In this document: positions 1 to 64,000 of the stretch, piece by piece | How the letters are laid out: each line of letters opens with the position of its first letter | How positions within the stretch are numbered: position 1 is the first letter of the stretch | Source: a virus | Strand: one strand, 5' to 3' | Length of the DNA: 64,000 bases | Virus record (IMG/VR): IMGVR_UViG_3300046168_000085 | Location: 16,389 to 80,388 of that record | Translations under genes and position numbers: made by a program | Notes under the pieces: generated by a model | What the model saw: only the letters and a program-made list of their open reading frames with translations | Database searches by the model: none | Told to the model about the DNA's origin: nothing

Positions 1-145
1 TCTCTGCTTGCTTTGCTTCTTTTGCTTGCTTTGCTTCAAACTCAGCAATTTGCTTTCTAAGTTCTGCTTGTCTTTCTAAACTTTTTTGGTATTTGCTTTT
101 GTTTCCAAATGCACCACCAGTTCCTGCTTTACTTTTACTGCTCAT
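1..145 (-). CDS. Partial hypothetical protein running off the window edge (MSSKSKAGTGGAFGNKSKYQKSLERQAELRKQIAEFEAKQAKEAKQAE...), coiled-coil-like
   Basis: Hand-translated open frame from ATG at 145, overlapping the end of the upstream ORF; not in the ORF track. Confidence 0.6.
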   Translation of the reverse strand, partial: MSSKSKAGTGGAFGNKSKYQKSLERQAELRKQIAEFEAKQAKEAKQAE

Positions 146-428
146 TAATTACACTTTCTAATTTAGTTTTTACATCGAATAGACTTTGCATATATTCCGC
201 AACTTCTTCGTGTTCATCGTATGGATCAACACTTCCGTCTGCATCATAATGATAGCCTGTTTTTAATTGTGAACTATTAATATGTGGCAACTCACGAATT
301 GCTTTATCAATTGCATCAATAGCAATACTAAGTCCAGATGAATCGTTCCACGTATTAAAAGTAATTGTTTTATTTACTTTTGGTATTAACATTAAAATAA
401 TATTATTATAGTTTTTATATAAACACAA
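135..428 (-). CDS. Hypothetical protein
   Basis: ORF track; tightly packed with neighbours; true start may be an internal ATG (MLIPKV). Confidence 0.55.
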   Translation of the reverse strand: MCLYKNYNNIILMLIPKVNKTITFNTWNDSSGLSIAIDAIDKAIRELPHINSSQLKTGYHYDADGSVDPYDEHEEVAEYMQSLFDVKTKLESVINEQ

Positions 429-433
429 GAAAA

Positions 434-982
434 TTATTTCATTAAATAATAATATTTGTCTTCGAGGTACTCTTTTGTGCTTTTAGAAATTTTTCCATGT
501 TTAACTATTTTCTTTATATTTTGCCTATACTCTGTAATTTTACCTACATCGTTTGTCATCCGTGCTTCGGCAATTTTTTCTTCTATTACGAAAACACGTG
601 CATCATCTGCATTGTCATAACAATCAGGATCATTTGTATAATCAAATGAATCAAATATTTCTTGAAAATACCAGTTTTGTCTTCCGACTGCCCACATACT
701 CATCCATGCAATGAAAAACACACCAAGACATACTATTGATATTAATGTTGATGAATAATCTGTGGTATATGCTCCGAGAAATCCAGCAAGTGTTGGAAAC
801 CCAAGTATAAATCCCCACAACCAAACTAAAAATAAAAGAATGTGATTTCGTGTATACTCAGTCGGTTTGGTATTAGTAAATTTATCGTAATAACTTTGAT
901 CTTTTCCTTGCTTATGATCAATATAAATTTTACCAGTAAGCATTTGCATTAGTTTACTAAATTTTCTTCTTTTTTTTCCCAC
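434..982 (-). CDS. Hypothetical membrane protein (2 TM segments)
   Basis: Hydrophobic stretches ILLFLVWLWGFILGFPTLAGFLGA and LISIVCLGVFFIAWMSMWAV. Confidence 0.65.
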   Translation of the reverse strand: MGKKRRKFSKLMQMLTGKIYIDHKQGKDQSYYDKFTNTKPTEYTRNHILLFLVWLWGFILGFPTLAGFLGAYTTDYSSTLISIVCLGVFFIAWMSMWAVGRQNWYFQEIFDSFDYTNDPDCYDNADDARVFVIEEKIAEARMTNDVGKITEYRQNIKKIVKHGKISKSTKEYLEDKYYYLMK

Positions 983-997
983 TTCATATATACATAT

Positions 998-1459
998 TCA
1001 CAACGCATAATTTGGAATAGGTTTATAATCCATATTGTAAAAAAATCTGTTGTGTAATAAGTCCAAATATCTCTGAAAATAAAAATATGCACCTGCATAA
1101 TTTAATTCCACCATGCTTGCAGTTGTTTGTATATAAAATTCATGTTCCGTATCTCCGTATCTTTTTGTGGATTCACAATCTGCTAAAAACTTCAAATTAC
1201 GATCATGTTCATCAGATAATGCTTGTTCATACTCAGACATAAAGAATGCATATGTATCAAAGTCATGGTTTGCAATTGCATTACCCATTTCAACTAAATA
1301 AACATTTGACCATGTTTTGTACAACTTGGTATCGGTTGGTTTTAATTGACATTGTGTAGAATCTTTGGTTGATTGACACCCAACTAGCAATAATAATATT
1401 AAAGATACAATAAATTTTATCACGAAAGTAATACTATTACATAAAATAGAATTTGTCAA
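998..1459 (-). CDS. Putative lipoprotein with W-x3-Y-x2-E...N-x-D...Y-x-FF domain
   Basis: Hydrophobic signal ending in lipobox-like LVGC; motif shared with 31915..32388. Confidence 0.6.
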   Translation of the reverse strand: MTNSILCNSITFVIKFIVSLILLLLVGCQSTKDSTQCQLKPTDTKLYKTWSNVYLVEMGNAIANHDFDTYAFFMSEYEQALSDEHDRNLKFLADCESTKRYGDTEHEFYIQTTASMVELNYAGAYFYFQRYLDLLHNRFFYNMDYKPIPNYAL

Positions 1460-1983
1460 TTTTTTTTGGTAATTTTATACACAGATATTATTTTTGTGTA
1501 TTCTTTAAAAAATGACGGAATGCTTTCTTTGTCGTTTGGCCAAGCAGCCCAATGCCATTCGTGTATGTCATCATAGCCTTTTAATAACACAATAGCAAAA
1601 TCTCCTTTTTTTAAATCCTTGTATTTTATTTTTTTGTAATTAAAACCATTTCTTTTTAGATATGATCTAAGTTCAGGTGGGCAAGTGATTCTTCTGAATT
1701 CTGTATGAACTATCCCCAACCCCTTGAATATATTAAAACATCGATTTTCTTGTAAGTGAATTGAAACCATTTGTTTTGATATACCATCACCAAAATGTTT
1801 ATGCATCTGACTTAAACAAGTTGGACCACATGAATCGAAGTGCAGTGAATCTATTCCCATATTTGCCCACACTTCTTCTTTTGCAGAAGGTTTGTGAAAC
1901 AACCCACAACTTGTAAAACATAACAATATTGATATAAATAGTACGCACTTCACGTACTTATATATATTACCTAATCTACGCAA
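1456..1983 (-). CDS. Putative lipoprotein, C39-like cysteine peptidase
   Basis: Lipobox-like FTSC; DSCGPTCL (catalytic Cys context of C39 peptidases) and downstream HEWHW. Confidence 0.5.
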   Translation of the reverse strand: MRRLGNIYKYVKCVLFISILLCFTSCGLFHKPSAKEEVWANMGIDSLHFDSCGPTCLSQMHKHFGDGISKQMVSIHLQENRCFNIFKGLGIVHTEFRRITCPPELRSYLKRNGFNYKKIKYKDLKKGDFAIVLLKGYDDIHEWHWAAWPNDKESIPSFFKEYTKIISVYKITKKN

Positions 1984-2225
1984 TCATCAGATTCATCCCA
2001 AACCTGATTTTGTATTTTGGCACTTTCTTCATCAACAAAACGGTTAACCATCCCAACACGTGCATAATAGTTACCAAATCCCTTAAATGAAGAGTGTGTA
2101 TTATCTGGTTCATCCATTCCGTTCCATGATGCTAAAATTTGCACAGAATCACAATATTCTGATAACTCATTTAGTTTTTGCTCTATTATTGAATTAATAT
2201 GTTCTGCTCTTTCTTGGTCGTTCAT
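1971..2225 (-). CDS. Hypothetical protein
   Basis: ORF track; ATG at 2225 lies 36 nt downstream of the first base of a TTGACT -35 box. Confidence 0.6.
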   Translation of the reverse strand: MNDQERAEHINSIIEQKLNELSEYCDSVQILASWNGMDEPDNTHSSFKGFGNYYARVGMVNRFVDEESAKIQNQVWDESDDCVD

Positions 2226-2333
2226 AAAAATATATAGTATTTGATTTACGAAAAAAGTCAAACTATCTTCTTAACCCAATACACCTATTATTAATACACT
2301 CAGCAAACACGAACTTAACTCATGTTCTTACTT

Positions 2334-2744
2334 CTAATGAATAGATTTCGTTGTTACGATATTTTGATCACATTCTTTGACATTTTTGTTAATCCAGACC
2401 ATAGCATCAGAAAAAGTACCTGTAAACACAATTTCATCTTTATTTCTTATTTCATATACCGATGGTTTATTTGAGTGATTCCACTTCATTGATATGTCCG
2501 TTGAATTATACTTATCGGATTTTTTTATTGTGTGGGATATTTTAAGTGAAGAAACATCGGTATATTGTTCAAGTTTGTCACCGAGTATGTCTATATTTTG
2601 TGTAGCAGTTGTTTTAATTACAACATCGATGGTGTGTATATCTCCCACAGAGTCAATTACAGTAATTTCCAAGGAATCGTTGGATTTTTTATCAACGACT
2701 ACCTTTTCTGCGTTGCATGATAACTTTTTAAAGATATCATTCAC
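2334..2744 (-). CDS. Hypothetical protein
   Basis: ORF track; start overlaps the thioredoxin stop. Confidence 0.6.
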   Translation of the reverse strand: MNDIFKKLSCNAEKVVVDKKSNDSLEITVIDSVGDIHTIDVVIKTTATQNIDILGDKLEQYTDVSSLKISHTIKKSDKYNSTDISMKWNHSNKPSVYEIRNKDEIVFTGTFSDAMVWINKNVKECDQNIVTTKSIH

Positions 2745-2989
2745 TAAGATAATCTCTGAATAAGATCTTCTTTTGAAGTTGCTCCTAATACACCGTCTAC
2801 AATTTTACCATCTTCTTCTATGACAATCATTGGAACACTTCTTACACTATATTGTTGAGCAAGTTCTAAATTTTGATCAACATCAAGTATTTCTATCTTA
2901 TGACCTTCTTCTATAAGTTCGTTTACAACAGGTTTGAACATTTTGCATGGACCACACCATGATGCCGAAAAGTATTTTGCAGTTTTCAT
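2744..2989 (-). CDS. trxA: Thioredoxin
   Basis: FSASWCGPCK active site, cis-Pro loop SVP, 81 aa. Confidence 0.92.
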   Translation of the reverse strand: MKTAKYFSASWCGPCKMFKPVVNELIEEGHKIEILDVDQNLELAQQYSVRSVPMIVIEEDGKIVDGVLGATSKEDLIQRLS

Positions 2990-3022
2990 GTTATATACAT
3001 ATTAGGCAGTTAGTAAAATAAG

Positions 3023-3112
3023 TGGCGGAGGATGTAGGATTCGAACCTACGGAACCCGTAAGAGTTCAATGGTTTTCAAGACCACCGCCTTAAACCACTC
3101 AGCCAATCCTCC
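3023..3112 (-). tRNA. tRNA-Ser, anticodon UGA (reads UCA), long variable arm, encoded CCA
   Basis: GGAGGATTGGCTGAGTGGTTTAAGGCGGTGGTC-TTGAAA-ACCATTGAACTCTTACGGGTTCCGTAGGTTCGAATCCTACATCCTCCGCCA: acceptor, D, anticodon and T arms (GTTCGAATC) all fold. Confidence 0.96.
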
Positions 3113-3444
3113 TAATCATTTTTTTTCCACCAGTCGTTTTCATCTTCGTTTGGAAATTCATTCATAAAATCCTCATCCATGAATTTTTCTAGAAATCCCA
3201 ACGCACCGTTCTCCACAAAAGTAGCAATGTGATTATCGTATTCATCTGATATTATTGAAATACAAACCCATCCATGTAGCATTACACGTGTATATAACTC
3301 TGTAAAGTATTTTCCTTGTACTTTTATTTCCACCGAGTCGTCACCTGGTAATATCTCTACTTTATCACAATACTCCTCGAATATAGAATGTGCATATTTA
3401 TGGTTGCTCATTTTATTTAATAAGGTTTTTAATATCAGTTGCAT
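3112..3444 (-). CDS. Hypothetical protein with acidic C-terminus
   Basis: ORF track; its TAG stop overlaps the first base of the tRNA. Confidence 0.55.
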   Translation of the reverse strand: MQLILKTLLNKMSNHKYAHSIFEEYCDKVEILPGDDSVEIKVQGKYFTELYTRVMLHGWVCISIISDEYDNHIATFVENGALGFLEKFMDEDFMNEFPNEDENDWWKKND

Positions 3445-3658
3445 TTAGTTTATTATCAAAAAAAAGTTTAAATGCAATTTCACGATCATCTAAATCCATT
3501 TTTAGATTTACATTTTCTTTTAATGCATTTTCCAACGATATTTCATACTTGTACAACATTTTATTTAATACCTGTACACTCAACTTATCTTCATTTGAAG
3601 ATAAATGTCGTTTAACTGCTTCACGTTCTGAAACAGATATTTCGTTGGCAATTTGCAC
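3413..3658 (-). CDS. Hypothetical protein
   Basis: ORF track; immediately downstream of rpsU. Confidence 0.55.
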   Translation of the reverse strand: MQIANEISVSEREAVKRHLSSNEDKLSVQVLNKMLYKYEISLENALKENVNLKMDLDDREIAFKLFFDNKLNATDIKNLIK

Positions 3659-3659
3659 T

Positions 3660-3854
3660 TTAACGATTTTTATACTCTTTCATTAACTGAGAATAATAAG
3701 CATTCTGTTTTGCCTTCTTTTTAGTCTCTGACTTAGGAATAAAGTACCGTCTCTGTCTCACAGAATCAAGAACACCTTCTTCTTTAAGTTTCTTTTTAAG
3801 TCTTTTTAATGCCCGATCAACAGGTTCACCTTCTCTTACTTTTACTTTAATCAT
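3660..3854 (-). CDS. rpsU: 30S ribosomal protein bS21
   Basis: MIKVKVREGEPVDRALKRLKKK...RRYFIPKSE matches the bS21 pattern; 64 aa, basic. Confidence 0.93.
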   Translation of the reverse strand: MIKVKVREGEPVDRALKRLKKKLKEEGVLDSVRQRRYFIPKSETKKKAKQNAYYSQLMKEYKNR

Positions 3855-3860
3855 GTTTTT

Positions 3861-3889
3861 ATTTTATACGTTTATTTTTGAATTGTCAA
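3861..3889 (-). promoter_or_regulatory. sigma70-type promoter for rpsU (predicts a leaderless mRNA)
   Basis: TTGACA-N17-TAAAAT, then 6 nt, then ATG. Confidence 0.75.
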
Positions 3890-3891
3890 TG

Positions 3892-5169
3892 TTACTTGAA
3901 GTTTTCCATTGAATAAAAATTGCAATTTTTGTCAGATAGACATTTTGCTTGTTGCATACACCAATTACCACCGTCTATGAACCAATTCCACTTTTTGGGT
4001 TCTTTGATTTTTACGTTATCTCCGTATCCATCTGTGAATACAAAAATAACTGGATGTTTCTTTTTGTGTTTTAGTTCACGATCAATATGCTCCTGAATGA
4101 TATAAAATGAAGTACCCCCACCACTAATAAGTTTTTTATCTTTGAGATTAACTTCCGTTATTTTTGTATCAAAGCAGAATGTACGCATTTTGATTCTATC
4201 TTGTGGAATTGTAAGTGATGCACAATAAAAATCGTTTCGCAAATTAGCACACGAACCACTAACATCCAAATACAACCACATTTCTACTTTGTCATTGTCG
4301 TAAGCATAATCGTCATTATCAGAAGGAAGCATCAATTGACTTCCTGTGTCGGTGTTAAGTAAAGACAATCTACGATTTGTTTTTACCCATTGCTCTGCAT
4401 CTGTGTCGGTTCTGCCTTTATCAGTTGCCCATCTTTTAATAAGTTCAAACCAACTTTTTTTCTTTTTGATTGTGGTAGGTGGAATCATATGTTCCCATTC
4501 CATCATTGCACGATCACCTTTTCCAAAGTCTTTTGTTTTTTGACGATGTTTGTCAATTGTTTTGCTTATATCCTTTTTTTCTTCTTCCGACAAATCTTGG
4601 CCAAGTTGATCTACGATTTTATCAAAGTCAACATCTTCTAAATGATCATGTGAATCAACCAATTTACAATTTATGAAATTAGTATTGGGACTATCAACAA
4701 GTTTATTGTAATAGTATTCAAAGGTTTGCTCATTTTTAATTTCACCATCATTTTCAGCATACACGGTATCAATCCAACACAACTCTTTGGCATCTGAAAT
4801 TTTATGTCGTTGAAATCCAAAGTTATCTATTAACATATGATTAATAACTACATCAAGTGCAGTATTAACTAATTGAGGATGCTCTGCGTTTTTTGTGCGA
4901 AGTCCGTGATTCAACCAAACGTGTAGACATTCATGGCAGATAATAAACAATCGTTCGTATGATGTTTTAGATTCCCAAAACTCAGGATTGAAATGAAATG
5001 AAACATAATTACCTGCACGATCAAATTTAACACACGCAGTTGGAATTTCTTCATCAAAAACCATCTCACCCATTTCCCACAACTTGTAGAAAATTGAATG
5101 ATGCGTTTCTAACTTAAACGCAATTTCTTCAAACTCAGATAACTTTAAGACTTCACTCATCCGTCCCAA
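3892..5169 (-). CDS. Metallopeptidase-like + VWA domain protein (DUF2201-like)
   Basis: HECLH zinc motif; C-terminal MIDAS-like YLDVSGS, GGGTSF, VFTDGY. Confidence 0.85.
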   Translation of the reverse strand: MGRMSEVLKLSEFEEIAFKLETHHSIFYKLWEMGEMVFDEEIPTACVKFDRAGNYVSFHFNPEFWESKTSYERLFIICHECLHVWLNHGLRTKNAEHPQLVNTALDVVINHMLIDNFGFQRHKISDAKELCWIDTVYAENDGEIKNEQTFEYYYNKLVDSPNTNFINCKLVDSHDHLEDVDFDKIVDQLGQDLSEEEKKDISKTIDKHRQKTKDFGKGDRAMMEWEHMIPPTTIKKKKSWFELIKRWATDKGRTDTDAEQWVKTNRRLSLLNTDTGSQLMLPSDNDDYAYDNDKVEMWLYLDVSGSCANLRNDFYCASLTIPQDRIKMRTFCFDTKITEVNLKDKKLISGGGTSFYIIQEHIDRELKHKKKHPVIFVFTDGYGDNVKIKEPKKWNWFIDGGNWCMQQAKCLSDKNCNFYSMENFK

Positions 5170-6726
5170 TCATCGGTGAGAACATAAGAATCCATTTTTT
5201 GTGGAACAGGTGGCGGTGTTTTCTTTTTTGTACCAACCCTCAGATTTTCAAACAAATTCTTTGCAATTTTGCTTTCATTATCTTTGTATCGTCCAGGTTG
5301 ATAAATCTTTTTTTCACGATTTGCATCTTTCATTTTCTGAAGAAAGTTTGCAATGATTGATCCGTGCTTTTTAATGAATGCTTCCCAATTCAATTTCTGT
5401 TCAGAACATATTGTGTAAATGCAACTATTAATCGCACCTACAATCTCAGGAGACGCAATGGTATACGAATGAGAACGTTCTGCAACTGCATCAATCATTT
5501 CAATTGCTTCTGTTGCAGATTTAACAGACATTCCTTTCGCAGGTATATTTCCAACCAAATCTGAAACGAGTTCTTTACGATGTGCAGTTGTAGTAACTCT
5601 ACGTGTAAGCAAACCTTTGATAATCTGCTGAAAAGTTACATCATCATTTGCAGTATTACCAGTTGCACTCTGAGGAGCAGTTTTAAGTTCACTCATATCT
5701 ACAACATTAAGAATATGGTGCAAATCTTTAGTCAACTGCTTTGCTAACTTTTTGTTTTGATTTGCAGTAACAATATCCTTTGCAATGTCCGTGAACTTTT
5801 GATCTTTGCTTTTGATACGACCCACCGCAAGTTTGTATACATCAGTTTCCGTTGCCATTAAATTAGACAACTTTTCATTTGCAAACAATGGAACAAAAAA
5901 GTCACGGAGTTTCTTGCTTTTGATGATATAAGGAAGACCATCACGATAATTGTTTTCTGTTTTAATAAAGTCACGTGCTTCCGCAAGTTTCTTACGAGCA
6001 GCCAAAGCAACCAACTTTTCTTCAATTGGTCCATCTGTTAACACACGCATCAATTTGCTTACATTAGAAGATGTAGGAAGAACGTGACGCAGATTTCCTT
6101 TTGCTCCATAAACTTTCAACGCATACTCTAATCTACGAGGAGTAACTTTAGTTTGCACATTCGGTGGAAGTTCGTTCCACCAAGAAACTGCTGAATTGGC
6201 AAGTTGCTTACCGAAGTTTTCACGAAACCAAGTTACATCAGGTTTATACGGAACTTCAATGTGAACGTGAAATCTATCTTCTTGTGCAGGATCAAGAGCA
6301 TCTACATCGTAATTAAATTCTTCATCATCTTCAGGATTAATGGGCTGCCCATACAATTTTAAGATTCTTGAACTTACGACCATTGATACTTTTAAACTGA
6401 ATAAGTTCCATTACTGCATTACGAACTTTTTTGTGTGCTCTTGAAAATTCGTCCATAAAAATTGCTTCTACTTCATCATCTTGAAATTCTTGTGGACGAA
6501 CCAAATCCAAATAAGAGTTTCCGTTTTCATCGGTTTTTTCTTTTGGAACTCCGATGAAGTCAACCCACGGGTCCATTGTACTTGCACTAAAATATTTATA
6601 CTTCAAATTATTGCGTTCAAATGCATCAACTACCATAGCAGTTTTTCCTACTCCATGCTTTCCACGAAGCAATACATTTAGATTGTTTTCAATCCAAAAA
6701 TCAAAGTTGTTTGGTTTAAGATTCAT
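5157..6726 (-). CDS. MoxR-like AAA+ ATPase (one indel near 6352 joins the two listed ORFs)
   Basis: Walker A GKHGVGKT, Walker B IFMDE; removing one C restores KIVWAAINP...LDPAQEDRF; adjacent to the VWA gene. Confidence 0.85.
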
Positions 6727-6789
6727 ATATTTCCTTGGTTATATTTAAATTATATTATATATTATCAAATGCGTTTGATTCCGTCAAGA

Positions 6790-7335
6790 TTAGATAATCC
6801 ATCTTGGTATAGGTCGTTCATCATCAATGGTTTCATCAAGAGAATTTGCTTTTTCGTATTCTATAAATTTACCTGTTTTGCCATAGGGTCTTACCATTTT
6901 ATCAAACGAATCACTATTTACACCTGTGATATATAAACGCACTACTTCACCATTGACAGTTGTAAATCCGTGTAATCTAAAATTTTTGAATACTCTTGCT
7001 TTATTTAGTGCAGTTTCTAAATAATTAGAAACACCTGCTCCACATTGAATTTTCCATAATGCAATTCGTTTTGGTTTATCTGAAAGTACATTATGAAAGA
7101 AAATACTTTTCAGAAAGGGTCTTCCCCACGGATCAACTCCGTTTATGTAATCAAATGTTTGATTGGAATTAAAATCAAGTTCGTATGTAGGAAGTTTATT
7201 TGCAAACGGATTGAAGTATGGTTTCCAAATTGTTTCTCCGTGTCTATTTTGTACAAGATGTTTTGTATTCTCTGTTAGATTTTTACTCCAACTTGAACAC
7301 GGGTTCCATTCGTCTGAATTAACTATTGGTTGCAT
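6790..7335 (-). CDS. Hypothetical protein
   Basis: ORF track, 181 aa. Confidence 0.6.
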   Translation of the reverse strand: MQPIVNSDEWNPCSSWSKNLTENTKHLVQNRHGETIWKPYFNPFANKLPTYELDFNSNQTFDYINGVDPWGRPFLKSIFFHNVLSDKPKRIALWKIQCGAGVSNYLETALNKARVFKNFRLHGFTTVNGEVVRLYITGVNSDSFDKMVRPYGKTGKFIEYEKANSLDETIDDERPIPRWII

Positions 7336-7639
7336 TTACTCGTAACGATTCAGGATCATCACGCAATGCAGTCATAATTTCATTTACTTCAGTTTTTGTT
7401 CGATGACCAATGACATCATCAGAGGGTGTCAACTGAATGAATTCATTGTTATTATCGAATGCGGCCACTTCAAATGTAGATTTATAGAAATCATTTACAT
7501 CAATGTCACCATACATTCCGTCACCAGTTACAACAGAAATCGTACATCCATTATCAAAATCTTTTCTTGCTTGGATGCAGTTTACCGATCCACGATGTGG
7601 AATGAATGTTAATTCTTCAAACATTACGTTATTATTCAT
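7319..7639 (-). CDS. Hypothetical phage protein (paralog of 7678..8085)
   Basis: IQARKDFDNGCTISVVTG...TFEVAAFD; own TTGACT promoter. Confidence 0.65.
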   Translation of the reverse strand: MNNNVMFEELTFIPHRGSVNCIQARKDFDNGCTISVVTGDGMYGDIDVNDFYKSTFEVAAFDNNNEFIQLTPSDDVIGHRTKTEVNEIMTALRDDPESLRVNATNS

Positions 7640-7677
7640 AGATACTATAATACATTATTATTATAGAAAGTCAAGTA

Positions 7678-8085
7678 TTAGTCGTTCTGAAATTGAAGAA
7701 TAATCTGACCCACTTCTTGTGGTTCAAGATTCGCACCATGAGTGTCACCTTCCTCAGGAAAAATTCCATTGGTGATTGGGCATTGAATCTCGTTTCCTTC
7801 GTTATCAAAAATGCCAACGTGGAAAGTTGCGTGATTAAGAGCAGAATCAGGTCCTTCAGGATGTTCAGGATCAAAAGATGCTTCAATGCAAACATTACTT
7901 GACAAAAATCCGTGTGGAATTAAATTTCCGGTAAATATTTCTATCACACCCCCATCAAATGGGACCCTTGCATTAATTGAATTAAAACAATCGTGGGGAG
8001 ATAATGCTTCCCAATTCCATTCAATTGACTCAAACGCATTCCTATTATCAATATAATTTATCCAGTTATCTGTTATCGTTCCCAT
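7678..8085 (-). CDS. Hypothetical phage protein (paralog of 7319..7639)
   Basis: INARVPFDGGVIEIFTG...TFHVGIFD; own TTGACT promoter. Confidence 0.65.
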   Translation of the reverse strand: MGTITDNWINYIDNRNAFESIEWNWEALSPHDCFNSINARVPFDGGVIEIFTGNLIPHGFLSSNVCIEASFDPEHPEGPDSALNHATFHVGIFDNEGNEIQCPITNGIFPEEGDTHGANLEPQEVGQIILQFQND

Positions 8086-8172
8086 AATTTTTTCTCTCTA
8101 TTTTAGTTGTTTATATAATTTCTCTCTAGATATACACCCTACCAAAATTATTATAAAAAGTCAAGCAAAAAA

Positions 8173-8958
8173 TCACCAATGTTCAGGATATCTTGATTTT
8201 TGAAAACGACACAAAGCACATACTCGGATGATTATTTTATTAATAAATGCAGATACTTTTTCTACTGCATTATACAATTTTTTTTCTGTATTATCAAGAG
8301 GTATCCAATAATATTTTTCCAATGCTTTGTATTTGTCGGATTCTTCCCACTTTTTCCAATTTTCACGATACTCAATTAATTTATATCTCGCAATATTACA
8401 AATGTAATTAACTTCTGGATTAATTTCAAGTATTTTTCCATCTTTGAATGTTAAATGAAAATCAACACGCAAGTCTCTTCTAAATTCACGACTACCTAAA
8501 AAATACTTGGTTGCAGTTATACATCCTGTGTAGAATTTTTCTTCTTCATCACGATTACTACTTAAACAAGTTCTCCAATAGTCCATATCATTTAACTTCC
8601 AACTTCCTTTTTCATTGTCGGCATCTTTGGGTGATTCTGCTTCTCCGTTTCTTCCGTTTCGTGCAAAATGTATATAACCTTCTTTGTCTACCAAATAAAC
8701 ATTGTGATGGTCACGTTTGTCTTCACGGAATTCAAAACGATAATATAATCGTTGCCAATCAACTCCATAAAAAGGATGATCCTTTTCATCGCAATTCTCC
8801 ATATCACGATCAAGTGGAAGTTCATAATGAATTACAATTCTATTTGATTGATTACACGTTCCGTTTCTCAAAAGTCGTTCGTTTGATTTTGCTTCTGCTT
8901 CCAACGGATTGTGGTTTCCATAATGATCGTAAGGTTCGTATTCTTCTTCGTAACACAT
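8173..8958 (-). CDS. Hypothetical protein
   Basis: ORF track, 261 aa. Confidence 0.65.
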   Translation of the reverse strand: MCYEEEYEPYDHYGNHNPLEAEAKSNERLLRNGTCNQSNRIVIHYELPLDRDMENCDEKDHPFYGVDWQRLYYRFEFREDKRDHHNVYLVDKEGYIHFARNGRNGEAESPKDADNEKGSWKLNDMDYWRTCLSSNRDEEEKFYTGCITATKYFLGSREFRRDLRVDFHLTFKDGKILEINPEVNYICNIARYKLIEYRENWKKWEESDKYKALEKYYWIPLDNTEKKLYNAVEKVSAFINKIIIRVCALCRFQKSRYPEHW

Positions 8959-9032
8959 AAAAGAAGATTACCAAAAATTTCGGAAAAACAAAAGAATATA
9001 AAAACTATTAATGCTTACCAAATAGTAAGGTA

Positions 9033-9278
9033 TTATTCCATAAATGTACCAAAGTCTATGTTATTCAACGATGAAGGATAGTCATTAGTACTGTGTTTGT
9101 TGAGAAATCCTGCCAATTGTTCAAGTTGCTCTTGTTCTAGTTCAACTTCTATTTTGCGTTTCTGAAAAGGATTCCACGAAATTCCTTTTTTATGATTAAT
9201 ACGCATTTTGTAGGTTTTACCTTCTTTGAATAACTCTATGATTTTGTTTCCGTTATCCAACGATATTTTTGTACTCAT
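9033..9278 (-). CDS. Hypothetical protein
   Basis: ORF track; preceded by a promoter. Confidence 0.6.
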   Translation of the reverse strand: MSTKISLDNGNKIIELFKEGKTYKMRINHKKGISWNPFQKRKIEVELEQEQLEQLAGFLNKHSTNDYPSSLNNIDFGTFME

Positions 9279-9284
9279 AGCAAT

Positions 9285-9313
9285 AAGATACTATAATAAT
9301 ACATTTTTGTCAA
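9285..9313 (-). promoter_or_regulatory. sigma70-type promoter (leaderless geometry)
   Basis: TTGACA-N17-TATCTT, then 6 nt, then ATG at 9278. Confidence 0.6.
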
Positions 9314-9358
9314 ATAAAAGTGGTGAAAAAGTAAATTACTTTCTTGTGAATTATACAC

Positions 9359-9627
9359 TCACGCAGTATCACGCATTTTTTTGGCAATGTCAATGATGAT
9401 ATCTTTACTTTTTACAGAAAATCCTAGTTCAGATATAACCTCATCCATTTCTTCGTCTGTTAGATCAAAATCTTCCATTTACTTGAATTGGTAACTACCG
9501 AAGATGCAAGGTCTTGGTCTATTTCACCAAGAACCGTTAATATTAAATTCACTTCAGATGCATATTCATCAATTTTATCATCAGCATCGAGTTCAAAATC
9601 AAATTCTTCTTCTTTCTTTTTTGCCAT
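9359..9627 (-). CDS. Small acidic protein missed by the ORF track (one indel near 9480), weak acyl-carrier-protein-like pattern
   Basis: Hand reconstruction: MAKKEEEFDFELDADDKIDEYASEVNLILTVLGEIDQDLASSVVTNSSK/MEDFDLTDEEMDEVISELGFSVKSKDIIIDIAKKMRDTA. Confidence 0.5.
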
Positions 9628-9684
9628 TGTTCATATAACTACCACCTTTTTGAAAAAAAAATTAAAGTTCTTTGAAAAAAGTAC

Positions 9685-9712
9685 AAAAAAAAGACCTCCT
9701 TACGGAAGTCTT
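9685..9712 (-). terminator. Rho-independent terminator after the outer-membrane protein gene
   Basis: AAGACTTCC-GTAA-GGAGGTCTT followed by a T run on the minus strand. Confidence 0.75.
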
Positions 9713-9767
9713 AAAACTCTAATAATAAAGTTTTAGGTGTAAAAACACCTCCTTTCGGTTTTTTAAG

Positions 9768-10442
9768 TTAGAAGGAAAGTGATAATCCAACCGAAAATAC
9801 GGTTTCAGAATCACTTCCTGCGTTATCATTGTCAACAAGGGCAATGCCTGCGAATGTATCCGCACCTCCAAGAGAGGAAGTCACCGTAGCACCTACACTA
9901 TAATATGTGTAGTCAGCAGCGGCATCGACAGAACCCAATGAACCATCAAGAGTCAAACCAAACTGCTCTGAAAGAGAGATTGAGTGACCCACCGATAATT
10001 CTGCTACATCCGAATCATTATCTGAATCGATTGCATACAAAACACTTGGATTGAGGATAGTTTCAACGGACAAACCAAATCCGATTTCATCAGCACTTGT
10101 AGCACTTTGATAATCGTAATTAGTATATCCGACACTCAAATCAACCTTGCCAAGATCATAACCCAAAGAAACTCCACTACGAAGTTCGTTGGTTTGACCT
10201 GCTTCCAACGCATTAAAAGAATCAATGGATACTCCCAAAGATACTTTTTCAGAAACTGAAGTGGAAAGACCGAGAGAAGCACCAAGAGTGTCATCTGCTT
10301 GCTTTACACCACGGAATGTACGTGTGTCTGTATAAGAAACTCCAGCTTTACCTGTAAGTTCCCCTGCGTTAACGGTTTGATATGCGAAAAACCCTCCACC
10401 AAGAACGGCGACGGTTGCGATTATTTTAACTAATGTTTTCAT
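9768..10442 (-). CDS. Outer-membrane beta-barrel protein (TIGR02001/TorF-like putative porin)
   Basis: Signal peptide, alternating amphipathic beta-strands, early Y-x-D-x-R-x-F-R-G motif, C-terminal VFSVGLSLSF (BAM-type signal). Confidence 0.8.
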   Translation of the reverse strand: MKTLVKIIATVAVLGGGFFAYQTVNAGELTGKAGVSYTDTRTFRGVKQADDTLGASLGLSTSVSEKVSLGVSIDSFNALEAGQTNELRSGVSLGYDLGKVDLSVGYTNYDYQSATSADEIGFGLSVETILNPSVLYAIDSDNDSDVAELSVGHSISLSEQFGLTLDGSLGSVDAAADYTYYSVGATVTSSLGGADTFAGIALVDNDNAGSDSETVFSVGLSLSF

Positions 10443-10481
10443 AATGAGATATTATTATGACAGATTTAACAAATATGTCAA

Positions 10482-10688
10482 CTACTTTTCTTTTAAAAAT
10501 TTTATGACTTTGTTTCTAAAATCCACATCATTTGCAATCCTATATTTTATTTTTTGCTCTATTAGTTTATCTTCGTGTTGAATCTTTTTCATAATTTCAA
10601 TTTTTTTAGATTCTGTTTCTAATATAACAAATGTAAAAAATAGTAATTCCAAAAGTAATAAAAAGTACTGTTTGGATTGATAGAACAT
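10482..10688 (-). CDS. Small hypothetical membrane protein
   Basis: ORF track; N-terminal hydrophobic segment. Confidence 0.4.
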   Translation of the reverse strand: MFYQSKQYFLLLLELLFFTFVILETESKKIEIMKKIQHEDKLIEQKIKYRIANDVDFRNKVIKFLKEK

Positions 10689-10704
10689 ATTGATAATTAG
10701 TTAT

Positions 10705-11977
10705 TTATTGTTTTTTTTGAAAGTCGTATAAATTTTCTAATTTAAGAATATTGCTTAGTTCATTTAAAGCATTTCTACATTTTAATATAAACGAAGGCAC
10801 AAATATGTCATCGTAAATTAAATTACCAACATAATACTTTTTAATCCATATTTTTAAATTATTATACAAATCTTCTGTAAAAACAACTCCAGTGTGAATG
10901 TTATTAAATTCAGTTTCATTCATAGATACTCTTAATCTTAAACACGCCGGACCACCTCCGTTCCATAAACTTTGCTCTAAATTTACATAACGAACCTTTC
11001 GTATATCATTTGTTTCTTCCGATGATGCTTTGTAGGTATTTGCGTACCAATGGACTTCTACGACATCGTATGGGTGCTATCAGCATATGCCCATCTTTAT
11101 ATTCAACTAACTGACTATTAAACAAATATGTTTCAACTGCAACATCAAGTGGTATCTCTGATTCAGTTATCCGTAGAAGATTTAGTTTCCCATTAAAAGA
11201 GTCCTGAAGTTTTGTAATAGTTTCTGCTTCCTCTGCTAATGCATTTTCGTGGTAAACGTACAAATTTTTATTTCCGACTCCAATTACATCGTGGTGAAAT
11301 ACACCAGCATCTATGCTTTCCGCAGATTGTTGTGCGAATACTGCATTCTTGATTTGCATAATTTCCGCAACTTTTTTGGATGCTTCTAATGTTTGCCGTG
11401 CAGGATATTTTGACGGAGTTTCTTCTGACGAATTATTTGAACGACCATACACAAAGAAATGTAATCCTTCTTCTTCATACGAATTGCAGAATCGTGTGTG
11501 ATTGGCTGCACCTTCATCGTCCAACTCTCCATCACTATTCAAAGGAGAATGAATTAAAAATTTAGAGGTATCGTTGAAAATTTTATTTAATGTGATGTAA
11601 GTTTGAGGTGCTTCAATTCTACGATGATGTGTGAAATTCAAATTTGCAGTCAATAAATTTAACTTCCCATTCTCGGAATCTGTACTTGGTACGACAGTAG
11701 ACGAATTAGCAACCCACATACTGCTTGCAGATGAATTGATTGCCATATTATCATAATCTTCATAGTCGTTGATTAAAGGTCTTTCTTGTGGTGGTATAAT
11801 TGCTTGTTTATGCCCCAAATCAAACATCAACTTCATTTTGTCTAAACCTTGCAATGCAGCTTCCCGTGGATTGCTCGGCTTGCTTTTGTTCGTTGCCGAG
11901 TGTACATTTCCGTTAGCAAGACCAGCATAATTGTGAGTTGGTCCAACCAACCCATCAAAGTTTACTTCAAACGACAT
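10705..11977 (-). CDS. astB: N-succinylarginine dihydrolase (indel near 11010 joins the listed ORFs)
   Basis: EVNFDGLVGPTHNYAGL, SSASSMWVAN, DEGAANH, AGVFH; hand-read gap gives SLWNGGGPACLRLRV leading in frame into 10705..10923. Confidence 0.93.
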
Positions 11978-11983
11978 GGTATT

Positions 11984-12012
11984 ATTATAGATTACTTAAT
12001 CTTACCAGTCAA
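11984..12012 (-). promoter_or_regulatory. Near-consensus sigma70 promoter for astB (leaderless geometry)
   Basis: TTGACT-N17-TATAAT, then 6 nt, then ATG at 11977. Confidence 0.8.
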
Positions 12013-12300
12013 CCATTCAAACATCATTCTCCAATCTGCCATCTTAGCATATATTGGATTGCTTGACAAAAACGCAGGCATATTACCTTCAAAAAGAAGA
12101 TGACCCACAACCGCAAGTGGATAAACCACAAACGGAGTTAACAACAACCACCATAAACTAAGATTGAAAACGAACACGGATACAACAAATGCAATCGTTG
12201 CGACGTTTCCAAGCAAATGAAAAAACTTATTGATTGGTTTTGTGTGCTTACTCAGATAAAACTGATAGTATTCTTCAAAACTTTCAAACTTTTTTCCCAT
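11992..12300 (-). CDS. DUF962 / Mpo1-like membrane protein
   Basis: FESFEEYYQFYLSKHTKPINKFFHLLG...GHLLFEGNMPA...D-W-R-M family pattern. Confidence 0.85.
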   Translation of the reverse strand: MGKKFESFEEYYQFYLSKHTKPINKFFHLLGNVATIAFVVSVFVFNLSLWWLLLTPFVVYPLAVVGHLLFEGNMPAFLSSNPIYAKMADWRMMFEWLTGKIK

Positions 12301-12336
12301 ATCAATAAATATGGTATATATGAGTTTTTATAATAA

Positions 12337-12579
12337 TTACTTCTTCGCAACTTCTACATCAACCGAGTGCCAAGATTTTTCACACCCAACACTTTTACAA
12401 GCCTTTTTAATTGCTTCCGCAGTTCCTCTTGCTTTTACAGTTTCGGTGTGTCCTTTTTTGATGTCAACACCATCCACTTTTGCACTTTTGGTGAATTTTA
12501 CTTCCCAATTGCTGAATGCTTCATTTAAAAAGTTTTGAATTTCTTCACGGATGATTGATTGTAGTTCTGTTTTCTTCAT
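12337..12579 (-). CDS. Hypothetical phage protein with IIREE...LNE N-terminus
   Basis: ORF track; ATACTTATA motif upstream. Confidence 0.6.
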   Translation of the reverse strand: MKKTELQSIIREEIQNFLNEAFSNWEVKFTKSAKVDGVDIKKGHTETVKARGTAEAIKKACKSVGCEKSWHSVDVEVAKK

Positions 12580-12602
12580 AACAATATATAAGTATTATCC
12601 AC

Positions 12603-13601
12603 TTACAGAAAATATATACGAACTTTGTCGTTAATGTTTAGTTGTAATTTTTTTATGCTTTCTGCATCTACATGGATTTCTTGATTATCCCAATATTCTG
12701 CTTTTCCACGACAACAACGAAATGGTTCGTATGTTGCAATTAAAGTATCTTTTGGGTCTTCCACGAAATTCCCTGTTAATTTACCCACCTTGCTTCTTTT
12801 AATCGCACGAATGTTTTCAGTTTCACACGAATAAGTTGGTCCTGCTTCAAAAATATCAATCTCTCCGTTGAACTTGAAGTTCTGTTTCTGTAACATTCCC
12901 TTTGCAGGTTCCGTATTTTTGTGGACTTTACCAAGAACATCACGAACGTGTTTCGGAAGAAGATTAACGTAAATAGGATGACTCGGCATAAGGTCTTCTA
13001 TAAACTGCTTGTTTTTCATACTAAGATAATCTGCATTGGTATAATCTATCTTTAGAAAATGCTTCATACAATATTCGTAAAATGGTGAATGACCTCTTGT
13101 TGTTACAACACCACGCATTTCTGCGATTACTTCATTTTCAAAACGATCAAGATATTCTGCAATAAAAAGAAATCGTGAATAACTCAACAACTTTCCGTTT
13201 CCTTTTCTTGCATTTGGAAGCAGATAAAGAGTTCCAATTTCAGTAGGACCGGAATGCTTTTTATCTAAACGCAATACTTCGTTTGAAGTTTTGATTTTAA
13301 GTTCCTTATTTTCGTGGACTTCAGTATCTGTTACATATGTGTAGAAAGGTTCAAATCCACCAACTTTGCTGATGATACCGCAGATGCCTACTAACTCGTT
13401 GTTGTTTTCCATAACAAACAAATAACTTTCACCTTCAGGAGAATCCACCGATTTCTCAAATGAATATAATGTATGCTCAAGTCGTTTTTGAAGCAGAGAT
13501 TTATCGTTCTGCAAAGTTGTTATACCAGTTCCTGCTTTTTTTGCAAGTTTTTGCAGTCCACTTAAATCATTCTTATTTATCTGCCGAACGATCATAATCA
13601 A
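12603..13601 (-). CDS. astA: Arginine N-succinyltransferase
   Basis: GITTL, PEGESYLFVME, GPTEIGTLYL, GKLLSYSRFLFIA, IAEMRGV, HPIYVNLLP, IDIFEAGP. Confidence 0.95.
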   Translation of the reverse strand: MIMIVRQINKNDLSGLQKLAKKAGTGITTLQNDKSLLQKRLEHTLYSFEKSVDSPEGESYLFVMENNNELVGICGIISKVGGFEPFYTYVTDTEVHENKELKIKTSNEVLRLDKKHSGPTEIGTLYLLPNARKGNGKLLSYSRFLFIAEYLDRFENEVIAEMRGVVTTRGHSPFYEYCMKHFLKIDYTNADYLSMKNKQFIEDLMPSHPIYVNLLPKHVRDVLGKVHKNTEPAKGMLQKQNFKFNGEIDIFEAGPTYSCETENIRAIKRSKVGKLTGNFVEDPKDTLIATYEPFRCCRGKAEYWDNQEIHVDAESIKKLQLNINDKVRIYFL

Positions 13602-14955
13602 ACTGAATTAAGGTATCAAGAGTAATTTTAACAACTTCATCAATATCTTTTTTACTCATTACAGGTGTCGGAAAAAGAAAACGAACCTTCGTTGGATTTT
13701 TTCCTGCAATGAACGAAATCACTCCGTTTTTAAATAATTCGTGGACAAACTTCATTGTGACATCAGGAGACCCATCAAACACTTGAAATGCAAACATTGC
13801 ACCGATACCTCCAATGTTTGAAACAAACTCAGAGTTTTTTAATCCACTTTCAAACAAATTAAAGTATTTGTGATTCTTGCCGATTTTATACAACTCAGGA
13901 CCTGTTTTGCTTTTCTTGTCGTAAAACTTACCTTTAAGAATCTCTGTCAATACTACATCGGCTGCGAACAACGATGAAGTTGCTCCTGTGAAAGTTTGCG
14001 ACACCAACCCTGGTCTTGGTTTGACATCTTCTTTGAAAATCGTTGCACATACTTGTGTGCTTTTTCCTACACAAACCAAATCAACATATTCATCTAATTC
14101 AAACATTTGAAATGCGAATGGTTTATATGTTCTTGCAAAACTTTGTACTTCATCTACAAAGAAAAGTATATCGTGCTTTTTAAGACATTTTGCAATATCT
14201 TGAAGAATCTTTTTATCTCCAACATTGAATCCACCTTCTCCTTGAATAAGTTCTGCAACCATACACGAATGTTTACCAGGATGTCTTGCAATATGCTTTT
14301 CAAGATGCTTTACTGCTGATTCTGCATTAAACGGAATATAATCAACTTTAAGTGTATCAGGTAATCCTTCACGATAATATGGTTTATCTGTGATTTGTGA
14401 AACACCTGTTGTTCTTCCGTGGAAACAATTTGCAAATGCAAGAATACGATCAGCAGGAAACTTTTTTTGAAATGCCATCTTGATTCCGTTTTCAACTGCC
14501 ATTGCTCCACTTGTTGTTAAAAATACATGATCAAGTTTTGCTCCATGTAAATTTGCAACTTGTTTGAACTTTTCCATTACAACCAACGATTCTTCGTTTT
14601 GCTGAAGATTGCCTTGCATAACACAATCACTAAACGCAGAATTTAATGATGCTTCTACAATCTTCTCGTTTCCGTGTCCAAAATAATTTACACCAATTCC
14701 ACCTATCATGTCGTATTTAACTGATCCATCGGTAAGTTCTACTAATGCACCATATCCTTTTCCTGTTCCGACATAAGGAAATACCAATCCACCACCACGA
14801 ACATTTTTAAATCGTTCTAGTAGTTCTTCGGTGATTTCTTTAGGTGCAGTTGGTGGTGTGTGTTTTAGTTTTTTTACGGACTTAATATATTCTTTTAATA
14901 AAATTTGTTTTGCATCATTTGTTGTTTTGTCTGTAAAAAAATCGTTGTACCACAT
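13573..14955 (-). CDS. astC: Class III PLP aminotransferase, succinylornithine transaminase (AstC) role inferred from context
   Basis: SGAMAVE, FHGRT, ELIQGEGG, DEVQS, PLP lysine in VGKS; lies inside the ast cluster. Confidence 0.75.
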   Translation of the reverse strand: MWYNDFFTDKTTNDAKQILLKEYIKSVKKLKHTPPTAPKEITEELLERFKNVRGGGLVFPYVGTGKGYGALVELTDGSVKYDMIGGIGVNYFGHGNEKIVEASLNSAFSDCVMQGNLQQNEESLVVMEKFKQVANLHGAKLDHVFLTTSGAMAVENGIKMAFQKKFPADRILAFANCFHGRTTGVSQITDKPYYREGLPDTLKVDYIPFNAESAVKHLEKHIARHPGKHSCMVAELIQGEGGFNVGDKKILQDIAKCLKKHDILFFVDEVQSFARTYKPFAFQMFELDEYVDLVCVGKSTQVCATIFKEDVKPRPGLVSQTFTGATSSLFAADVVLTEILKGKFYDKKSKTGPELYKIGKNHKYFNLFESGLKNSEFVSNIGGIGAMFAFQVFDGSPDVTMKFVHELFKNGVISFIAGKNPTKVRFLFPTPVMSKKDIDEVVKITLDTLIQFDYDRSADK

Positions 14956-14959
14956 AATA

Positions 14960-16150
14960 TTACTCCTTTGTTATATTATATAAATATAACGCAGATAACT
15001 TTGTTCGTTCTTTTAACGAATCAATGAAAATCATTTCATCACGACTATGCATTCCATTTCCAACAGGACCAAGTGAATCCATATTAGGCAATCCATATCC
15101 GTTTAGTTTGTTTCCATCACTTGCTCCTCCACTCATAATCAACTTTAGTTTGTTCATTCCAAGTTGCTTCGCACATTTTTGAAGATGCTCGGTTATTTTC
15201 TTTGCTTCTTTGGTGTATGGTTTTGGAGGACTTGTAAATTTTCCGTGAAGTTCTGTACCTGGATACTTCTTACGCATATCACGATAAAAATTTTGCAGAC
15301 GATGTTCAAACTCAGTTCTTTGTTTTTTGGTGACAACTCTGCAATTGAATCTGCATATTGCTAAATCAGGAACAACATTTGACGGACCACCTCCTTCTAC
15401 TTTACCTAAATTGATCGTCATTCCTTCATTGATTGTCATCATAGTCTTTGACCAATTTATGAAATCAGCAACTCCGTAAAACGCATTTAATCCATCGTGA
15501 AAGCAACGGCCTGCGTGTGCAGATACTCCTCGGAATACCATTGTATAACTTCCTACTCCTTTACGTGATTTAACGATGCTTCCGTCAGGTAACGCAGGTT
15601 CATACAACAATCCAATATCATTGTTTCTTGCGGAAGTTTCTAAATAAGAAGAAGATGCAATGCTTCCAACTTCCTCATCTGGTAAAATTAATACTTCCCA
15701 ACCAACTTTATTTTTAATATCACTATTTTCGTATGCAAGCAAAGCATACAACATAGTCATTAAACCACCTTTCATATCAAGTACTCCAGGACCCATCATT
15801 TTGTTTCCGTTTATTGTAACTTTCTGAAAATCATGGTCTTTCGGATATACGGTGTCATAATGTCCACACAATAAAATTCGTGTTTCAGCAGTTTGTCGTT
15901 TACGCAAACGAAGAACTTTTCCGTGATTTAATTGTTTTATTTCTCCGTTGGAATTTATTGAATCAATTGGAGATAACTCGTATTGATTAATTTCATCTGG
16001 TTCAAGTTCTGAAAACATTTCTTGAAGTTGATCAATTGCGACATCAAGATTTTTTAAATTATAGGTATGAGTATTAAGATTTGAAAACGACTCAAGACGA
16101 TCAAGCATTTCATCAAACCTATCGTCTATTAAACTTAGGTAGTTGTTCAT
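14960..16150 (-). CDS. M20 metallohydrolase, candidate non-orthologous succinylglutamate desuccinylase
   Basis: GHYDTV, GPGVLDMKGG, DEEVGS, GGASDGN, GMHS motifs; sits between astD and astC and no AstE-family gene is seen. Confidence 0.8.
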   Translation of the reverse strand: MNNYLSLIDDRFDEMLDRLESFSNLNTHTYNLKNLDVAIDQLQEMFSELEPDEINQYELSPIDSINSNGEIKQLNHGKVLRLRKRQTAETRILLCGHYDTVYPKDHDFQKVTINGNKMMGPGVLDMKGGLMTMLYALLAYENSDIKNKVGWEVLILPDEEVGSIASSSYLETSARNNDIGLLYEPALPDGSIVKSRKGVGSYTMVFRGVSAHAGRCFHDGLNAFYGVADFINWSKTMMTINEGMTINLGKVEGGGPSNVVPDLAICRFNCRVVTKKQRTEFEHRLQNFYRDMRKKYPGTELHGKFTSPPKPYTKEAKKITEHLQKCAKQLGMNKLKLIMSGGASDGNKLNGYGLPNMDSLGPVGNGMHSRDEMIFIDSLKERTKLSALYLYNITKE

Positions 16151-16167
16151 ACCTATAAGTATCAAAC

Positions 16168-17539
16168 TTACAGAGTAATACCAGGTAGCAGTTTGCTTGG
16201 AAGTTCAGGAACTTCAGTAAGATGTAAGGCAGTTGGGTGGCCGCAATGTTCAATAGTTGTATAACCACTTGGACGATTGCAACCACTCCAACCCATCCCA
16301 CCGAAAGGAACAACACTTGCACAACCCGTGGTAGGACGATTCCAATTTACTATTCCCGTTTTGAGTTCTGCTTCTGCTTTCCAAAATAAATTCTTGTTCT
16401 TGGTGATGACACCTGATACTAATCCGTACTTGGTGTCGTTTGCAATTTCTATTGCGTGTTCAAAAGTATTACTGCGAATAACTTGAAGCAACGGACCAAA
16501 ATATTCTTCGTCTGGTAAATTCTTTATATCAGTAACATCAATGATACCAGGTTCAACTAATCTACTTGATGTTCCATTAATTTGTTTAAATTCTTTTAAT
16601 ATAGTTCCACCTAAACTTACCAAATGTTTTTGAGCATCTAAAATTCCGTTGACTGCATTCACCGAAATCATTGGTCCCATAAAGGTTCTGGAGTCATCAG
16701 TATATTCTCCGATAACAAGTTTATCAGCTGCATCAATTAAATTACGAATTATACGATCACCTTCACACGCAGTTAATCCTTTGTTAACAATCAATCTTCG
16801 TGTACAAGTGCATCTCTGACCAGTAGAAATAAATGCAGATTGAAGAAGAATGTTTGTAGCAGTATTAAGACCACCTGCTTCTTCAACAATTGTTGCATTG
16901 TTTCCACCCATTTCCAATGCGACAATCTTTTCTGGGATAATCACTTAATGCTTTGTAAATGCTATGACCAACTTTTGTACTTCCTGTAAAAAACACTCCG
17001 TCTAACAACGAATTATCAATTACATCTGCTCCACTTCCTTCGCATAAAATTACCACGTCTTTTGGTATTCCTGCTTGATGTAAAAGTTCCACCATTTTTC
17101 GTCCTGTTTCAGGAGTCAATGAACTTGGTTTAAATACAACAGAATTCCCTGCGAGAAGCAAAGGAACGATGTGTCCGTTTGGAAGATGACCAGGAAAGTT
17201 GAATGGACCAATAACTGCAAAAACACCGAATGGTTTGAATCGTGCTTGTATTCCCATATCAGCATGAACTGATCGTAACGCATTAAGACGATCATTGTAA
17301 GATTCAAATGTTACATCAATTTTTCCGACCATTGCTCCAACTTCAGATTTGGAATCCCATAAAGGTTTTCCGTGTTCTTTTGATATGGTCTCGGCGATTA
17401 TATCAGAATTTGCTTCTAATAACTTTTTGTATTTTCTAAGAATACTTTTACGATGCTGAATTGTAGTTTTTCTCCAACTATCAAATCCTAGTTTGGCACT
17501 CTTGAATTTATCATTTATTTCGTTTTTGCTAAGTGCCAT
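16168..17539 (-). CDS. astD: Succinylglutamate semialdehyde dehydrogenase (indel near 16935)
   Basis: GPFNFPGHLPNGHIVP, FKPS, FTGS, ALEMGGNN, GQRCTC, EEYFGP, NWNRPTTG, PFGG. Confidence 0.92.
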
Positions 17540-18334
17540 TACTTATTATCCGTACTTTCAAAAATTTTATCGGCAGAACCTGCAATAAATCCGTCAAAAT
17601 TATTATGACGCAATGCAAATTCATAATAGCATCCAGGAATTTCAAATAATTGTCCCTCCTCTGAATCAAACTCAACGGATACATTTTCTGCCATAATACT
17701 TGATTGCTCTAGTCCTTGTTTAACTGAACCTTTTATTTCACCACCTGAATCATTTATTCTATATCCGTTTTCTTTCAAATATGAATTTACCTGTCCAAGA
17801 TTTTCAAACGAAGAACAATCTGTGACACTTATTGTAAAATGATTAACGATAAAACCAAATGTGGCCACCCAAAGCTGCATACTCACTTTCTTCTTTTAAA
17901 AAGTCATAAGTTTCTTTTGTAATCATGCCCCACGGAGTTCCACAATTACAGAAATCAAAAGCATCTAGTTGCTCGTTGGATATTTGGTTAACTAATCTGT
18001 CAATCGTATCTTGTAATTCTTGTGAAAATTCTTCTAATCTTAGTTCACTAATAAATACCCGTGTCAAATCATCATCAGAATGTAAATAATATGTTGCATC
18101 GAGTTTCTTTTTTTCAAATGCTAAGTCTTCAACTTCTGAATATCCACTCTTTACAAAAGATTTGGCAAGAACACTACGATTAATACGTGGATGATTGAAT
18201 GTTCTTAATGCAATATGATCATTCTTTACCGAAGTTCCTTCGTGTTGCTCAATGAGTTTTTTTACTTTAACAACTTGCGGATTTACACGTGAATACATAC
18301 TCCACATATCATCAAACAATTCTCGTATATTCAT
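17539..18334 (-). CDS. DUF1338 (HglS-like, VOC-fold) protein (indel near 17872)
   Basis: NDHIALRTF, VFISEL, ESEYAAW (restored), NHFTISV, GGEIKGS...LEQSS, YYEFALR, FIAGSADKIFEST. Confidence 0.85.
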
Positions 18335-18576
18335 AATAAATCTAACCTTTCATTTACCTTCTCAAGCATTTTTTCATAATTTATTCTGTTTGAACGGGTT
18401 GTCGTATCATCACCCCACTCGATACAATCTTCAAGTTGGTCTTTTAACCATCGTAACTCTTTTTTATTAAATGGAGTGGTTATACCGTTTACTTTAAATG
18501 TTTTCTGATGGATATCTTCTGGATTCTCCACACATTTTTTTAAAGTATTCCTCAAAGTCCATTTATTCTTCTTCAA
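18331..18576 (-). CDS. Hypothetical protein
   Basis: ORF track; 5' end uncertain. Confidence 0.4.
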
Positions 18577-19151
18577 CTCTTTCTACTTGCCAATTTTCTA
18601 ATTCAACTGGAGTTTCGCGACCAAATATGCTGACAAGCACTTTTAGTTTTTGATGCTCTGTATCAACTTCTGCCAATTGCTCCTTGTAGACCAACAAAAG
18701 GTCCATCTAAAATTGTAACTTGTTGACCTACATCATAATAAGACTTTGGAACTTCTTTATTTTGAAACTTTTGCTATATGATATTTGATCGTGTCAATTT
18801 CTTTGTTCTTAATTGAACGGGATTTTTTCCACCTATAAATCCAGTTACACCATTTATTGAGTAATAAAGTAGTATGCATCTGCGTTTAATTCGGTTGGAT
18901 TTTCTTCATCGAAAATATTCATACGCACAAAAAGATATCCTGGATATAATTTCCGTACACGTGCATTTTTTCTTACCTTGCTTAACCGTTGTAACAATTT
19001 CAGAAGGCATCAAAACCTCATAAAAATAATCTTTATGTTTAGGTTCAGTTTCCAAACCCTTTTCAATGAGGTTTTTTACTCTGTCTTCAAAATTGGATAA
19101 TACTTTTAAAGTATACCATTTATTTTTTTGTTCTGTTTGTAAAGTTTCCAT
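18563..19151 (-). CDS. nusG: Transcription elongation factor NusG (several indels)
   Basis: [34 protein letters not shown] region [33 protein letters not shown] read across frames. Confidence 0.85.
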
Positions 19152-19203
19152 AATTTGTTTAGGTAATAATATATACAAAAATATATATATTTACAAGCAC
19201 TTA

Positions 19204-19455
19204 TTAAACAAAAAAAGAATCGTTTACTTTTTTATTTGATGTAACTCCACACTGAGATGTTTCGTAATACCACTTCTCAAGACGTTCAACTAATTCTTTT
19301 TTCGTTCCACCAATTTTAAGTTTATGCTTTTTGCACATCTCTTTTAATTTTGAAAGTGGCAAATGCTTGTATCCTCGTTTATCTACCGACTCATCGTATT
19401 GAACATGGTTCATTTTATTTTTGAGTATTTCTCCTGCTTTTGTGTCTTCCGTCAA
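19204..19455 (-). CDS. SAP-domain (helix-extension-helix) nucleic-acid-binding protein
   Basis: LPLSKLKEMCKKHKLKIGGTKKELVERL fits the SAP consensus. Confidence 0.75.
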   Translation of the reverse strand: MTEDTKAGEILKNKMNHVQYDESVDKRGYKHLPLSKLKEMCKKHKLKIGGTKKELVERLEKWYYETSQCGVTSNKKVNDSFFV

Positions 19456-19697
19456 AATATTTCCAAATTCTTTACTATCGTCTGTTCCAATGCATGGATA
19501 CTGAAGTTTCCTTGTGCTTTTATTACATATGTTGCGTGACCTTTTGGGTTCATTCCCACTTCATCCCAAGTTTGCTCAACAATGTGACCAACTCGTTTTG
19601 ATCCAGCAAACACGAAAACGACTGTATCATTTATTTTATATAAATGTCGTTTAGGATAATTTTTTCGTTTACCCCTACGTTTCATTGAAACTAACAC
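19452..19697 (-). CDS. Hypothetical protein
   Basis: ORF track. Confidence 0.5.
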   Translation of the reverse strand: MLVSMKRRGKRKNYPKRHLYKINDTVVFVFAGSKRVGHIVEQTWDEVGMNPKGHATYVIKAQGNFSIHALEQTIVKNLEIF

Positions 19698-19703
19698 AAC
19701 AAT

Positions 19704-20234
19704 TTAATTTGGTAGGATCAAACCATCAGTTGACGGTATATCAACCACTCGTTCTTCGGGATCAGTTTTTGGTTCGTCTGCACTGAGCCTTGATATACGA
19801 GTTCTCCAGTCTGCGTCTTCTCCGTTGTATTCATCGATAATATCACGAAGATGTTCAAGGTAATCACTTGGCCAGGAATTATAGTCAACTGATGTTTCTG
19901 TAATTGGGAATGGTTGCATTGGTTTATCTGCAAATAAATCTATATCATTTTCAGTGTACATAGTGTTTGCAAAATTTTCATCTAACTTTCCGAATACATC
20001 TTCGTATCTATCTTGTAAATAATTCATTTTTTTATCATACTCATAATTTACATCAATGTAAATACTTGTTGTATTGTCCGTGCAACTTTCTGTTTCAAAA
20101 TTTTCAGGTTCATATCCAGGAGCATACTCAAGGTGAAGACCAGTTTCGTCAATAGCCCACCACTCAGTCCATTCCGGGCAAGAAAGTATCTCGTTCGGTT
20201 GGTTCATTTCAAAAATTAGATCATCCATTGTCAT
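19704..20234 (-). CDS. Hypothetical acidic protein
   Basis: ORF track; SD-like AAAGG upstream. Confidence 0.6.
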   Translation of the reverse strand: MTMDDLIFEMNQPNEILSCPEWTEWWAIDETGLHLEYAPGYEPENFETESCTDNTTSIYIDVNYEYDKKMNYLQDRYEDVFGKLDENFANTMYTENDIDLFADKPMQPFPITETSVDYNSWPSDYLEHLRDIIDEYNGEDADWRTRISRLSADEPKTDPEERVVDIPSTDGLILPN

Positions 20235-20253
20235 TTTACCTTTCTATATATAT

Positions 20254-21723
20254 TCAACTTTTTTGCCAAACCCACACTGGTTCTCCGAAACTTCCTTCAC
20301 GTTCGTGATACTCGGTGTCCATTTTGCTATCGTCAGTATCTTCCGCAGTTCCGATTCCAAGGCAGTTTGGTCGTTTTGCCATTTCCATTCCAAAGCACTC
20401 TACATAACTTGCATTATTCTTTTTACTAAGATGCTCGTTCATTGGATCACAAATTTTTAACCACTGCTTCCCACCCTTCATACCTTTGCTTGTGGTATTT
20501 ACATCACTTATATTTACCATCAGTAACCCACCTTCTTTTAATGTTGTTAAAACATTATTTAATGCTTTGTGCAAAAAGTCTTTATTCCAACGATCAATAT
20601 TTTTATGACGAACCCAACTTTGTGTGTCATCATAACTATATCGTTCCACGGAAAAATAAGGTGGACTGGTAAATATTAAGTCAACCGAGTCTTTATATTC
20701 TGTCAAATCTGCATCTTCTGCCGGTGAAGGAATGAAATCAGTTTCTTTTTTCTTACCTAACCAGGATTCATAGAATTCTTTTTGTTTATCATATATAGGA
20801 TGATTTTCTGTCCGTGGGTCAATGCCAATATATTTTGTTGCTTTACTTGCATAAAAACCACACAATCTGTCACCCCAACCCATGCTAAAATCTAATACAA
20901 CTTGTGCATCTCTATACTTTTCTGGTTCGTTAGTTTTTTTATCCAATATTATTTTATCATCTTCATCAGTTTTATGATGAGTTGGTACATTATCTCTAAA
21001 TTTCTTTAGTAATGAATCAGGATAAAACTGATAAATTAATTTTGCGACATTGGGTTTGAATTGACTGCAAATGTATTTACGCAATCCTATACTTGTTCTT
21101 AAAGTAGATTTATCAACTTTTTCTGCTTTTAATGTAAACAAACTTCCCATTAAACTTGTCATGAATTCTTTGCTATTCCATGTACGCAAGGGTCCAGGTG
21201 ATACACTTCCATCTACACTCCAACGATTTTCTTGCTGAAAATAGTTACTTGCTTTATTACCTTTATTGTTTCTTTTTAAGATACGATCACTTAAAGGAAA
21301 TTTTTTTGAATATACAGACCTAGCAAACCAAGGAGTTTCTGTGAATAAAGAATCTTGTCTTTGTTTTTTTACTATGCTAGAACTTTTTTCGTGTTTTTCT
21401 TTTTGCTCATTCGTCATTTCAAACGATTCGTAAAAAGATGTATTTACACTCTTCGCCTCTTCCGTAGTTTCGTTTAAATCTTTGTATGTGAATTTTTCCA
21501 ATAAATGAAAATCTTTTTCTGCTTCGTATGGACAGATCTCCATATACGGAAGATCATATTGCATTAAAATTTCTGCAAGAGTTTCTTTTATATCTTCTTT
21601 GTCGTACTTCTCTTTTAATCGTGTCCAATTTACTGGATCAATTTCATAATAAGGTTTTACTAGTTTTCCCTCGGAATCTTTATATTCTTCTTTTATATAA
21701 TTTTTAAACTCTTCAATAATCAT
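20254..21723 (-). CDS. Amino (N4C/N6A) DNA methyltransferase
   Basis: SAM-binding VLDFSMGWGDRL, YIGIDP, catalytic FTSPPYF. Confidence 0.85.
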   Translation of the reverse strand: MIIEEFKNYIKEEYKDSEGKLVKPYYEIDPVNWTRLKEKYDKEDIKETLAEILMQYDLPYMEICPYEAEKDFHLLEKFTYKDLNETTEEAKSVNTSFYESFEMTNEQKEKHEKSSSIVKKQRQDSLFTETPWFARSVYSKKFPLSDRILKRNNKGNKASNYFQQENRWSVDGSVSPGPLRTWNSKEFMTSLMGSLFTLKAEKVDKSTLRTSIGLRKYICSQFKPNVAKLIYQFYPDSLLKKFRDNVPTHHKTDEDDKIILDKKTNEPEKYRDAQVVLDFSMGWGDRLCGFYASKATKYIGIDPRTENHPIYDKQKEFYESWLGKKKETDFIPSPAEDADLTEYKDSVDLIFTSPPYFSVERYSYDDTQSWVRHKNIDRWNKDFLHKALNNVLTTLKEGGLLMVNISDVNTTSKGMKGGKQWLKICDPMNEHLSKKNNASYVECFGMEMAKRPNCLGIGTAEDTDDSKMDTEYHEREGSFGEPVWVWQKS

Positions 21724-21767
21724 TTTACTATTATTATATAAACTAAGATATTAGTCAAACTCAAAAA

Positions 21768-23120
21768 TTAGCACTCAGTTACATTTACTGCCAATCCACC
21801 TTTACTTGTTTCTTTGTATTTGCTTTTCATATCAGCACCAGTTGCTTTCATTGTTTTTATTACGTCATCCAATGAAATTTTTGTATCGTTTTCATTAAGC
21901 ATTGCCATACGACTTGCATTAATTGCCTTTCCAACTCCAATTGCATTTCGTTCTATACATGGTATTTGTACAAGTCCTGCAACAGGATCACAAGTTAATC
22001 CTAAATTATGCTCCATAGCAATTTCGGCCGCATTTTCTACTTGCTTTAAAGTTCCTCCTACAATTTCAGTTAATGCACCGGCTGCCATACTACAAGCAAC
22101 TCCCACTTCTCCTTGGCATCCTACTTCTGCACCTGATAAACTTGCATTCATTTTGTATAACATAGCAATTACTCCAGCCGTTAATAAAAACTTGATTTCC
22201 CAATCTTCTGATTTTTCGTGGACATACTCTTTAATATACATCATTGTTGCGGGAATAATACCAGATGCTCCGTTGGTAGGAGCAGTAACAACACGATTCA
22301 TAGCTGCGTTTTCTTCGTTAACCGCAATCGCACAAATGCTTGAATAATCAAGAAATGCTTGATTATCAAGTTCATTGTTTTTAAGAAAGTTTTCGTACAT
22401 AATCGCAGCTCTTCGTTCTACATTTATTGTACCAGGAAGCATACCTTGAGTTGTTAATCCTCTGTCTACGCATTCTTGCATTATTCTCCATATTCTGCGT
22501 AATTCTGTTTTGGTTGTTTTTTCTTTTCTGAAACACTTTTCATTTTCCAACACCACATCAGATATTTTCAAATTACGATTTTCTGCGATAGTAAATAATT
22601 CTTCCGCACAAGAAAATTCATTGGTGAGTTTTCTTTTGGAAGTTTTAACTTTATTCTTTTTTGCGTTACTTTCTGTTACCACAAAACCACCACCAATGCT
22701 ATAATACATTCTCGTAGCAACTTCTTTACTTTTTGTATAAGCATAAAACTTTATTCCATTGGGATGATACGGAAGTTTTTTCTTTTTGTTGAAAATTATA
22801 TCATTCTGCGTGAATTTAATTTTACGAATGCCACCGAGTTTTATTTCTCCGTCAAGAGAATCAACTTCATTTAATTGTTGTTGTTTTACTTGATCCGGTG
22901 CATAATTCAATAAACCGAGTTGAATTGCAATCGGAGTTCCGTGACCTTCACCTGTTAATGCAAGTGAACCAAACAACTCAATTTTGATTGAATCGACTTC
23001 ACCAAATACTTTTTTGTGTTTCAAAAAAGAAACAAACTTTCTTGATGCTTGGATAGGACCTGTGGTGTGTGAACTTGAAGGACCTATTCCAATTTTGAAA
23101 AAGTCAAGAACACTATACAT
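21768..23120 (-). CDS. sdaA: L-serine ammonia-lyase, Fe-S dependent, single chain
   Basis: FKIGIGPSSSHTTGP, GSLALTGEGHGT, YSIGGGFV, VVTAPTNGA, GAEVGCQGEVG, EHNLGLTCDPVAGLVQIPCIERN, YKETSKGGLAV. Confidence 0.97.
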   Translation of the reverse strand: MYSVLDFFKIGIGPSSSHTTGPIQASRKFVSFLKHKKVFGEVDSIKIELFGSLALTGEGHGTPIAIQLGLLNYAPDQVKQQQLNEVDSLDGEIKLGGIRKIKFTQNDIIFNKKKKLPYHPNGIKFYAYTKSKEVATRMYYSIGGGFVVTESNAKKNKVKTSKRKLTNEFSCAEELFTIAENRNLKISDVVLENEKCFRKEKTTKTELRRIWRIMQECVDRGLTTQGMLPGTINVERRAAIMYENFLKNNELDNQAFLDYSSICAIAVNEENAAMNRVVTAPTNGASGIIPATMMYIKEYVHEKSEDWEIKFLLTAGVIAMLYKMNASLSGAEVGCQGEVGVACSMAAGALTEIVGGTLKQVENAAEIAMEHNLGLTCDPVAGLVQIPCIERNAIGVGKAINASRMAMLNENDTKISLDDVIKTMKATGADMKSKYKETSKGGLAVNVTEC

Positions 23121-24970
23121 TATTCAAGAAACTTGAATGTACCACCTAGAATTTTCTTTGCGAAAGAATAATTCTTTTTGTCGTTATTGTTGCTCATTCC
23201 ACTAAAGTTGTTTTTGATTTTGATTTTTGCTTCACTAAAAACCACATCCATCAACTCAAGATATTCAGCTGCTTTTTCAGGATCATCTTTGATCATGCTA
23301 TCAATACGTAATGCACACGCAGATATTACAAACAACTCAGTTCCAATTTCAGTCAAACGACCAAGAAGCATTTGTTGTTTGTCTAATGAAGGACCGTATC
23401 GTGCCATTGAGTGAAATAGTTTTCTGCTTAATTTCTTGCTTGTTCTTGAAACATAAAGAAGATACTTTTTGACTGCTCCATTTACTCCCGTGGGTCCTGA
23501 ATTGAAAGTTGGTAACCATTGTTTTGGATACCAAGTTGCATAGTGTATTCCTGCTCCGATAGCTGCCTTTAAACGAACCATCAATGGAAGACGTGAATCA
23601 AGAACTGCTCCGGCTGCTTTAAGATGTGGATCAAGTGCTTCACGTGCCAAAAGCAAACGCATAATTTCACTTGAACCTTCAAAGATCATATTGATACGAC
23701 AATCACGAAGAAATCTTTCCACAGGAATTGGATCAGAACCACGATTGCGAAGTGAGTCAGCAGTTTCGTAACCACGACCACCACGTATTTGCATCGTTTC
23801 GTCTGCTACTTTCCATGCTTCTTCTGTTCCCCACATTTTACACATTGCAGATTCCACACGAATATCTGCTTTTTTACCATCCACTAAACTTGATGTAAAA
23901 AGAACGATACTTTCAGTTGCGAAATTCTTGGCCGCAATCTTAGCAATTTTATCACCAATTGCTTGGTGTTTACCAATAGCACATCCCCACTGTTCACGTG
24001 ATGAACCCCACTCACGACAAATCTTTAAGCAACTACGCATAAGTCCCACACAAGCAGCCGGTAATGTAAGACGACCTGTATTCAATGTGCTAAGTGCAAC
24101 CTTGAGTCCTTTGCCTTCTCCTGCTACCAAATTCTCCACAGGTATCTTTACATCGGTAAATCTTACAACACCATTATACAATGCTTTAAGACCCATAAAA
24201 CGACATCGAGTAACTACTTCTACACCAGGTGTATCCATATCAAGAATAAATGCCGAAATGCTTTTACGCATTTTGCCTTTAATTTCTGTATCAGGTGTTC
24301 TTGCCATTACAATAATAACACTTGCTTTTACTCCATTTGTACACCAAAGTTTTTCTCCGTTTAAAACATAATGAGTTTTATCTTCTGATAACTCTGCGTA
24401 AACCGTCATTTGTGCAGGATCACTTCCTACAGTTTCTTCAGTCAACGCAAACGCACTAATTTCTCCTTTACCAAAACGAGGAAGATGCTTTTTCTTTTGT
24501 TCGTCTGTTCCGTAAAGTAACAATGGTTGAGGAACTCCGATACTTTGATGTGCTGATACTAACGCAGTTATATTTCCGCACACTTCACCCAACTTCATAG
24601 CCGCACGTGAATAATTTGTTTGTGATAAACCACGACCACCATATTCCGTTGGAATTTTAATTGCGAATGCACCAATCTTTGCAAGTTCTTTAAATACTTC
24701 ATCAGGAATTTCACCTTCACGATCAATTGCGTCTGCATCTACATACTTGTCTAACACATCACCCAATTCATTCAAGAAAATATCTCCTTTTGCTTTGTCT
24801 TCTGCTTTTTGTTTCGGAAATGGATAAATCAAATCATAATTTGCTTCACCTGTAAACAAACCACCACTAAAACTTTTTGTTCCTTTTTTTCCTTTATCAC
24901 GTGCAGCCTCGGCTGCTTCCAAGGCATCTGCTTTACCCTTGGACATTTTTGAAGTATCTATTTCACTCAT
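23120..24970 (-). CDS. fadE: Acyl-CoA dehydrogenase (long-chain, VLCAD-like)
   Basis: SAHQSIGVPQP, AFALTE..GSD, LNGEKLWCTNG, MQIRGGRGYE, RINMIFEGSSEI. Confidence 0.93.
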   Translation of the reverse strand: MSEIDTSKMSKGKADALEAAEAARDKGKKGTKSFSGGLFTGEANYDLIYPFPKQKAEDKAKGDIFLNELGDVLDKYVDADAIDREGEIPDEVFKELAKIGAFAIKIPTEYGGRGLSQTNYSRAAMKLGEVCGNITALVSAHQSIGVPQPLLLYGTDEQKKKHLPRFGKGEISAFALTEETVGSDPAQMTVYAELSEDKTHYVLNGEKLWCTNGVKASVIIVMARTPDTEIKGKMRKSISAFILDMDTPGVEVVTRCRFMGLKALYNGVVRFTDVKIPVENLVAGEGKGLKVALSTLNTGRLTLPAACVGLMRSCLKICREWGSSREQWGCAIGKHQAIGDKIAKIAAKNFATESIVLFTSSLVDGKKADIRVESAMCKMWGTEEAWKVADETMQIRGGRGYETADSLRNRGSDPIPVERFLRDCRINMIFEGSSEIMRLLLAREALDPHLKAAGAVLDSRLPLMVRLKAAIGAGIHYATWYPKQWLPTFNSGPTGVNGAVKKYLLYVSRTSKKLSRKLFHSMARYGPSLDKQQMLLGRLTEIGTELFVISACALRIDSMIKDDPEKAAEYLELMDVVFSEAKIKIKNNFSGMSNNNDKKNYSFAKKILGGTFKFLE

Positions 24971-24972
24971 TG

Positions 24973-27063
24973 TTATTTATCCTCGTAGAATTTTTTGTTT
25001 GTTTTTGCGTATTCAAGAAGCATATCACACGGAGTAAAGTATGCATCTTTTTTTGCTAGTTCTTGTAATTTTTGAACAACTTTTAATGCTCCTAAATTAT
25101 CAAGATACGAAATTGGTCCTCCACGAAATGGAGCCCATCCAGTTCCCATTATCATTCCAAAGTCTACATCCTTTGGACTATTTACAACTTCTTCTTGTAA
25201 ACAACGAACTGCTTCGTTAACCATAATTAAAATTAAACGATCAACAATTTCTTCATCTGCAATTTCTTGATTTATATAAGCAGATTGGATTGCTGATGTA
25301 GGTAACTTAGAACTTACACCTGTTGATTTTCCATTTGTATATTTGTAAAATCCACGACCACTTTTTTTACCTACATCTTTGTTGTCGATCATTAACTTCA
25401 AAAACTCTGATTTAGGAAAATTAGTTTCAAGACGATTCAGCAGATCATCTGCGACGTGTTGACATACATCCCCTCCTACTTCATCAATTAAACGAAACGG
25501 TCCCATTGGCATTCCAAACTTACGCAACAACTTATCGACTCGTTCAATGTCTGCACCACACGAAACCATATAAACTGCTTCAATCAAATATGGCATAAGA
25601 ATTCTATTAACAAGAAATCCAGGTGAATCTTTTACCACCACAGGAAGTTTACCTGTCTTTTTAACAAACTGAGTTGCTTTTAAAACGGTTTCCTCGGAGG
25701 TACATTCTCCACGAACCACTTCCACTAATTTCATTTTGTGAACAGGATTAAAATAATGTATTCCGACCACTCGTTCTTTATGTTGCATTTTTTCTGCGAC
25801 ATCTACAATACTAAGTGCTGATGTGTTTGTTGCAAGAATTGTATCATCACGAACAAGTGTTTCAAGTTCCGCAAATAAATCCTGCTTGATTTCAAGTTGC
25901 TCAATCGCAGCTTCTACTACTAAATCAACACTTTTCATTGGCATAGATTCGGTGATAGGTGTAACATTATCAAACTTACTTGATGCTTCTGCTTTAGTCA
26001 TCACTCGTTTGCTTACAGCTGCTGAGTACAATTTACTTATGCTTGCAATTCCTTTTGCTACAAACTCTGGTTTAATATCCTTGAGCAATACTTTGATTCC
26101 TCTTGAACTAATCCATTGTGCAATACCTGCACCCATCACTCCTGCTCCTATAACCGCAGTATTTTTTACTTTAAAGTCTTTGTCACTTTTTGTTTTCTTG
26201 CTTCGTTCTTGTAAAAAGAATATGTTCACCAAATTGTTTGCTACATCTGAAGTAAGAAGTTCTGCAAATGCTTTTTGTTCAAGTTTAAGTGATTCTTCAC
26301 GACTTACACCAAGACCTTTCACCATAACATCAATTGCTTTCAACGGAGCAGGATAAACGCCACCTGTTGTTTTAATAACATTTTTGGTTGCTTTGCTTTT
26401 TGCGATATACTTCAACGGAAAACGATTTAATAAATGAGACTTGTATTTCTTTTTTCCATTTAGTAACATTGCTTTTGCAGATGCTTCCAAATTTTCTTTG
26501 TATACCGCACGATCAATCATTCCAAGTTTAAGTGCCAACTTTGGAACAACCACTTTACCTGCTAGAATAATTCCCATTGCTCCAGGTAACCCAATCATTC
26601 TTGGTAAACGAGTTGATCCACCCCAAGCAGGAAGAATTCCAAGCATCGTTTCTGGTAAACCAATTTTAGTTGCTGAATCTAATGTTGCAACACGATGATC
26701 ACACGCAAGTGCAAGTTCATATCCACCACCCAAACACGCACCGTGAATTGCAGCCACAGTTACACACGACAAATCCTCAATACGATCAAATGTATGCTGA
26801 CCAAGTTTTACTAAATAAGAAATTCTTTCAGGTGTAGGATCATCTGCGAATGATTTCAAATCCGCACCTGCGATGAATATACTTGGTTTAGCACTTTGAA
26901 ATACCACTCCTTTGATCGTCTTACTGCTATCTTCTATAAAATCAAGATGATCATTTAATTCTGCAAACATATTTTCATCAAACACGTTAGCAATTGAATT
27001 TTCTTGATCAAATGTTATTGTAACAACATCATTTAATTGTTCTAGTTTAATTGACTTGCTCAT
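24973..27063 (-). CDS. fadB: Multifunctional enoyl-CoA hydratase / 3-hydroxyacyl-CoA dehydrogenase (FadB/FadJ)
   Basis: FIAGAD, GACLGGGYELALAC, GLPETMLGILP, GAGVMGAGIA, NTSAL, GIHYFNPV, DSPGFLVNR, FRGGP. Confidence 0.95.
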   Translation of the reverse strand: MSKSIKLEQLNDVVTITFDQENSIANVFDENMFAELNDHLDFIEDSSKTIKGVVFQSAKPSIFIAGADLKSFADDPTPERISYLVKLGQHTFDRIEDLSCVTVAAIHGACLGGGYELALACDHRVATLDSATKIGLPETMLGILPAWGGSTRLPRMIGLPGAMGIILAGKVVVPKLALKLGMIDRAVYKENLEASAKAMLLNGKKKYKSHLLNRFPLKYIAKSKATKNVIKTTGGVYPAPLKAIDVMVKGLGVSREESLKLEQKAFAELLTSDVANNLVNIFFLQERSKKTKSDKDFKVKNTAVIGAGVMGAGIAQWISSRGIKVLLKDIKPEFVAKGIASISKLYSAAVSKRVMTKAEASSKFDNVTPITESMPMKSVDLVVEAAIEQLEIKQDLFAELETLVRDDTILATNTSALSIVDVAEKMQHKERVVGIHYFNPVHKMKLVEVVRGECTSEETVLKATQFVKKTGKLPVVVKDSPGFLVNRILMPYLIEAVYMVSCGADIERVDKLLRKFGMPMGPFRLIDEVGGDVCQHVADDLLNRLETNFPKSEFLKLMIDNKDVGKKSGRGFYKYTNGKSTGVSSKLPTSAIQSAYINQEIADEEIVDRLILIMVNEAVRCLQEEVVNSPKDVDFGMIMGTGWAPFRGGPISYLDNLGALKVVQKLQELAKKDAYFTPCDMLLEYAKTNKKFYEDK

Positions 27064-27064
27064 T

Positions 27065-28312
27065 TTATTCTCTTTCCAAAATTATTGCACCACCTTGGCC
27101 ACCACCAATACAAAGTGAAATTAATGCTCGTTTACCACCACGACGTTCAAGTTCCTTCAAAGTTGTAAGTGCAATACGTGAACCACTTGAACCAACTGGA
27201 TGACCAAGAGCAATTGCTCCTCCATTGACATTCAATTTGGCAAAATCAACTTCACCCAAGTTTGTGGTTTTTTTCAGTTGCTTGCAAACCGCAAGAACTT
27301 GGGCAGCGAATGCTTCGTTGATTTCAATTAAATCAAAGTCATCAAGTTTATATCCAGTTTCTTCGCATACTTTCTGAATCGCATAAACTGGTCCTAATCC
27401 CATTCTTTCAGGGATCACATCCTGCATATGCGTATGCGGAAATTCTACCCAATGGATTCCAATTGTTTTGCTTAACTGCATTTCATCTGCAATCAACAAT
27501 GACACTGCTCCGTCTGTAATTTGCGATGCGTTGCCCGCAGTTACAGTTCCTTGTTTGCGATCAAATACAGGTTTAAGTTTTTCCAACGCACCCATACTTT
27601 GCTCACCACGAATTCCATTGTCTGCATCAACGAATGTTCCGTCTGCGAAATAAAATGGGGAAATCTCAGATGACATTTTTTCTATTGCCACAAATGCTTT
27701 CAAATGAGATTCTAATGCAAACTTATCTTGATGATATCGTGTTACTCCACTTTCTCTTGCGATCAATTCAGCAGTTTCACCCATATTCATTCCAACCGTG
27801 ATATCACTCAATCCTAATCGTAAACTGATTATAGGTGCGAAGTCTTTTGGACGGAAACTCAATATCGTATGAAGACGATCACGAAATGTTCTACACTTAC
27901 TTAACTTGGTAAATTTATCAACTGCACTTGAACGATATAAAAATGGTGCTTGTGTCATATTCTCCGTTCCCCCACTTAAATAAACACTTCCACGATCAGC
28001 ATTAATTTTATCAGATGCTTGTGTAATTGATTCAAAACCACTTGCACAATTACGATGAACCGTATAAGCAGGAACACTCTTGGGTACTCCCGATTTAAGT
28101 GAAATTACACGTGTGATGTTTGCGGTGTCTGCTGGTTGACATACACAACCCATTACACTTTCGTCAATTACATCGGGATTCAAATCCATCTTTGCAAACA
28201 ATGCTTTTGTTGCAGAAACTCCGAGGTCTGCAGCTGATGTTTTAGCAAAGGTCGTACCCATTTTACAAAAAGGAGTCCGAGTACCATCTACAAGATATAC
28301 ATTTTTTTTCAT
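27065..28312 (-). CDS. fadA: 3-ketoacyl-CoA thiolase (FadA/FadI), with a compensating indel pair at about 27410-27485
   Basis: RTPF, NCASG, TAGNASQITDGA, NEAFAAQ, GGAIALGHPVG, LCIGGGQG; alternate frame restores PLGRISAYAYAGCDPERMGLGP. Confidence 0.95.
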   Translation of the reverse strand: MKKNVYLVDGTRTPFCKMGTTFAKTSAADLGVSATKALFAKMDLNPDVIDESVMGCVCQPADTANITRVISLKSGVPKSVPAYTVHRNCASGFESITQASDKINADRGSVYLSGGTENMTQAPFLYRSSAVDKFTKLSKCRTFRDRLHTILSFRPKDFAPIISLRLGLSDITVGMNMGETAELIARESGVTRYHQDKFALESHLKAFVAIEKMSSEISPFYFADGTFVDADNGIRGEQSMGALEKLKPVFDRKQGTVTAGNASQITDGAVSLLIADEMQLSKTIGIHWVEFPHTHMQDVIPERMGLGPVYAIQKVCEETGYKLDDFDLIEINEAFAAQVLAVCKQLKKTTNLGEVDFAKLNVNGGAIALGHPVGSSGSRIALTTLKELERRGGKRALISLCIGGGQGGAIILERE

Positions 28313-28394
28313 AACCGTTACATTATATATATCACAATTTTATACATATCGTCAACTATATAACGAACAATATACATAAATGGTTTATATTAAT

Positions 28395-28589
28395 TTATGA
28401 AAAAAACTTTGAAAGCAAGTGAATCCATATTCCGATTGAATCCACAACCACAAAATAAAACGCAAGAGCAGCCAACCAATACATTTTTCTGCCGACAAAA
28501 AAGATGATACTTAAAAAATTAACAATCGCAAAAACAACAAATCCCCAACCAATCAATTCTGGAAAAGGAAGTATTCCTCCTCCGATCAT
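28395..28589 (-). CDS. Small membrane protein (5' end probably extends to about 28643 across an indel)
   Basis: Hydrophobic throughout. Confidence 0.5.
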   Translation of the reverse strand: MIGGGILPFPELIGWGFVVFAIVNFLSIIFFVGRKMYWLAALAFYFVVVDSIGIWIHLLSKFFS

Positions 28590-28606
28590 TCCAAGAATTG
28601 CAATGA

Positions 28607-29708
28607 CTATTTCAAATTGTTTGCTGTGTGTTTGCTTCTGCCATTTCTAAATCCAAGTTTATTTAACTCTTCAAGCAACACATCTGAAATTTCAATTCCG
28701 TTTTTATGAACATCAATAGATGTATTATATTCAGTTTCTCCTGGAACTAAAACTTCTTCACCTCGTTTACTTTTGCTTGATTTTATTTCACGCATCACAT
28801 CACCAACATTTTTTTTGAAATCTTTAAGTCCGCAAAGTTTTCTGGATCAATGCAAATAAAGAAATGACCAATATCATAATTTGGATTTTTGTATTTCCTT
28901 CATACAAGTCCACTTAGTTTGCTCATATAAGCACCACTTTGAAATGCCGAACACATAAGTTCTATTGCAATACTTAAACCAGAACCTTTGTGTCCTCCAT
29001 CTGGTGTCAACGCCGCAATTCCTTGTTTTAACCAACGCAATGATCTTTCAAATGTTAGATTTTGATTTTCAGAAACTATCGCACAATTAGGAACATAGTT
29101 GTCTGGTGTTTTTCTTGCCATTACTTCCAAATCACCTCTTTGATAAACTGATGTTGCACAATCAATACTAAACGGATATTTTTCATCAGATGGAAATGCT
29201 ATTGCGTATGGATTCGTACCCATCTTTGGTTCTACTCACCATGAGGAGCAACCGCAGGTCGTGCGTTTGTAAAACTCATTCCCACTAAATTATGCTGAGT
29301 TGCATAACGACTATAATAACTTGCAATTCCGTAATGTGAGGAATTTCTAACCGCAACACAACTAATTCCATGTTCTTGAGTTTTTGCAATTGCTTGGTTC
29401 ATTGCATACTTGCCAACGATTTGTCCAAGTGCATTGTGACCATCAATAGTTACACAGGCTTTGTTGTCACGAACAATCTCGGGAGTTGCATTTACATCGA
29501 TTACACCATCTTGAATTCGTTTTATATAATAACTAAGTCTGCTTAATCCGTGTGATTTAAATCCAAGTTCGTCAGCACTTAATAATACATCAGCACATAC
29601 ACTTGAATATTTGCTTGGTACTTTGTTTTTTTCAAATACCCACTTCGCAAACGCAATTGCATCTTTAAGTTTTATTTTCACTTTGCTCTTTCGATTTTCT
29701 AATTTCAC
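28607..29708 (-). CDS. Ldh2-family (malate/L-lactate/sulfolactate/DpkA-like) NAD(P)-dependent oxidoreductase, split by indels
   Basis: ADELGFKSHGLSRL, VRNSSHYG, FTNA.P.VAP, MGTNPYAIA, GGHKGSGL, VLVPGE across 3 listed ORFs. Confidence 0.85.
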
Positions 29709-30075
29709 GTGCTTTTCTGATTTTCCTACGCATATACGGTTTCAGAAAATAATGACCAATGAATCCCTTGATAGTTGGTTTACCCACTTGCACTCTTAGT
29801 TTATTTTCATAACGAGTCATTGGACAATCTAATACTCTTGAAAAGGAAATTAATATAATAAACGAACACAAAGGCAAACATACATACCACGGAAATCCAA
29901 ACGGTGTTAAACCCTGAAATGCAAGAATGAAAAATGCACTAAAGTTACCAATTACAACCACCCAATGCAATAGAACTACAATCAGTAGTTTAAGATGCCT
30001 TAAAGGATTGGTTGGCAAAAATCTAAGAAACCGTTTTTCGTCAGAAGGTTCTGTTATGTTTTCATCGTTCTCCAT
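29665..30075 (-). CDS. Membrane protein, DUF2784-like
   Basis: Two TM segments followed by CPMTRYENKLR...GFIGHY. Confidence 0.6.
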   Translation of the reverse strand: MENDENITEPSDEKRFLRFLPTNPLRHLKLLIVVLLHWVVVIGNFSAFFILAFQGLTPFGFPWYVCLPLCSFIILISFSRVLDCPMTRYENKLRVQVGKPTIKGFIGHYFLKPYMRRKIRKAREIRKSKEQSENKT

Positions 30076-30093
30076 ATAGAATAAATATAAAAA

Positions 30094-30315
30094 CTATTCT
30101 GTTTTATTTTCTAATTCTTTTAGATTTTCGGTCAACCAATGTGTGTGCCAATTATTTTTATGATGACAAACCCAAGACCATCTTGCTTTGTCTTTGCCTA
30201 TGTCTTCTCCTACCTTTTCGGACTCAATCCACTTGTGTTTGTTTATTTCGTTAGTTTCGTCAACAACATGACGATAATATAAACTTTTGTCGTATAGCTC
30301 TTGGTCGTAGTCCAC
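30094..30315 (-). CDS. DUF4032-like small protein
   Basis: SLY...EINKHKWIESEKVGEDIG...A...W motif. Confidence 0.65.
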   Translation of the reverse strand: MDYDQELYDKSLYYRHVVDETNEINKHKWIESEKVGEDIGKDKARWSWVCHHKNNWHTHWLTENLKELENKTE

Positions 30316-30339
30316 TAACTATATATATGTACATATCAA

Positions 30340-31347
30340 TTAAAAATCGTCAACTAATGCAGATTCATCTTGATAATCAATAACTCTTGTTTCAAAAAAG
30401 TTCTTTTGTTTGCGAATATCAATAACTTCACTTAACCAAGGAAATGGATTGTTATCACTATCATAGCGATATTTCATATTTAGATTTTCCAATCTACGAT
30501 TAGCAATAAACTGCATATACTCAACGAACATTTCAGAATTTAATCCAAGAATACCTCTTGGTAATACATCTTGTGCATACGAAATTTCCAATTCAACTGC
30601 TTGTTTTAGAACTTCTGTCAACTCAGTTTCAAATTTGTCGGTCATTAAATCAGGATTTTGTTCTCGGATTTTATTCAACAAAGTTGTTCCAAATTTGATG
30701 TGAATACTTTCATCACGAAGTGTATATTGAATTTGCTCTGCGATACCTGGTATTTTATCACTTAGTGCGAGTAACATTGCAAATCCACTGAAAAAGAATG
30801 TTCCTTCGCATACAACCCAATATGTAAATGCGGCCTTGTACAACTCTCGTTTTCCTTCAATAGTAGATGTATCGATATTTGCTTCATTCAATCCACCTGT
30901 TACTTGTATAAGAAAATCATCTTTTGCTTTGATAGATGGAACCGTTTTATATGCTTCGTATACCTCACCTATATCCAAGTCTAAACTATCACAGATATAA
31001 ACTACAGTGTGATTGTGCAAGCACTCTTCATACATCTGTCTTGCCATATATTGTCTACATTCAGGATCAGTAATGTACTTGGATAATGTCATAAGATTGT
31101 TTGCAACCAAACTTTCACTTCCTGCAAAGAAACCAAGACATCTCTTAATAACCAAACGTTCATCTTCACTCAATGCATCATCAGGTGATGATTTCCAATT
31201 TTGAACATCTTTTGTCATCGGTACATCTGTTGGTACCCAGTTGTTTTTGACACCTTGTTCATACAGATCCCACGCCCATTTATGTTTATGAGGGAGAATT
31301 TGATTTACCCCCTCTGTTTCTTTTCCTAGTAGTTCTCCAGTTTTCAT
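30340..31347 (-). CDS. nrdB: Ribonucleotide reductase small subunit, class Ic-like
   Basis: LGFFAGSESLVANN, EECLH, EGTFFFSGF, RDESIH, NPFPWLSE, KNFFETRV. Confidence 0.93.
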   Translation of the reverse strand: MKTGELLGKETEGVNQILPHKHKWAWDLYEQGVKNNWVPTDVPMTKDVQNWKSSPDDALSEDERLVIKRCLGFFAGSESLVANNLMTLSKYITDPECRQYMARQMYEECLHNHTVVYICDSLDLDIGEVYEAYKTVPSIKAKDDFLIQVTGGLNEANIDTSTIEGKRELYKAAFTYWVVCEGTFFFSGFAMLLALSDKIPGIAEQIQYTLRDESIHIKFGTTLLNKIREQNPDLMTDKFETELTEVLKQAVELEISYAQDVLPRGILGLNSEMFVEYMQFIANRRLENLNMKYRYDSDNNPFPWLSEVIDIRKQKNFFETRVIDYQDESALVDDF

Positions 31348-31382
31348 AATAATATATATAACGATTCAGTAGTTAAAAAAGT

Positions 31383-31730
31383 TTATAATGATTTCAAATT
31401 TTGTTGTTTTAAACGATACACAAGTAACCCAAGAATAGCAAGACCAACAAACGGTAGCACATAATACCAATTAACAAAAGATTCATTAGATGCGTTCGTT
31501 TGTATTTCAGTTCGTGTTATTGGTTTAGTTTTAGTATTCTGTTTACTTGGTTGTGTTTGTTGAACTATAACAGGGTCATCAAGAACATCCGTGTTTGTAT
31601 CTACCGGTGTTGTAACTTCCGTTGGTTGTTTGGGTACTCCGAGTGTTCCACCGGACGAGTTTAATAACTTGTTTTTAATACCACACGATGTAAGTGTAGT
31701 GATGCATAGTAATATCAATAAATGTTTCAT
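31383..31730 (-). CDS. Lipoprotein with C-terminal TM helix (u-spanin-like architecture)
   Basis: Lipobox LTSC at residue 16; T/P/Q-rich linker; TM YVLPFVGLAILGLLVY followed by a basic tail. Confidence 0.55.
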   Translation of the reverse strand: MKHLLILLCITTLTSCGIKNKLLNSSGGTLGVPKQPTEVTTPVDTNTDVLDDPVIVQQTQPSKQNTKTKPITRTEIQTNASNESFVNWYYVLPFVGLAILGLLVYRLKQQNLKSL

Positions 31731-31795
31731 ATATAATTCTCCTTTATTTAGAAGAACAATATACCATATTTTATTGTGTACGTAAAGTAATTAAA

Positions 31796-31894
31796 TTATT
31801 TCTTGTCGTGACAAAGACAATCACATTTGTTGTCTTTGCAACACTTAACAAAAAAGCATTTAATTTTACAAATAATTTTTTTGATCAATTCCAT
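31796..31894 (-). CDS. 32-aa Cys-rich peptide MELIKKIICKIKCFFVKCCKDNKCDCLCHDKK
   Basis: Hand-translated; fills the intergenic gap; ATATTTAT motif just upstream. Confidence 0.5.
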   Translation of the reverse strand: MELIKKIICKIKCFFVKCCKDNKCDCLCHDKK

Positions 31895-31914
31895 TGTTAT
31901 TATAAATATTAAAT

Positions 31915-32388
31915 TTAATTATTATATTCACGACATTCGCAGTCTTTTATTTTACAATTAGGATTGATCATTCCTGCTCGTTTGAATGTAAGTTTTACAA
32001 ATTCCTCAAAAAAGAAAACATAAGCAGCTGCATCATAGTTGTCCATTGCTATTGTAATTTCTTTTTCGTATGTTCTCATCCACTTGGTATATTCATCAAA
32101 CTTATCAGCATCAAAATGAGGTCCTTTCAAATCGTATTGATGAATCAATAATGCCAAATTTAATTTTGACTTTTTCAATGTTGCAAATCTTGCGATGTCT
32201 TTAGAAAACTTTGCTCGTTCTCGTTTTTCCTTTTCGTATGCTTCGTAAGATGCTTGTAATTTCGGATCAACGATGTCTATCCAAGTTTTACTTTCTTTCT
32301 TTATAAACCCATCACCCTTGGCACAATAAAGCACCAAGGGTGATAAAAATAAAAATGTAACCTTTAAAATAAGACTAACGAGTCTCAA
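31915..32388 (-). CDS. Secreted hypothetical protein sharing a domain with 998..1459
   Basis: Signal-like N-terminus; WMRTYEKEITIAMDNYDAAAYVFFFEEF; Cys-rich tail. Confidence 0.6.
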   Translation of the reverse strand: MRLVSLILKVTFLFLSPLVLYCAKGDGFIKKESKTWIDIVDPKLQASYEAYEKEKRERAKFSKDIARFATLKKSKLNLALLIHQYDLKGPHFDADKFDEYTKWMRTYEKEITIAMDNYDAAAYVFFFEEFVKLTFKRAGMINPNCKIKDCECREYNN

Positions 32389-33386
32389 TACTTCAACTCA
32401 AATTTAGGAGTGAAATCTTCAAGAGGTAGTTGTCTTAATACTCTCTCGGGATTCCGTGATCGTTCGTTTGGAAGAATTTTAATGCGAAATGGGAAATGCT
32501 TTTGAATTGATTTTTCATCGTCATCGTCATCGTCTGCACTACGAATTACTCCAGAATCTTCAATTTGCATTCCGAGAATGTCATCCATACTTGGCATATC
32601 TTCTTTTGGGTCAATTGCCCACATAATATCATTCTTTTTTGCCCACTCTTTCATTCTACGAACAGGGTACCATTAAATTGAATCCTTCTCCTGCTCCACG
32701 AACAATCATTCCGACATACTTTCCATTTTGCAAATAAACTCCTCCTCCTGAACTTCCTGGAAATGCAGTAACCGTTGTTTGATCGTATTCGTATTTATCA
32801 AGTGTTCTTCCTACTTGAGAAATGATACCAGTTGTCATTGAGTTTGCACCCATTTGACCAAGCAACGAACCAACGTGAAATAAACTCGTTCCGATTGGCA
32901 CAATGCCATCATTAGCATCACTTAAATTAAATTCAACTCCTTCTTTTGCATAATCAGTAGCACGAACCATAAGAAGTGCCAAATCGTGACCATCTTTGTA
33001 ATCTGAGTATTTGATTACTTTGGCATCCATTTTCATTTCACCGACACGTCTGCCTTTTCTACAAGTTCTTTAACAATAGACGCATCATCAAATTCTACAA
33101 GTTTAACTGGACTTCCTCCTTCAATAACACTTCGTACTTTACGAAGATTATCAACAACGTGTGCGGCCGTCCAAACGAAAGTAACTTTTTTTCCGTCTAC
33201 TTCACGGATGATCATTGCTCCAGAACCTTCTGAACTACTATACTTTGCTTTTGCTTTTATAGTAACCGATACATCTTGTAAATGGTCTGCAACTTCTCGT
33301 ACTTGTTTAGCACTCGGAGCTCCTGTTGAAATGTTTACTGAAAATGCCGTAATGGCCACTACTACTAAAAGTTTGATTGCGTTCAT
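32385..33386 (-). CDS. Secreted trypsin-like (S1) serine protease, split by two indels
   Basis: Signal peptide; catalytic triad motifs TAAHV, DLALL, PGSSGGG; SD CAGGAGG and a TTGACC-N17-TAATAT promoter. Confidence 0.85.
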
Positions 33387-33468
33387 GAATGCTACCCTCC
33401 TGGGTTTGAGATTGATAATATATCTATATATATTAACCCAAACGCACTTTTAGGTCAATCTTTAATAT

Positions 33469-35954
33469 CTATTGACAACTCTCACACACTTCACCACGCA
33501 TTTTTGCTTCTAAACTGCACAATGAGGGTTCTTCAGATTCTTGTGGATTTTCTGTATCTGTATTATCTGCATTGTGTTCTTCTACATTTGATCCAGTTGA
33601 CTTTTCAATTGCACTTGCCGCCAAATTCCGCAAATAGTAAGTTGTTTTCAATCCACTTTTCCATGCGTGTGTATAAATGTCGTTCAAAAACTTCATACTA
33701 CTTTTGTCGTTGTAAAGATTCAAACTTTGACCTTGATCAATCCACTTTTGACGAGCAGCCTGCACAATCAATAAGTTTGAATTGATCTTGTTGAAATGCA
33801 GTAACATATTTTTCTTTTATCCATTGAGGAATTGAACCATTTAGTTTGCTAAGATCACCATCAACGGTTTTAACCAAGTTGGCAAGTTCTTTTGTCCAAA
33901 TTCCTTCTGCTTTCATATCATTAACAAAGTATTCGTTCATCATTGTAAACTCACCACTTAAAGTAGAATACACAAAAATAACTCCAAAGTTTGGTTCAAT
34001 GCTTTGTGAACATCCTGCGATGTAACTGATTGTTGCAGTTGGAGCAATTGCCATTGTATTGGAATTACGCATTCCTTGTTTGGCAACTTTCTTTTTGAGT
34101 TTGTCCCAATTTTTTCTAAGATTCACTTCGTCAGAATTTCCACGAAGTTTCATAACCTCTTTCCAAGTATCAATCGGAAATGTTCCTTTGCTCCAAAGAC
34201 TTCCTGTGTATGATTCGTAAGTTTCTTTTTCTACTGCCATATCAGACGAAGATTCAATTGCGAAATAAGAAATGTTTTCATAAATTTCATCACTAATACG
34301 AATTGCATCATCACTTCCGTAGTTGACACTAAACTCATAAAACATATCGTGCCAACCCATTGTTCCTAATCCAACAGGACGATGAGTCATATTACTTTTA
34401 CGTGCTTCTTCTGTTGGATAATAATTTAGATCAATAACATTGTCTAACATACGCATTGCCATTTTGGTGCTTTTTTCTAATTTATCATAATCAATAAATT
34501 TTTCACCATTTTTATCTACACCTACGTGTCGTTTCAAATTGATGCTTGCTAAATTGCAAGTTGCAGTTTCTCCGTATTCTTTAACGGTGCGTGTGCCATC
34601 ATCTGCGTGAATAGTGGGTTTGGTATGAAGAAGAATCTCTGTACACAAATTACTGCTATGCACCGTTCCTACGTGCTGATTACTATACCGAATATTACTT
34701 GGGTCTTTGAAGGTTACCCACGGATGACCAGTTTCAAAAATACTTTTCAACATTTTCTTCCAAAGGTCTTTTGCTTTGAGTTCACGAAAAACATTCAATT
34801 CTCCGTCTTGACCTTTTTTAACATATTCCCAATATTTTGTTTCAAATGCTTCACCGAAGATTTCGTGTAACTCAGGAACTTCATTTGGACTAAACAAATA
34901 CCAAGGACCATCTGCTTCTACTTGTTTCATAAACAAATCAGGAATCCAATTTGCAGTATTCATATCGTGACAACGCATTCTGTCATCACCTACGGTTTTT
35001 CGTAATGCCAAAAAGTCTTCAATGTCAGAATGCCATGTTTCAAGATATGCACATCCTGCACCTTTTCTTTTTCCACCTTGATTTACTGCAACGAGCATAT
35101 CATTGTAAAGTTTCCAAAAGTATACAGGTCCTTGATTGATTCCGTTTGTTCCTTTGATATAACTACCTCTTGCACGAAAGTTTGAGATGTCAAAACCAAG
35201 ACCACCTGCGAATTTGCTTTTTCTTGCTTCTTGCCAAATGCCATCAAAAATTCCATCAATAGAATCATCAAAGTATTTAAATAGCAACTGCTGAGTTGAC
35301 TATGAGTTGTTCCACTATTAAACAAAGTTGGTGTGGAACTAACTACATCAAAGCAACTAAGAGTTTCGTAAAACTTTAATGCGTATGCTTGTCGGTCTTC
35401 TGGTTTTTCATTTAATGCCAATCCCATTGCAATACGCATCCACATTGCTTGTGGAGTTTCCATACGACGTCCTTCTATATGCAAAAGATAACGATCATAA
35501 ATGGTTTGTATTCCAAGATACTTCCAATCTTTTTCTCTATCAATATTAAGTTTCGCACTAAGTTCACGCAAATCAAAACTTTCAAGTAACTCTTCGTTGA
35601 GAATTTCTTCACGGACTAATCTACGCATATTAGTAATAAAACTTTTACGATACTGAAGTTCAAACGCATCACTATCTACTCCTTCACCGAACACTTCTTT
35701 GTAAATTGTATTAAGAAGCATTCTCGCAGCCATATAAGCATAATTCGGTTCAAACTCAATTTTAGACCTAGCACTCATAATAAGTGATTTGTCTATTTCA
35801 GTTGTTGTAACTTTATCGTACAACTTTATTTTGGCATCAATTAATACTTCACTTGCACTTACGTTATCTAAATTTTTGATGCACGTTCGGCACATTCGTT
35901 GATTTTATCAACATTAAATTCTTCGAGTCTTCCGTTGCGTTTTTTTACTTTCAC
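33469..35954 (-). CDS. nrdA: Ribonucleotide reductase large subunit with N-terminal ATP cone, split by three indels
   Basis: [65 protein letters not shown]-terminal CESCQ. Confidence 0.95.
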
Positions 35955-36067
35955 TTGTAACCTTTTGTTAGAATTTTATATTAACATTATAATTTAATTA
36001 TATAAATATCATTTACGAAATCTATCGTAAAAATACATACTATATATACAGAATTTTTTAACCAATA

Positions 36068-37474
36068 TCAGACACTATCTTCGTTATTATATGAATTTTT
36101 ATTGTTCATTTGGTCGTACTTGGATTTAAGAAGATTCTTTGCGCCATTATCAGAATCATTCATTTCCACCATTATTTCCGCACCCTTTGTACTTTTTTCA
36201 TCATATATTTCAATAACACCCGAAGACGTGTCAACTCTACTTGGAAATGTCAAACCATCGGGTCCAAACCGATTTTTAATGACATGAAATCTACCTGTGT
36301 TACTGACTTTGTCAGTTGCTTTTCTTGATAAACTTATCACGAAAGTCTGCCGTCATTATTTTCCGATAACTATCCGCAACTTTTTGTGCTTCAATAATAT
36401 TATCTTCTAACGATGAACGACTTGCTTGTGATGCAGTCCACACAGGTACTCCGAGTTCGCCCGCAAGGCCTCGGAGATCCTCATAAATTCCTCCTTGCTC
36501 AACATAACTGTTGGCATTGTTTCCGTGATTACCAGGAGATAAAATATCTGCATAGTCAATCACAACCATATCAACCGGATATCCCATTGTATTTGCTAAA
36601 TTTGCGTGTGCAAGAATTGTACTTACTCCTACACTTTTCGTTGGATATTCTTTAATAAGAAGTTTTCCTTTAATGTTTGCTACAACATTTTTTACAGTTT
36701 CTTCGTGTTCAATAATATCTTGAAACGGAATACCTGTAAAACAACTATCATAACGAAGTCCTACATAACACTCGTTAAGTTCCATTGTATAATGCAAAAC
36801 ATTTTTACCAAGTTTCATTGCAGATTTACCAAGTGATGCAAGCACCAACTTTTTCCTCCACCTGCACTACTAATAATAACACCGAGTTCTCCTGGTCCCA
36901 AACCTCCGTTTGTTAAATCATCAATTACTTCCCATCCGGTGGCCACAGTATCACGTGCAGTTTCTGACATTCTAAGTTCAATGTCACGTGCATAGTCGTG
37001 ACCCATATCACGTGCAGTTCCTGCTTTTAATGCATCATCAACTATTCGTTTGATTGATTCGTATTGACCACCTTTGAGAAAGTCAACACTTTGCATAATT
37101 GCATTTTTAACTTTTGGTTCTTACAAAAGTCTAAAAATTCGTTTTTAACGAACTCTGTATCATTTAGATCAACTTGTGTAAATATATTTCTTAGTTGATC
37201 TATGATTGCCAGCTTTTAATGAATCAATTCCTACATCGTCACACTTAATTTTGAATACATCTAATGTTGCAGTCTTTTTGTATTTACTATAATGAGTTAA
37301 AATCTCATCAACAATCCATTTGTGTGCTTCACTTTCCCAATACTCTGTTTCAATGATATCGTGCGTTCTGTCCAAGAATTTTTTGTCATCGATTAAAGCA
37401 CGAATTGTTTTACTTTGAAATGCAGTCCCAAACTTTTGTAGGGTATCCACATTATTATTATTAGTCTCCGTCAT
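36068..37474 (-). CDS. Replicative DnaB / T4 gp41-like helicase, split by indels
   Basis: GGLGPGELG...AGGGKS, YTMEL, IKEYPT, IDYAD, WTASQ, KNRFGPDG. Confidence 0.9.
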
Positions 37475-37529
37475 ATTTAATAAACTTTATCAGATGACTC
37501 TGGTTGAATCAAGTCTATTTATAAAAAAA

Positions 37530-38609
37530 CTACGAATTACTTGTAATTGCATAGTTGTTCAAAATGGTCCAAGTTTCCATAAGCCAGTTATGGTGATTAG
37601 GAAACGCGGCCCATAGTTGGTCTTCTGCGAACTTTTTGCTAAATTCAAATTTATTAAGTTCGGTTACAGGAGAATCTACATGATCAAATATTTTCGTTTG
37701 CATACTTGCAGGAAGAATACTATCTTTCAATTGCATTAAATCATAGTTTCGTTTAAGTAAACTCTGATTATCTTCTTTCAAAAAGTTTTTATACAAAGGC
37801 ATTTCTTTGAGTTTATCTTCTGAAATTTTTATTAAATCGTCTCTGCTTATAAATTGTTCGGTTGCAAGTTCAGGAAAAGCAGTTTTAAGTTTCTTTTCAC
37901 CTATACCTTTGATCCCATCTATATTATCCCCACGATCACCATCAATTGTTCTGTATAACAGAAAATTATTTGGATGAATTCCGTACTCTAACGAAACTTT
38001 TTCAGGAGTATAAACTGTTCGTTTGGTTGGACTATAAACAGTTACATCGTTATCTACCAACTGAAGAAAATCTTTGTCAGTACTCATTATTGTACACTTT
38101 TTACCAAGACCACTAAAATATGATCGTGCTAATAATGCCATAACATCATCTGCTTCTACATTATCCATACATATAGTAGTAACAGGAAGCATATTCAAAT
38201 ATTGTATCAATTTAACTATCTGATACTTCATCGAACTTGATTCTTCGGTTTGATCTAAGTCTAAACTCAACGCACGATTTACACGAAACCGAACATTCTT
38301 TTTCATTTTATAGTCAGGAAAGATTTTACGTCTTCTTGCACTCCCACCCTTTCCATCAAATACAACGATACATCGTGTGGGTTTACGCAAACGAATTGCG
38401 TGACCTATGCTCTTTAGAAACCCGGTATATCCACCTATATGATCACCATTGTCGTTGGTGGTCGGATACATACTCCAAACACGCATAAACGTGTTCATAC
38501 CATCAATTAAAAGGGTATCAGAATTTATATTCCGGTCTACATCTAGTTCTTCTTTTTGTTCTTGAGAGAATTCTTGAAATAAACTAAATATCTTTTTTTT
38601 ATCACTCAT
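37530..38609 (-). CDS. 5'-3' exonuclease / flap endonuclease (T4 RNase H-like)
   Basis: LIDGMN, VFDGKGGS, YK, EADD, STDKDFLQL, GDRGDNIDGIKGIGEK. Confidence 0.92.
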   Translation of the reverse strand: MSDKKKIFSLFQEFSQEQKEELDVDRNINSDTLLIDGMNTFMRVWSMYPTTNDNGDHIGGYTGFLKSIGHAIRLRKPTRCIVVFDGKGGSARRRKIFPDYKMKKNVRFRVNRALSLDLDQTEESSSMKYQIVKLIQYLNMLPVTTICMDNVEADDVMALLARSYFSGLGKKCTIMSTDKDFLQLVDNDVTVYSPTKRTVYTPEKVSLEYGIHPNNFLLYRTIDGDRGDNIDGIKGIGEKKLKTAFPELATEQFISRDDLIKISEDKLKEMPLYKNFLKEDNQSLLKRNYDLMQLKDSILPASMQTKIFDHVDSPVTELNKFEFSKKFAEDQLWAAFPNHHNWLMETWTILNNYAITSNS

Positions 38610-39762
38610 TTGAAACAGATGCTAATTCTGCGTCTTCAATTTCTGCATTATCCGTGAACTCAACATCTTCATCTACTACACTATTTGCTGATTCATATTC
38701 CATTACAATGTTATCACAAATATGCTGATATAATTCTTTTTTTAGTTCTATGTCTTTCAACATTTCAGGAAATTCTTTTGCCATAAACTTATAATCTTTT
38801 CCTTTGGAGTCTGTAAATGAATAATAAGCACCACCTTGTTTTAAGATTTTGTGTGTTTTCAATGTTGTTATCCAACTTCCGATATCATCAATACCACGAT
38901 TAAAATAAATTTCAAATGATGCTTTTCGTTGTGGAGGACCCATTCTGTTTTTTACAATAGTTGCTTCACATTTTCCACCGATAACTTCTGTGGTTGCACC
39001 TTTTTTAATTTGACCCATACTTTTCAGACGAATACGAACACTTGCGTGAAACGCAATTGCTTTACCACCACTCGTTGTCCACGGATCACCAAACATAACT
39101 CCCATCTTTTGACGAAGTTGGTTAGTGAATACCAATGCAATTTTTTGTCTTCCAATTGTTGAAGTCAACTTACGCATTGCCTTACTAATTAAAATTGCTT
39201 TAGTAGTTGCATATCCATCTTTCGCATAATCTGCCGCCATTTCAATTTTAGTTGATGCAGCCGATACACTATCTGTTACAATCGTTACAAGTTTATCTTT
39301 GTTGCTTTTACGTACCGTTGCGATGATATTGTCAATGGTTGCAAAAATATCTTCCACCGTATCAACGTGGACATACAATAACTTTTCAGTATCAACACCA
39401 ATTGCTTTTAGATACTCAATGGATACACTTGTCTCGGTATCTATTAATACCGCAACACCTCCCTTCTTTTGAGTTTCCGCAAGAATGTGTCCAGATACTA
39501 AACTTTTTCCACTTTGTTCAAGTCCAGTTAGTTCTGTGATTCGGCCTGTGGGAATTCCACCATTGGGACGATTTGAGATTGCAAGATCAAGAAGACTACT
39601 GCCAGTTGAAATCCAATCTGATATTAGCGATGGATCATCACCTTCACTTAAAAAGAAAGCAACTTTGCCTTCATCTTTATATGCAGTATTTAAACTATCT
39701 GCAAGTACACTTGCTAAATCATCGGACTTGCTTGTTGCTTTTACTTCTTTTTTCTTTGCCAT
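38602..39762 (-). CDS. recA: RecA/UvsX-like recombinase
   Basis: STGS.LLD, GRITELTGLEQSGKS, IDTE, DSV, NQLR, SGGKAIAFHASVR, KNRMGPP. Confidence 0.93.
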   Translation of the reverse strand: MAKKKEVKATSKSDDLASVLADSLNTAYKDEGKVAFFLSEGDDPSLISDWISTGSSLLDLAISNRPNGGIPTGRITELTGLEQSGKSLVSGHILAETQKKGGVAVLIDTETSVSIEYLKAIGVDTEKLLYVHVDTVEDIFATIDNIIATVRKSNKDKLVTIVTDSVSAASTKIEMAADYAKDGYATTKAILISKAMRKLTSTIGRQKIALVFTNQLRQKMGVMFGDPWTTSGGKAIAFHASVRIRLKSMGQIKKGATTEVIGGKCEATIVKNRMGPPQRKASFEIYFNRGIDDIGSWITTLKTHKILKQGGAYYSFTDSKGKDYKFMAKEFPEMLKDIELKKELYQHICDNIVMEYESANSVVDEDVEFTDNAEIEDAELASVSNE

Positions 39763-39789
39763 ATTTAATAATTTCTATTTTGTGAACTT

Positions 39790-39818
39790 GTGTGGTGAGG
39801 GAGTTGCCCTCACCACAC
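39790..39818. other. Perfect 12-bp GC-rich hairpin between ssb and recA, with no U tract
   Basis: gtgtggtgaggg-agttg-ccctcaccacac. Confidence 0.7.
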
Positions 39819-39838
39819 TTATAGTTCTTTTTACTTCT

Positions 39839-40672
39839 TTAAGACTTAAACAACTCTTCAAAAGCAGCCTCAACATCTTCCGTAGAAGTTGCGTTTGGTT
39901 TGCTTTGCTCAGAAGTTGCACTTGCAACTTTTGGTTGCTTCACTTCTGTTTGTGTTTCTTCAACAACAACCTTTTCATCCGAACCAACCGATTCAGCAGG
40001 AGGAGCATCTTCTTCAGATTCTCCACTCACCCACTTTTCAAGTGCCTCTTTCAAATCATCATAACTGAGTTCTTGATATATCTCAGTGATTTCTGCTTGA
40101 TTGTTAGCAACTCCATCCGCAATGTTTTTGTTGTCGGATACAGGTGATGTGTTGGGTTTAACACGAATGTTTGTCTTTGGAAATGAACGACCAGCCTCTT
40201 CAGCAGAAAGAAATTCGATTGTAATGTCTCTTCCGTTGGTTGGATCGGTAATGTCTCCATAATCGGGGTCTGCGATGACACCTAGTAGTTCTTGGTAAAC
40301 TTCTTTACCAAATCCCCAAAAACGAACTCCTTCTGCTTCTTCACCACGAACGATGACAGGAACAAAAGTTCTCATCTTTGGCATTAAGGAACGTCCCATA
40401 CGATAATCATCTTTATCTCCACTGCGAGTCAACTTTTCTGCGAACTCTACGATTGGGTCAGGACGACCAAAAGACTTGGGAGATAGATAAGTCCGATTGT
40501 TGATTCCATAGTGGAAAAACAACTCGATAAACGGATTATCTGGTTGATGCATATAAGGTACGATACGAACCTGTTGTTTACCCGGTTGGGGTTTCCATTG
40601 ATAATTCTTACGATTATTTGTCTGTGACAAATTATTTAACTTTGCTTTAATTTTATCTAGGTCAATTGCCAT
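39839..40672 (-). CDS. T4 gp32-like single-stranded DNA-binding protein
   Basis: WKP..G...VRIVP, PFIELFFHY, YGDITDP..GRDI, acidic tail ending FEELFKS; located next to recA. Confidence 0.85.
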   Translation of the reverse strand: MAIDLDKIKAKLNNLSQTNNRKNYQWKPQPGKQQVRIVPYMHQPDNPFIELFFHYGINNRTYLSPKSFGRPDPIVEFAEKLTRSGDKDDYRMGRSLMPKMRTFVPVIVRGEEAEGVRFWGFGKEVYQELLGVIADPDYGDITDPTNGRDITIEFLSAEEAGRSFPKTNIRVKPNTSPVSDNKNIADGVANNQAEITEIYQELSYDDLKEALEKWVSGESEEDAPPAESVGSDEKVVVEETQTEVKQPKVASATSEQSKPNATSTEDVEAAFEELFKS

Positions 40673-40739
40673 TTTTTATTCCTTAATTTAGTATTTGTTA
40701 TTATTATTCTTAATATAATACAACTTGTTTCGTATTTCG

Positions 40740-40990
40740 TCAATCAGAATTGTGTACATCAAGAAGTTTTTCCGCCATTTTCAACGAAATTGTAAAAGTC
40801 AGAAGCAATTTCTAATACTTCTTGTGTAGTTGGAAGTGGTGGTATTTCTAAGGGAACTATCTTCAAATCTGGCACGACTTTCCAACTCTTCTTTTTCCAT
40901 ATGCCATGTTTCCCATACCATCTCTTTTGCGTTTTTTAATACCTCTAATCGAATGCCGTAGGCATTGTATTTTTTATCTTCATTACTCAT
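40740..40990 (-). CDS. Conserved-looking small phage protein (indel near 40853)
   Basis: NAYGIRLEVLKNAKEM... continues in another frame as PPLPTTQEVLEIASDFYNFVE. Confidence 0.6.
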
Positions 40991-41075
40991 TTTTTTAATT
41001 ATTATTTAGTCAATTTTAGTTACTATATATAAATATATTTTACTTGAAGTTTAAGCACATTTCAAGGTAAAAAAA

Positions 41076-41835
41076 TTAACTTTTTTTGACTATTCTTTCC
41101 TTAGAAATTCGCACGGCATCAGCATTAATATCACATCCTATAAAGTTGCGATTCAACGACTTGGCAACTGCAAATGTAGTTCCACTACCGCAATAAAAAT
41201 CTGCAACTACATCATTTTCATTGCTACTTGCTTTGATGATTCTTTCTAAAATCTTAGGATGTTTCTCACTATAATAGTCAGTTGCTTTTTTAACTTTTAA
41301 TCCTGACGGAATATCATCCCAAACATTTGTAGGTATCGTTCCGATTTTTAATTTCTCTTCGGTTATGTTTGGTCTATCTTGTTTTTTGCTGATAACTGAC
41401 TTGTATGGAACTCTTATATCAAGGTCATTAAAAATAAATTCATCCGACTTTGTATACACTATAATGTAATCGTGTTTTTTTGCAAACTCTCGTTTACCCC
41501 TTCCACCGATATTAAATTTTACTACAATCTGATTTCTGAAATTTTCGTATCCAAACACATTATCCATTAAAACTCGTATCCAATGAACTATACGTAAATC
41601 CATTTGCAAATAAATCGTTCCATTAGATTTTAATACTCGTTTCATTTCATGTAAACGAGGAACATAGTGGGATAGAATCGTGTTGTGGTCAGTTTCTAAA
41701 TCCTGATAATCTTTAAACTTTTTACCCGTTCCCGTACAAAACATCACAATAAATTAAATTTATAGACTCGGTATCTATTCTACCAAGTAACTCTAAATTG
41801 TCCAAGTGATATATTTGATTTGTGTTTGGATTCAC
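41076..41835 (-). CDS. Beta-class amino DNA methyltransferase with atypical motif IV (indel near 41732)
   Basis: IYHLDNLELL...INLIYCDVLYGTG (restored), KHPKILERII, VADFYCGSGTT, FIGCDIN. Confidence 0.85.
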
Positions 41836-43405
41836 CTATCAAATTTTATTACCTCGTATCGTTTCATTTCTCCGTTGTTGTAACGATACCTAACCTCTAC
41901 TTCAACGATTTCTTTTCTGTCACCATATCCTTCACTCTCTACATCGTAAGTTAGTATATTGATAGGTTTTTTCATAATCTCATGCAGATATGCCATTGTA
42001 CCCTGAAGCATATTTTATGTCAAGTGGTCGGCCATCAAAATCATGTCTAAGAAGAATTTCAGTATTTTTATACTTCATATTTTCCATATAATAAACAGGT
42101 CTACCCATATTGACGTGTCGTTCAACTAACTTTTCTTTTATTTTTTTGTGGTCTTTACTAACAACTACATATTTGTTGGTTGATTTATCAAGTGCATATT
42201 CAAAGTATTCATACTTTTCACAAAAGTCACGTGTAAAAAATTCATTAAGAAATGTTACATCATTGTACAATTCACGAACTTCAAAAAGTTTTTCACGACC
42301 AAGACCGAGATGTTTATTCCAATATCTTTTTTCGTCTCCGTTGTCGCAATTTTCATATTCTTTCCCAAACTTTCCTTTATCCCATCTATCTTCAATGTCA
42401 CGCAATAAAGTGTTTCCTAGTTTATATGGATTGTTCATATTGTATTTTCCACCAAGAACTCCTGCGTGGTGTTTTGCATAATCAAAAATTCCTTCGTCTC
42501 CTGCAAAGTTACAACTTGCCATAATAAATGAATCCCAATAACTTGCCCAACCTTCGTTGAGAACTTTCGTCATTCCCTGTGGACGATAGTAAATAGATTC
42601 ATCACGAATCATACTAAGAATATTTTGTTGCCAAGGTTCTAAACGACAATGATTAATAATCATTAGCATAATATCACGTTCAGGTCGTAAAGGGAATTTG
42701 TTTTCTGCTAACTTTGTACGTTCTTCTCTGTCTCGTCTTTGCTTTTCAATATAATGAGGAGGATTAACATATTTGTCCATGTACTCTTTAGTATCTAAAC
42801 GAGAAACGTGTTCACGTGGTTGACGGTCTTCAAAGTTGAATTTAGTTGCTTTCTTTAAATTACTTTCACGATAACAAAGTGATGGATCAATTAAATCATC
42901 AATTGCAAGAGCCCGCATTCAAAAAGTCTTTAACTTTTTTGCGGCCGAAACGATCCATATACATACGAATTTTATCACTATGATTTGCCATCACATTCAT
43001 CATATTACGATTCGTGTGTTTGAACATAATATTATTCTTGAAGAAATCACTATGTGCAGTTGCGTGTGCAACAACAGTTAGATTATCAACGATAGGATTG
43101 TTTCGTTGAAGGTACATATAAGTTGGATCGGTATTTACAACCATCTCATAAATCTTACCCATACCAGAATGATACTGATGATGCAAGTTGCTCAAATTGT
43201 TGTCCGAAATTAAATGTGGATAACGAACAGGAAATCCACCATACGCCGCAATCTCAACTATTTCGTCAGCATCAAATTCTTCAATGCACAACGGATATGG
43301 ATCAAGTCCATTATCATAACACGCCTTTAGGCATTCAGGTATAAGAGCAGCCAATTCTGGACACACTCCTTCGTTTAAACTATCTACTTCCCATGCAATT
43401 CCCAT
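41832..43405 (-). CDS. spoVR: SpoVR / YcgB family protein, split by indels
   Basis: AAYGGFPVRYPH, KIYEMVVN.DP, VVAHA.AHSDFFKNN, PERDIM, LEPWQ, YYRPQGMTKVLNEGWASYW, NPYKLG. Confidence 0.92.
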
Positions 43406-43409
43406 AATA

Positions 43410-44565
43410 TTAAAAAGGTACTTCTTCTTCAGCAGGTGTTAACAACTTCTGAAGTGTTCTGAATACGTCGGAGTTGCTATCCAACGACGCGGTTACTATT
43501 GTTTTTGGATCAAGTTCACCACTTGATAATTGTGATTCAATGTGTGGAAGAAATGTTGCCCAACTTCTTACTGCTTTAACTTCTGTTATTCCTATTAAGA
43601 TTTGCATATGTTTGCATTTTTGTTAAATAATCAACACACAAATCATTATCAGAACCAAAGTTTTCTCCATCACTTAAATAAAATACATAAATGTTCCATT
43701 CGTTCAATGGAAATGCTTTTTCTACAATATCGTTGACTAAATGAAATGCACTACTAATTTGTGTTCCACCTCCACTTTTGTATTTGTAAAACTTTTCTTG
43801 ATCAACTTCTTGAGCATGATGATCGTGTACAATATATTTTACTTGAGTTTCTTGATAAAATCGTTGAACCCAGTTATCAAGATACCAACATAGTTCACGA
43901 ATCAATGCACGTTTTGGTTCGTCCATACTTGCAGAGATGTCTGATACAAAAAATATGGCTGCATTCGTATCAGGTACTTCAACTGAACTCCAACTTCTAA
44001 ATTCTTTATCATCTTTAATTGGATAAAAGTTGGATAAATCTTCTGGATTGTAATCTTCCGATGAAATTAATCGTTTGAAAGCATTTTTGAGTGTTTTTCT
44101 TTTATGCAATAAACTATTATTACCAACCTTAGCAATCCGATTCCATTTGATTTTTTCTTTTACCATTTCTCCATTGTCTTTTGGTTTTAGATTTGGTAAT
44201 TGAAGTTCTTCTCCGATCATATCAAAATAGGCATCCATACTGATTCCGACATCTATTTCATGCCCATCACCTTCTCCTTCACCACCTTCACCTGGCTGAG
44301 ATCCTTGTCCTCCTTGTTGTTGAGGTCCTTCTCCTACCTCATCACCTACATCTGCTTCACCGTTACCAATCCCACTCCCATCAGAAGGCTGTCCATATCG
44401 GAAACTTGGTAACTCTACATGAGGAACTTTTACTACAACAAAGTCCTTTCCTCTTCTGGAAATTCTTTGTCCACTCTTAATGTGCTTTTTAAGTTTATCG
44501 TCAACATTTCCTTTAACGATATCCCTATATTCACCGTGGTCTTCTCTGATTCTACGAGATGGCAT
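43410..44565 (-). CDS. yeaH: YeaH/YhbH (DUF444) VWA-like protein (indel near 43597)
   Basis: P.FRYG, Gly-rich linker, EELQLPNLKPK, DISASM, FY...SGGGTQISSA, WNIYVFYLSDGEN. Confidence 0.9.
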
Positions 44566-44585
44566 AATGATGTATCCCTTGACTA

Positions 44586-46685
44586 TTAATCTTCGTCTTC
44601 GTCTGCATCACCCTCTGCAAAAATACTTCCAACATATGTAAGAACATCTGAAGCACTATCTTCATCATATCCAAACGAAGTAATAAGACGTTGCTTCAAT
44701 GCATCAATCTTTTCAAGAAGTTCCTTGTCAACAACAGTTGCAGTATCTTGTGCAAGAGCAGATAACTTGATGCTATCTTTAGTATCTTCAAACAACTTCT
44801 TTTCAAGTGCTTTGTAAAGTTGCTCGTTTGAGTCATACTTAAACTCTTTACCCTTAGCGGCAAGTCCACCCATATAGTTCATAATTTCTCTACGGAAATC
44901 GTCTTTCATACCATTGGAAATGCCAATCTTTTCTTCAATACTACGCATAAGTTGTTCATTGGCAACTTCTTCTTTACCTGTAACTTGATTTGTAACTTTT
45001 TCGTCTTGAATATAAGCAACAATGTTATCAATGTAGTTGGTGCAAGTTGCTTTTATTGCTTCTTCACTGCTACTAAGTGCTTGTTGAACTTCTCGTTTCA
45101 CGATTCTGTCATATTCCTTTTCTACGAGTTCAAGTCGTTCCATCAAATTCTTTTTGTCATCTTCACTATTGAATCCACTATAACTTTTAAGTCCTTCACG
45201 AATTTGTGCAAACAACATAAATGGATTCAAACTTTTTGCACCCATTCTTGGATTTACAATTGCGTTGGAAAATTGATTCTGAATAAATCTTGCGGATACT
45301 CCACCATATAATCCTTCTTTTGGTGATTCATCTTGCATTTCTTTCACGTGTTCATCTGTGAATCCGTGTACACTTTGACCATTGTAAAGTTTTGCTTTTT
45401 GAATGATGCTCATATCTTGCTTGGAACTTTCTTCTAAACGACTTACAACTGCGAATAACGCAGCCAGATAAGTTGTATGAGGAGCAATATGCTTATTAAC
45501 AGTTGTACCATTATAGAAGTGATCATAAATCTTTTTCTCTTCATCAATTTTCAAAAGATAAGGAATATCAATCTTGATGGTTCTATCACGAAGTGCTTCC
45601 ATAAATTTATTGTTAGTTAACTTTTCAAACTCAGCATTATTGGTATGCCCAAGAATAACTTCATCAATTGGTACCTGATTAAAACGACGTGGTTTGACAC
45701 GATGCTCTTGGGTTGCACCAAGTAAATCGTACAAAAATTCAGTTTGTAACTTAAGAATCTCTTGAAATTCAATCAAACCACGATTAGATACTAGGAATTC
45801 TCCGTCAAAATCAAATGCACGGGGGTCACTTTCACTACCATATTCTGCTAACTTACGATAATTAATATCACCAGTAAGTTCGGTTGCATCTTGTGATTTC
45901 TCATCCTTTGGTTGGAATGTTCCGATACCTACACGATTCTTTTCCGACAAAACAACTCTTCTAACAACAATGTGATCAAGAACCTTGCGGTAATCCCCCC
46001 CATGCATTTCCATTAATTGGTTGTAATAAAATTCATTAACAGGATTTAATGCTCCATCTAATTTTAATTTATATGCATCCTCAGATAAATTTTTATTCAA
46101 ATTAGATATAATTTTATTACGAACTTTTCTTGGTAAAAGTTTTAATGGCTCTTCATTCATCGGACAATTGACAAGAACATCGTTACCATCTTTATCAGAA
46201 ACCCTCCAACTAAAGGAATATAAAGCACCTTCATCGGTTTTTGTATATTCTTCTAATCCTTTTTTCAATGCTGTAACGATTGTAGACTTGCTACTACCAA
46301 CGGGTCCGTGAAGAAGAATAACACGTCTTTCTGGACCATAGTGACGACTTGCACTTTTAAGAATATCCATGAACTCCATTAAACTCTCTTCTAAACCATA
46401 AATTGAAATATCTCCAAGGCCTTCAAAAAATTTATATTTTACATACTTTCTCTTGCAATATGTGAACTCGTCAGTTCCATGAGAAATTACCATATCATAT
46501 AATCGTTGATATGAATTTCGTGCAATTGTGGGACTCTCTTCCACCAATTTAATATAATCCCAAAAGGTTCCTGTCCAATTTAAAGATTTGTATGTTTCAA
46601 TTGCATCATCATTGTCACATCTTATCAATGATTCAAGTGCAGAATTTTCCGTGTTAGTTTCTTTTTGTCGTTTTTTATTTTCCAT
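44586..46685 (-). CDS. prkA: PrkA / YeaG family AAA+ serine protein kinase/ATPase
   Basis: LLHGPVGSSKS, CPMNEEPL, GIGTFQPKDEKSQDATELTG, DPRAFDFDGE, NRGLIEF, EALRDR, HIAPHT. Confidence 0.93.
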   Translation of the reverse strand: MENKKRQKETNTENSALESLIRCDNDDAIETYKSLNWTGTFWDYIKLVEESPTIARNSYQRLYDMVISHGTDEFTYCKRKYVKYKFFEGLGDISIYGLEESLMEFMDILKSASRHYGPERRVILLHGPVGSSKSTIVTALKKGLEEYTKTDEGALYSFSWRVSDKDGNDVLVNCPMNEEPLKLLPRKVRNKIISNLNKNLSEDAYKLKLDGALNPVNEFYYNQLMEMHGGDYRKVLDHIVVRRVVLSEKNRVGIGTFQPKDEKSQDATELTGDINYRKLAEYGSESDPRAFDFDGEFLVSNRGLIEFQEILKLQTEFLYDLLGATQEHRVKPRRFNQVPIDEVILGHTNNAEFEKLTNNKFMEALRDRTIKIDIPYLLKIDEEKKIYDHFYNGTTVNKHIAPHTTYLAALFAVVSRLEESSKQDMSIIQKAKLYNGQSVHGFTDEHVKEMQDESPKEGLYGGVSARFIQNQFSNAIVNPRMGAKSLNPFMLFAQIREGLKSYSGFNSEDDKKNLMERLELVEKEYDRIVKREVQQALSSSEEAIKATCTNYIDNIVAYIQDEKVTNQVTGKEEVANEQLMRSIEEKIGISNGMKDDFRREIMNYMGGLAAKGKEFKYDSNEQLYKALEKKLFEDTKDSIKLSALAQDTATVVDKELLEKIDALKQRLITSFGYDEDSASDVLTYVGSIFAEGDADEDED

Positions 46686-46692
46686 AACCATT

Positions 46693-46721
46693 ACCTTATA
46701 TTTTTTTTGTTAGTGAGTCAA
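46693..46721 (-). promoter_or_regulatory. sigma70-type promoter for prkA-yeaH-spoVR (leaderless geometry)
   Basis: TTGACT-N17-TAAGGT, then 7 nt, then ATG at 46685. Confidence 0.55.
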
Positions 46722-46729
46722 ATATTAAA

Positions 46730-47140
46730 TCAAATTTTAACAATTTTAAAAAGTTTTGTATAAACAAACTTACATGATTCGTCTGAGTTTGTCAATAAAA
46801 TGCAATTCTTATAATCACTCCAATTTACTTTATAGAATGGATTATCTATTCCATTATTTAAAGTTCTAATTAATGAATTTAATGAATTTATAGTATACAA
46901 TGTATTACTGTCTTTTTTTCTGTGAACGCTAATTGTATCCATATAAAAATTATTTATATTTATATTACTTTTATTTACATTGTATGTCAACATCAATGAA
47001 TCTAGATTATCCATGTCGTGTAATACATATACTTTTCCAAACACTACTTCATAATGTGTCTGAATATTCTTGATATCAAGATCATACCTTTTAATATTTG
47101 AAAAGGTGCATAATAATTGAGCATTAATTTTTGTAACCAT
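46730..47140 (-). CDS. Conserved hypothetical large-phage protein
   Basis: LLCTF...TYNV...VHRKKDSNTLYTINSLN...W..YKNCILL. Confidence 0.7.
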   Translation of the reverse strand: MVTKINAQLLCTFSNIKRYDLDIKNIQTHYEVVFGKVYVLHDMDNLDSLMLTYNVNKSNININNFYMDTISVHRKKDSNTLYTINSLNSLIRTLNNGIDNPFYKVNWSDYKNCILLTNSDESCKFVYTKLFKIVKI

Positions 47141-47171
47141 TTATATTACAGATAAATATGCAAAAAAAAAC

Positions 47172-48470
47172 TCAAACATTAAATTCTACCATGTCACCAT
47201 AATTTGCTCCTACATAAGTTTTTACTGGAAACTTATCATCAGGATTCATAATTTTAACTAAATCTTTTAGTAAAAGAAACTCTTCTTTAGGTAAATCAAA
47301 TAAAAAAGCATCGTAAGTATATAATATACATTTTGTTTTTTTATTATCTAAGAAATTATTAAGACTCATTAAAATTTTACAATTTCGTTCTGTCTCAGCA
47401 GCCTGTAATAGATAATTAAATACCACATATGGTTTTTCTTTTTCACGAAATAAGCATGAGTTAAGTCTTCGTTTATAGTACCAAGTCTCGACATATTTAT
47501 TTTTATTATATTTAGACCATGTAGTTTCCACAAAATCCGATACTTCCTTCATAAAAGGAACATTATTTTTTATGTCATCATCAATTCCACCGTATATTAA
47601 ATTGAATGTAATTTTTTTTGATAGTGAGTATTCTTCTTCAGAAAGATTTGATTTTCCGTAGTATAACTGACCAAGATACTCATGCACAGATGTATCTGGT
47701 AGTTTAAAATTTATATAATTTCCAAATAATCTAAGATGATAACTTTCGTAATCCATCATAATAATTGCTCCATCAGAATAACGACTTGTAAAGCAATCTC
47801 TCTGACCTTCAGATTTATTTAAGGCTGCGTAATTGACATTCCCAAATCTATTGCTAGGTCTAGATGTAGGTGTGAACATATTGTATTGCGAATGAACTAA
47901 ATTATCTGCGTTGACCAATGATAAATCACCCAAATTAAATTCGTGTGTGTATAATCCATTTTTTTCAATTTCAAACAAAGCATCGGTAAAATCTTTTTCA
48001 AAATGAAATGTGGAATCTTCAATTTGAGTGGTTGTAATTTGGTATAAAATATTTTTCAAGGTATCGTTGAACTTTTTTAAAATCATCATAATCGGAACTG
48101 ATCTTATGTCACGACTTTTAAACTTATTATATGAAATTGTTGTAAGTGTATTTGAGTAAATGCACCAACCAATGTCTTTACAATTTTTAAAATTGACATG
48201 GTACAAACTACTTTTTCTATCAATTATGTATTTAATTGAATTTGTATCTTGAATCAATTTAAGTATCGAACAATCAATATTTACACAATCAGGATGATTA
48301 AATGAAATTACAAATGTTTGTTTTGTTTCAATGTGATGTATGATAAGTACAACGGGTGAATCATTGGCTGAGTGTATTGTATCGTTATCAATAAATTGTA
48401 TAAAGCAACTACCTGCTTGAAGTGTATTTATTGCATATTTGACGGAATCGGTTGACTCTAGGAAGATCAT
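47172..48470 (-). CDS. Truncated family A DNA polymerase
   Basis: T.TSRPSN, motif A DYESYHLRL, motif B KKITFNLIYG, NYLLQA.ET, motif C-like LYTYDAFLFD. Confidence 0.8.
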   Translation of the reverse strand: MIFLESTDSVKYAINTLQAGSCFIQFIDNDTIHSANDSPVVLIIHHIETKQTFVISFNHPDCVNIDCSILKLIQDTNSIKYIIDRKSSLYHVNFKNCKDIGWCIYSNTLTTISYNKFKSRDIRSVPIMMILKKFNDTLKNILYQITTTQIEDSTFHFEKDFTDALFEIEKNGLYTHEFNLGDLSLVNADNLVHSQYNMFTPTSRPSNRFGNVNYAALNKSEGQRDCFTSRYSDGAIIMMDYESYHLRLFGNYINFKLPDTSVHEYLGQLYYGKSNLSEEEYSLSKKITFNLIYGGIDDDIKNNVPFMKEVSDFVETTWSKYNKNKYVETWYYKRRLNSCLFREKEKPYVVFNYLLQAAETERNCKILMSLNNFLDNKKTKCILYTYDAFLFDLPKEEFLLLKDLVKIMNPDDKFPVKTYVGANYGDMVEFNV

Positions 48471-48477
48471 ATCACCG

Positions 48478-48506
48478 ATTTTAGAATATAACACTTAGCA
48501 CGTCAA
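48478..48506 (-). promoter_or_regulatory. sigma70-type promoter for the polymerase gene (leaderless geometry)
   Basis: TTGACG-N17-TAAAAT, then 7 nt, then ATG at 48470. Confidence 0.65.
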
Positions 48507-48943
48507 TCTTTTTTATAAAATTCCATTGGGTTTTTTATCCCAATTCTAAGATTTTTTTGTTCTTTTGCTAGTTCTAATTGCCTTTCATTGAATGGAATCA
48601 CACCTTGGTATTGTAATATCCCCTCGTCATATTGGTCGTATAGGGAACCGGTAATTTTCCAAGCAATATATGTGCAAGTGTAAAATGGTGACACATTAGC
48701 ATTCTCAAAATACTCTTCTTTTGAAATTTCAATTGGTGTGGCATTTATATTATTAGACTTTCTTGTAAAATATCTAAAAAACATTCCTTTATTGTAATCA
48801 TCTTCAATTAGATTTGGATAATATGCAGATGGAATATACTGGTAAATACTCTTAGAAAAATTTGCTTTAGAACCTGCCAGTAACTTATATGTTTGTTCTG
48901 TAACATACTTTTCTAATTTTCTATCAACCGAATCTTCCATCAT
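48503..48943 (-). CDS. Hypothetical protein in the baseplate module
   Basis: Translationally coupled to 48940..51948; DY.KG.F.RYF...WKITG pattern. Confidence 0.6.
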   Translation of the reverse strand: MMEDSVDRKLEKYVTEQTYKLLAGSKANFSKSIYQYIPSAYYPNLIEDDYNKGMFFRYFTRKSNNINATPIEISKEEYFENANVSPFYTCTYIAWKITGSLYDQYDEGILQYQGVIPFNERQLELAKEQKNLRIGIKNPMEFYKKD

Positions 48944-51900
48944 TCATTCTCACGTGAATTAGTATCAACTGCATTTGGACAAAATTGTGCTGTCAAACTT
49001 GTAGACCAATCATTATTAGATAAACTGTGTTTTATATTTGTAACTCTCCACAATCCATTCATATAATACTTAGTTGGTACACCTGTACAATTAAACATAT
49101 CCCACAACCGTATTCCCTCAATTCCATCCAGTTCAAGTGATAATTCAATTGTATCAAGTGGCATATTGTATTTGATGCAATTTTTTGGATTTTTATCTTT
49201 AGTAGTTCTACGTTGTGCTCTACCCTGATTTGGTTCTACAAATTCTACGTCAACAACATATGTATCTGAAAATGTGTTTCTGTTATCGTCAAAAACCGAA
49301 GCATTAAATTGATTCTCATCGTTAATTGAAACACCTTCCAAAGTTTTAACATTTTCATCGATGTCTACTTCAATCCCCACGATAAATTTTGAAGCATCTG
49401 CAATTTCGGTTTCTTTTTTTTCTTTATCAGCTGATAAGGTACCTGCGTCTTTACTTGATATTCTCGCTCGTTTTAAAATTCTGTCACTTTGACCACGTGC
49501 ATAAAACGCAGAGTCAGGATCCGTGGGGTTACTGAATAATACTTGACCTGCAATGTCTCCAGTTATACTTACATCTGTGTTCATACTTCTTACGATACTA
49601 TTTTTTTTATGAGCATGAAATATAAATGCCTTTTTTTTCTTTTGAATGTCATATATGTTGTTTGAAGTGAATTTTCTGTCTATTATTTTTGTGACACAAT
49701 TTGATGAGTCGTTTGGGTCGTCACCCACTAAGTCAAAATCCCAAATTCCACCAGATGCGTTACTCATTTTTTGTAATATTGTTTTTAACATTGCGTGAGC
49801 TGTGAAATCTGATTTTACTGCATCTTTAATCACTTCATAGTTAACATATAAATCTTGTATTCTTCCAGAGTATCCTTCACTGCTTATTCCATTATCCTCG
49901 TCTAAATCTTCATAATCTGGAAAAGGTCTTATTGGAAAATCTCGTTCATGTGACCAGTGACGGTGTAAGGTCATCAATCTATGTAGATCATCACGTGGAG
50001 ACTTTTCAAGTGCTTCTTCTAGTGTTCTTATATTAGCAATGCCACTTTCTGATTTGACTGCTCCAATGAATGCATTTCTTGCCTGCGAATATTTTTTTTC
50101 TTTATCAGAGTCCGTAAACTTGTTATATATCACAGATTTATTTAATGGTTGACTTGAATCATCAAATCCGGCAATTCCAATAGTAGAATTTTTAAAGTTT
50201 TTAGTATTTGTTCTAGGTGACATTGCATTTGGTATAAGTAAAACGTTTCCATCTAATGATTTTATATTTGGATGAGCAACGCATCGTGAATTTGTTACAT
50301 CAAATTTAAAAACCGTTGCATTTGTGTCCTCAGACTCACGTGCAAAATAAGCATTAAAAATATCTATTAACCACCCAAATGTTATATATTTACCATCATC
50401 GGTTGAATTTGCCATATATTGTTTATTATCATCTACATTGATATCCCACTTACCTGAATATCCAAAACTAAAATATCTACCGTTTCCTTTAAGTAAGCCA
50501 AACATATTATTTGTATATGTGTTATATGAACTTGTAAAATCCGCAAGTGGATTTCCGATTCCAAGAAAATGATCATCTGGATTCTCATCTTGTTCTTCGA
50601 TAGTTTCAAGTAAATAGGTATCTACATACTTAAATAAGTCTATTATATTTTTATCATCGCTTACAACTTCACCCTCTGTCTCTTCATCGGTACCTGCGGA
50701 CGATGATGCGGAGTTTTCTAACTGACTCATTAGATAAGATACACTTGTAATTTCAACACTACAATCATATCCACCGTCGTCTCTTAAAGAATAATTAAAA
50801 TTTGAAATCATCCCTAATACAAATGAATAATTACCACGACCTTTTTTAAGTTGTCGTTTTACAGCAAGTGAGTTATTCCATAAGTTTACAAGACCACTGC
50901 CCTCTTCGTACATATATTCTTGTTCATCATTAAAATTAGATATATTAGGCATAATATAATCAGGATCGGATTGTCTTATAGAATTTACTTTATTTTTTTC
51001 ATCAGATGATAAATCCTTTCCTTTTTTAAATCTTGGAGGTCTTCCAACTTCATCTTGTGCCAATAATACATCTTTCGGAAAAAAATTCCAACCCCATTCT
51101 ACACAAATTGTATTACCTGGTTGAAAAAAATATGGATCGAGATAATCAACCTGACTTCTGCTCCAGGCAACAAACTTGATTGTAGTTTTTTTATGATTAG
51201 TTGCGACTCCCATGTCTTCGGATTCAATATCAGTAATACCCGGTGCAGGACGATGTTTGAAATCTGGTTCAATTAAATAATGTTGTTCTCCAAGTACGTC
51301 ATAACCAAGAATATTTGGAGGAGTTGAGTGATTACCGGCACTTCCAAAACCATAATTTTCATTAAAATTATCAACACCATGCAATATGAAACCCTCTCTT
51401 TTTTTTCCATCTTGATTCAATGCAATACCGTTTGATGTAACACGACACCAGGATGATTTTGGACCACGATATGACTCACGAATTGTTTGTTCTTGACGAA
51501 AGAATTTTTCTATATGAAGTCCAGTTTCTTTTTGACCATTTTTCAAAACATAACTATTTAAAATATTTTGTGATGCTTCCTCACCAAAACTATCATTTGT
51601 ATAATTTAATCCAACATTTCCTTCTCTTCTTATCAATTCGGCACGTACCCAATTTCTAATATGTGTCATTGTTGGATATGCATTATGAGTTCTTTCATCG
51701 TATCCAATAGACTCAGGTTCGTCATCTACCAAAGGAGTTGGATTTATTGACATTAGCTCTGTATTTGCTTCTTCTTTTGTTGCAAATAGTGGTTTGGCAA
51801 CATTTTGAACCGCATCTACTGCATCACCCAGAAAATCTCCAACAGAAGACCCTATCTTATCAAATAAACCACCTTTTGCTGTATCAAACGCATTCTCAAT

Positions 51901-51948
51901 ATTCCCACTGTTCTTGAATGAATTTATTGCTGAATCTAAAAAACCCAT
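48940..51948 (-). CDS. Large baseplate hub / tail structural protein
   Basis: Position after the tail-X-like gene; P.PGITDI, PG.TICVEWGW, GGYDCSVEI, LELDGIEGI, VTNIKHSLS..W.T.L. Confidence 0.65.
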   Translation of the reverse strand: MGFLDSAINSFKNSGNIENAFDTAKGGLFDKIGSSVGDFLGDAVDAVQNVAKPLFATKEEANTELMSINPTPLVDDEPESIGYDERTHNAYPTMTHIRNWVRAELIRREGNVGLNYTNDSFGEEASQNILNSYVLKNGQKETGLHIEKFFRQEQTIRESYRGPKSSWCRVTSNGIALNQDGKKREGFILHGVDNFNENYGFGSAGNHSTPPNILGYDVLGEQHYLIEPDFKHRPAPGITDIESEDMGVATNHKKTTIKFVAWSRSQVDYLDPYFFQPGNTICVEWGWNFFPKDVLLAQDEVGRPPRFKKGKDLSSDEKNKVNSIRQSDPDYIMPNISNFNDEQEYMYEEGSGLVNLWNNSLAVKRQLKKGRGNYSFVLGMISNFNYSLRDDGGYDCSVEITSVSYLMSQLENSASSSAGTDEETEGEVVSDDKNIIDLFKYVDTYLLETIEEQDENPDDHFLGIGNPLADFTSSYNTYTNNMFGLLKGNGRYFSFGYSGKWDINVDDNKQYMANSTDDGKYITFGWLIDIFNAYFARESEDTNATVFKFDVTNSRCVAHPNIKSLDGNVLLIPNAMSPRTNTKNFKNSTIGIAGFDDSSQPLNKSVIYNKFTDSDKEKKYSQARNAFIGAVKSESGIANIRTLEEALEKSPRDDLHRLMTLHRHWSHERDFPIRPFPDYEDLDEDNGISSEGYSGRIQDLYVNYEVIKDAVKSDFTAHAMLKTILQKMSNASGGIWDFDLVGDDPNDSSNCVTKIIDRKFTSNNIYDIQKKKKAFIFHAHKKNSIVRSMNTDVSITGDIAGQVLFSNPTDPDSAFYARGQSDRILKRARISSKDAGTLSADKEKKETEIADASKFIVGIEVDIDENVKTLEGVSINDENQFNASVFDDNRNTFSDTYVVDVEFVEPNQGRAQRRTTKDKNPKNCIKYNMPLDTIELSLELDGIEGIRLWDMFNCTGVPTKYYMNGLWRVTNIKHSLSNNDWSTSLTAQFCPNAVDTNSRENE

Positions 51949-51949
51949 A

Positions 51950-52246
51950 TTAAGTCCTTGAATTTATTTTATTATGGTCGATTAATATTTCACCATAATC
52001 TCTTGGTATTCTGATTTGTGTGCCTGGTTCTATATACATAGTACCCTTTACATTATTCGCAGCTGCGATTATCCACCAGTAAGTAGGATTTTCATAAAAT
52101 TTATATGATAAATGATCAAGACGAGTTCTTTCTACTATAACCAAATATAAATCAGTTGATCTTTTTTTTATTCTTGGTAAAAGAGTCGTTTGGAGTGCTT
52201 TTTTACCTGAGTTTAAAGTATTAAGTTTTGTTGTTTTGTATCTCAT
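51950..52246 (-). CDS. LysM / tail-X (gp53-like) baseplate wedge protein
   Basis: RLDHLSYKFYENPTYWWIIAAANN...PGTQIRIP. Confidence 0.8.
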   Translation of the reverse strand: MRYKTTKLNTLNSGKKALQTTLLPRIKKRSTDLYLVIVERTRLDHLSYKFYENPTYWWIIAAANNVKGTMYIEPGTQIRIPRDYGEILIDHNKINSRT

Positions 52247-54114
52247 TATAGTTGTGGTGCTTCTCCTTTTGAATAGTCATTTAAAGAATGATTGAAGTCA
52301 CCTATATCCGACTCACCAAATGATTCAGGTAATAGAGAGTCAACTCCAAGTGGAATTTCATTTGGTGAATCACCAAAGTGACGATTGCTTGTTTGAGGTA
52401 TTCTTTTTTCTAAAAATTTCATTGAAACACTTATTTCTGCCTGTGTTGGATATTGTGCAACTTTTAATTTCTCACCATTCGCATCATTGTATGTTCTTTC
52501 AATTGTACTATTTAAATACTTATACGATCCTTTATCTTTGCTGTATTTATTGTTGCTCAGTTCCCACTGACCCTCGGTGGGAATATTTACTTGCACATCG
52601 GTTATTAGTACAGGTTGATTTTTATATAAATCACCTAGATTAAATTTTACCATAGATGGTATTATGAACGAATCACTTGAATTCTGACCAAGTTTTGTGT
52701 AACCTGCTGGTTTTGTCAGTCCGATCATATAATTTATTCGTTGCCACATAGGATGAAGTTCCTCCACACTTAGTGCATATACCATGAATTCAACCGATCC
52801 TGTTCTTGTAAATCCTGCATAAGTTGAAACTTCATCGGCACGACCTAAATATCTTAGACTATTCCACTCAGCAGATGCTTGATCGGATAATCCTGACAGA
52901 TACGCACGAAACGGAATGTATTTTTTATTTACCAAATCTTCAAAATACAATGGAATGAAATCTCCCTTTTCTATTGTTTTTTTATTATCTTCGTTTACAT
53001 TCAAAACCTTTAGTGCGTTAAATTTATCGATTCTATCACTAGCAGATTCTCCATAATTCCATCTGCCTATACCCCGTTCGGTATTTCCATACTTAGGCAT
53101 TTTTTTTAATGTACTCGAATGATTTATAGAATCCTTATTTTTTTCATACTTTTTTTCGTATTGTCTATCTTTTAAAAATTGGGAAGTGTTATTTTCGGAA
53201 TTAAGGTCAGATGTCTGTTGTACTATTTTATCTATTTCTTCTTTTTGTTTTATATCCTGATATACACCAGGTATATGCGTATTTGTAATTTGAGTCATTA
53301 CATTATTATATTTTTCGTTAAATTGTCTTAATTGCTCCTGAGCCTTACCTCTTTCTTTTAAATTGTGTCTAGGTGATGCTGAATTATTTGAAGTTTCATA
53401 ACCAATATAATCTGCTTGGTGACCCATGCTACTTTCTTTTGGGTATTCACCCCAGGTTGATCCGTTATGCTCAACCTCTCTAAATATATTTTTTGAGTAA
53501 GCATTATTTCCTCGTCTTTCTTCCAAGTTTTTAAAATTAGATGTTGCTTCTACCCGTGCATTAATACTTGGATTTCTTGTAGTTGGTGGTGGATCATTTG
53601 GGGTTGGAATTGGTTCGTAAACATTATTTAATTTTTGACGAAGTTCTTCATCACTATTTACTTCCATAGAATTGCCTCCCGTACTTAAATCAAGTCGGTC
53701 ACGCATTTCTCGTATATCACCTCTAAACGCAGAATCAAATTCTCGAACTCCAGTATATTTATTATATATCGTACCGTTTCCTTTTATATAAAAATTTCCA
53801 TCGTCTGGATTATATTTTTCTGAATCAAAACCGGCATTTGGAGGTACAGGAACTCCGTTTCTCCCCCCCTTTCCAATTGTATTTAATGAATAAACATTCT
53901 CAAGATATGATTTATTAGTATTAATGCGAAATGAAGGAACTATTCTTCCATTTGAAAATATATTAGGTCTATCCCCATAATCCTGAATTCTTACATTTTC
54001 TTGCAAAGATTTTCTATCTATGGGTTGGAGTCCAGCACTTTGATTACTCGATCCAAGCAAGTTTTTTGCTAATCTTGCTAATTGTTTTTGCAGTGTGTCT
54101 TCGATCCAGCTCAT
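52246..54114 (-). CDS. Baseplate / tube-initiator-like protein
   Basis: C-terminal FRAYLSGLSD...W....YLGRA...Y.GFTR, LGDLY; lies directly after the tape measure gene. Confidence 0.6.
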   Translation of the reverse strand: MSWIEDTLQKQLARLAKNLLGSSNQSAGLQPIDRKSLQENVRIQDYGDRPNIFSNGRIVPSFRINTNKSYLENVYSLNTIGKGGRNGVPVPPNAGFDSEKYNPDDGNFYIKGNGTIYNKYTGVREFDSAFRGDIREMRDRLDLSTGGNSMEVNSDEELRQKLNNVYEPIPTPNDPPPTTRNPSINARVEATSNFKNLEERRGNNAYSKNIFREVEHNGSTWGEYPKESSMGHQADYIGYETSNNSASPRHNLKERGKAQEQLRQFNEKYNNVMTQITNTHIPGVYQDIKQKEEIDKIVQQTSDLNSENNTSQFLKDRQYEKKYEKNKDSINHSSTLKKMPKYGNTERGIGRWNYGESASDRIDKFNALKVLNVNEDNKKTIEKGDFIPLYFEDLVNKKYIPFRAYLSGLSDQASAEWNSLRYLGRADEVSTYAGFTRTGSVEFMVYALSVEELHPMWQRINYMIGLTKPAGYTKLGQNSSDSFIIPSMVKFNLGDLYKNQPVLITDVQVNIPTEGQWELSNNKYSKDKGSYKYLNSTIERTYNDANGEKLKVAQYPTQAEISVSMKFLEKRIPQTSNRHFGDSPNEIPLGVDSLLPESFGESDIGDFNHSLNDYSKGEAPQL

Positions 54115-54147
54115 ATATTTGTAAATATGAAAGTATATATTTTTTCC

Positions 54148-57100
54148 TTACGAATTTGCTATTGATGCAAGTGTTTTACTCACCTTTTTACCATCAAGAT
54201 GAACGGCAATTCCACCACTTTTCATCAATTGAATTAGTTCAATTAATCTAGTTTCAGTGCCGGATGTGTCTACGGTCGTTGAATTATCTGTCTGATTATT
54301 GTTTGTAACCGAACTTATAGTTTCCACCACACTTGCGTTTGTGCCCGTTCCGATTGATCCCATTTCCTGTGTGGTAATTGGTGAAGCATTTGATTGTCTA
54401 AGTTGATTTTCAATTTCTCTCTCTTGAATCAATTCTAAATCAATCATTGATCTATTTAGTTTTGGATTAAATTGGTGATAATCAGAAGGTCTGGCAGAGC
54501 TCCCCAACCCTTTCATTCTATTTGCGAGCATTTCATGTCGCAATTCAGAGGTTGCATTTGATGTGCTAATCATTGTGGATTTAAGTTTTTCAAATTTATC
54601 ATTAAGTTCGGAAGAAGAAAATTCTTTCACAAAATCAATACCAAACTCATCCTGATCCATTATTGCGTTTGCTTTGTTTTTATCAATAAAATTATTATAG
54701 TTTTCGTGTGCTATATCCTTATTATCCTGTAAAGTTTGTAATTCTTTTAATTTATCCTCACCTCCAATTTTGCCAACAAAGCTTGAAAATGTATATCCCT
54801 TTTGTGCTGAGTCAGTTACATTCATTTTCTGCGATTGTTCTTTTTCAATTGATTGTTGAACAATTGTTTTATTAACAGTATTGTTATCAGTAGATTTCTT
54901 TACAAGTTCGTCAGAAACACTTTCCGTTTTTCCTTTGAAAGCAAACACCATCTTTCCTAAAAACCCTAAATCACTCCATACTTTCCCAAAACGTATTACA
55001 GCCTCGGTAAGTGAGTCAAATCCTGATATTGCAGTTTCATACACCTCTGGATTTGAAATACACTCGATGAATGATTTTACAGGACTTGTTCCTATTTGGT
55101 TCATCACTAGTAGATTTTGTGAAATAGACATTATCGCAGATGATAAATTTTTAAGGTTATCTACACTTTCGGATTTAATCAACGATAGAGGTTCTAGTAG
55201 ATTTTTTATTTTTACAGATATACCATCCACTTCACCTACCCCAAGACCACTTGCAAATTCTTTAATAGAATTTAATGCGTCAGGTATTGATCTAAGATTT
55301 TCACCTATATTTCCTATATTTTGTAAAGATGATGTAAATTTTATAATTTCTTGCAATGGGTTTAAATTTGATTGATCTATTTTATTTGTACCAAATGCAA
55401 AATCTGAAATTGCATTTATACCCGATGTACCAAACCCCACAACTGAATCTATGAATCCACCTCCACCTCCAGCTGCAATAGATAATTCATTAAACGCACC
55501 TCCCATGTCACGAATTGCACTTGAAGCATCTCGTATGGCATCACTTTGCTTAGAAATTTTTAGCATATTTGTGATTACTGCTTCAAGACCTGTTCCAAGA
55601 TTTTTTAATGGTTCTCCTGCATCTTTCGCCGCATCCCCAAGTTTTCCAATTGAATATGCCATAATCCCAACGGAAATTACACCTGCCGTTACGAGAGGTA
55701 AAGCAACACCAAGACCTGCCATTGCCACTCCAAGAAGACCTATCTTTCCGATATCCGAGAATGTAAGTTTTTGAAGTGATTCAACCACTCCTGTGAAAAC
55801 TTTAGACAACTCAGAGATTGCAGGAAGTATAGAACTTAAACCCATTCCAAATAATTGCAATGCAAGTCCTAATGCCCCAATTGCAATTGAACCTGCAATA
55901 ATTGGAAGTGCAAACATTCCCATCATACCAGCTACAACTGCAAAAGCACCTAGTGCTACAACCCCTGTTAACACACTTTTAAAATCAATGTTTGCAAATT
56001 TAGTAAGTGAGTCAGCAAATGGATTCAAAGCAAGTCCTAGTGCTCCTATTGCAATTGACCCAAGTAAAATAGGCACAATGAATTTACCAATAAGACTAGC
56101 AGCCACAGCAAGAACAGATAAAGCACCCAACCCATAAAATACATTTTCCCACGGTACATCTGCAAATTGTTTAAATCCATGTGCAAGTGGAATTAAAGAT
56201 AAACTAAATATTCCCATTACAATTGCACCCATAATTAAACTTCCCTTTGCAGAGTCCAAAATTTTAGACACAATTAACATAGTAGTTGATACTCCAATCA
56301 ACGCAGTAACTCCTTTTGCCATATCGTCCCACTCTACATTTGCAAATTGCTGAAATGCTTTAGCAGCTATAAACATTGATCCAGCAAGCACAACAAGTGC
56401 TAATCCTGCTTGTAATACACCTCTTGTTGATATTCTACCAATCTGTTGGACAAATGATTGTATACCACGTCCAATTCCACGTAATAATCCTGCGATACCC
56501 TCTCCAATACCTTTAAACATTCCTGAAATACCTGTTCCAAGTGAAGTAACTGCTCGGCCAATCCCACTTGCAATATTACTCAACGCAGTCCCAATTCCTG
56601 ATGCCAGATTGGATACTGATCTTCCAATGGAACTAAAAATGCTTTGTACAGAAGATCCAATACTTTCAATAACTTAGAACTTAGAAACTGTACCACCCAA
56701 TCCACCGATTAAGTTTCTAATACCATTAACCAATCCACTGACTCCTTTACCTAAAAATCCAAATAAACTGCCACCGAGAGTAAACAATCCTTTGAAAATT
56801 CTGGGAATTAATAATCCAAAAAATAAAAAAGCAGCTGTTATTTTTGCTTGCCACTCAAACATAGTACTAAGTGGTTTTGTTAAATCTTTAATTACATCTA
56901 CAACTGGTGATAAAAATTCTTTAATTACTTTAATTGCATCTCCTATCAATTTAAATGGCCATAAAATATAACCAACTAAATCTAATATTGTACCTAAAAT
57001 TGGAACTAAAACTTCCATACCAACCTCGATTACGGGTAATAGTTTTTCACCAAGTTTTATCATTAATGAATTAAATTTATTTTTAAGTTGATTCATTTTT

Positions 57101-59097
57101 TCTTGTTGAATTTGCTCTTCAAGTTGTGCTTTCATTCTGTCAGCTCCATCTTTAGCATCACCGTCTCTTAATTTTTTAAGTTCTTCTTGAAGAGCAATTG
57201 CCCTATCACCATATTTTGCTTCAAAAGCTGCTCTGTCTTTTTCAGTCGCAGCCATCTTCATTAGATTTTCAACGGATGTACCCATTGCTTCGGCAGCTGC
57301 ACGTTTTTGAAAAACATTCATATTCTCCAAACCACCCATTTGTTGTAACAATCTTAATTGCTCTTTTGCTACCCCCTCTGCATCACCAGCAAATGAAAGT
57401 TGACGAAGTTTATGCATACTAATATGCCCACCCAACAAACTACTAAGTTTCATTTCTTTGTTAATAGAACTTTCAAAATCAAGCATAGTCTCCATTGTAC
57501 TTGCAATATCATCAATTGTTGTTCCGAGTTTTCTTGCTTGAACCGCAGAAGCTGCCAACGCACCTGGTGTTTTTCCCATGAATATTAAAGTATCTTCACT
57601 TGCAGATGCAACATCACTCATTACCTCATCTGCATTTACACCTGCTAAATCAGACGCACTTGCTACTGCCATCACTAAATTAGAAACAGTAGCATCCGAA
57701 TCTGCTCCTAGCATTTTAAATTTTTTGGCTGCTCCTGCTAAATTTTCATTTGATATACCAAGTTGTGTACTAAGTAAAGTAACGGATTGCAATGTCTTTG
57801 GCATCAGTTCCAATCCAAAGTTTCCAAATTGAGTGGCCAGTGCTTGTGCCGATGCACTTGCGTCCTCTAACGAGACCCCCATATGAGAAAATTCTACATT
57901 CAGTCTTTGAACTTCATCAAAAATTGCGGAAGTGCTTTGTAGTGTTCCACCCAAATTTTTTCGCAACTCTCTTGCAGATTCTTCAAGTTCTGTGAATCGT
58001 TTAAATGCTAATGTAAGTAAAGCAGTTAGTGCGGCTATCAATAAAAATGGTCCACTTAATATTGATTTTAGTGCAGCCCCAATGCCTTGTAAATTACCCA
58101 TGAAGTGACTTAAACCTGCTTGTATTCCACCCATTGCACTTCCTGTATCTTGTGCGTGTTTTAGTCCGACCTTCAATGCACCTGCAAATGCTTCTTTTGC
58201 AATATCCGATACTTCTTCTAAAGGTCCCGTTGCATATTTTGCTAACATACCACCTATCAATGGAATTGATTCCAACGAACCTAATATACTATCTTTTATT
58301 CCATCAAACTTACCCATGACCTCATCACTAACACCACCATATGTCTTGATGAATTCTTCCATATTTTTACCATGCAATTGAAGTTCTTCGTTTAATTCTT
58401 TATTTAAACTTAATAGTTTATTGGTTTCTTGAAATACCGCACCTGTGGTGGTTCTTAAATCATCTTGATACTGAGTCATTGTGGACATATTATTTATGCT
58501 TACTCGTTGACCTTCTATAAAATCGTCGTTGAATTTATTCAATGAACCCATTACTCCTAAGTTATTAGCAAGGCCTGCGTTTAAGTTAAGTAGTTCATTC
58601 TTTGATTGCTCTAATTTTTCTTTTTGCGTAGCATATGCAGAAGTTCCTTCGTTTAATAATGACAAGCGTGCAGCTTCTATTTCTACGAGTTTTGCAGCTT
58701 CTGGTATTTTTTCAGTTTCTAATGTGCTTATACTACCAGCAACATCTAATATTTTATGTTCAACTTCAAGTTTTTGTTGATCTAACATTGCCAAAGCTTC
58801 GGTTTGATCAGATGCAGTTGACATTTCAATTCTAAAGTCACGTGTCAAATCTTTAAATTTTTCTAAAGAACGTCCAGATGCAACTAAACTTTGTTGCATT
58901 TTTTCAATGTTGTCAATTCCTGTTATATCTAAATTTGATTCAGATTGAGCATTTTTTAAATTATCTACAAACTGAGAACTTAGATCACCCACATCCTTTA
59001 AATCAGGTAACAAATCAGATGCAATTGATTTTTGTATATCTTGTGTAAAAGAACCAACGTCCTTTATTATATTTAAATCTTCGGGATCAAGTGCCAC
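54148..59097 (-). CDS. Tape measure protein, interrupted by one in-frame TAA at 56674-56676
   Basis: Long helical Ala/Gly-rich protein with 11-aa G-I-x repeats and hydrophobic repeats; the two listed ORFs share a frame. Confidence 0.8.
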
Positions 59098-59111
59098 TCA
59101 AAGATTCTCCT

Positions 59112-59369
59112 TTAGTGTATTAAATCTTCAAGACCTTTATCAGCAAATGATTTTTTTAAATCTTGTGTGCTAGTAATTCCTGCTTTCTTAAGTTTTGCTT
59201 TAAATTTCTTGGTGTCGTCAATGTAATTTTGAAATGCGGTGTGAAGCAATGGATCGGCAAATGCAGCCTTTCCAACAGCTTTTGCTTTTGTATTAAATAC
59301 TGCTTTTACAAGAGAACCTAAAAATTCAGATAATAGTTCCTGTTCATTTAATTTTTGTTTTCTTTTCAT
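59112..59369 (-). CDS. Hypothetical protein (LNE N-terminal motif)
   Basis: ORF track; ATATTTAT upstream. Confidence 0.6.
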   Translation of the reverse strand: MKRKQKLNEQELLSEFLGSLVKAVFNTKAKAVGKAAFADPLLHTAFQNYIDDTKKFKAKLKKAGITSTQDLKKSFADKGLEDLIH

Positions 59370-59427
59370 ATAGGTGATTTATTATATACGTATAAATATA
59401 TAGTAAGTAACACTTTAATCATAAAAA

Positions 59428-59706
59428 CTATTTGTAAGAACGACCCCCCTTTGAAAAGGACCGGGTACTTGGTTTTGAAGCAGGTTTTGAATTAGTTTTT
59501 GCTTTTGCTTGGGCTGCTTTGATTTCTTCGTTTTCTTTATTTTTGAGTTCCACCAATTTCTTGGCATAAAACCTTCTAAGATATATTGGAAGATTATATG
59601 CAATTGACTGATTAAAAGCACCTTGACTATGATAACAGAGATTAAAAATCTCTTCGTGGAGTTGTATTTTATACTCCTGTGGAAGGGTAAAAAAAGTCGA
59701 CCCCAA
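59428..59706 (-). CDS. Tail assembly chaperone C-terminal extension (gp51/GT-like)
   Basis: Overlaps the end of the upstream gene at a T7 run; LHEEIF.L......F...Y.LPI.LRRFY; lacks a good start codon. Confidence 0.6.
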   Translation of the reverse strand: MGSTFFTLPQEYKIQLHEEIFNLCYHSQGAFNQSIAYNLPIYLRRFYAKKLVELKNKENEEIKAAQAKAKTNSKPASKPSTRSFSKGGRSYK

Positions 59707-60631
59707 GTGGGATCGTCATCCTTTCAGTATATCCGGTCTCTTCGGACTCAAAGTTAAATGTCATATCAAGATCAGGTGTATTTTCTCTTATGTGTTCTCT
59801 TAAAGCAAGAGAATCACGTGCAAGTAGTTCTTTATCAACAAAACTTTTAATTCTTGCACGATCTTCATTTCCGTCTAATGACTTAATTACATATTTCAAA
59901 CGAGTAGTAATTTCAGTAGTTTCATTTTTATTTTTTGAAAACTTCTTCATGCTTTTCATTTCCATATCAATTGCTTGTTCATCTCCATGAGTTAACAAAC
60001 TATAATGTACGGTTCTTTTACTATTAGGAAGTTCAAATTGAAATAGATTCAACCCACGTTCGTACTGCTCAAAATTAAATTCTTTTGGTTCAAGTTTGGC
60101 CAAGTCGATTGTATCTTCCACATCTTCATTTGTTGAAGGGTCTTTAAACTTGATTCCATAATCTTTTCCATATGCTAAAATACGTGATGCGATGAATATA
60201 GCATTCTTATCTCCAACCAAAATATCGTCCATCTTTACATTCGGTGTAATAATAAGTGCTTCAAGTAACTTATCTAACACAACACCCTTCTTGATAAGAT
60301 TTTGACTTGTAAGTATATCTTCTTCTTTTGCAGTCATGTATTTTATATCAATCTTACCACGTGATAGTGGTGAATTTTGTGGATAAAACCACCCCTGACT
60401 TGGTAGATCAATTACTTCACTTGGATATTCAAATGACTGAACTTGATCAGTTTGTGTTGAAAACTGAGCAGTTGGTGCAGGTGCAGGTGCAGTTTTTTCT
60501 GCCTGTGTAGTTTCTTGTGTAGTTTCTTGTGTAGTTGTTGACTGAGAAATCTTTCTTGCTTCAGCTGCATCTCTTTCAAGTTGTTCACGAACTTGTTGTG
60601 GTATCTCTATATTATTATCTTCGTTTGCCAT
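59669..60631 (-). CDS. T4 gp26-like baseplate hub / tail assembly chaperone
   Basis: IDLPSQG.FY, KYMTAKEEDIL, GDKNAI..A.RI..YG, TPDLD, ends PLGVDFFYP. Confidence 0.75.
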   Translation of the reverse strand: MANEDNNIEIPQQVREQLERDAAEARKISQSTTTQETTQETTQAEKTAPAPAPTAQFSTQTDQVQSFEYPSEVIDLPSQGWFYPQNSPLSRGKIDIKYMTAKEEDILTSQNLIKKGVVLDKLLEALIITPNVKMDDILVGDKNAIFIASRILAYGKDYGIKFKDPSTNEDVEDTIDLAKLEPKEFNFEQYERGLNLFQFELPNSKRTVHYSLLTHGDEQAIDMEMKSMKKFSKNKNETTEITTRLKYVIKSLDGNEDRARIKSFVDKELLARDSLALREHIRENTPDLDMTFNFESEETGYTERMTIPLGVDFFYPSTGV

Positions 60632-60728
60632 AATTGTAACCTTTTATTTTTAAATATCAGTATAATATATACCAATATATATACATATACAAGAATAAAA
60701 ATTTTGAACAAAAAATCAAAATTTTTTA

Positions 60729-61094
60729 TTAAATATCAGCAAGGGCAAATTGTAAAATCTTTTTGTGATCTTTGTATGCAAAGAAATCACTTTTCTTTTT
60801 ACCCTTCCACACTTTATTTAAAGTAACACCTAACTTCATATCGTTGAAAACAATTTTTTTACCACTTGCAGTTTGGAACATCATTCTACCAGTAGAGTTA
60901 TCGATATCGTAGTTTTTTAAAAACTTACCAACTTGTACTTGTTTTAATAAGAACTTTGCAAGTTTTCCGTATGCATCACTTAATCCCTCTAACTGCAATT
61001 CAGTTTGCTTTTCATTGAGCACTTCTTCGTATATTTTCAATATGCTTGATTTTAATTTATTTACTTCCACTCTGATAAATATATACATAAACAA
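60729..61094 (-). CDS. Hypothetical protein
   Basis: ORF track; likely starts at GTG about 61070 just after ATATTTAT. Confidence 0.55.
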   Translation of the reverse strand: MFMYIFIRVEVNKLKSSILKIYEEVLNEKQTELQLEGLSDAYGKLAKFLLKQVQVGKFLKNYDIDNSTGRMMFQTASGKKIVFNDMKLGVTLNKVWKGKKKSDFFAYKDHKKILQFALADI

Positions 61095-61124
61095 AAAAAA
61101 AAACTCCCATACGGGAGTTTTTTT
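61093..61124. terminator. Bidirectional-looking intrinsic terminator after the tail tube gene
   Basis: A-run, aaactccc-atac-gggagttt, T-run. Confidence 0.85.
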
Positions 61125-61148
61125 AAAACTGGATATGATGTTTTGTTC

Positions 61149-61640
61149 TTAGTATTGAAGGATTGCGTAATCGTATGCAATATCTAAATCAACAGTAGCA
61201 ACATCACCTGTTGTCCAATCTAATGGAGAGAATGTTGTACCTGCAACGAACGCACCCTTAATTGTCCATTCTTCGACATAGTCACCGACCGGTCCAAGAA
61301 CAACAATTGTTAAATCTTTTTTGTAGAAGTCTGCGTAACCATTTCTACCTGTTACAGACTCATGTGAAAGACGAACCCATTCCATAGCTGCTTGAGCCGC
61401 ACTTGGAACGATTGGGTCATACATACCCATGCTGATGTTATTCCACTCTGCTTTACCTGCACGAACTTTACGTTTGATATTGATGTGGTCTAATGTGTTA
61501 ACATCGATTGTAATGTTTGGTCTATCGACATTTTTAATTAAATATGCTGGAACACCGTCCATATACATAATAAAACGATTTGCTGTTTTAGGTTCAAATG
61601 CCGTAAAAAACATTTCTTGTGTTTCTACTACTTGTGCCAT
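61149..61640 (-). CDS. Tail tube protein (T4 gp19-like)
   Basis: FEPK..NRF, W..I....YDP, WVR, GYADFYKKDL, GPVGD.VEEW..KGAF, YDYA. Confidence 0.88.
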   Translation of the reverse strand: MAQVVETQEMFFTAFEPKTANRFIMYMDGVPAYLIKNVDRPNITIDVNTLDHINIKRKVRAGKAEWNNISMGMYDPIVPSAAQAAMEWVRLSHESVTGRNGYADFYKKDLTIVVLGPVGDYVEEWTIKGAFVAGTTFSPLDWTTGDVATVDLDIAYDYAILQY

Positions 61641-61759
61641 ATTATTATTTCTCCAGTTTTAGTGTTTTTATATTAATGATAAATATTAGTCAGAAAACCG
61701 AAAATTACGTTTAATGACCTGTTATTGTATAAATATTCAGTTACTCAAAAAAAATATAT

Positions 61760-62470
61760 TTATTTATCCTTTCTTAATTTCTTTCCGACAAGTTTTGCCG
61801 ATCCGTATAATACTGCTCCGATAAATTGAATGTGTTGCGGGCCTGGCCAAGGAAATGACAATCCCATTACACCAGTTGCGAACAGCATTAACAATGCCAT
61901 TCCTTCTGGTCCAGCAAATAAAGTTGATAATCTAAAACCACCACCCAGTGCACTTATCATATCTGCCATGTCGAAGTCATAATCTGCATTACCTGTGAAC
62001 GTCATATTTAACCAAATGTAAATTAACAATCCAGCTACAACTACACCAGCAATTTTTTTAGTACGAGGATGTTTCGCAAGAAAATCGTCAAGTGCTTTGA
62101 GTTTCTCCTCGGTCCACTTTCCAACTTTTGTACTTGCTACATATTCCCCAATTGCCTTGATAATATCTTTGTATGCTTTAAATCCTTTCTTAACAAGTTT
62201 AAACAAATAACTCATACTAAACTTTATTTTAGCAAAAAATTTAAAAACTACTTTGTCTAAAAACAGTTTAACCAAATCAACTAATTTTACAGATACTTTT
62301 TCTTTTAAGTCTTTTATGAATGACCATATTGATTTTAGTTTTGAAGGTATTACCAATTCATTAATTAAACTTGTATCACAATCTAGTTTATGTTCTTTAA
62401 CGAAACGAACAAATTCGTCATATTGAATATCCGTATAAATTGATTGTAAACTAGTTTCTTGCATAAGCAT
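61760..62470 (-). CDS. Hypothetical membrane protein inserted between sheath and tube
   Basis: Amphipathic N-terminal half plus hydrophobic C-terminal segments. Confidence 0.65.
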   Translation of the reverse strand: MLMQETSLQSIYTDIQYDEFVRFVKEHKLDCDTSLINELVIPSKLKSIWSFIKDLKEKVSVKLVDLVKLFLDKVVFKFFAKIKFSMSYLFKLVKKGFKAYKDIIKAIGEYVASTKVGKWTEEKLKALDDFLAKHPRTKKIAGVVVAGLLIYIWLNMTFTGNADYDFDMADMISALGGGFRLSTLFAGPEGMALLMLFATGVMGLSFPWPGPQHIQFIGAVLYGSAKLVGKKLRKDK

Positions 62471-62486
62471 AAATATATATCAAATC

Positions 62487-62522
62487 AAAAAAAAACCCCC
62501 CACTTCTGAAGAAGTGAGGGGG
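62487..62522 (-). terminator. Intrinsic terminator after the sheath gene
   Basis: cccccc-acttc-tgaa-gaagt-gagggggc stem with an A run on the plus strand (T run on minus). Confidence 0.8.
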
Positions 62523-62547
62523 CTACACCTTTGCACCTATCTACAAA

Positions 62548-64000
62548 TTAACCTTCAAAACTTGCACCGGTCGATTGCAATGTGAAATCAAGAACGATGA
62601 ATTCAACTGCACGGGCAGGTTGTAAGAAAATCTGTCCATAAAGAATGTTTCTGTCAATCAAGTCCGGAGTGTTGTTAGACTCATCCATAATTACACGAAA
62701 AGCATATAGACCATGTCTTTGTTGGACATTTTCTAAGTATGGATTAACAATACTCAAGAATCTTTGACGTGTTGCAGTAACATTTTGTTCAAAAATTAAG
62801 TATCTTGCAGAACTTGCAATAAACTTCTTAACAGTAATAAGCAAACGACGTACATTAACTCTATCCAACGCACTTGAACGACGTTGAAGAGTTTTTTGAC
62901 CGAATGCCACGATACCTTGACCAGGGAAAGCCGCAATAGGATTAACTTTACCTTCATACAATGTATCCCTTTCTGCAAATGTAAGACGATCCATTACTGA
63001 TACTGCTTGTTCAAGACCACCACGATTCAAACCCGCAGGTGCGAACCACTCTGCAGCCCACCTTGTCATTAGCCGCATACACAGATGCCATCAACGAACT
63101 TGGTGGGAATGGCATTAACTTGTTTGTCGCAGGATCAATAATTTTAACCCAAGGGTAATAAGTAGCTGCATAATTTGTATCAATTGTAGAAGCTTCGGCA
63201 ACTGCATCGTCAACACGACCTGGTTGGTCTTTTGCACTTACGCAATCAAGAATGTAAAAGCAATCTTCTCGGTTTTCACAAAGATCAACACCACGATTTA
63301 CAACTGATCTATGAAGATCAAGACTTAAACCAGGTGTCACGATAAGGTTGATATCAAACTCGTCTTGGTTACTAAGAGCAGCGAATGCACTCATATATGC
63401 GATTGTACCATTTGATGTTCGTTTAGAACAATCCATACCTTGAACATTTGTTGCAGTAATGTCTTTACCAAGATTAATTGGATGTGTTGGAGCATGACCA
63501 TCAAATCCACCTTGAAATCCTACCACAAATCTTCTAAGTTTTGCAATTTCTGTTTCTTGTGTTAAAGAAGGATTCGTATCGATAGCATCAACATAAAATG
63601 TTTCACGTTCTCCGTCAACTTCTTCTACATAACTACCAGGACGATCCATATAATATCCTTCACCCGAATCATCAGAACTTCTTGGAAGTGGTGCGAATAA
63701 CTCAACGGTATCTTTGGCAGACATAGGAAGTTCTAAAATCCCATCAGGAGAATCTTGATTAAAGACTGCACCGTTATAGTATCTTCCAGGATTTCTTCCA
63801 TATTGAGAAGCATGACTATAAATTGGATTTGGAACTGAAACTCCTGCGATTGGAGCCATGTATGAACCATGACCATATGGCATTGCCTGTGATGGGGCAA
63901 CACTGTCTGGGTTCATCTCTACACGAATCCAATTACTTGAATTTGCGTAGTCACCGTGATCAGTAAGTTTTCCTTTGTTATCAATAGTTGTGAAACGATC
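62548..64000 (-). CDS. Tail sheath protein, C-terminal part (indel near 63058; continues past the window edge)
   Basis: FQGGFDG, YAATYYPWV, PPS, EWFAPAGLNRG, VNPIA.FPGQG...GQKTLQ, ALDRVNVRRLL, FEQN, EFIVLDF. Confidence 0.93.

Follow-up and report, generated by a model that had tools for sequence, protein, structure and literature searches.

Bacterial AST genes have been described as the astCADBE set in E. coli and the aruCFGDBE set in P. aeruginosa. In Planctomycetota and Bdellovibrionota, M20-type AST clusters are found in which a gene of the DUF1338/HGLS family regularly neighbours astA, and one such cluster, in Phycisphaerae, is ordered M20-astC-astA-astD-astB, DUF1338 lying on the other strand. 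Among marine viruses, fadB and fadL gene families were found in the Pacific Ocean Virome, and it was proposed that energy is gained via fatty-acid oxidation during infection (Hurwitz et al. 2013, PMC4053976). A further set of host-like genes, the trio prkA-yeaH-spoVR, was detected in 167 stretches of IMG/VR; Thermus phage phiYS40, Ralstonia phage RsoM2USA and huge phages have it too. In E. coli, yeaGH is activated by NtrC and is required to survive sustained nitrogen starvation (PMC4664914).

Here, we analysed a stretch of 64,000 nucleotides (the window) that is part of an IMG/VR record of a marine myovirus. Its GC content is evenly 33%, all of its genes lie on the minus strand, and it contains one tRNA. 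We put at about 85% the probability that the window represents part of the genome (about 190-220 kb) of a cosmopolitan marine myovirus with two separate host-derived auxiliary gene sets, that its frameshifts are sequencing errors, and that its 'provirus' label is a pipeline artefact. Among and around the metabolic genes are phage genes for NrdAB, a DnaB-like helicase, a 5'-3' exonuclease, RecA/UvsX, gp32 and PolA, and further ones for tape measure, baseplate, tube, sheath and a Dda-like helicase. Among 50,697 phage records, the best matches of the RecA-like recombinase (52%) and the baseplate hub (46-48%) were Microcystis phage Mel-JY01 (190 kb) and Flavobacterium phage vB_FspM_immuto (160 kb), the nearest deposited phages. 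The relationship is distant, at the family level or beyond, and neither phage was among the matches of the PrkA, AstA, FadB and SdaA searches. Pfam confirmed the position, the minus strand and the identity of the gene families that an earlier note on this DNA had listed (Table 1).

Table 1. Features of the catabolic island, its borders and the prkA-yeaH-spoVR trio, in window coordinates
Feature	Position	Strand	Remark
orf224, signal peptide and 12-stranded outer-membrane beta-barrel fold, porin-like	9768..10442	-	left island border
astB, N-succinylarginine dihydrolase	10705..11977	-	frameshift near 11010-11024; 422 aa, intact in relatives
Mpo1-like/DUF962 membrane protein, 102 aa	11992..12300	-	
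orf81, small conserved ORF, function unassigned	12337..12579	-	
astA, arginine N-succinyltransferase	12603..13601	-	
astC-like class-III aminotransferase	13573..14955	-	assigned by context: adjoins astA as in bacteria
M20 family hydrolase (NF005602)	14960..16165	-	likely stand-in for AstE desuccinylase
astD, succinylglutamate-semialdehyde dehydrogenase	16168..17539	-	frameshift near 16930; 456 aa in relatives
DUF1338/HGLS-family protein	17539..18334	-	split in window; 264 aa in relatives
orf74, NusG-like protein, SAP-domain protein and orf176 (four small phage-type genes in the island)	18331..20234	-	two frameshifted
DNA methyltransferase (N6_N4_Mtase)	20254..21723	-	
sdaA, L-serine ammonia-lyase	21768..23120	-	start overlaps stop of ACAD gene
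fadE-like acyl-CoA dehydrogenase (ACAD), 616 aa	23120..24970	-	
fadB/fadJ-type enoyl-CoA hydratase / 3-hydroxyacyl-CoA dehydrogenase	24973..27063	-	
fadA/fadI-type thiolase	27065..28312	-	conserved TTGAC-N17-ATATAT element upstream
Ldh_2 family dehydrogenase	28607..29708	-	three pieces in window; 376 aa in relatives
DUF2784 membrane protein	29665..30075	-	'provirus' records G001 and G002 stop there
nrdB	30340..31347	-	right island border
Secreted trypsin-like peptidase	32385..33386	-	frameshifted in window; 342 aa with signal peptide in relatives
spoVR/ycgB homologue	41853..43405	-	frameshifted; 521 aa in relatives
yeaH/DUF444 homologue	43413..44565	-	frameshifted; 384 aa in relatives
prkA/yeaG homologue, AAA_PrkA and PrkA C-terminal domains	44586..46691	-	intact

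The first gene set is an island of about 20 kb between nrdB and the outer-membrane barrel gene orf224. Its catabolic genes form three tightly packed groups: Ldh_2; fadA-fadB-fadE-sdaA, whose genes overlap or lie 1-3 nt apart; and DUF1338-astD-M20-astC-astA, after which come mpo1 and astB. The AST gene series is interrupted by sulfotransferase, glycosyltransferase or NUDIX genes in some relatives. Next to orf81, many relatives have an inserted NUDIX gene or other cargo gene. The island carries interspersed phage regulatory genes (methyltransferase, SAP-domain, NusG-like) together with slots whose cargo varies between relatives.

SdaA, AstA, AstB, AstD, the thiolase and the M20 hydrolase score above the NCBIfam cut-offs. 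The AstC-like protein, FadB/J and ACAD fall below the equivalog cut-offs, so their substrates could differ. Over its full length, AstB can be aligned with E. coli AstB (1YNF), and the GGGPACLRLRV, FH-DVI and DEGAANH segments are conserved in it; the first of these is found in the intact AstB of relatives. There is no AstE family protein in the record and, going by the gene neighbourhood, the M20 hydrolase likely replaces it. The annotations of DUF1338, Mpo1-like, Ldh_2 and DUF2784 stand at the level of the family, short of an assignable reaction. DUF1338/HGLS had been listed in the earlier note as a separate item of 'carbon salvage'; it is instead a regular neighbour of astA in the bacterial clusters described above.

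That relatives keep these genes together was borne out in 57 related contigs, where no contig that covers the position of a catabolic gene lacks that gene. The counts are AstD (12/12), M20 (16/16), AstC (19/19), HGLS (12/12), AstB (14/14), Mpo1 (17/17), FadA (8/8), FadB (7/7), FadE (8/8), SdaA (10/10) and Ldh2 (16/16). Six IMG/VR relatives that reach past nrdB have DUF2784-Ldh2-fadA-fadB-fadE-sdaA-MTase in identical order. AstA was found at 73-99% identity in 26 marine metagenome contigs, two of them 191,787 and 374,324 b long, with the order sdaA ... DUF1338-astD-M20-astC-astA-mpo1-astB-orf224 followed by the left-hand phage ORFs. With the same genes and order recurring in dozens of independent marine contigs, the co-occurrence exceeds chance. 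The genes are single intact ORFs in relatives and, in the other test that the earlier note had named, they prove to be under purifying selection: dN/dS is 0.08-0.19 in the metabolic genes, compared with 0.05-0.07 in the core genes NrdB, gp32 and RecA.

In a sister lineage whose NrdB is 74-76% identical, the island is missing from the corresponding site, and an orf224 homologue (28% identity) lies about 1 kb past nrdB. Because this island-less lineage carries orf224 too, the porin-like gene is part of the backbone and not island cargo. In the long IMG/VR relatives G001-G004, no AST or Fad genes are seen, which is attributed to trimming and fragment ends. Of the 'secreted proteases and a porin' in the earlier note, the trypsin-like peptidase and the orf224 barrel both have signal peptides; the one lies outside the island and the other is backbone. 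The peptidase was not found in the island-less sister lineage. A DUF2201 'metallopeptidase' adjoins a MoxR-like ATPase and falls outside the range of the earlier note.

The metabolic block might be host chromosome beside a provirus, or an assembly chimera. G000 and several relatives carry the label 'provirus' in IMG/VR, the genes are typically cellular, AstA and FadB have no PHROG family, and the AstA, FadB and SdaA matches examined in GenBank phage records come from records that resemble bacterial contamination. However, phage genes lie on both sides of the block, by Pfam and PHROGs annotation in the window, and likewise in over 25 independent contigs, which upholds the claim that the gene set is phage-borne. 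Phage-type genes also lie within the block, GC and strand are uniform, the record has no integrase, and no rRNA or housekeeping genes were seen. Moreover, identity to the nearest cellular AstA is only 46%, and the AstA sequences of the phages group in one clade with a long stem. The host-DNA reading is largely refuted, and we regard it as extremely improbable. Records G001, G002 and G003 stop no more than 1.7 kb from the right island border, and the 'provirus' label looks like an artefact.

At least 16 frame changes are spread across 29 genes of the window, core and metabolic alike. These could mark a decaying copy, in which the phage, or its metabolic genes, would be pseudogenised remnants, and AstB, AstD, HGLS, Ldh_2, YeaH and SpoVR are among the genes split, as is the trypsin-like peptidase. 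Essential genes, however, are equally broken (NrdA three times, DnaB at least twice, and the sheath), and all frame changes that can be aligned to relatives are 1-nt indels private to the window's record. All relatives have intact ORFs and low dN/dS. Decay is very unlikely; since the relatives are intact, the frameshifts are most likely sequencing errors.

The AST block was probably captured once, long ago. Going by family annotation, the phage enzymes would raise flux during infection from arginine to glutamate, succinate, 2 NH3 and CO2, from serine to pyruvate and NH3, and from acyl-CoA to acetyl-CoA and reducing power. Nucleotide synthesis for the large genome may draw nitrogen, TCA intermediates and energy from these products, with NrdAB encoded adjacent to the island. 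As there is no FadD in the record, the activation of fatty acids would have to be left to the host.

The earlier note went further and joined the island and the trio into a single integrated system. In such a starved-host programme, the trio would sense or impose a state of nitrogen starvation or stationary phase, the island enzymes would recycle host protein and lipid, and the whole would be co-regulated and co-selected for starved or dormant cells. AST, SdaA and beta-oxidation each release NH3 or feed the TCA cycle, which is in keeping with this idea. The modules are also inherited together in the lineage, with the trio and the Fad/Sda genes in the window, G014 and G027, SdaA is linked to AST in L154, L155, L157, L167 and L176, and all modules are under purifying selection. 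The nitrogen-starvation role of yeaGH in E. coli likewise fits (PMC4664914). Sigma-70-like elements conserved upstream of fadA, astB and orf224 also count in its favour. Against it, the conserved upstream motifs are of two classes, other island genes having a TATATAT-type element; none is common to trio and island, and the region upstream of PrkA has no conservation at a fixed register. Furthermore, the island forms a single insertion at one site, and the trio sits 13 kb from it in the replication module. In addition, 45 other viral records, among them complete genomes of 222 and 572 kb, have the trio but lack AstA and FadB; neither AstA nor 3HCDH_N was found in these PrkA-bearing records or in G001-G005, of which G005 is the complete 222-kb genome of the trio-bearing sister lineage. 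A single programme is therefore doubtful, and starved or dormant hosts are something that we only infer.

The trio is instead a general module of large phages and far more widespread. Among 80 viral loci, all that reach far enough have it in the same order, and all three genes have PHROG families (phrog_22605, 19072, 35217). It probably acts apart from the island, on the stress or growth-arrest state of the host. A role unrelated to nutrition has also to be considered, in counter-defence or anti-dormancy, whereby the trio would prevent growth arrest driven by toxin-antitoxin systems or abortive infection. Two toxin-antitoxin operons of E. coli, mqsRA and dinJ-yafQ, are repressed by YeaG, which acts upstream of RpoS (PMC4664914). 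That the trio is found across many unrelated large phages irrespective of metabolic cargo would agree with such a role. The biochemical activity of the PrkA family is itself disputed, which counts against this explanation, and we consider it quite unlikely. The reading of two separate gene sets is the one retained here.

Both sets can be set beside their described counterparts. In the window, the trio has the same three genes, order and domain architecture as in the Thermus phages phiYS40 and TMA, the Ralstonia jumbo phage RsoM2USA (PMC8504454) and huge phages such as LR756511. The identity of its PrkA to theirs is only 27-49%, however, and unlike in those phages the trio lies between PolA and a methyltransferase/gp32/RecA block. 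The phage AST block keeps the astC-astA adjacency of the bacterial gene sets, matches the M20-type clusters in gene content and, like the Phycisphaerae cluster, has both M20 and DUF1338. Identity to bacterial M20-astC-astA-astD-astB clusters with DUF1338 is 40-51%, and the phage AST proteins are at most 46-51% identical to any cellular homologue. In contrast to bacterial AST, the order is rearranged to DUF1338-astD-M20-astC-astA ... mpo1-astB, AstE is missing and the genes are phage-encoded. The fad families of the Pacific Ocean Virome and the auxiliary metabolic genes of marine phages are likewise host-like catabolic genes in marine viruses, although the former were described as read-level gene families without genome context (PMC4053976). 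Here, by contrast, thiolase, FadB/J and ACAD, three enzymes for four steps of the cycle, form a tight group on assembled phage contigs, and this group is joined to sdaA and adjacent to an AST cluster.

By its Pfam and PHROGs content the window belongs to a large tailed phage. The 60-odd substantial ORFs are all on the minus strand, GC content is even at 28-38% (~33% overall), and the single tRNA present is a tRNA-Ser. Replication and nucleotide metabolism are represented by PolA, a DnaB-like helicase, a 5'-3' exonuclease, a RecA/UvsX-like recombinase, gp32, NrdA, NrdB and two DNA methyltransferases, and the virion by a tape-measure-like protein, a T4-type baseplate hub, a gp19-type tube and a sheath. 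To the left of the window, which takes up bases 16389-80388, the parent record (80,388 b, labelled 'provirus' in IMG/VR, completeness estimate 51%) adds a Dda-like helicase, a Ro60/TROVE-like RNA-binding protein and further methyltransferases. The nearest deposited phages, Microcystis phage Mel-JY01 (RecA 52%, baseplate 48%) and Flavobacterium phage immuto (46%), are distant. Three IMG/VR relatives of 152-170 kb (G001-G003) are syntenic with the window from 29.7 to 64 kb, and in comparison with them the genome is a mosaic: the proteins from PrkA to NrdB (29665-46691) are 83-98% identical, and those of the adjacent stretch with PolA, large unknown proteins and the tail region (46730-59100) are 32-76% identical.

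Every catabolic and stress-related family listed in the earlier note was found by Pfam at its place in the window (see table). AstA (PF04958 at 1e-110; TIGR03243 321.5 bits, cut-off 284), AstB (NF009789, 519.5 against 452) and AstD (NF006992, 531.8 against 514) all pass their cut-offs. AstB also keeps the GGGPACLRLRV segment, whose cysteine we take to be the nucleophile, and aligns over its full length to E. coli AstB (1YNF). The class-III aminotransferase is a full-length match whose best NCBIfam model is argD, at 150.7 against a cut-off of 410; it is putatively assigned as AstC-like because its gene adjoins astA, an arrangement shared by 68 of 80 bacterial loci (41-49% identity). No match to the AstE family (PF04952) was found anywhere in the 80-kb record. 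The cluster includes instead an M20 hydrolase (NF005602, 414.6 against 357), also present in 13 bacterial AST clusters, which we infer to be a substitute for AstE. Four AST steps can be assigned from sequence, the AstC step tentatively, and the fifth is putative. For fatty acids, the thiolase (TIGR01930, 417.8 against 240), the multifunctional hydratase/dehydrogenase and the acyl-CoA dehydrogenase (ACAD) are full length with all domains present; the FadJ/FadB model reaches 624 against a cut-off of 869 and the FadE models also stay under their equivalog cut-offs, so that chain-length specificity is not set by these scores. SdaA scores above its curated NCBIfam cut-off. An acyl-CoA synthetase (FadD; PF00501) had no match in the record, which holds about half a genome. 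The proposed porin is orf224, at the left border of the catabolic block: its N-terminus is signal-peptide-like, and AlphaFold models it (pLDDT 81.6) as a barrel of 12 strands whose best structural matches are outer-membrane channels such as PcoB (TM 0.66/0.73), VhGalP and OmpG. The trypsin-like peptidase has a signal peptide, in agreement with the secreted protease of the earlier note. Elsewhere in the window a MoxR-like AAA ATPase, 526 aa in relatives and split here, adjoins a DUF2201 'putative metallopeptidase', and this looks more like a VWA/MoxR-type pair than like a secreted protease.

Features of the window, the parent record and related loci (window positions unless another record or locus is named)
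Feature	Position	Strand	Remark
MoxR-like AAA ATPase, DUF2201 protein	3892-6726		intact in L155:17340-20182
orf224 (porin-like barrel)	9768-10442		
AstB, Mpo1-like, AstA, class-III aminotransferase, M20 hydrolase, AstD, DUF1338/HGLS	10.7-18.3 kb	minus	Pfam
NusG-like protein (PF02357, 195 aa), SAP-domain protein (163 aa)	18577-19697		intact in L155:3932-5061
SdaA, ACAD, FadB/J, thiolase, Ldh_2	21.8-29.7 kb	minus	Pfam
SpoVR, YeaH, PrkA	41.9-46.7 kb	minus	Pfam
TTGAC-N17-TATAAT-like boxes	before fadA (28312), astB (11977), orf224 (10442)		
TATATAT-type boxes	before nrdB (31347), orf176 (20234), orf81 (12579), mpo1 (12300), DUF2784 (30075)		few bases before start codon
Example frameshifts	33059, 33760, 35273, 36076, 36341, 36840, 37109, 37210, 43480		
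Extra cargo genes in relatives	L156:693-1454, L156:2883-3545, L157:7894-8433, L157:14032-15387, L167:9386-9991, L168:872-1462		
Ro60/TROVE-like RNA-binding protein	record bases 10755-12299 (L267), left of window		phrog_850, E 9e-145

Comparison with intact relatives revealed at least 16 frame changes among 29 window genes. They fall in AstB, AstD, HGLS (the DUF1338-family protein), Ldh_2 (two), YeaH, SpoVR (two), NrdA (three), DnaB (at least two), the trypsin-like peptidase, a methyltransferase and a SAP-domain gene, and the sheath is split as well. In relatives the same genes are single intact ORFs (AstB 422 aa, AstD 456, HGLS 264, Ldh_2 376, NrdA 828, DnaB 471, peptidase 342, YeaH 384 and SpoVR 521 aa). 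Wherever a frame change could be aligned with relatives, it is an indel of one base, absent from the aligned relatives; some lie within short homopolymers and others outside them. No larger lesions were seen in the window genes. Breaks of this kind might be taken for the decay of a non-functional copy. Pseudogenisation was rejected as unlikely, since core and accessory genes are equally broken and the aligned indels are private to this record. Because the breaks strike essential and accessory genes alike, without larger lesions, sequencing or assembly error is favoured, and the frameshifts most likely stem from an error-prone assembly.

The earlier note had proposed a check on whether relatives keep these genes together; for the catabolic genes they do. 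Across 57 contigs each gene is present wherever the contig spans its position, and only a NUDIX gene varies (14 of 20). Among loci found through NrdB, every close relative reaching past nrdB (L124, L125, L137, L138, L139 and L141) carries DUF2784-Ldh_2-fadA-fadB-fadE-sdaA-methyltransferase in window order. A scan of JGI/ENA metagenomes for AstA yielded 26 marine contigs at 73-99% identity, some of them from Tara Oceans assemblies and three with lengths of 95, 192 and 374 kb. Those long enough show the full order sdaA, methyltransferase, four small genes, DUF1338, astD, M20, astC-like, astA, orf81, mpo1, astB and orf224, after which come the left-hand phage genes of the window. Peptide-pattern scans of viral contigs for AstA and SdaA gave no match, a negative that carries no weight because SdaA is present at 65-85% identity in the NrdB-found loci. 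A family search for AstA in 55 related IMG/VR records was also empty, which we attribute to fragment ends and provirus trimming and not to absence. In some relatives, extra genes are wedged between the AST genes or beside orf224. Homing endonucleases were expected at such places, but the inserts proved to encode a DXD glycosyltransferase, a DUF1552 protein and sulfotransferases of three Pfam families; the island, as we call the catabolic block, is a hot spot for flexible cargo.

The site of the island became clear from a sister lineage (NrdB 74-76%, PrkA 76-77% identical) that includes G005, a complete 222-kb genome. There, nrdB is followed after about 1 kb by an orf224 homologue (28% identity), with no metabolic genes between. 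With nrdB and orf224 nearly adjoining in the sister lineage, the island is seen to be an insertion of ~19-20 kb, from nrdB (30340) to orf224 (10442). Its make-up is composite, with a methyltransferase, a SAP-domain protein, a NusG-like protein and small ORFs between the catabolic groups; the NusG-like and SAP-domain proteins are possible phage transcription factors.

The 'provirus' label would invite the reading that the island is a host flank, or else that an assembly chimera has joined it to the phage. G001-G003 show no AST, Fad or Sda genes; their records are cut at DUF2784 (G001, end 151,802; G002, end 161,235) or start just short of nrdB (G003), which corresponds to window 29.7-31.4 kb, the island border. 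Both readings were rejected on the finding that phage genes flank the island on both sides in many contigs. Neither an integrase (PF00589) in the record nor host housekeeping genes in its 80 kb were seen. The label most likely reflects a pipeline taking a host-like island for host DNA. Provirus trimming seems to remove phage-borne metabolic islands as host DNA, and auxiliary-gene surveys on trimmed records may systematically overlook such islands.

Purifying selection on the metabolic genes, which the earlier note had named as a check, was observed in pairwise Nei-Gojobori comparisons of intact relatives, with dN/dS of 0.08-0.19: AstA 0.10, AstB 0.12, AstC-like 0.12, AstD 0.08, M20 0.19, HGLS 0.08, SdaA 0.11, FadA 0.09, FadB 0.15, ACAD 0.08, Ldh_2 0.10 and Mpo1 0.10. 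The core genes NrdB, gp32, RecA, exonuclease, DnaB and NrdA lie at 0.05-0.07. The catabolic genes are carried by the phage, conserved and under selection, with intact copies in relatives; host-like and flanked by phage genes, they have the marks of auxiliary metabolic genes.

The nearest cellular AstA sequences, in a pattern-based scan that may favour these groups, are only 40-46% identical and belong to Planctomycetota and Bdellovibrionota. The bacterial cluster runs M20-astC-astA-astD-astB in Phycisphaerae and their relatives, often with DUF1338 beside it; Bacteriovoracia have astC-astA and a DUF1338 gene close by. From these layouts, the M20 hydrolase and DUF1338 are part of the bacterial AST neighbourhood, and the phage carries the whole set. 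A quick AstA tree gathers the phage sequences in a single long-stemmed clade with support 100, which suggests a single capture of the AST genes, and does not separate Bdellovibrionota from Planctomycetota as donor. One contig in that tree, CAXPDR010000041.1 (L204), from a MAG labelled Flavobacteriaceae, falls inside Bacteriovoracaceae and matches their layout of astC-astA, DUF1338 and aldehyde dehydrogenase; it may be mis-binned or mislabelled. FadB (36-40%) and PrkA (52-53%) show no particular affinity to homologues in five candidate genomes. There is no PHROG family for AstA or FadB, and the GenBank phage records in which AstA, FadB and SdaA matches were examined resemble bacterial contamination.

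The trio prkA-yeaH-spoVR lies 13 kb from the island, in the replication module. A PrkA search returned 167 related stretches in IMG/VR. The three genes are adjacent and in order, with AAA_PrkA and PrkA-C, DUF444 and SpoVR domains (702, 384 and 521 aa in relatives; YeaH and SpoVR frameshifted in the window), and this order is kept in each long-enough locus of 80 viral loci. The trio has PHROG families of its own and is known from Thermus phage phiYS40, Ralstonia phage RsoM2USA and huge phages. PrkA of ~50% identity occurs in 45 viral records, one of them a complete 572-kb genome, and AstA and the FadB-type dehydrogenase domain are absent from all 45 and from G005. As modules, trio and island can thus be separated; in this lineage both happen to be fixed.

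A generic promoter/terminator scan stayed at chance (66 sites, 74.5 expected), and TTGACG is not enriched (32, 28.7 expected). When upstream regions were aligned across relatives, two kinds of conserved element emerged, TTGAC-N17-TATAAT-like and TATATAT-type boxes; prkA has no upstream element conserved at a fixed register across relatives. The box before astB lies only ~6 nt ahead of the ATG, which suggests a leaderless start. With two kinds of element and none at a fixed register before prkA, a single regulon is not supported, although these elements weigh little for or against one. The earlier note had joined catabolic genes, trio, proteases and porin into one integrated 'starved-host' system. 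What stands of this is that the genes are phage-borne, co-conserved and selected; what lacks support is the unity of the system, the trio being separable and no single regulon apparent.

In E. coli, yeaGH is activated by NtrC and is required when nitrogen starvation is sustained; acting upstream of RpoS, it represses two toxin-antitoxin operons (PMC4664914). The phage trio would most likely act on the stress or growth-arrest state of the host. The whole gene set may plausibly be an adaptation to starved hosts. From established enzymology, AST would convert arginine to glutamate, succinate, two NH3 and CO2 while consuming succinyl-CoA and 2-oxoglutarate; SdaA would yield pyruvate and NH3; and thiolase, FadB/J and ACAD would take host-activated acyl-CoA to acetyl-CoA and reducing power. 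The combined output could supply nitrogen, TCA intermediates and energy for the nucleotide synthesis of a large genome, with NrdAB adjacent. The fullest reading is that the phage runs a coordinated catabolism of arginine, serine and fatty acids to ammonia, glutamate, acetyl-CoA and reducing power, coupled to a trio that holds the host in an active, starved-type state. We consider this unlikely as it stands, at roughly one chance in five; if true, it would let a ~200-kb genome replicate in nutrient-limited or growth-arrested cells.

Phage auxiliary genes are known above all from photosynthesis and from the metabolism of carbon, phosphate and nucleotides. The present findings raise the idea that large phages may also mobilise nitrogen and energy out of host amino acids and lipids, and since the contigs come from many marine samples, including Tara Oceans, this is testable in existing metatranscriptome series. 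Full-text literature searches found no report of AST genes or the pathway in a virus, nor are these functions mentioned in a paper on marine jumbo phages; the content of the set is unusual and apparently unreported. A precedent is the viral fadB and fadL gene families from Pacific Ocean viromes, described in 2013 (PMC4053976). Viral fadB was until now known only as a read-level gene family; here AST steps, three enzymes of the beta-oxidation cycle and a serine deaminase stand in one conserved block as new auxiliary content.

Follow-up and report, generated by a model that had tools for sequence, protein, structure and literature searches.

A probable variant of the arginine succinyltransferase pathway encoded in a conserved gene block of a very large marine phage

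Phage metabolic genes usually encode single steps, and the locus described here raises the question of whether a phage can carry the whole arginine succinyltransferase (AST) pathway. The window, by which we mean the entire stretch of DNA analyzed (64,000 nucleotides, positions 16,389 to 80,388 of IMG/VR virus record IMGVR_UViG_3300046168_000085), was described in an earlier note as containing astD, an M20 hydrolase, a class III aminotransferase and astA in succession, with astB two genes further on. Open reading frames and profile searches confirm these positions and this order. Every gene of the block is on the minus strand, and a DUF1338/HGLS-family gene that the earlier note left unmentioned stands at its head. 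The block and the end of the co-directional array to which it belongs are laid out as follows.

17539..18334, minus strand: DUF1338/HGLS-family gene (2-oxoadipate dioxygenase/decarboxylase family), heading the block; PF07063
16168..17539, minus strand: astD, succinylglutamate-semialdehyde dehydrogenase; TIGR03240/NF006992
14960..16165, minus strand: M20 metallo-hydrolase of the NF005602 (PRK07338) family, proposed N-succinylglutamate desuccinylase; NF005602
13573..14955, minus strand: class III (PLP) aminotransferase, 460 aa, proposed succinylornithine transaminase; PF00202
12603..13601, minus strand: astA, arginine/ornithine N-succinyltransferase; PF04958, TIGR03243
12337..12579, minus strand: 80-aa lineage-specific ORF, present in related contigs
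11992..12300, minus strand: Mpo1-like (DUF962) small membrane protein; PF06127
10705..11977, minus strand: astB, N-succinylarginine dihydrolase; PF04996
10482..10688, minus strand: 68-aa ORF at the end of the array, from the ORF list
9768..10442, minus strand: porin-like secreted protein at the end of the array, with a signal-peptide-like N-terminus and ending ...SLSF
9691..9712, minus strand: terminator-like hairpin at the end of the array, a 9-bp stem followed by a T run

AstA scores 369.6 bits with PF04958 (cut-off 29.4) and passes the subfamily model TIGR03243 (317.4 bits, cut-off 284.35); it misses the equivalog model TIGR03244 (319.4 bits, cut-off 391). Its true start is likely the ATG two codons inside the called ORF. 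In this record astD is in two pieces, which cover positions 33–236 and 234–483 of TIGR03240/NF006992 and carry the motifs FTGSTKVG, EMGGNN and GQRCTC. Intact relatives of astD (453–462 aa) score 535–558 bits with NF006992, above its cut-off of 514, and fall short of the TIGR03240 equivalog cut-off of 579. The two astB pieces cover positions 3–344 and 375–443 of PF04996, and the intact relatives (419–430 aa) reach 518–525 bits with NF009789 (cut-off 452) and align end to end with the E. coli AstB structure 1YNF. The HGLS gene shares 1 nt with the start of astD; a Pfam search finds PF07063 in the second of its pieces, and an intact 269-aa relative scores 96.9 bits with this model. The Mpo1-like gene (PF06127, 85.8 bits) is the best conserved of the block, with a dN/dS of 0.10 and 94–99% identity even where the AstA of the relatives is only 73–75% identical. 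The 80-aa ORF has no Pfam match and is absent from the cellular ast loci examined; it occurs in 21 related contigs, with a median dN/dS of 0.2, and in this phage lineage only. The porin-like protein is also restricted to this lineage.

The pathway had been called apparently complete in the earlier note, which also feared indels. The indels are indeed present in the record, where HGLS, astD and astB are each cut in two by a +1 insertion. An extra T at 17871 divides HGLS into ORFs 18334–17843 and 17886–17539, an extra C at 16934 (CC to CCC) divides astD into ORFs 17539–16883 and 16944–16168, and a +1 shift at 11009/11010 divides astB into ORFs 11977–11006 and 10923–10705. The AstB motifs reported as intact are all there, but DEGAANH and VFH lie in the first piece and GGGPAC in the frame of the second, ahead of the start called for that piece; therefore, no single frame of the record holds all three. 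Completeness thus describes the relatives, in which genes for all five proposed steps are present, but not the record itself, with its split astD and astB.

It could be argued that the pathway is truly decaying in this strain, so that the insertions are real and the genes are recent pseudogenes whose relatives happen to be intact. Three independent breaks fall within the block and none in its neighbors over the 21 kb that can be compared with relatives, where sdaA, the methylase and eight other neighboring genes are intact. However, breaks also occur outside the block, in nrdA, SpoVR and an Ldh_2 gene of the window, which argues that the faults are spread over the whole contig rather than specific to the block, and two of the three insertions extend a single-base run. 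The T at 17871 is missing from contigs of sequencing runs X1, X2 and X3, and the contig from X3 (17799–18181, 382 bases) is otherwise identical to the window. The C at 16934 is missing from contigs of runs X1, X3 and X7; a contig from run X2 matches the window at this position, and on that basis there may be a genuine minor frameshift allele of astD. The astB break sits exactly on a strain junction, where the contigs of three runs change strain. The form of this junction found in the window is bridged by none of the listed contigs, and those from X2 and X3 read astB through in frame. Errors of sequencing or assembly are the most likely source of the frameshifts at 17871, 16934 and 11009/11010; decay of the pathway is unlikely, and the three broken genes of this record should not be taken as pseudogenes.

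The related contigs show what an undivided block looks like. More than 20 marine contigs carry it in the same order, at 60–99% amino-acid identity. Among independent marine metagenome contigs, a single stop-free frame is seen for HGLS (n = 10), astD (n = 12) and astB (n = 13). No stops occur in the 10–21 copies of each block gene, and the median pairwise dN/dS is 0.08–0.2 across all eight. In the viral lineage, purifying selection maintains the block. Contigs from metatranscriptome libraries cover most of it, some at 100% identity, though carry-over of DNA may contribute to these matches.

The canonical enzyme for the last step, AstE, was sought with PF04952 and TIGR03242, neither of which has a match at E up to 1 in the 80-kb record, about half of the genome. 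E. coli AstE likewise gives no tblastn match in the record, the related loci or the cellular loci, and AstE was not found in 10 AstA-bearing genomes. The proposal of the earlier note that the M20 hydrolase replaces AstE fares well. The protein is a member of NF005602 (420.7 bits, curated cut-off 357), a family named only 'hydrolase' at NCBI, and it keeps the residues that align with the metal ligands and catalytic Glu of carboxypeptidase G2 (H..D, D.KGG, DEE, EP and an H near the C-terminus). Of 80 cellular GTDB loci, 37 have an M20 gene no more than 8 kb from astA, and in 14 of the 80 the M20, aminotransferase, astD and astB genes are all near astA. Among 121 Planctomycetota genomes, AstA is found in 13 and the M20 family in 8, all of them within the 13 (Fisher p = 1.4e-9, uncorrected for kinship); AstE is found in 0 of the 121. 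The remaining 5 of the 13 show no strong match to the M20 family, which means that there must be further desuccinylases. Finally, the control genome of Caulobacter vibrioides contains AstA, AstB and an NF005602 protein above the cut-off, and lacks AstE. Gene neighborhood and co-occurrence therefore make the M20 hydrolase a likely stand-in for AstE.

The aminotransferase matches PF00202 (160 bits) and reaches no NCBIfam cut-off; the best model, TIGR00707, gives 149.6 bits where 410 are required. Its alignment with E. coli AstC shows 30% identity over 56% of the AstC length. With no model passed and so partial an alignment, an assignment as the AstC orthologue was rejected. A homologue with 41–50% identity lies directly upstream of astA in 56 of the 80 cellular loci. 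The phage protein is another kind of class III enzyme, one found in operons of the same type in cells; from the neighborhood and co-occurrence data, it may work like AstC. With the M20 hydrolase and this aminotransferase, groups without AstE (Planctomycetota, Fibrobacterota, Caulobacter and others) appear to have a complete AST pathway, and two families known only as 'hydrolase' and 'aminotransferase' thereby gain a function that can be tested.

The canonical AST clusters, astCADBE of E. coli and aruCFGDBE of P. aeruginosa, encode the same five-step chemistry in clustered genes, and the phage AstA, AstB and AstD are 36%, 38–44% and 40% identical, respectively, to the E. coli enzymes. The phage block differs in having the NF005602 M20 hydrolase in the place of AstE, an aminotransferase that is not orthologous to AstC, another gene order and three extra conserved genes, as well as in being virus-borne. 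It also resembles an operon with the layout M20-aminotransferase-astA-astD-astB, which is common in cells (Planctomycetota, Fibrobacterota, Omnitrophota and others) and of which we found no description in the literature searched. The two have five enzyme families in common, the M20 hydrolase and the long class III aminotransferase among them, as well as the sub-order M20-aminotransferase-astA; a DUF1338/HGLS gene is often close by in the cellular loci. In the phage, however, astD and HGLS are at the front, and the 80-aa ORF and the Mpo1-like gene lie between astA and astB. The phage proteins are 33–50% identical to those of the cellular operon and form long-stemmed clades of their own.

Multi-gene metabolic modules are known in phages, for instance for NAD salvage in Vibrio phage KVP40 and for carbon and nucleotide metabolism in cyanophages. 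The present block resembles these in placing host-type metabolic genes under selection in a lytic-type phage, where they presumably sustain metabolism while the host is infected, and it differs in comprising a whole five-step route of amino acid catabolism. The earlier note knew of no full AST pathway in a phage, and we likewise found none in the literature or in curated phage records. A search of 50,697 records gave no true phage with AstA or AstB; all matches are to contigs labeled 'Acinetobacter phage MD-2021a', which look bacterial.

Considering these results, the block probably encodes a variant AST pathway. In the proposed scheme, AstA would succinylate arginine, AstB would release the guanidino group as 2 NH3 and CO2, the class III aminotransferase would carry out the AstC step, AstD would oxidize the resulting semialdehyde, and the NF005602-type M20 hydrolase would remove the succinyl group in the AstE step. 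During infection, the net effect would be to turn host arginine into two glutamate, two ammonia, succinate and NADH, products that probably supply the nitrogen and energy needed to copy a huge genome where seawater is poor in nitrogen. Here we infer what the M20 hydrolase and the aminotransferase act on, that the pathway is active in infected cells and that the phage benefits from it.

The genes might instead act together on another substrate or to another end, such as ornithine, another basic or guanidino compound, or the depletion of arginine, or the M20 hydrolase might cleave a compound other than N-succinylglutamate. Arginine depletion might serve to harm competitors or to shut down the host. 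AstA exceeds the cut-off of the arginine/ornithine subfamily model but not that of the AstA equivalog, and the cellular loci most akin to the phage in AstA, the aminotransferase and AstD are L046, L061, L128 and L156, in whose genomes no AstB or M20 was found, so that these clusters may act on ornithine. The conserved HGLS, Mpo1-like and 80-aa genes are also outside the textbook pathway. Against this, the arginine-specific step is represented by AstB, whose intact relatives exceed the subfamily cut-off and whose catalytic motifs are kept; moreover, each of the five enzyme types fits one of the five steps, and the set is found again as an operon in cells. We regard another substrate or end as improbable, and a variant AST pathway is the reading that we retain.

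Whether the block belongs to a phage at all depends on its surroundings. In the 80-kb record, genes for a tail sheath, a tape-measure-like protein, a baseplate hub, UvsX/RecA, a Dda helicase and a methylase flank it on both sides, and the sheath and RecA are closest to those of a 484-kb uncultured huge phage and a 190-kb Microcystis phage. The record is classed as viral and is 51% complete according to CheckV; related contigs extend to 0.37–0.49 Mb. No capsid, portal or terminase genes were seen in the record, about half of a genome, or in the relatives' contigs up to 10 kb on either side of the block. The window also contains blocks of cellular type, namely beta-oxidation genes, sdaA and prkA-yeaH-spoVR.

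These cellular-type blocks would fit host DNA misjoined to a phage, or a chromosomal region or prophage with host genes at its edge. Also in keeping with a host origin, the record is flagged 'provirus' and was trimmed from a 90,970-bp contig, and scans of IMG/VR gave no relatives of it. However, the AST block has viral genes on both sides and is not at a host junction, no integrase is present in the 80 kb, and GC is uniform at 0.34 with all genes on one strand. From the acyl-CoA dehydrogenase through to the HNH-type gene, 11 independent contigs from different samples show an identical gene order, and order is kept for about 10 kb on either side of the block, which is as far as the comparison reached. 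AstA belongs to a clade of metagenome proteins 71–98% identical to it, after which identity falls to at most 48% in cells; this is the closest AstA among about 185,000 species genomes, though the sequence is common in seawater runs. A host origin is thus very improbable. The 11 contigs of one order, the phage genes on both sides and the absence of a cellular AstA above 48% support the view, already advanced in the earlier note, that the block is part of the phage genome. We take the window to be a piece of the genome of a very large tailed phage from the sea. The promoter motifs offered as a further argument draw no support from their counts, with 42 sites found and 43.9 expected.

The marine huge-phage family with this gene set is widespread. 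We suggest, tentatively and as a combination whose parts may not all hold, that cosmopolitan phages of about 0.5 Mb run their own arginine-to-glutamate pathway in the cells that they infect, that this pathway and the serine deaminase, beta-oxidation and PrkA/YeaH/SpoVR genes of the phage together make up a starvation metabolism encoded by the virus, and that the M20 hydrolase and the aminotransferase are undescribed, non-orthologous forms of AstE and AstC used in many bacterial phyla without AstE. That a five-step breakdown of an amino acid is kept intact under selection in phages common in seawater points to the supply of nitrogen and energy from the arginine of the host as something that limits how very large phages replicate.

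A single virus record of 80,388 bp contains the window as its bases 16389-80388, with a GC content of 0.34 across the window and almost all ORFs on the minus strand. The genes of the arginine succinyltransferase (AST) block lie on that strand in the following order.

Genes of the AST block, in window coordinates
18334-17539, minus strand, DUF1338/HGLS-family gene, first gene of the block
17539-16168, minus strand, astD
16165-14960, minus strand, M20 hydrolase (NF005602, 420.7 bits against a cut-off of 357)
14955-13573, minus strand, class III aminotransferase, 460 aa
13601-12603, minus strand, astA
12579-12337, minus strand, 80-aa ORF with no family
12300-11992, minus strand, Mpo1-like/DUF962 gene
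11977-10705, minus strand, astB

The intergenic gaps range from -29 to +36 nt, and the array is therefore packed in an operon-like manner; downstream of it come a 68-aa ORF and a porin-like gene and then, at 9712-9691, a strong terminator-like hairpin. As the ORFs and family matches on the minus strand show, the earlier note on this DNA had the genes it listed, and their order, right, but overlooked the HGLS gene with which the block begins. The textbook AST pathway has no role for such a gene; a short DUF1338/HGLS-family gene also adjoins AST genes in several bacterial phyla (loci L085, L094, L097, L104, L121, L128, L143, L150, L046, and L061). Relatives with an AstA at 73-75% identity have the Mpo1-like/DUF962 gene at 94-99%, and since its dS is not reduced, this gene is under unusually strong constraint. 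The porin-like protein (9768-10442) has 224 aa, a signal-peptide-like start, and a C-terminal end of ...SLSF. It resembles a small outer-membrane barrel, which suggests that the phage host is Gram-negative. No cellular homologues of this protein were seen, and all 39 of the homologues found belong to the same phage lineage.

The AST pathway had been described as apparently complete, which holds for the gene set and its order, but not for the genes as written in the record, where astD and astB each occur as two ORFs. The two astD pieces match AstD model positions 33-236 and 234-483, those of astB match positions 3-344 and 375-443, and HGLS is likewise present as two ORFs. All three AstB motifs that had been pointed out are there, with DEGAANH and VFH in the upstream piece, but GGGPAC, which holds the catalytic cysteine, is in the other frame, that of the downstream piece. 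In a scan of metagenome contigs, the same block turned up on over 20 marine contigs, at 60-99% amino-acid identity. Among these relatives, HGLS is seen in 10 copies, astD in 12, and astB in 13, each of them a single open frame without stops. Alignment with the relatives reveals one extra base per break at 17871 in HGLS (TT to TTT) and at 16934 in astD (CC to CCC), and a +1 shift at 11009/11010 that splits astB.

Contigs from four seawater runs (X1, X2, X3, and X7) were then aligned onto the block. The extra C at 16934 is missing from contigs of X1, X3, and X7, and the extra T at 17871 from contigs of X1, X2, and X3; the X3 contig over 17799-18181 matches the window fully except for that T. Contigs of three runs switch from one strain to another at 11009/11010. 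An X1 contig equals the window up to 11010 and diverges beyond; X2 and X3 contigs equal it starting at 11009, and across that point they share a sequence that differs from the window's. The astB break therefore falls exactly on a join of two strain variants, and none of the listed contigs bridges this join in the window's form. Joining the window's 5' part of astB to the X2/X3 sequence restores an open frame, ...GRNKAIKKVRYVNL. A further irregularity within AstD, a +1/-1 pair 12 nt apart at 16680-16692, turns ...DDPEPFMGP... into ...DDSRTFMGP...; X2 and X7 contigs have the DDPEPFMGP form, and X1 and X3 contigs appear to match the window.

The other reading of the breaks is that the AST pathway is truly decaying in this phage strain. 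One X2 contig has the same base pattern as the window at 16934, and within the 21 kb that can be compared with relatives, all three breaks fall inside the block; on account of these two points, we leave real decay a small share of the probability. However, genes elsewhere in the window are split or shortened as well. The nrdA gene (33737-35895) is written as separate N-terminal-domain and barrel-domain ORFs, SpoVR (41980-43405) is split near profile position 155, and an Ldh_2-family gene (28900-29708) covers only positions 2-146 of 333, so that breakage is a property of the whole contig. Considering the intact relatives, the contigs from other runs that lack the extra bases, and these broken genes, the three breaks in the block are most probably errors in the record.

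In the intact relatives, AstB scores 518-525 bits against the NF009789 cut-off of 452 and aligns end to end with the E. coli AstB structure 1YNF, and AstD scores 535-558 bits against the NF006992 cut-off of 514. AstA passes the arginine/ornithine succinyltransferase subfamily model. The class III aminotransferase, in contrast, reaches no family cut-off and has only 30% identity to E. coli AstC over half its length. AstE was not found in the 80-kb record, and an E. coli AstE query gave no match in any phage or cellular locus fetched. In an alignment with carboxypeptidase G2, the M20 hydrolase keeps the residues at the metal-ligand and catalytic-glutamate positions.

The same variant occurs in cellular genomes. 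We took 80 species-genome loci with the AstA closest to that of the phage, from Planctomycetota, Fibrobacterota, Omnitrophota, Latescibacterota, Myxococcota, and other phyla, and considered the 8 kb around astA. This neighborhood holds the same long aminotransferase in 56/80 loci, astD in 52/80, M20 in 37/80, and astB in 28/80, with all four present in 14/80, usually arranged as M20-aminotransferase-astA-astD-astB; a DUF1338/HGLS gene often lies close by as well. AstE is missing from ten genomes that carry AstA, three of which are complete. Among 121 evenly sampled Planctomycetota, AstA is present in 13 and a strong NF005602-type M20 in 8, all eight among those 13 (Fisher p = 1.4e-9, uncorrected for kinship), and AstE in 0 genomes. 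Caulobacter vibrioides, the sole genome of 14 controls with NF005602 over the cut-off, has AstA and AstB and lacks AstE. The operon neighborhood, the co-occurrence with AstA, and the absence of AstE thus give the earlier proposal that M20 replaces AstE, and with it a predicted desuccinylase role for M20, good support on comparative genomic grounds. No report of an M20 succinylglutamate desuccinylase was found in the literature searched. Some low-GC marine bacteria (loci L128, L156, L046, and L061) have the arrangement aminotransferase-astA-(HGLS, opposite strand)-ALDH, and neither AstB nor an NF005602 M20 was found in the L128 and L156 genomes, both of which are MAGs; this cluster may be an ornithine-only variant.

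The block lies among phage genes on both sides. One flank carries a tail sheath (truncated where the contig ends), baseplate hub, tape-measure-like protein, DNA polymerase, UvsX/RecA recombinase, and exonuclease, and the other an HNH-type gene, a Dda-like helicase, a Ro-like RNA-binding protein, and three DNA methylases. Among 50,697 phage records, the two best matches are the same for the sheath as for RecA, namely a 484-kb uncultured huge phage and the 190-kb Microcystis phage Mel-JY01. Block proteins are also found on much longer contigs, the largest measuring 374, 492, and 495 kb; Ga0209198_1000001, Ga0315331_10000002, and the contigs of 492,783 and 495,094 bp are the related ones of 0.37-0.49 Mb. 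Gene order in the related contigs of 136-495 kb is covered for 10 kb either side of the block. A cellular source is unlikely, since the best cellular AstA among about 185,000 species genomes is at most 48% identical though the AstA sequence is common in seawater runs, and an abundant cell without a sequenced relative at that distance would have to be supposed. A one-off chimera with host DNA is excluded, because the genes running from the acyl-CoA dehydrogenase through to the HNH-type gene are ordered alike in 11 independent contigs. With phage-type genes on both flanks and this conserved order, the block is part of the phage genome, as had been argued. The promoter motifs offered in the same cause add nothing, as a consensus scan counts 42 sites where chance alone predicts 43.9. 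The two best sigma-70-like sites (11/12 matches each; 11984-12012 at astB and 10454-10481 at the porin-like gene) end 7 and 12 nt upstream of the start codons, so almost no leader would remain.

The record is flagged 'provirus' and was trimmed from a 90,970-bp contig. No integrase was found in its 80 kb, and no capsid, portal, or terminase genes were seen in this record, which is estimated to be 51% complete. Among the records searched, no true phage record has AstA or AstB; the only matches are contigs labelled 'Acinetobacter phage MD-2021a' (CAKLQH020000001/3/25 and CAKLQF020000001/4/21; 50-379 kb, annotated astA, astB, astC, and sdaA), which look like fragments of bacterial chromosomes deposited as phage. 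The block had no Megablast match among phage records. Scans of IMG/VR with AstA by itself, with an alignment of the AstA clade, and with the porin-like protein yielded no relatives, a result of little weight. The literature searched holds no report of AST genes or the pathway in a virus.

Median pairwise dN/dS is 0.08-0.2 for all eight block genes, with dS of 0.6-1.4. The AST genes stay intact in relatives despite variable inserts between them, none of which occurs in the window. These encode a NUDIX hydrolase, two sulfotransferase types, and 466-aa and 372-aa ORFs without a family (L003:11262-11717, L020:7374-7853, L006:7888-8436, L016:9377-9994, L025:11000-12400, and L020:6275-7393). Each of the phage proteins AstA, aminotransferase, AstD, AstB, M20, and HGLS falls into a single clade with a long stem (0.55-0.87 changes/site), and the block is therefore old in this phage lineage. 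In FastTree trees, the phage AstA, aminotransferase, and AstD adjoin the low-GC marine group of L046, L061, L128, and L156 (SH-like support 93, 82, and 97), a placement with moderate support, long stems, and skewed composition. Given those stems and that composition, and with no AstB or M20 found in L128 and L156, we name no donor.

Contigs from metatranscriptome libraries cover most of the block, which is only a hint of expression; the X7 bins without RNA cover (10400-11221 and 17798-18345) are not evidence of silence. Elsewhere in the phage, genes for a thiolase, a FadB/FadJ-type hydratase-dehydrogenase, an acyl-CoA dehydrogenase, and an L-serine deaminase lie head to tail at 21768-28312, the acyl-CoA dehydrogenase-sdaA part being kept in related contigs, and a PrkA (YeaG), DUF444/YeaH-like, and SpoVR trio lies at 41980-46691 between the polymerase and recombinase genes.

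By its established chemistry, the AST pathway takes arginine together with 2-oxoglutarate and succinyl-CoA and yields two molecules each of glutamate and ammonia, along with CO2, succinate, and NADH. In an infected cell, the phage enzymes would turn host arginine into these products, with two of the steps carried out by non-orthologous enzymes. In nitrogen-poor seawater, the four nitrogen atoms thereby freed per arginine would be available for making the nucleotides and proteins of a very large virus, a theme that the phage serine deaminase, beta-oxidation genes, and PrkA-YeaH-SpoVR module fit as well.

Follow-up and report, generated by a model that had tools for sequence, protein, structure and literature searches.

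A thiolase, FadB/FadJ-like, acyl-CoA dehydrogenase and SdaA gene unit in a genome fragment of a large marine tailed phage

The open reading frame list places four abutting minus-strand genes at 21768-28312 of the window, the 64,000-nucleotide stretch analysed here (positions 16,389 to 80,388 of IMG/VR record IMGVR_UViG_3300046168_000085). The genes and the features discussed with them are:

28395..29708, minus strand: Ldh_2-family dehydrogenase gene, with Pfam Ldh_2 on two pieces
28326..28355, minus strand: promoter-like site before the thiolase gene, TTGACG (28355-28350), 18-nt spacer with TG, TATATA
27065-28312, minus strand: thiolase (acetyl-CoA C-acyltransferase), 415 aa, first cistron
27411..27480, minus strand: out-of-frame patch of 23 codons in the thiolase gene, with two homopolymer indels
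24973-27063, minus strand: bifunctional FadB/FadJ-like enoyl-CoA hydratase / 3-hydroxyacyl-CoA dehydrogenase, 696 aa
23120-24970, minus strand: VLCAD/ACAD9-like acyl-CoA dehydrogenase (ACAD), long form, 616 aa
21768-23120, minus strand: SdaA, one-chain iron-sulfur L-serine dehydratase, 450 aa, fourth cistron
21730..21758, minus strand: promoter-like site past sdaA, TTGACT-N17-AATAAT as scored

A preliminary description of this DNA had the four genes tightly packed behind a single TTGACG promoter. The packing was borne out: the FadB gene follows the thiolase gene after 1 nt, the ACAD gene follows the FadB gene after 2 nt, and the ACAD gene and sdaA share one base in a TAATG overlap (-1 nt) that is retained in four of five relatives. 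The promoter agrees at the level of consensus: the site at 28326..28355, which ends 13 nt upstream of the thiolase ATG, is a consensus match only, read off the sequence and absent from the list of the promoter scan. No Shine-Dalgarno sequence was found between this site and the ATG. At the other end, the second site precedes a methyltransferase-like gene downstream of sdaA and closes the unit; starting one base before the scored AATAAT, its letters spell TATAAT. Promoter-like sites were found only at both ends of the unit, and a single weak terminator-like hairpin lies within fadB, at 25639-25622 on the coding strand. The unit would be transcribed from one sigma-70-like promoter, with its first gene almost leaderless.

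The first three genes had been named fadA, fadB and fadE. The enzyme identities stand, on Pfam and NCBIfam matches and on catalytic residues, every one of which that was checked across the four proteins is in place, but the names are overstated, the scores being below the NCBIfam equivalog cut-offs. The thiolase matches PF00108 (Thiolase_N; 201 bits, E 3e-59), PF02803 (Thiolase_C; 140 bits, E 6e-41) and TIGR01930 (394 bits, cut-off 241), and its nucleophile Cys, His and second Cys all align with chain 4e1l; it falls below the cut-offs of FadI (320 versus 560 bits) and FadA (271 versus 519 bits). The second protein has ECH_1, 3HCDH_N and 3HCDH on one chain (E 1e-32 to 4e-59) and gives full-length alignments with E. 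coli FadB 6tnm (E 3e-129) and also with 1wdk and 8bnu. Its hydratase glutamates E116 and E138 match the E. coli residues, as do GAGVMG (GxGxxG) near 306-311 and the H436/E448 pair in the dehydrogenase part, and it scores under the cut-offs of FadJ (627 versus 869 bits) and FadB (603 versus 870 bits). The third protein carries PF02771, PF02770 and PF00441 (Acyl-CoA_dh_N/M/1) together with the ACAD9/ACADV C-terminal domain PF21343 (38 bits, cut-off 27.8). Its closest solved structures are ACAD9 and VLCAD, and the catalytic Glu of the FEGxxEI (FEG(T/S)xEI) motif is conserved in the alignment with ACAD9. Identity with E. coli-type FadE was rejected, the score lying far below the cut-off (127 versus 1300 bits). 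In SdaA, SDH_beta (E 6e-49) and SDH_alpha (E 6e-87) occur on one chain, which reaches 603 bits against TIGR00720 (cut-off 345) and aligns with Legionella 4rqo (E 7e-131), keeping three internal Cys and a C-terminal Cys; the aligned residues of 4rqo are presumably the cluster ligands.

The thiolase frame is open, yet six relatives (L085, L003, L165, L089, L004 and L167), compared at both protein and DNA level, read the stretch of residues 278-300 in a different frame. The window has lost 1 nt near 27480 and gained 1 nt near 27411, both in homopolymers, whereas the frame is kept in the six relatives and in contigs of four RNA libraries. One could read this as an operon decaying in this strain, with the thiolase patch and the split Ldh_2 and NrdA genes all real and the pathway dead here. 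Indeed, the window alone among all relatives has frame-breaking single-base indels in thiolase, Ldh_2 and NrdA: the Ldh_2 gene is fragmented, while L003 and L004 have intact frames of 359-367 aa, and NrdA is split by single-base indel(s) that the relatives do not share. In addition, the sdaA gene of one relative, L085, has a premature stop (TAA at codon 191). However, the thiolase indels are homopolymeric, cancel out after 69 nt and create no stop, and the window's four genes contain no internal stops. The essential-looking NrdA gene is hit as well, which points to read errors rather than to decay free of selection. Moreover, dN/dS is about 0.07-0.2 for the operon genes across the lineage, so that all four are under purifying selection. 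We therefore consider decay quite improbable; the patch is probably a homopolymer error of sequencing or assembly.

As the preliminary description had it, the unit belongs to a phage: it sits in a genome fragment of an uncultured large (jumbo) marine tailed phage, a myovirus, and viral genes flank it on both sides. One flank in the same record holds NrdB and NrdA (ribonucleotide reductase, RNR), UvsX, an exonuclease and a PolA-like polymerase, as well as a tape-measure-like protein, a baseplate hub and a tail sheath fragment. On the opposite flank, an HNH endonuclease, a Dda-like helicase, a TROVE-like protein and methyltransferases stand among many frames without a family. At least seven further marine contigs (L003, L004, L085, L087, L089, L165 and L167) repeat this arrangement, with RNR and small genes, then thiolase-FadB-ACAD-SdaA, then a methyltransferase, at 65-97% amino acid identity. 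The operon and the phage's PrkA block occur together in G010 and G015, and the relatives G001, G002, G003 and G005, which share at least 20 syntenic genes, encode a sheath and a large terminase. An assembly chimera was rejected on the identical synteny in at least seven independent contigs, and near-identity to a host chromosome was rejected on the best FadB match of 53% in species-representative genomes. The unit is neither a chimera nor a recent capture, since its gene order recurs, its dN/dS is low and its GC3 is that of the phage (0.21-0.24, against 0.24 for NrdB).

The four genes might nevertheless be host chromosome beside a prophage, or a host segment captured by chance, and no working part of the phage. 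IMG/VR labels this record a provirus (51% complete), as it does the relatives G001, G002, G003 and G006, and the records of G001, G002 and G006 all break off about 1.4 kb short of the operon, just past their ortholog of 29665-30075, resembling a boundary caller that treats what lies downstream as host DNA. The source contig is longer than the record (90,970 versus 80,388 bp), and contigs with FadB relatives, at 81-83% identity, reach 569 kb. Against this, the 38 kb past the operon are still of phage type, in the genes named for that flank, and trimming of host-like metabolic genes is a simpler account of the shared record end. The operon's strand, GC, GC3 and promoter style are those of the phage core, with which it has diverged jointly, out to saturated dS. 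FadB identity stays at or below 53% in species-representative genomes despite the DNA being common in seawater, with near-identical DNA present in runs of 20 seawater studies. At 67% FadB identity or more there are about 110 protein clusters. A host origin of this kind is thus highly improbable. In four metatranscriptome libraries, contigs of 2-5 kb cover the genes and bridge the thiolase/FadB and FadB/ACAD junctions; DNA carry-over is possible, strand and level are absent, and a contig spanning several genes need not reflect one transcript, so that these contigs give a weak hint of expression of the phage operon.

The closest cellular operons are found in Verrucomicrobiota by gene order, identity and the FadB tree, in line with an earlier guess of a PVC origin. 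Of the 80 species-representative genomes that match best, 75 belong to Verrucomicrobiota, with FadB identities of 47-53%. Their lipid operons (L039, L067, L015 and L021) comprise patatin, an AMP-binding ligase, thiolase, a FadB/J-like protein and a VLCAD-like ACAD, with the phage's thiolase-FadB-ACAD order and orientation, and are 47-56% (thiolase), 47-53% (FadB) and 56-64% (adjacent ACAD) identical to the phage proteins. In L039 and L067 the patatin and ligase genes lie upstream of the three, and L039 also has a GlpD-like gene. Unlike these operons, the phage unit has no lipase or ligase genes, has sdaA appended and shows phage GC3 amid phage replication genes. In trees from quick searches, with phage rows of skewed composition, the phage clade is monophyletic for thiolase, FadB and ACAD each (SH-aLRT 99-100), and the FadB clade is nested inside a Verrucomicrobiota clade of support 100. 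An ancestor of the lineage probably acquired thiolase, FadB and ACAD together, as the core block of a lipid-catabolism operon of Verrucomicrobiota type, leaving behind the patatin lipase and acyl-CoA ligase of the donor.

The sdaA gene is never adjacent to thiolase-FadB-ACAD in the cellular loci compared, and a search of five Verrucomicrobiota genomes found no SdaA. Its nearest cellular tier is 54-55% identical, the sole match there with a named source being a Wenzhouxiangellaceae MAG, and an SdaA fragment 94% identical to the phage protein is filed under a Flavobacteriaceae MAG, whereas the affinity of the fad donor is with Verrucomicrobiota. Judged by neighbourhood and matches, SdaA is a separate addition, outside the captured fad block. 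A one-chain SdaA of other ancestry would have joined later as the fourth, translationally coupled cistron.

The preliminary description had seen no acyl-CoA ligase or ETF (electron-transfer flavoprotein) in the window and proposed searching the rest of the genome. The whole 80,388-bp record has no AMP-binding ligase, ETF or patatin, and the 58-170 kb records of five relatives have no ligase, ETF or lipase. Hence the phage cannot alone start or finish the pathway, a point in favour of an operon expressed for a role other than energy, namely clearance of free fatty acid or acyl-CoA and serine, remodelling of membrane lipid, or handling of short hydroxyacyl-CoAs derived from storage polyester. 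Also on this side, E. coli SdaA relieves serine toxicity, and the neighbourhood is one of mixed catabolic genes, including those of the AST pathway and Ldh_2, whose best NCBIfam match is sulfolactate dehydrogenase-like, with a score under the cut-off. In the clearance version, the build-up would come from envelope damage or from a shut-off of host synthesis by the phage. On the other hand, the ACAD belongs to the VLCAD/ACAD9 type, which is long-chain and membrane-associated, and the donor operon leads from phospholipid to acetyl-CoA (patatin, ligase and, in L039, the GlpD-like gene); both points fit ordinary long-chain beta-oxidation. We regard a non-energy role as unlikely.

Compared with E. 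coli FadBA or FadIJ with FadE, the unit shares the four reactions, the FadB-like chain runs end-to-end with solved FadB and FadJ, and the catalytic residues of FadB and the thiolase triad are kept. It differs in that the thiolase gene comes first, in its scores below the FadA/FadI, FadB/FadJ and FadE equivalog cut-offs, and in its VLCAD/ACAD9-like ACAD, E. coli FadE being of an 814-aa type. Among viruses, the giant algal virus PkV RF01 (Nucleocytoviricota) likewise bears beta-oxidation enzymes, which have been read as energy for a large virion. It has an acyl-CoA synthetase, a CoA-transferase, an ACAD and a dienoyl-CoA reductase and neither hydratase nor thiolase, whereas the phage has a complementary set, in one operon and with a bacterial host. 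Hurwitz et al. 2013 (PMC4053976) reported reads of fadB and fadL from Pacific Ocean viromes and proposed energy generation during infection; that account is at read level, with no genome context, operon, thiolase, ACAD or SdaA described. Mar_Mega_1 and other jumbo phages with auxiliary gene sets resemble this phage in being large, marine and equipped with auxiliary genes for central carbon metabolism. According to the accessible text of its paper, Mar_Mega_1, a megaphage of marine origin, carries a patatin-like phospholipase; acyl-CoA is not mentioned in that text, and oxidation appears in the reference list only.

We found no cultured phage with such an operon, and a 2022 review has hydratase and thiolase as unknown in giant viruses, in keeping with the earlier remark that a whole spiral is unusual in a phage. 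For the full core beta-oxidation set as one unit, we found no description from either a cultured phage or a giant virus. We judge it probable that a lineage of large marine myoviruses genuinely carries this unit as an auxiliary metabolic operon, with the origin and function proposed here. From the sequences we infer a single transcript, active enzymes, the substrate chain length, the direction of flux and a benefit to the phage. As the preliminary description suggested, the infected cell may burn its own lipids and head-group serine. The three fad proteins and SdaA would cover all core steps of fatty-acid breakdown and may be used during infection, the host supplying fatty-acid release and activation, and its ETF and ETF:quinone oxidoreductase re-oxidising the ACAD. 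The infected cell would thereby gain capacity for the four beta-oxidation reactions per turn and for serine deamination, and the resulting acetyl-CoA, NADH, reduced flavin, pyruvate and ammonium may feed the replication of a large genome.

ORF calls placed four genes, all on the minus strand, at the positions where the preliminary description had read a beta-oxidation operon joined to serine dehydratase, and the main-domain Pfam E-values of the four proteins ranged from 1e-19 to 1e-87.

Features of the operon and its flanks, in window coordinates
28355-28350, minus strand: promoter-like site, TTGACG followed by an 18-nt spacer with TG and then TATATA (consensus match only)
27065-28312, minus strand: thiolase, 415 aa, Pfam Thiolase_N and Thiolase_C
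24973-27063, minus strand: FadB-like protein, 696 aa, Pfam enoyl-CoA hydratase and two 3-hydroxyacyl-CoA dehydrogenase domains
23120-24970, minus strand: acyl-CoA dehydrogenase (ACAD), 616 aa, three Pfam ACAD domains and an ACAD9/VLCAD C-terminal domain
21768-23120, minus strand: SdaA, 450 aa, Pfam serine dehydratase beta and alpha
21724-21758, minus strand: second promoter-like site, after the sdaA stop, with TTGACT at 21758 (consensus match only)

Read from the sequence, the cistrons are separated by 1 nt and then by 2 nt, the last two overlap by one base in TAATG, and the second and third cistrons are preceded by the purine-rich Shine-Dalgarno-like motifs GGAAAGAG and GAGGA. The TATATA upstream of the thiolase gene lies 13 nt before the ATG, with no Shine-Dalgarno sequence between them, and promoter consensus matches were rarer in the operon region than in shuffled sequence. 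With both promoter-like sites (28313-28355 and 21724-21758) this close to an ATG, the predicted mRNAs would be almost leaderless and devoid of a Shine-Dalgarno sequence.

Alignment to solved structures revealed that the Cys/His/Cys triad of the thiolase is conserved, as are both hydratase glutamates, the NAD-binding glycine motif and the dehydrogenase His/Glu pair of the FadB-like protein, and the catalytic Glu of the VLCAD/ACAD9-type FEGxxEI motif of the dehydrogenase. Three internal cysteines and the C-terminal Cys of SdaA align with those of the Legionella one-chain serine dehydratase. Against NCBIfam models, SdaA scored above the equivalog cut-off and the thiolase above a subfamily cut-off; the thiolase, the FadB-like protein and the dehydrogenase fell below the FadA/FadI, FadB/FadJ and FadE equivalog cut-offs, respectively. 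The enzyme families originally proposed thus stand, while the E. coli names fadA, fadB and fadE are loose because of these scores.

In the window, 23 codons of the thiolase gene (residues 278–300) are out of frame between two single-base indels, a deletion within an A-run around 27480 and an insertion within a C-run around 27411; the conserved frame is unbroken in six relatives and in contigs of four RNA libraries. The gene immediately upstream of the operon, at 28395–29708, belongs to the Ldh_2 family (malate/lactate/sulfolactate dehydrogenase-like); it is split by single-base indels and is intact as an ORF of 359–367 aa in the IMG/VR relatives L003 and L004. NrdA (33737–35895) is likewise split into ORFs of 516 and 270 aa, and is a single ORF of 825–828 aa in relatives. 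Such breaks could mean, though with low probability, that the operon is decaying in the window's strain. The three sets of indels together suggest an assembly prone to homopolymer errors, and the breaks are most readily read as such errors rather than as decay. A separate irregularity was seen in the metagenome locus L085: codon 191 of its sdaA (11720–13072) is a TAA stop in frame, against TTA (Leu) in the window, which is either a nonsense mutation of that strain or a sequencing error.

The window covers bases 16389-80388 of its 80,388-bp source record. IMG/VR flags this record as a provirus, 51% complete, which raises the possibility, judged improbable, that the operon is host flank. Almost all ORFs of the window lie on one strand, and GC is 28–38% throughout. 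On the operon's upstream side, relative to transcription, are a tail sheath fragment, a baseplate hub and a tape-measure-like protein, together with a PolA-like polymerase, PrkA/DUF444/SpoVR, UvsX, an exonuclease, NrdA and NrdB. Downstream are a methyltransferase-like gene, arginine succinyltransferase-pathway genes, an HNH endonuclease and tRNA-Ser, and further on a Dda-like helicase, a TROVE-like protein, a peptide deformylase, more methyltransferases and many family-less ORFs. The tRNA-Ser(TGA) lies at 3023–3112, the peptide deformylase gene at 6732–7280 of L002, a locus of the same record, and AstB (succinylarginine dihydrolase, Pfam E 1e-113) and a class-III aminotransferase were confirmed within 11006–14955. 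About 30 IMG/VR records have 13–23 syntenic genes around PrkA in common with the window and replication genes 83–99% identical to its own, and four long related records contain genes for a large terminase and a full-length sheath. Judged by this gene content, the operon's carrier is a tailed phage lineage with a contractile tail. Joining a 170-kb relative to the window's record by overlapping synteny gives a predicted genome of at least ~200 kb. Close FadB and SdaA relatives occur on contigs of 124–569 kb.

At least seven further loci, four from IMG/VR relatives (L003, L004, L165 and L167) and three from metagenomes (L085, L087 and L089), show the gene order RNR, small genes, Ldh_2, thiolase, FadB, ACAD, SdaA, methyltransferase, with identities to the window of 65–97%; the metagenome relatives are short, close ones among the matches listed. 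Two IMG/VR records (G010 and G015) carry the PrkA block and the operon together. This recurrence and linkage argue against an assembly chimera. Recent accidental capture from a host was the other outcome to be weighed. Pairwise dN/dS was 0.07–0.2 for all four genes, with dS up to saturation, and the operon's GC3 of 0.21–0.24 equals that of the phage's NrdB; an alignment-based search of species-representative genomes found no FadB above 53% identity. The distant cellular matches, phage-like GC3 and saturated dS speak against recent capture. Near-identical DNA was present in seawater runs of 20 studies, and about 110 protein clusters lie within 67% identity of FadB. Among cultured phages we found no relative of the operon, the matches in phage collections being bacterial contigs filed as phage. 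At the level of sequence comparison, the four genes form a conserved, phage-resident unit under selection, with their active sites intact.

FadB was not found in the IMG/VR records G001–G009 and G011–G014. We considered absence of the operon from these long relatives and rejected it: in the records checked, the DNA stops before the operon's site, as judged by gene ends (G001, G002, G003 and G006) or by PrkA position (G005, G007–G009 and G011). The provirus-flagged G001, G002 and G006 stop right after the ortholog of 29665–30075 (record ends L262, L263 and L266), ~1.4 kb before the operon's position, and G003 breaks off just short of NrdB. Most simply, a provirus-boundary caller probably trims the host-like metabolic island, and FadB seemed absent from long relatives because their records end before the operon. 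One further record, G004 (222 kb, rated complete), was rejected as an operon-less relative, having only 11 of 111 proteins in common, namely the PrkA module, RNR genes and a few weak matches; PrkA is therefore not a lineage marker. The PrkA/DUF444 (YeaH)/SpoVR trio, at 41980–46691 in the replication region, occurs with 48–77% PrkA identity in dozens of IMG/VR phages (27–57% GC) that have no other relationship, including a 572-kb record with terminal repeats, and in the 595-kb uncultured phage LR756511.1, and appears to behave as a mobile phage module. Upstream of PrkA (47172–56583), the polymerase-like gene and large structural genes are only 24–66% identical to those of phage relatives (L168–L202), which, set against the 83–99% of the replication genes, suggests a mosaic phage with a different tail/structural module.

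We further compared the operon with cellular loci. Verrucomicrobiota (Opitutales, Chthoniobacterales and Limisphaerales) accounted for 75 of the 80 best genome loci. Nearly all best loci have a thiolase gene immediately before FadB, and in about 40% a long ACAD with 56–64% identity directly follows FadB as well. In two Verrucomicrobiota MAG loci (L039 and L067), the two genes before thiolase encode a patatin-like phospholipase and an AMP-binding ligase, and L039 also has a GlpD-like gene after its ACAD. For each of the three fad genes the phage sequences formed one clade (SH-aLRT 99–100), and the FadB clade, on a long stem, nested inside a fully supported Verrucomicrobiota clade, in trees that are quick searches with phage rows of skewed composition. 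SdaA adjoined fad genes in no cellular locus compared, and the phage query did not find it in five Verrucomicrobiota genomes. Its next cellular tier is 54–55% identical, the sole source-named match there being a Wenzhouxiangellaceae MAG, and a protein-cluster search did not resolve a donor. Of five relatives, four have the same TAATG overlap between ACAD and sdaA. sdaA thus appears to be a separately acquired, conserved fourth cistron with a history different from that of the fad block. As to the host, the fad donor affinity points to Verrucomicrobiota, and the Flavobacteriaceae MAG TMED42 has an SdaA fragment of 94% identity assigned to it, perhaps through binning by shared low GC.

The preliminary description had seen no acyl-CoA ligase or ETF in the window, and this holds more widely: searches for AMP-binding ligase, ETF and patatin genes found none in the whole source record or in the 58–170 kb records of five relatives, and the same searches do match in most control genomes. 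Pathway entry and electron exit would therefore come from the host, unless regions of the genome outside these records encode them.

Six RNA libraries, whose runs were kept as contigs only, hold 27–59% of the sampled words of the stretch compared. In four of them, contigs of 2–5 kb extend over the genes and span the thiolase/FadB and FadB/ACAD junctions. The neighbouring RNR region is also covered. DNA carry-over into these libraries is possible, and no silent stretch offers a comparison. These contigs hint weakly at expression of the operon. The stretch 20404–21004 and most of sdaA have little or no cover, which is not readable as silence because the contigs come from diverged strains. In two RNA libraries, contigs of depth 3–3.5 run from 19331 to 27996 across 17 foreign letters, which would skip the whole operon, and may represent a variant without it or an assembly artefact.

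In the model we propose, a single transcript would start from the promoter-like site at 28355; the VLCAD-like enzyme would first oxidise long-chain acyl-CoAs, followed by the FadB-like and thiolase proteins, with host ligase and ETF put to use. SdaA would contribute pyruvate and ammonium, and the net result would be a larger supply of acetyl-CoA and reducing power to sustain a costly infection. The operon adjoins Ldh_2 and AST-pathway genes, and the PrkA/YeaH/SpoVR block is ~13.7 kb away, a gene setting that would fit a catabolic, starvation-type programme; a less likely alternative is a role other than energy supply. We put the full reading forward tentatively, at a little short of even: a cosmopolitan jumbo marine myovirus lineage would carry the first viral beta-oxidation core to be complete in all four reactions, in one transcription unit with serine deamination and within a ~20-kb catabolic island (Ldh_2, the arginine succinyltransferase pathway and nearby PrkA/YeaH/SpoVR), making a nutrient-starved host break down lipid and amino acids of its own to meet the cost of a genome of at least 200 kb.

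The operon belongs to a known class, the phage auxiliary metabolic gene cluster. We found no description of a phage beta-oxidation operon in the literature searched, and the marine megaphage, jumbo-phage and huge-phage papers searched do not mention the pathway. As previously reported, the giant algal virus PkV RF01 has a ligase, transferase, ACAD and dienoyl-CoA reductase without hydratase or thiolase, and a 2022 review gives the latter two as unknown in giant viruses; unlike PkV RF01, the window's phage has both. If boundary callers remove host-like islands from genuine phage genomes, these islands may be undercounted when viral metabolic genes are surveyed. Phage auxiliary metabolic genes are usually single steps, and here selection maintains a whole catabolic cycle, bar entry and electron exit, in a marine phage lineage that is widespread. 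Hurwitz et al. 2013 (PMC4053976) reported reads of fadB and fadL in viromes from the Pacific, proposing that energy comes from fatty-acid oxidation; the operon would supply genome context and a testable cassette for that hint of hosts pushed toward fatty-acid oxidation.

Follow-up and report, generated by a model that had tools for sequence, protein, structure and literature searches.

A prkA-yeaH-spoVR operon in the replication region of a phage

The 64,000-nucleotide stretch of viral DNA analysed here (the window) carries, within its replication region, three genes named after a cellular stress module, and the locus raises the questions of whether this trio genuinely belongs to the phage, whether its genes are intact, and what it does in an infected cell. 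The genes prkA, yeaH and spoVR follow one another on the minus strand, all in the same direction and with gaps of 20 nt and 4 nt between them, and their Pfam domains, shared direction and tight spacing agree with the operon order given in a preliminary description of the locus. The position assigned to them there, between a polymerase and an SSB/recA block, was likewise confirmed by Pfam-identified phage replication genes on both sides.

47172-48494, minus strand: C-terminal part of a family-A DNA polymerase (PolA; PF00476, E 1.8e-8), upstream neighbour
46730-47140, minus strand: 136-aa ORF with no assigned function, upstream neighbour
46693-46721, minus strand: upstream element TTGACT-N17-TAAGGT, within the 38-nt gap that precedes prkA
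44586-46691, minus strand: prkA/yeaG, 701 aa, ORF intact
43410-44565, minus strand: yeaH/yhbH (DUF444), in two frames of 329 and 65 aa
41832-43405, minus strand: spoVR/ycgB, in three frames of 168, 312 and 59 aa plus one short out-of-frame stretch
41076-41835, minus strand: DNA N6/N4 methyltransferase (PF01555, E 1.9e-42), GTG start, directly behind spoVR
39839-40672, minus strand: gp32-like SSB (Pfam), downstream neighbour
38602-39762, minus strand: RecA (Pfam), downstream neighbour
37530-38609, minus strand: 5'-3' exonuclease (FEN; Pfam), downstream neighbour
36077-37474, minus strand: DnaB-like helicase (DnaB_C; Pfam), split over three frames by private indels

PrkA contains an AAA_PrkA domain (PF08298, residues 42-425, E 1.3e-84) followed by the kinase-like PrkA C-terminal domain (PF06798, residues 430-686, E 4.5e-70), and its residues 30-693 align full-length to the 'serine protein kinase' of PDB 9xip (E 7e-209), with which the Walker A motif GPVGSSKS is aligned. 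It retains 117 of 118 family-invariant residues, the exception being R694E at 44610-44618, which looks like a compensated indel pair. YeaH was identified by PF04285 (DUF444; 43576-44565, minus strand, E 7e-62) and retains 36/36 invariant residues; its MIDAS site (DxSxS...T...D) is complete, with D209, S211, S213, T268 and D299 all invariant and present, and Foldseek matched its AF2 model to vWA domains (E 1.6e-8). PF04293 was found in two pieces of SpoVR (42899-43405, E 2e-40, and 41980-42918, E 4e-56, both on the minus strand) that cover profile positions 7-156 and 154-405 of 407, and all 47 invariant residues are retained when the gene is read across its frames. These data support the trio as a true copy, carried by the phage, of the prkA(yeaG)-yeaH-spoVR(ycgB) module of cells.

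Two details of the preliminary description, a promoter belonging to the trio and a methyltransferase coupled to it by a GTGA overlap, stood only in part. The generic sigma-70 scan found sites no more frequently than in shuffled sequence, and the exact pattern of the upstream element does not recur elsewhere in the window. The gap before prkA nevertheless holds a conserved element, TTGAC(T/G)-N16/17-ATAAGGT: across 16 clade-A relatives its two boxes are retained, in contrast to a diverging spacer and flanks. Judged by its letters, the element may be a sigma-70-like promoter or may combine a -35-like box with a Shine-Dalgarno site, as ATAAGGT could be either a -10 box or a Shine-Dalgarno site. 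The polymerase part and the 136-aa ORF upstream are syntenic in the relatives, yet ~50% identical.

At the other end, the letters of the GTGA overlap are present (GTG at 41835-41833, TGA at 41834-41832), but the overlap is produced solely by a frame change in spoVR that results from the private deletion at 41854. In ten relatives, 3 to 5 nt separate the spoVR stop from the conserved methylase GTG that follows it, and we therefore infer that the true stop is at 41841-41839. The methylase gene has a broken frame of its own, caused by a private insertion of 1 nt at 41733; in relatives the gene is intact and encodes 251 aa. Its conservation is limited to the subclade of the window, and in groups A2, B and C it is not located downstream of the trio; it probably does not contribute to what the trio does.

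The trio belongs to a virus-only lineage under purifying selection

Approximately 30 independent IMG/VR contigs from different metagenomes share the same layout and intact genes at 80-85% DNA identity. Each of the three gene trees recovered the same virus-only clade with 100% local support and a long stem. Identity within the clade is 72-93%, versus at most 57% to any bacterium, and no member of the clade was found in 185,579 species genomes (best match 56%). The trio is under purifying selection, with a dN/dS of 0.03-0.07 that is equal to that of gp32, RecA, FEN and DnaB, and there was no sign of relaxed selection on its genes. Vertical inheritance of the operon in a large (about 200 kb) uncultured tailed aquatic phage is part of the best explanation of these data.

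That contamination is unlikely had already been stated in the preliminary description, and the shared synteny of ~30 viral contigs and a clade without cellular members uphold it. A bacterial trio mis-joined to phage DNA, through host contamination or chimeric assembly, might be suspected from the trio being a typical cellular operon in a genome rich in cellular-type metabolic genes. However, the junctions on both sides are common to the ~30 independent contigs, a shared synteny that effectively refutes a mis-join; GC content and strand are uniform throughout the region, and the trio forms its own clade with at most 57% identity to cellular homologues, so that this explanation carries next to no weight.

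Frame breaks in the record

Uninterrupted frames for all three genes are not present in the record itself, as yeaH carries one frameshifting indel and spoVR five. Comparison with relatives (tblastn, MAFFT) showed that the yeaH break is a private 1-nt insertion at 43599; the private indels in spoVR are deletions at 43215 and 41854 and insertions at 43184, 42914 and 42003. All trio genes are intact in every relative examined (702, 384 and 521 aa for prkA, yeaH and spoVR, respectively), and the indels of yeaH, spoVR and the methylase are absent from 8/8 aligned relatives. Further private indels occur in the helicase (37210, 37109, 36840 and 36341), which is a single 470-aa ORF in relatives, and the ribonucleotide reductase likewise carries indels in this record. 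Overall, 19 private indels of a length not divisible by three were counted in 13 kb of the window, versus 0-5 per relative, and GG to GGG insertions are recurrent among the private indels. The indels are clustered, with none in 5.2 kb (the prkA ORF, FEN, RecA and gp32) versus 7 in 1.9 kb (yeaH-spoVR-methylase), a distribution that a uniform error process does not predict.

When the window's copies are read through the indels, their dN/dS equals that of the intact relatives. As indels are also found in the helicase and ribonucleotide reductase, and selection is not relaxed, they are most likely sequencing or assembly errors and not lesions; the genes are almost certainly intact in the actual virus, with the indels belonging to the database record. 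Intact frames are thus a feature of the lineage and not of the record, because the breaks are judged to be artefacts. The preliminary description had considered that the spoVR and yeaH indels might be genuine lesions, and here the relatives, the dN/dS and the ratio of indels to substitutions all favour artefacts. It is improbable that the record represents a provirus in decay, or a defective variant, whose yeaH, spoVR, methylase, helicase and ribonucleotide reductase genes were inactivated by real frameshifts. Such decay would suit the IMG/VR class of the record (provirus), the uneven spread of the indels and their location mostly outside long homopolymers; however, it fits poorly with the read-through dN/dS and the retained invariant residues, and real decay would not produce the excess of private indels (7) over private substitutions (4) seen at 35-38 kb. 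Compensated indel pairs 4-100 nt apart (43215/43184, 37210/37109 and 44610-44618) resemble local base-calling noise, and no related prophage was found in the 185,579 species genomes. The 'provirus' label, moreover, is found repeatedly on records that had been trimmed at a stretch of cellular-like genes, a stretch that the linear contig of a relative crosses without a break.

Relationship to trios in other phages and to the cellular module

The trio is not new in phages: its annotation in Thermus phage YS40 dates from 2006, and it is present on at least 179 IMG/VR contigs. The preliminary description had named a trio common and already characterised in phages as a reason to set its reading aside; the trio is indeed common (YS40, RsoM2USA, huge phages and the IMG/VR contigs), but it is uncharacterised. 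Because phage trios are already on record and the breaks here look like sequencing errors, this locus is a solid but ordinary example, and incremental as a discovery. Of 80 IMG/VR loci, 74 extend far enough to show the gene order, and all of these have prkA-yeaH-spoVR, as do most of the bacterial loci.

The nearest known system is the cellular module in its long-PrkA form (Myxococcota, Planctomycetota and Bdellovibrionota), with which the phage trio shares the three Pfam families, their order and tight spacing, and proteins that are colinear over their full length with the family-invariant residues counted above; the nearest bacterial PrkA is 51-57% identical. The phage copy differs in being located in a viral replication region and preceded by a conserved element of its own, in forming a separate, long-stemmed virus-only clade in three gene trees and, in the window's subclade, in having a DNA methylase coupled behind it. 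Thermus phage phiYS40/TMA, a cultured tailed phage, also has neighbouring DUF444-like, SpoVR and PrkA genes (ORF56-59, annotated in 2006 as conserved bacterial protein, SpoVR, hypothetical and serine kinase), and Thermus phages MN1, phiLo and Lalka belong with it. The order there is yeaH-spoVR-X-prkA, however, with an extra 616-aa gene, and the PrkA is ~32% identical to that of the window and sits on a very long branch, which points either to an independent acquisition or to a very ancient divergence. The huge phages of Al-Shayeb et al. (LR756511, LR745206, LR756502 and LR756504) and their IMG/VR relatives have the same prkA-yeaH-spoVR order, but form a distinct clade (group B) with a PrkA ~49% identical to the window's, no methylase and, often, additional genes inserted between trio members. 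Ralstonia jumbo phage RsoM2USA, grouped with these large phages for its gene order, carries trio genes as ORF28/ORF30 (PMC8504454), with a PrkA ~27% identical to that of the window.

Predicted fold of SpoVR

The AF2 model of SpoVR (pLDDT 82) was compared with known structures. A zincin fold consists of a beta-sheet, an active-site helix and, further along the chain, a helix bearing a Glu. Zincin-type proteins, nearly all of them metallopeptidases, made up 49 of the 50 best VIA-align chains, in alignments spanning 120-216 residues with Z of 5.5-9.8, which is the tool's 'middling' range for helical proteins. The matches comprised M1, M3, M4, M9, M30, M32, M36, M49, M61, ACE, DUF885, MATCAP and YbeY, as well as an M1-like TFIID subunit and one unclassified putative hydrolase. 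Foldseek with the same model gave no match below E 0.3, and a sequence-profile search of the PDB with SpoVR gave no match. H114 and H118 are invariant and lie on an H-x3-H helix, with Ala or Val at position 115 (H[AV]xxH in 58/58 sequences). The catalytic Glu of HExxH is thus missing; for this reason we do not class SpoVR among the active zincin peptidases, and it may be a pseudo-peptidase. A second motif, NEGWASYW, is located on helix 280-297 (N283, E284, G285 and A287 invariant), and we take its NEGWASY to resemble the NEGxxxY-type motif of the M1 family, which supplies the third metal ligand Glu.

A similar combination of AAA+, vWA/MIDAS and zincin fold is seen in FtsH (AAA+ fused to an M41 zincin) together with MoxR-vWA pairs (RavA-ViaA), a likeness that concerns a possible mode of working and not family membership. 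Unlike these machines, the phage system distributes its functions over three polypeptides and has a PrkA with a kinase-like C-terminal domain; SpoVR has H[AV]xxH where zincins have HExxH.

Protein turnover as the proposed role of the trio

Selection on the trio is as strong as on the replication genes, which indicates that the three proteins are one working unit, useful within the few hours of an infection. A vWA/MIDAS protein is the usual adaptor of MoxR-type AAA+ ATPases, and in the reading that we prefer, PrkA would be an AAA+ ATPase with YeaH as its vWA/MIDAS partner and SpoVR as a zincin-like subunit. The trio would be co-transcribed with the replication genes from the conserved upstream element, and the three proteins, if they form a complex, would jointly carry out ATP-driven remodelling or degradation of proteins, switching on bulk turnover of cytoplasmic protein in the infected cell as the cellular module does under starvation. 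The amino acids so freed could feed phage protein synthesis, and the phage's arginine, serine and fatty-acid catabolic genes could draw energy from them. We give a probability of about 0.55 to this reading, a working auxiliary operon that acts as an ATP-driven protein-remodelling or -degrading machine and fuels infection from host protein; its role in the phage is probably the breaking down or remodelling of host proteins.

Cellular yeaG-yeaH-ycgB modules are widespread, and a study from 2026 linked them to starvation-induced bulk proteolysis. In E. coli, YeaG/SpdA is needed for this global proteolysis, a source of amino acids and ATP (PMC13684143). B. subtilis PrkA was reported to be an ATP-dependent protease with ATP-dependent caseinolysis (PMC9512850), and yeaG, yeaH and ycgB are co-fit in six bacteria, where they affect arginine and serine use (10.1101/072470). 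Counting against protein turnover, B. anthracis PrkA had negligible protease and kinase activity in vitro (PMC13001217). The same phage genome encodes AstA, AstB, a class III aminotransferase, an M20 hydrolase, an aldehyde dehydrogenase, SdaA and a beta-oxidation set, and the untrimmed contig of a relative connects the trio region with the fad/sdaA genes; the presence of the trio and of arginine, serine and fatty-acid catabolism genes in one genome suggests a testable route from host protein to phage energy.

The preliminary description had instead proposed control of host dormancy or persistence, a proposal that rests on the sporulation names and is the weaker of the two on current evidence (PMC13684143, PMC9512850 and the zincin-like model of SpoVR). 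It would have PrkA act as a Ser/Thr kinase that, with YeaH and SpoVR, reprograms the host into or out of a dormant or stationary state, aiding infection or persistence. E. coli YeaG is described as autophosphorylating and phosphorylating AceA in work cited by PMC9512850, yeaG is important for surviving nitrogen and carbon starvation (PMC13684143 and reference 69 therein), Price et al. suggest a conserved signalling pathway of the three proteins (10.1101/072470), and the kinase-like C-terminal domain is fully conserved in the phage copy. Set against this, no kinase activity was detected for PrkA of B. subtilis and B. anthracis, and the kinase-like domain has a degenerate P-loop (PMC9512850, PMC13001217). 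Names taken from sporulation are uninformative for non-sporulating marine hosts, the operon lies among replication and metabolic genes with no lysogeny genes seen nearby, and vWA and zincin-like partners suit a remodelling machine more than a kinase cascade, which leaves signalling doubtful.

An AAA+ ATPase with a vWA/MIDAS protein is also the architecture of MoxR-type maturation systems. The match to it, with a complete YeaH MIDAS site, and the position of the operon between the polymerase and the SSB, RecA, helicase and ribonucleotide reductase genes would agree with a chaperone that assembles, matures or metallates a phage or host complex (e.g. replication or nucleotide-metabolism enzymes) with no degradation of host protein. 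The cellular module, however, is required for bulk proteolysis (PMC13684143) and for no known maturation step, and we regard such a chaperone as somewhat more doubtful again than signalling.

Returning to protein turnover, the phage copies are compact and diverged with their invariant residues retained, and are therefore good material for structural and biochemical work. A bolder form of this reading, held only tentatively and unlikely as it stands, is that the virus mimics starvation, with AST, serine dehydratase and beta-oxidation burning the products of host-protein degradation for ATP and nitrogen and with SpoVR as the missing proteolytic or substrate-gating subunit of YeaG/SpdA; if so, the virus could replicate in nutrient-starved ocean or lake cells.

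Genomic context of the trio

In the trio region every open reading frame (ORF) lies on the minus strand, and GC content is even across the window (0.28-0.38). The genes of the region and two structural genes further along were assigned as follows.

Genes in and around the trio
41076-41747, minus strand: DNA N6/N4 methylase (Pfam)
41980-42918, minus strand: SpoVR, part 2 (Pfam profile positions 154-405 of 407)
42899-43405, minus strand: SpoVR, part 1 (Pfam profile positions 7-156 of 407)
43576-44565, minus strand: DUF444/YeaH (Pfam E 7e-62)
44586-46691, minus strand: PrkA (Pfam AAA_PrkA E 1.3e-84 and PrkA C-terminal domain E 4.5e-70)
47172-48494, minus strand: part of a family-A polymerase, upstream of the trio (Pfam)
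54148-56583: 811-aa ORF with a tape-measure-like match
59669-60631: T4-type baseplate protein

A 136-aa ORF also lies upstream of the trio, and downstream follow a gp32-like single-stranded DNA-binding protein (SSB), a bacterial-type RecA, a 5′-3′ exonuclease, a DnaB-like helicase and then ribonucleotide reductase. The polymerase, SSB/RecA/helicase, baseplate and tape-measure-like neighbours bear out the preliminary description, which had placed the trio among core phage genes. Directly upstream of the polymerase part, two ORFs of 146 and 1002 aa (48503-51948) gave no Pfam or PHROG match; they are syntenic in relatives at only ~33% identity, and the polymerase may be split or accompanied by a large protein. 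A second DNA N6/N4 methylase-domain protein (489 aa, 20254-21723) carries the domain at its C-terminal end only, the N-terminal 340 residues being without assignment.

The source record (80,388 bp, of which the window is bases 16389-80388) is classed by IMG/VR as a 'provirus' and estimated to be 51% complete. Megablast of the window against GenBank phages returned no match; a close relative in culture is lacking. Judged by the gp32-like protein, Microcystis phage Mel-JY01 (48%) and Flavobacterium phages (38%) come nearest among isolates, and all of these were absent from the PrkA matches in the GenBank phage search.

Frame breaks in the window's record

In the window, yeaH, spoVR and the methylase gene are each divided among several frames. 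An IMG/VR scan with PrkA gave 167 confirmed stretches, ~30 of them colinear with window positions 40000-48000 at 73-85% DNA identity, and the relatives examined carry, without exception, single intact ORFs of 702, 384, 521 and 251 aa for prkA, yeaH, spoVR and the methylase, respectively. The breaks were placed using a MAFFT alignment of the window with nine relatives. Other genes are affected in the same way: the DnaB-like helicase (36077-37474) occupies three frames in the window and one 470-aa ORF in relatives, and the ribonucleotide reductase large subunit (33737-35895) occupies two frames where relatives are intact.

Private single-base indels (in the window's record, absent from aligned relatives)
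yeaH: insertion at 43599
spoVR: deletion at 43215; insertions at 43184, 42914 and 42003; deletion at 41854
Methylase: insertion at 41733
Helicase and ribonucleotide reductase: 37210, 37109, 36840, 36341, 35878 and 35273
Just beyond the helicase: 36076

Over 35000-48000, the window has 19 private indels of a length not divisible by three, compared with 0-5 in each of the eight relatives aligned. The preliminary description had allowed that the spoVR and yeaH indels could be genuine lesions. The evidence favours technical errors: when the window's copies are read through the indels, dN/dS of the trio is 0.044-0.071, the same as in intact relatives; family-invariant residues of the trio are retained apart from PrkA R694; private indels outnumber private substitutions between 35 and 38 kb (7 against only 4); and several indels turn GG into GGG or belong to compensated pairs separated by a few bases. 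On this sequence evidence, the indels are most likely technical errors rather than biology. The R694 exception has the same appearance, as the window reads 'gcagagggt' at 44610-44618 of prkA where five of the six relatives compared read 'gcgagaggt' (the sixth also encodes Arg), a difference that turns R694 into E and is best read as a deletion and a GG to GGG insertion 4 nt apart. Programmed frameshifting was ruled out, since only one record has the indels, which run in both directions and in part compensate each other in pairs, and since the ORFs of relatives are uninterrupted. The indels are clustered, with none in the 5.2 kb of the prkA ORF, FEN, RecA and gp32, a distribution that could be caused by uneven coverage or strain mixing; other gene calls of this record may hold similar breaks and should be checked.

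The GTGA overlap described between spoVR and the methylase is present in the window, and it is one of these probable artefacts. Deletion 41854 shifts the spoVR frame, which runs on to a TGA overlapping the methylase's GTG; in ten relatives a spacer of 3 to 5 nt separates the end of spoVR from the conserved GTG with which the methylase starts.

Occurrence and evolution of phage-borne trios

Using two conserved peptide patterns alone, 179 confirmed PrkA stretches were found in IMG/VR, and among the first 80 loci the order PrkA, YeaH, SpoVR was kept in all 74 that reach far enough. This survey of three-gene co-occurrence shows that the trio is common, and it is not rare in phages. PrkA is present in 17 GenBank phage records: eleven from Thermus phage, four curated huge phages, Ralstonia phage RsoM2USA and one Enterobacter phage. 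In Enterobacter phage LAU1 (MN688132.1, 30.8 kb) the YeaG-annotated gene lies at bases 190-1821, the very start of the record, and may be host DNA from the end of a contig rather than a phage gene. Thermus phage YS40, deposited in 2006, encodes a conserved bacterial, DUF444-like protein (ORF56), SpoVR (ORF57) and a serine kinase (ORF59), and RsoM2USA encodes a SpoVR family protein (ORF28) and PrkA (ORF30) (PMC8504454). In an oxygen-minimum-zone virome, spoVR was reported to be the most abundant 'sporulation' auxiliary gene (PMC8940887). Literature searches, including DUF444 with phage, found no study of the trio in a phage; of the proviso that it might be both common and already characterised there, only the first half applies. 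The window's trio is another example of an already known kind of phage trio that is itself without a dedicated study.

Against 5.8 billion protein clusters, PrkA of the window found ~80 relatives sharing 72-93% identity, every one of them metagenomic. Outside that clade no identity exceeds 57%, a level at which the named cellular proteins come from Kofleriaceae, Haliangium and Planctomycetota. The best match among 185,579 species (one genome each) is 56%; a related prophage is therefore absent from these genomes. Contigs carrying close PrkA relatives reach 290 kb.

A PrkA tree was built with FastTree from 124 sequences, the bacterial sample comprising the 80 nearest only. The window's virus-only clade, made up of A and A2 (one A2 record, at 222 kb, is rated complete), is monophyletic with 100% local support and a long stem, the huge phages (group B) are monophyletic with 96%, a small viral group C is nested among bacteria adjoining a Fervidibacter sequence, and Thermus phage YS40 is far from the other groups; the support values are local and do not fix the order of deep branches. 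The YeaH and SpoVR trees recover the same A+A2 and B clades (100%). Together, the trees indicate that within phage lineages the three genes have been passed on jointly, and that phages acquired the trio more than once. Group C is probably a separate, more recent capture: three of its IMG/VR records (L076, L077 and L082) neighbour a Candidatus Fervidibacter protein, and its YeaH is only ~30% identical to that of the window clade. The colinear presence of the trio on ~30 relatives and its virus clade confirm that contamination is unlikely, as had been proposed.

A conserved element upstream of prkA

TTGACT-N17-TAAGGT stands in the 38-nt gap upstream of prkA, with ATG-GTT-ATG after it. Both boxes are kept across clade A even with divergent spacer and flanks, and in more distant members they stand 9 nt before the counterpart of the window's second ATG; such conservation marks a real element. 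The boxes may form a -35/-10 pair, in which case the mRNA would be nearly leaderless, or the second may be a Shine-Dalgarno site behind a -35 box; an AAGGGA is similarly spaced from yeaH. A generic promoter and terminator scan of the region found no enrichment over shuffles, and the window shows no recurrence of TTGAC-N17-20-AAGGT (2 matches against 0.85 expected). Of the promoter previously ascribed to the trio, the conserved element stands and support from the generic scan does not.

Predicted function of the encoded proteins

The module takes its names from sporulation and is widespread in non-sporulating bacteria. The genes yeaG, yeaH and ycgB are mutual best co-fitness partners in six bacteria, and their mutants have an advantage on arginine, with other amino acids affected too (10.1101/072470). 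Bacillus subtilis PrkA had no detectable kinase activity and degraded casein in an ATP-dependent manner requiring Walker A (PMC9512850); B. anthracis PrkA had neither kinase nor protease activity in vitro (PMC13001217). In 2026, Escherichia coli YeaG, renamed SpdA, was found to be required for starvation-induced, largely nonspecific cytoplasmic protein degradation, which supplies amino acids and, by amino-acid catabolism, ATP (PMC13684143).

The window's PrkA aligns over its full length with solved chain 9xip (E 7e-209), for which no paper was found in the literature, and its Walker A is intact. YeaH (model pLDDT 75) folds in the prediction as a vWA domain whose MIDAS site is complete; MoxR-type AAA+ ATPases usually have such a domain as their partner. 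SpoVR was modelled from an intact relative (L005, 13289-14851; pLDDT 82, pTM 0.78), and in a structural search against representatives 49 of the 50 best chains were zincin-type, most of them by far metallopeptidases; the highest Z was 9.8, over ~190 residues. Foldseek of this model against the PDB gave nothing significant, a PDB profile search with the SpoVR alignment and phmmer of SpoVR and of YeaH against the PDB gave nothing, the ESM Atlas gave no usable match for SpoVR, and literature searches, including SpoVR with metallopeptidase, found no study of its fold. In the model, the invariant H114-x3-H118 lies on a helix after two strands and the invariant NEGWASY on a later helix; the latter resembles the third-ligand motif of M1 peptidases. 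An alpha/beta domain follows at the C-terminus (~residues 400-517), and the zincin-like core model applies to the whole family, not to phage copies only. As H-[AV]-x-x-H replaces HExxH, the catalytic Glu being Ala or Val, SpoVR was not counted among the active peptidases; it may hold substrates as a pseudo-peptidase, or rely on another base.

Together, the models suggest that the phage proteins fit a protein-degrading machine of the YeaG/SpdA kind. The proposal of a phage stress module controlling host dormancy is supported in part. A phage does carry the module, which is not contamination, and dormancy control is not its best reading given starvation proteolysis by YeaG/SpdA and the vWA and zincin-like models.

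Metabolic genes of the same genome

Two further blocks of the window encode catabolic enzymes.

Metabolic genes
11006-11977: AstB (Pfam)
12603-13601: AstA (Pfam)
13573-14955: class III aminotransferase (Pfam)
14960-16165: M20 hydrolase (Pfam)
16168-16944: aldehyde dehydrogenase C-terminal fragment (Pfam), probably also frameshifted
21768-23120: L-serine dehydratase (Pfam)
23120-28312: acyl-CoA dehydrogenase, FadB-type bifunctional enoyl-CoA hydratase/3-hydroxyacyl-CoA dehydrogenase and thiolase (Pfam), in one tight run with the L-serine dehydratase

By their domain assignments, AstB, AstA and their neighbours (11006-16944) give this phage genes of the arginine succinyltransferase pathway. An attractive idea is that the phage would trigger host protein breakdown and that its own enzymes would burn arginine, serine and fatty acids. 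The fad/sdaA block belongs to the phage, because on a relative's untrimmed linear contig (G004) the trio region is continuous with it, the contig ending at the homologue of window 18.5 kb. Three relatives' 'provirus' records (G001-G003, carrying loci L085-L089; 152-170 kb) end within ~1.8 kb of the same homologous point, corresponding to window 29666-31470. As this point is the edge of the cellular-type metabolic block, the shared ends suggest automatic trimming of presumed host regions rather than an integration site.
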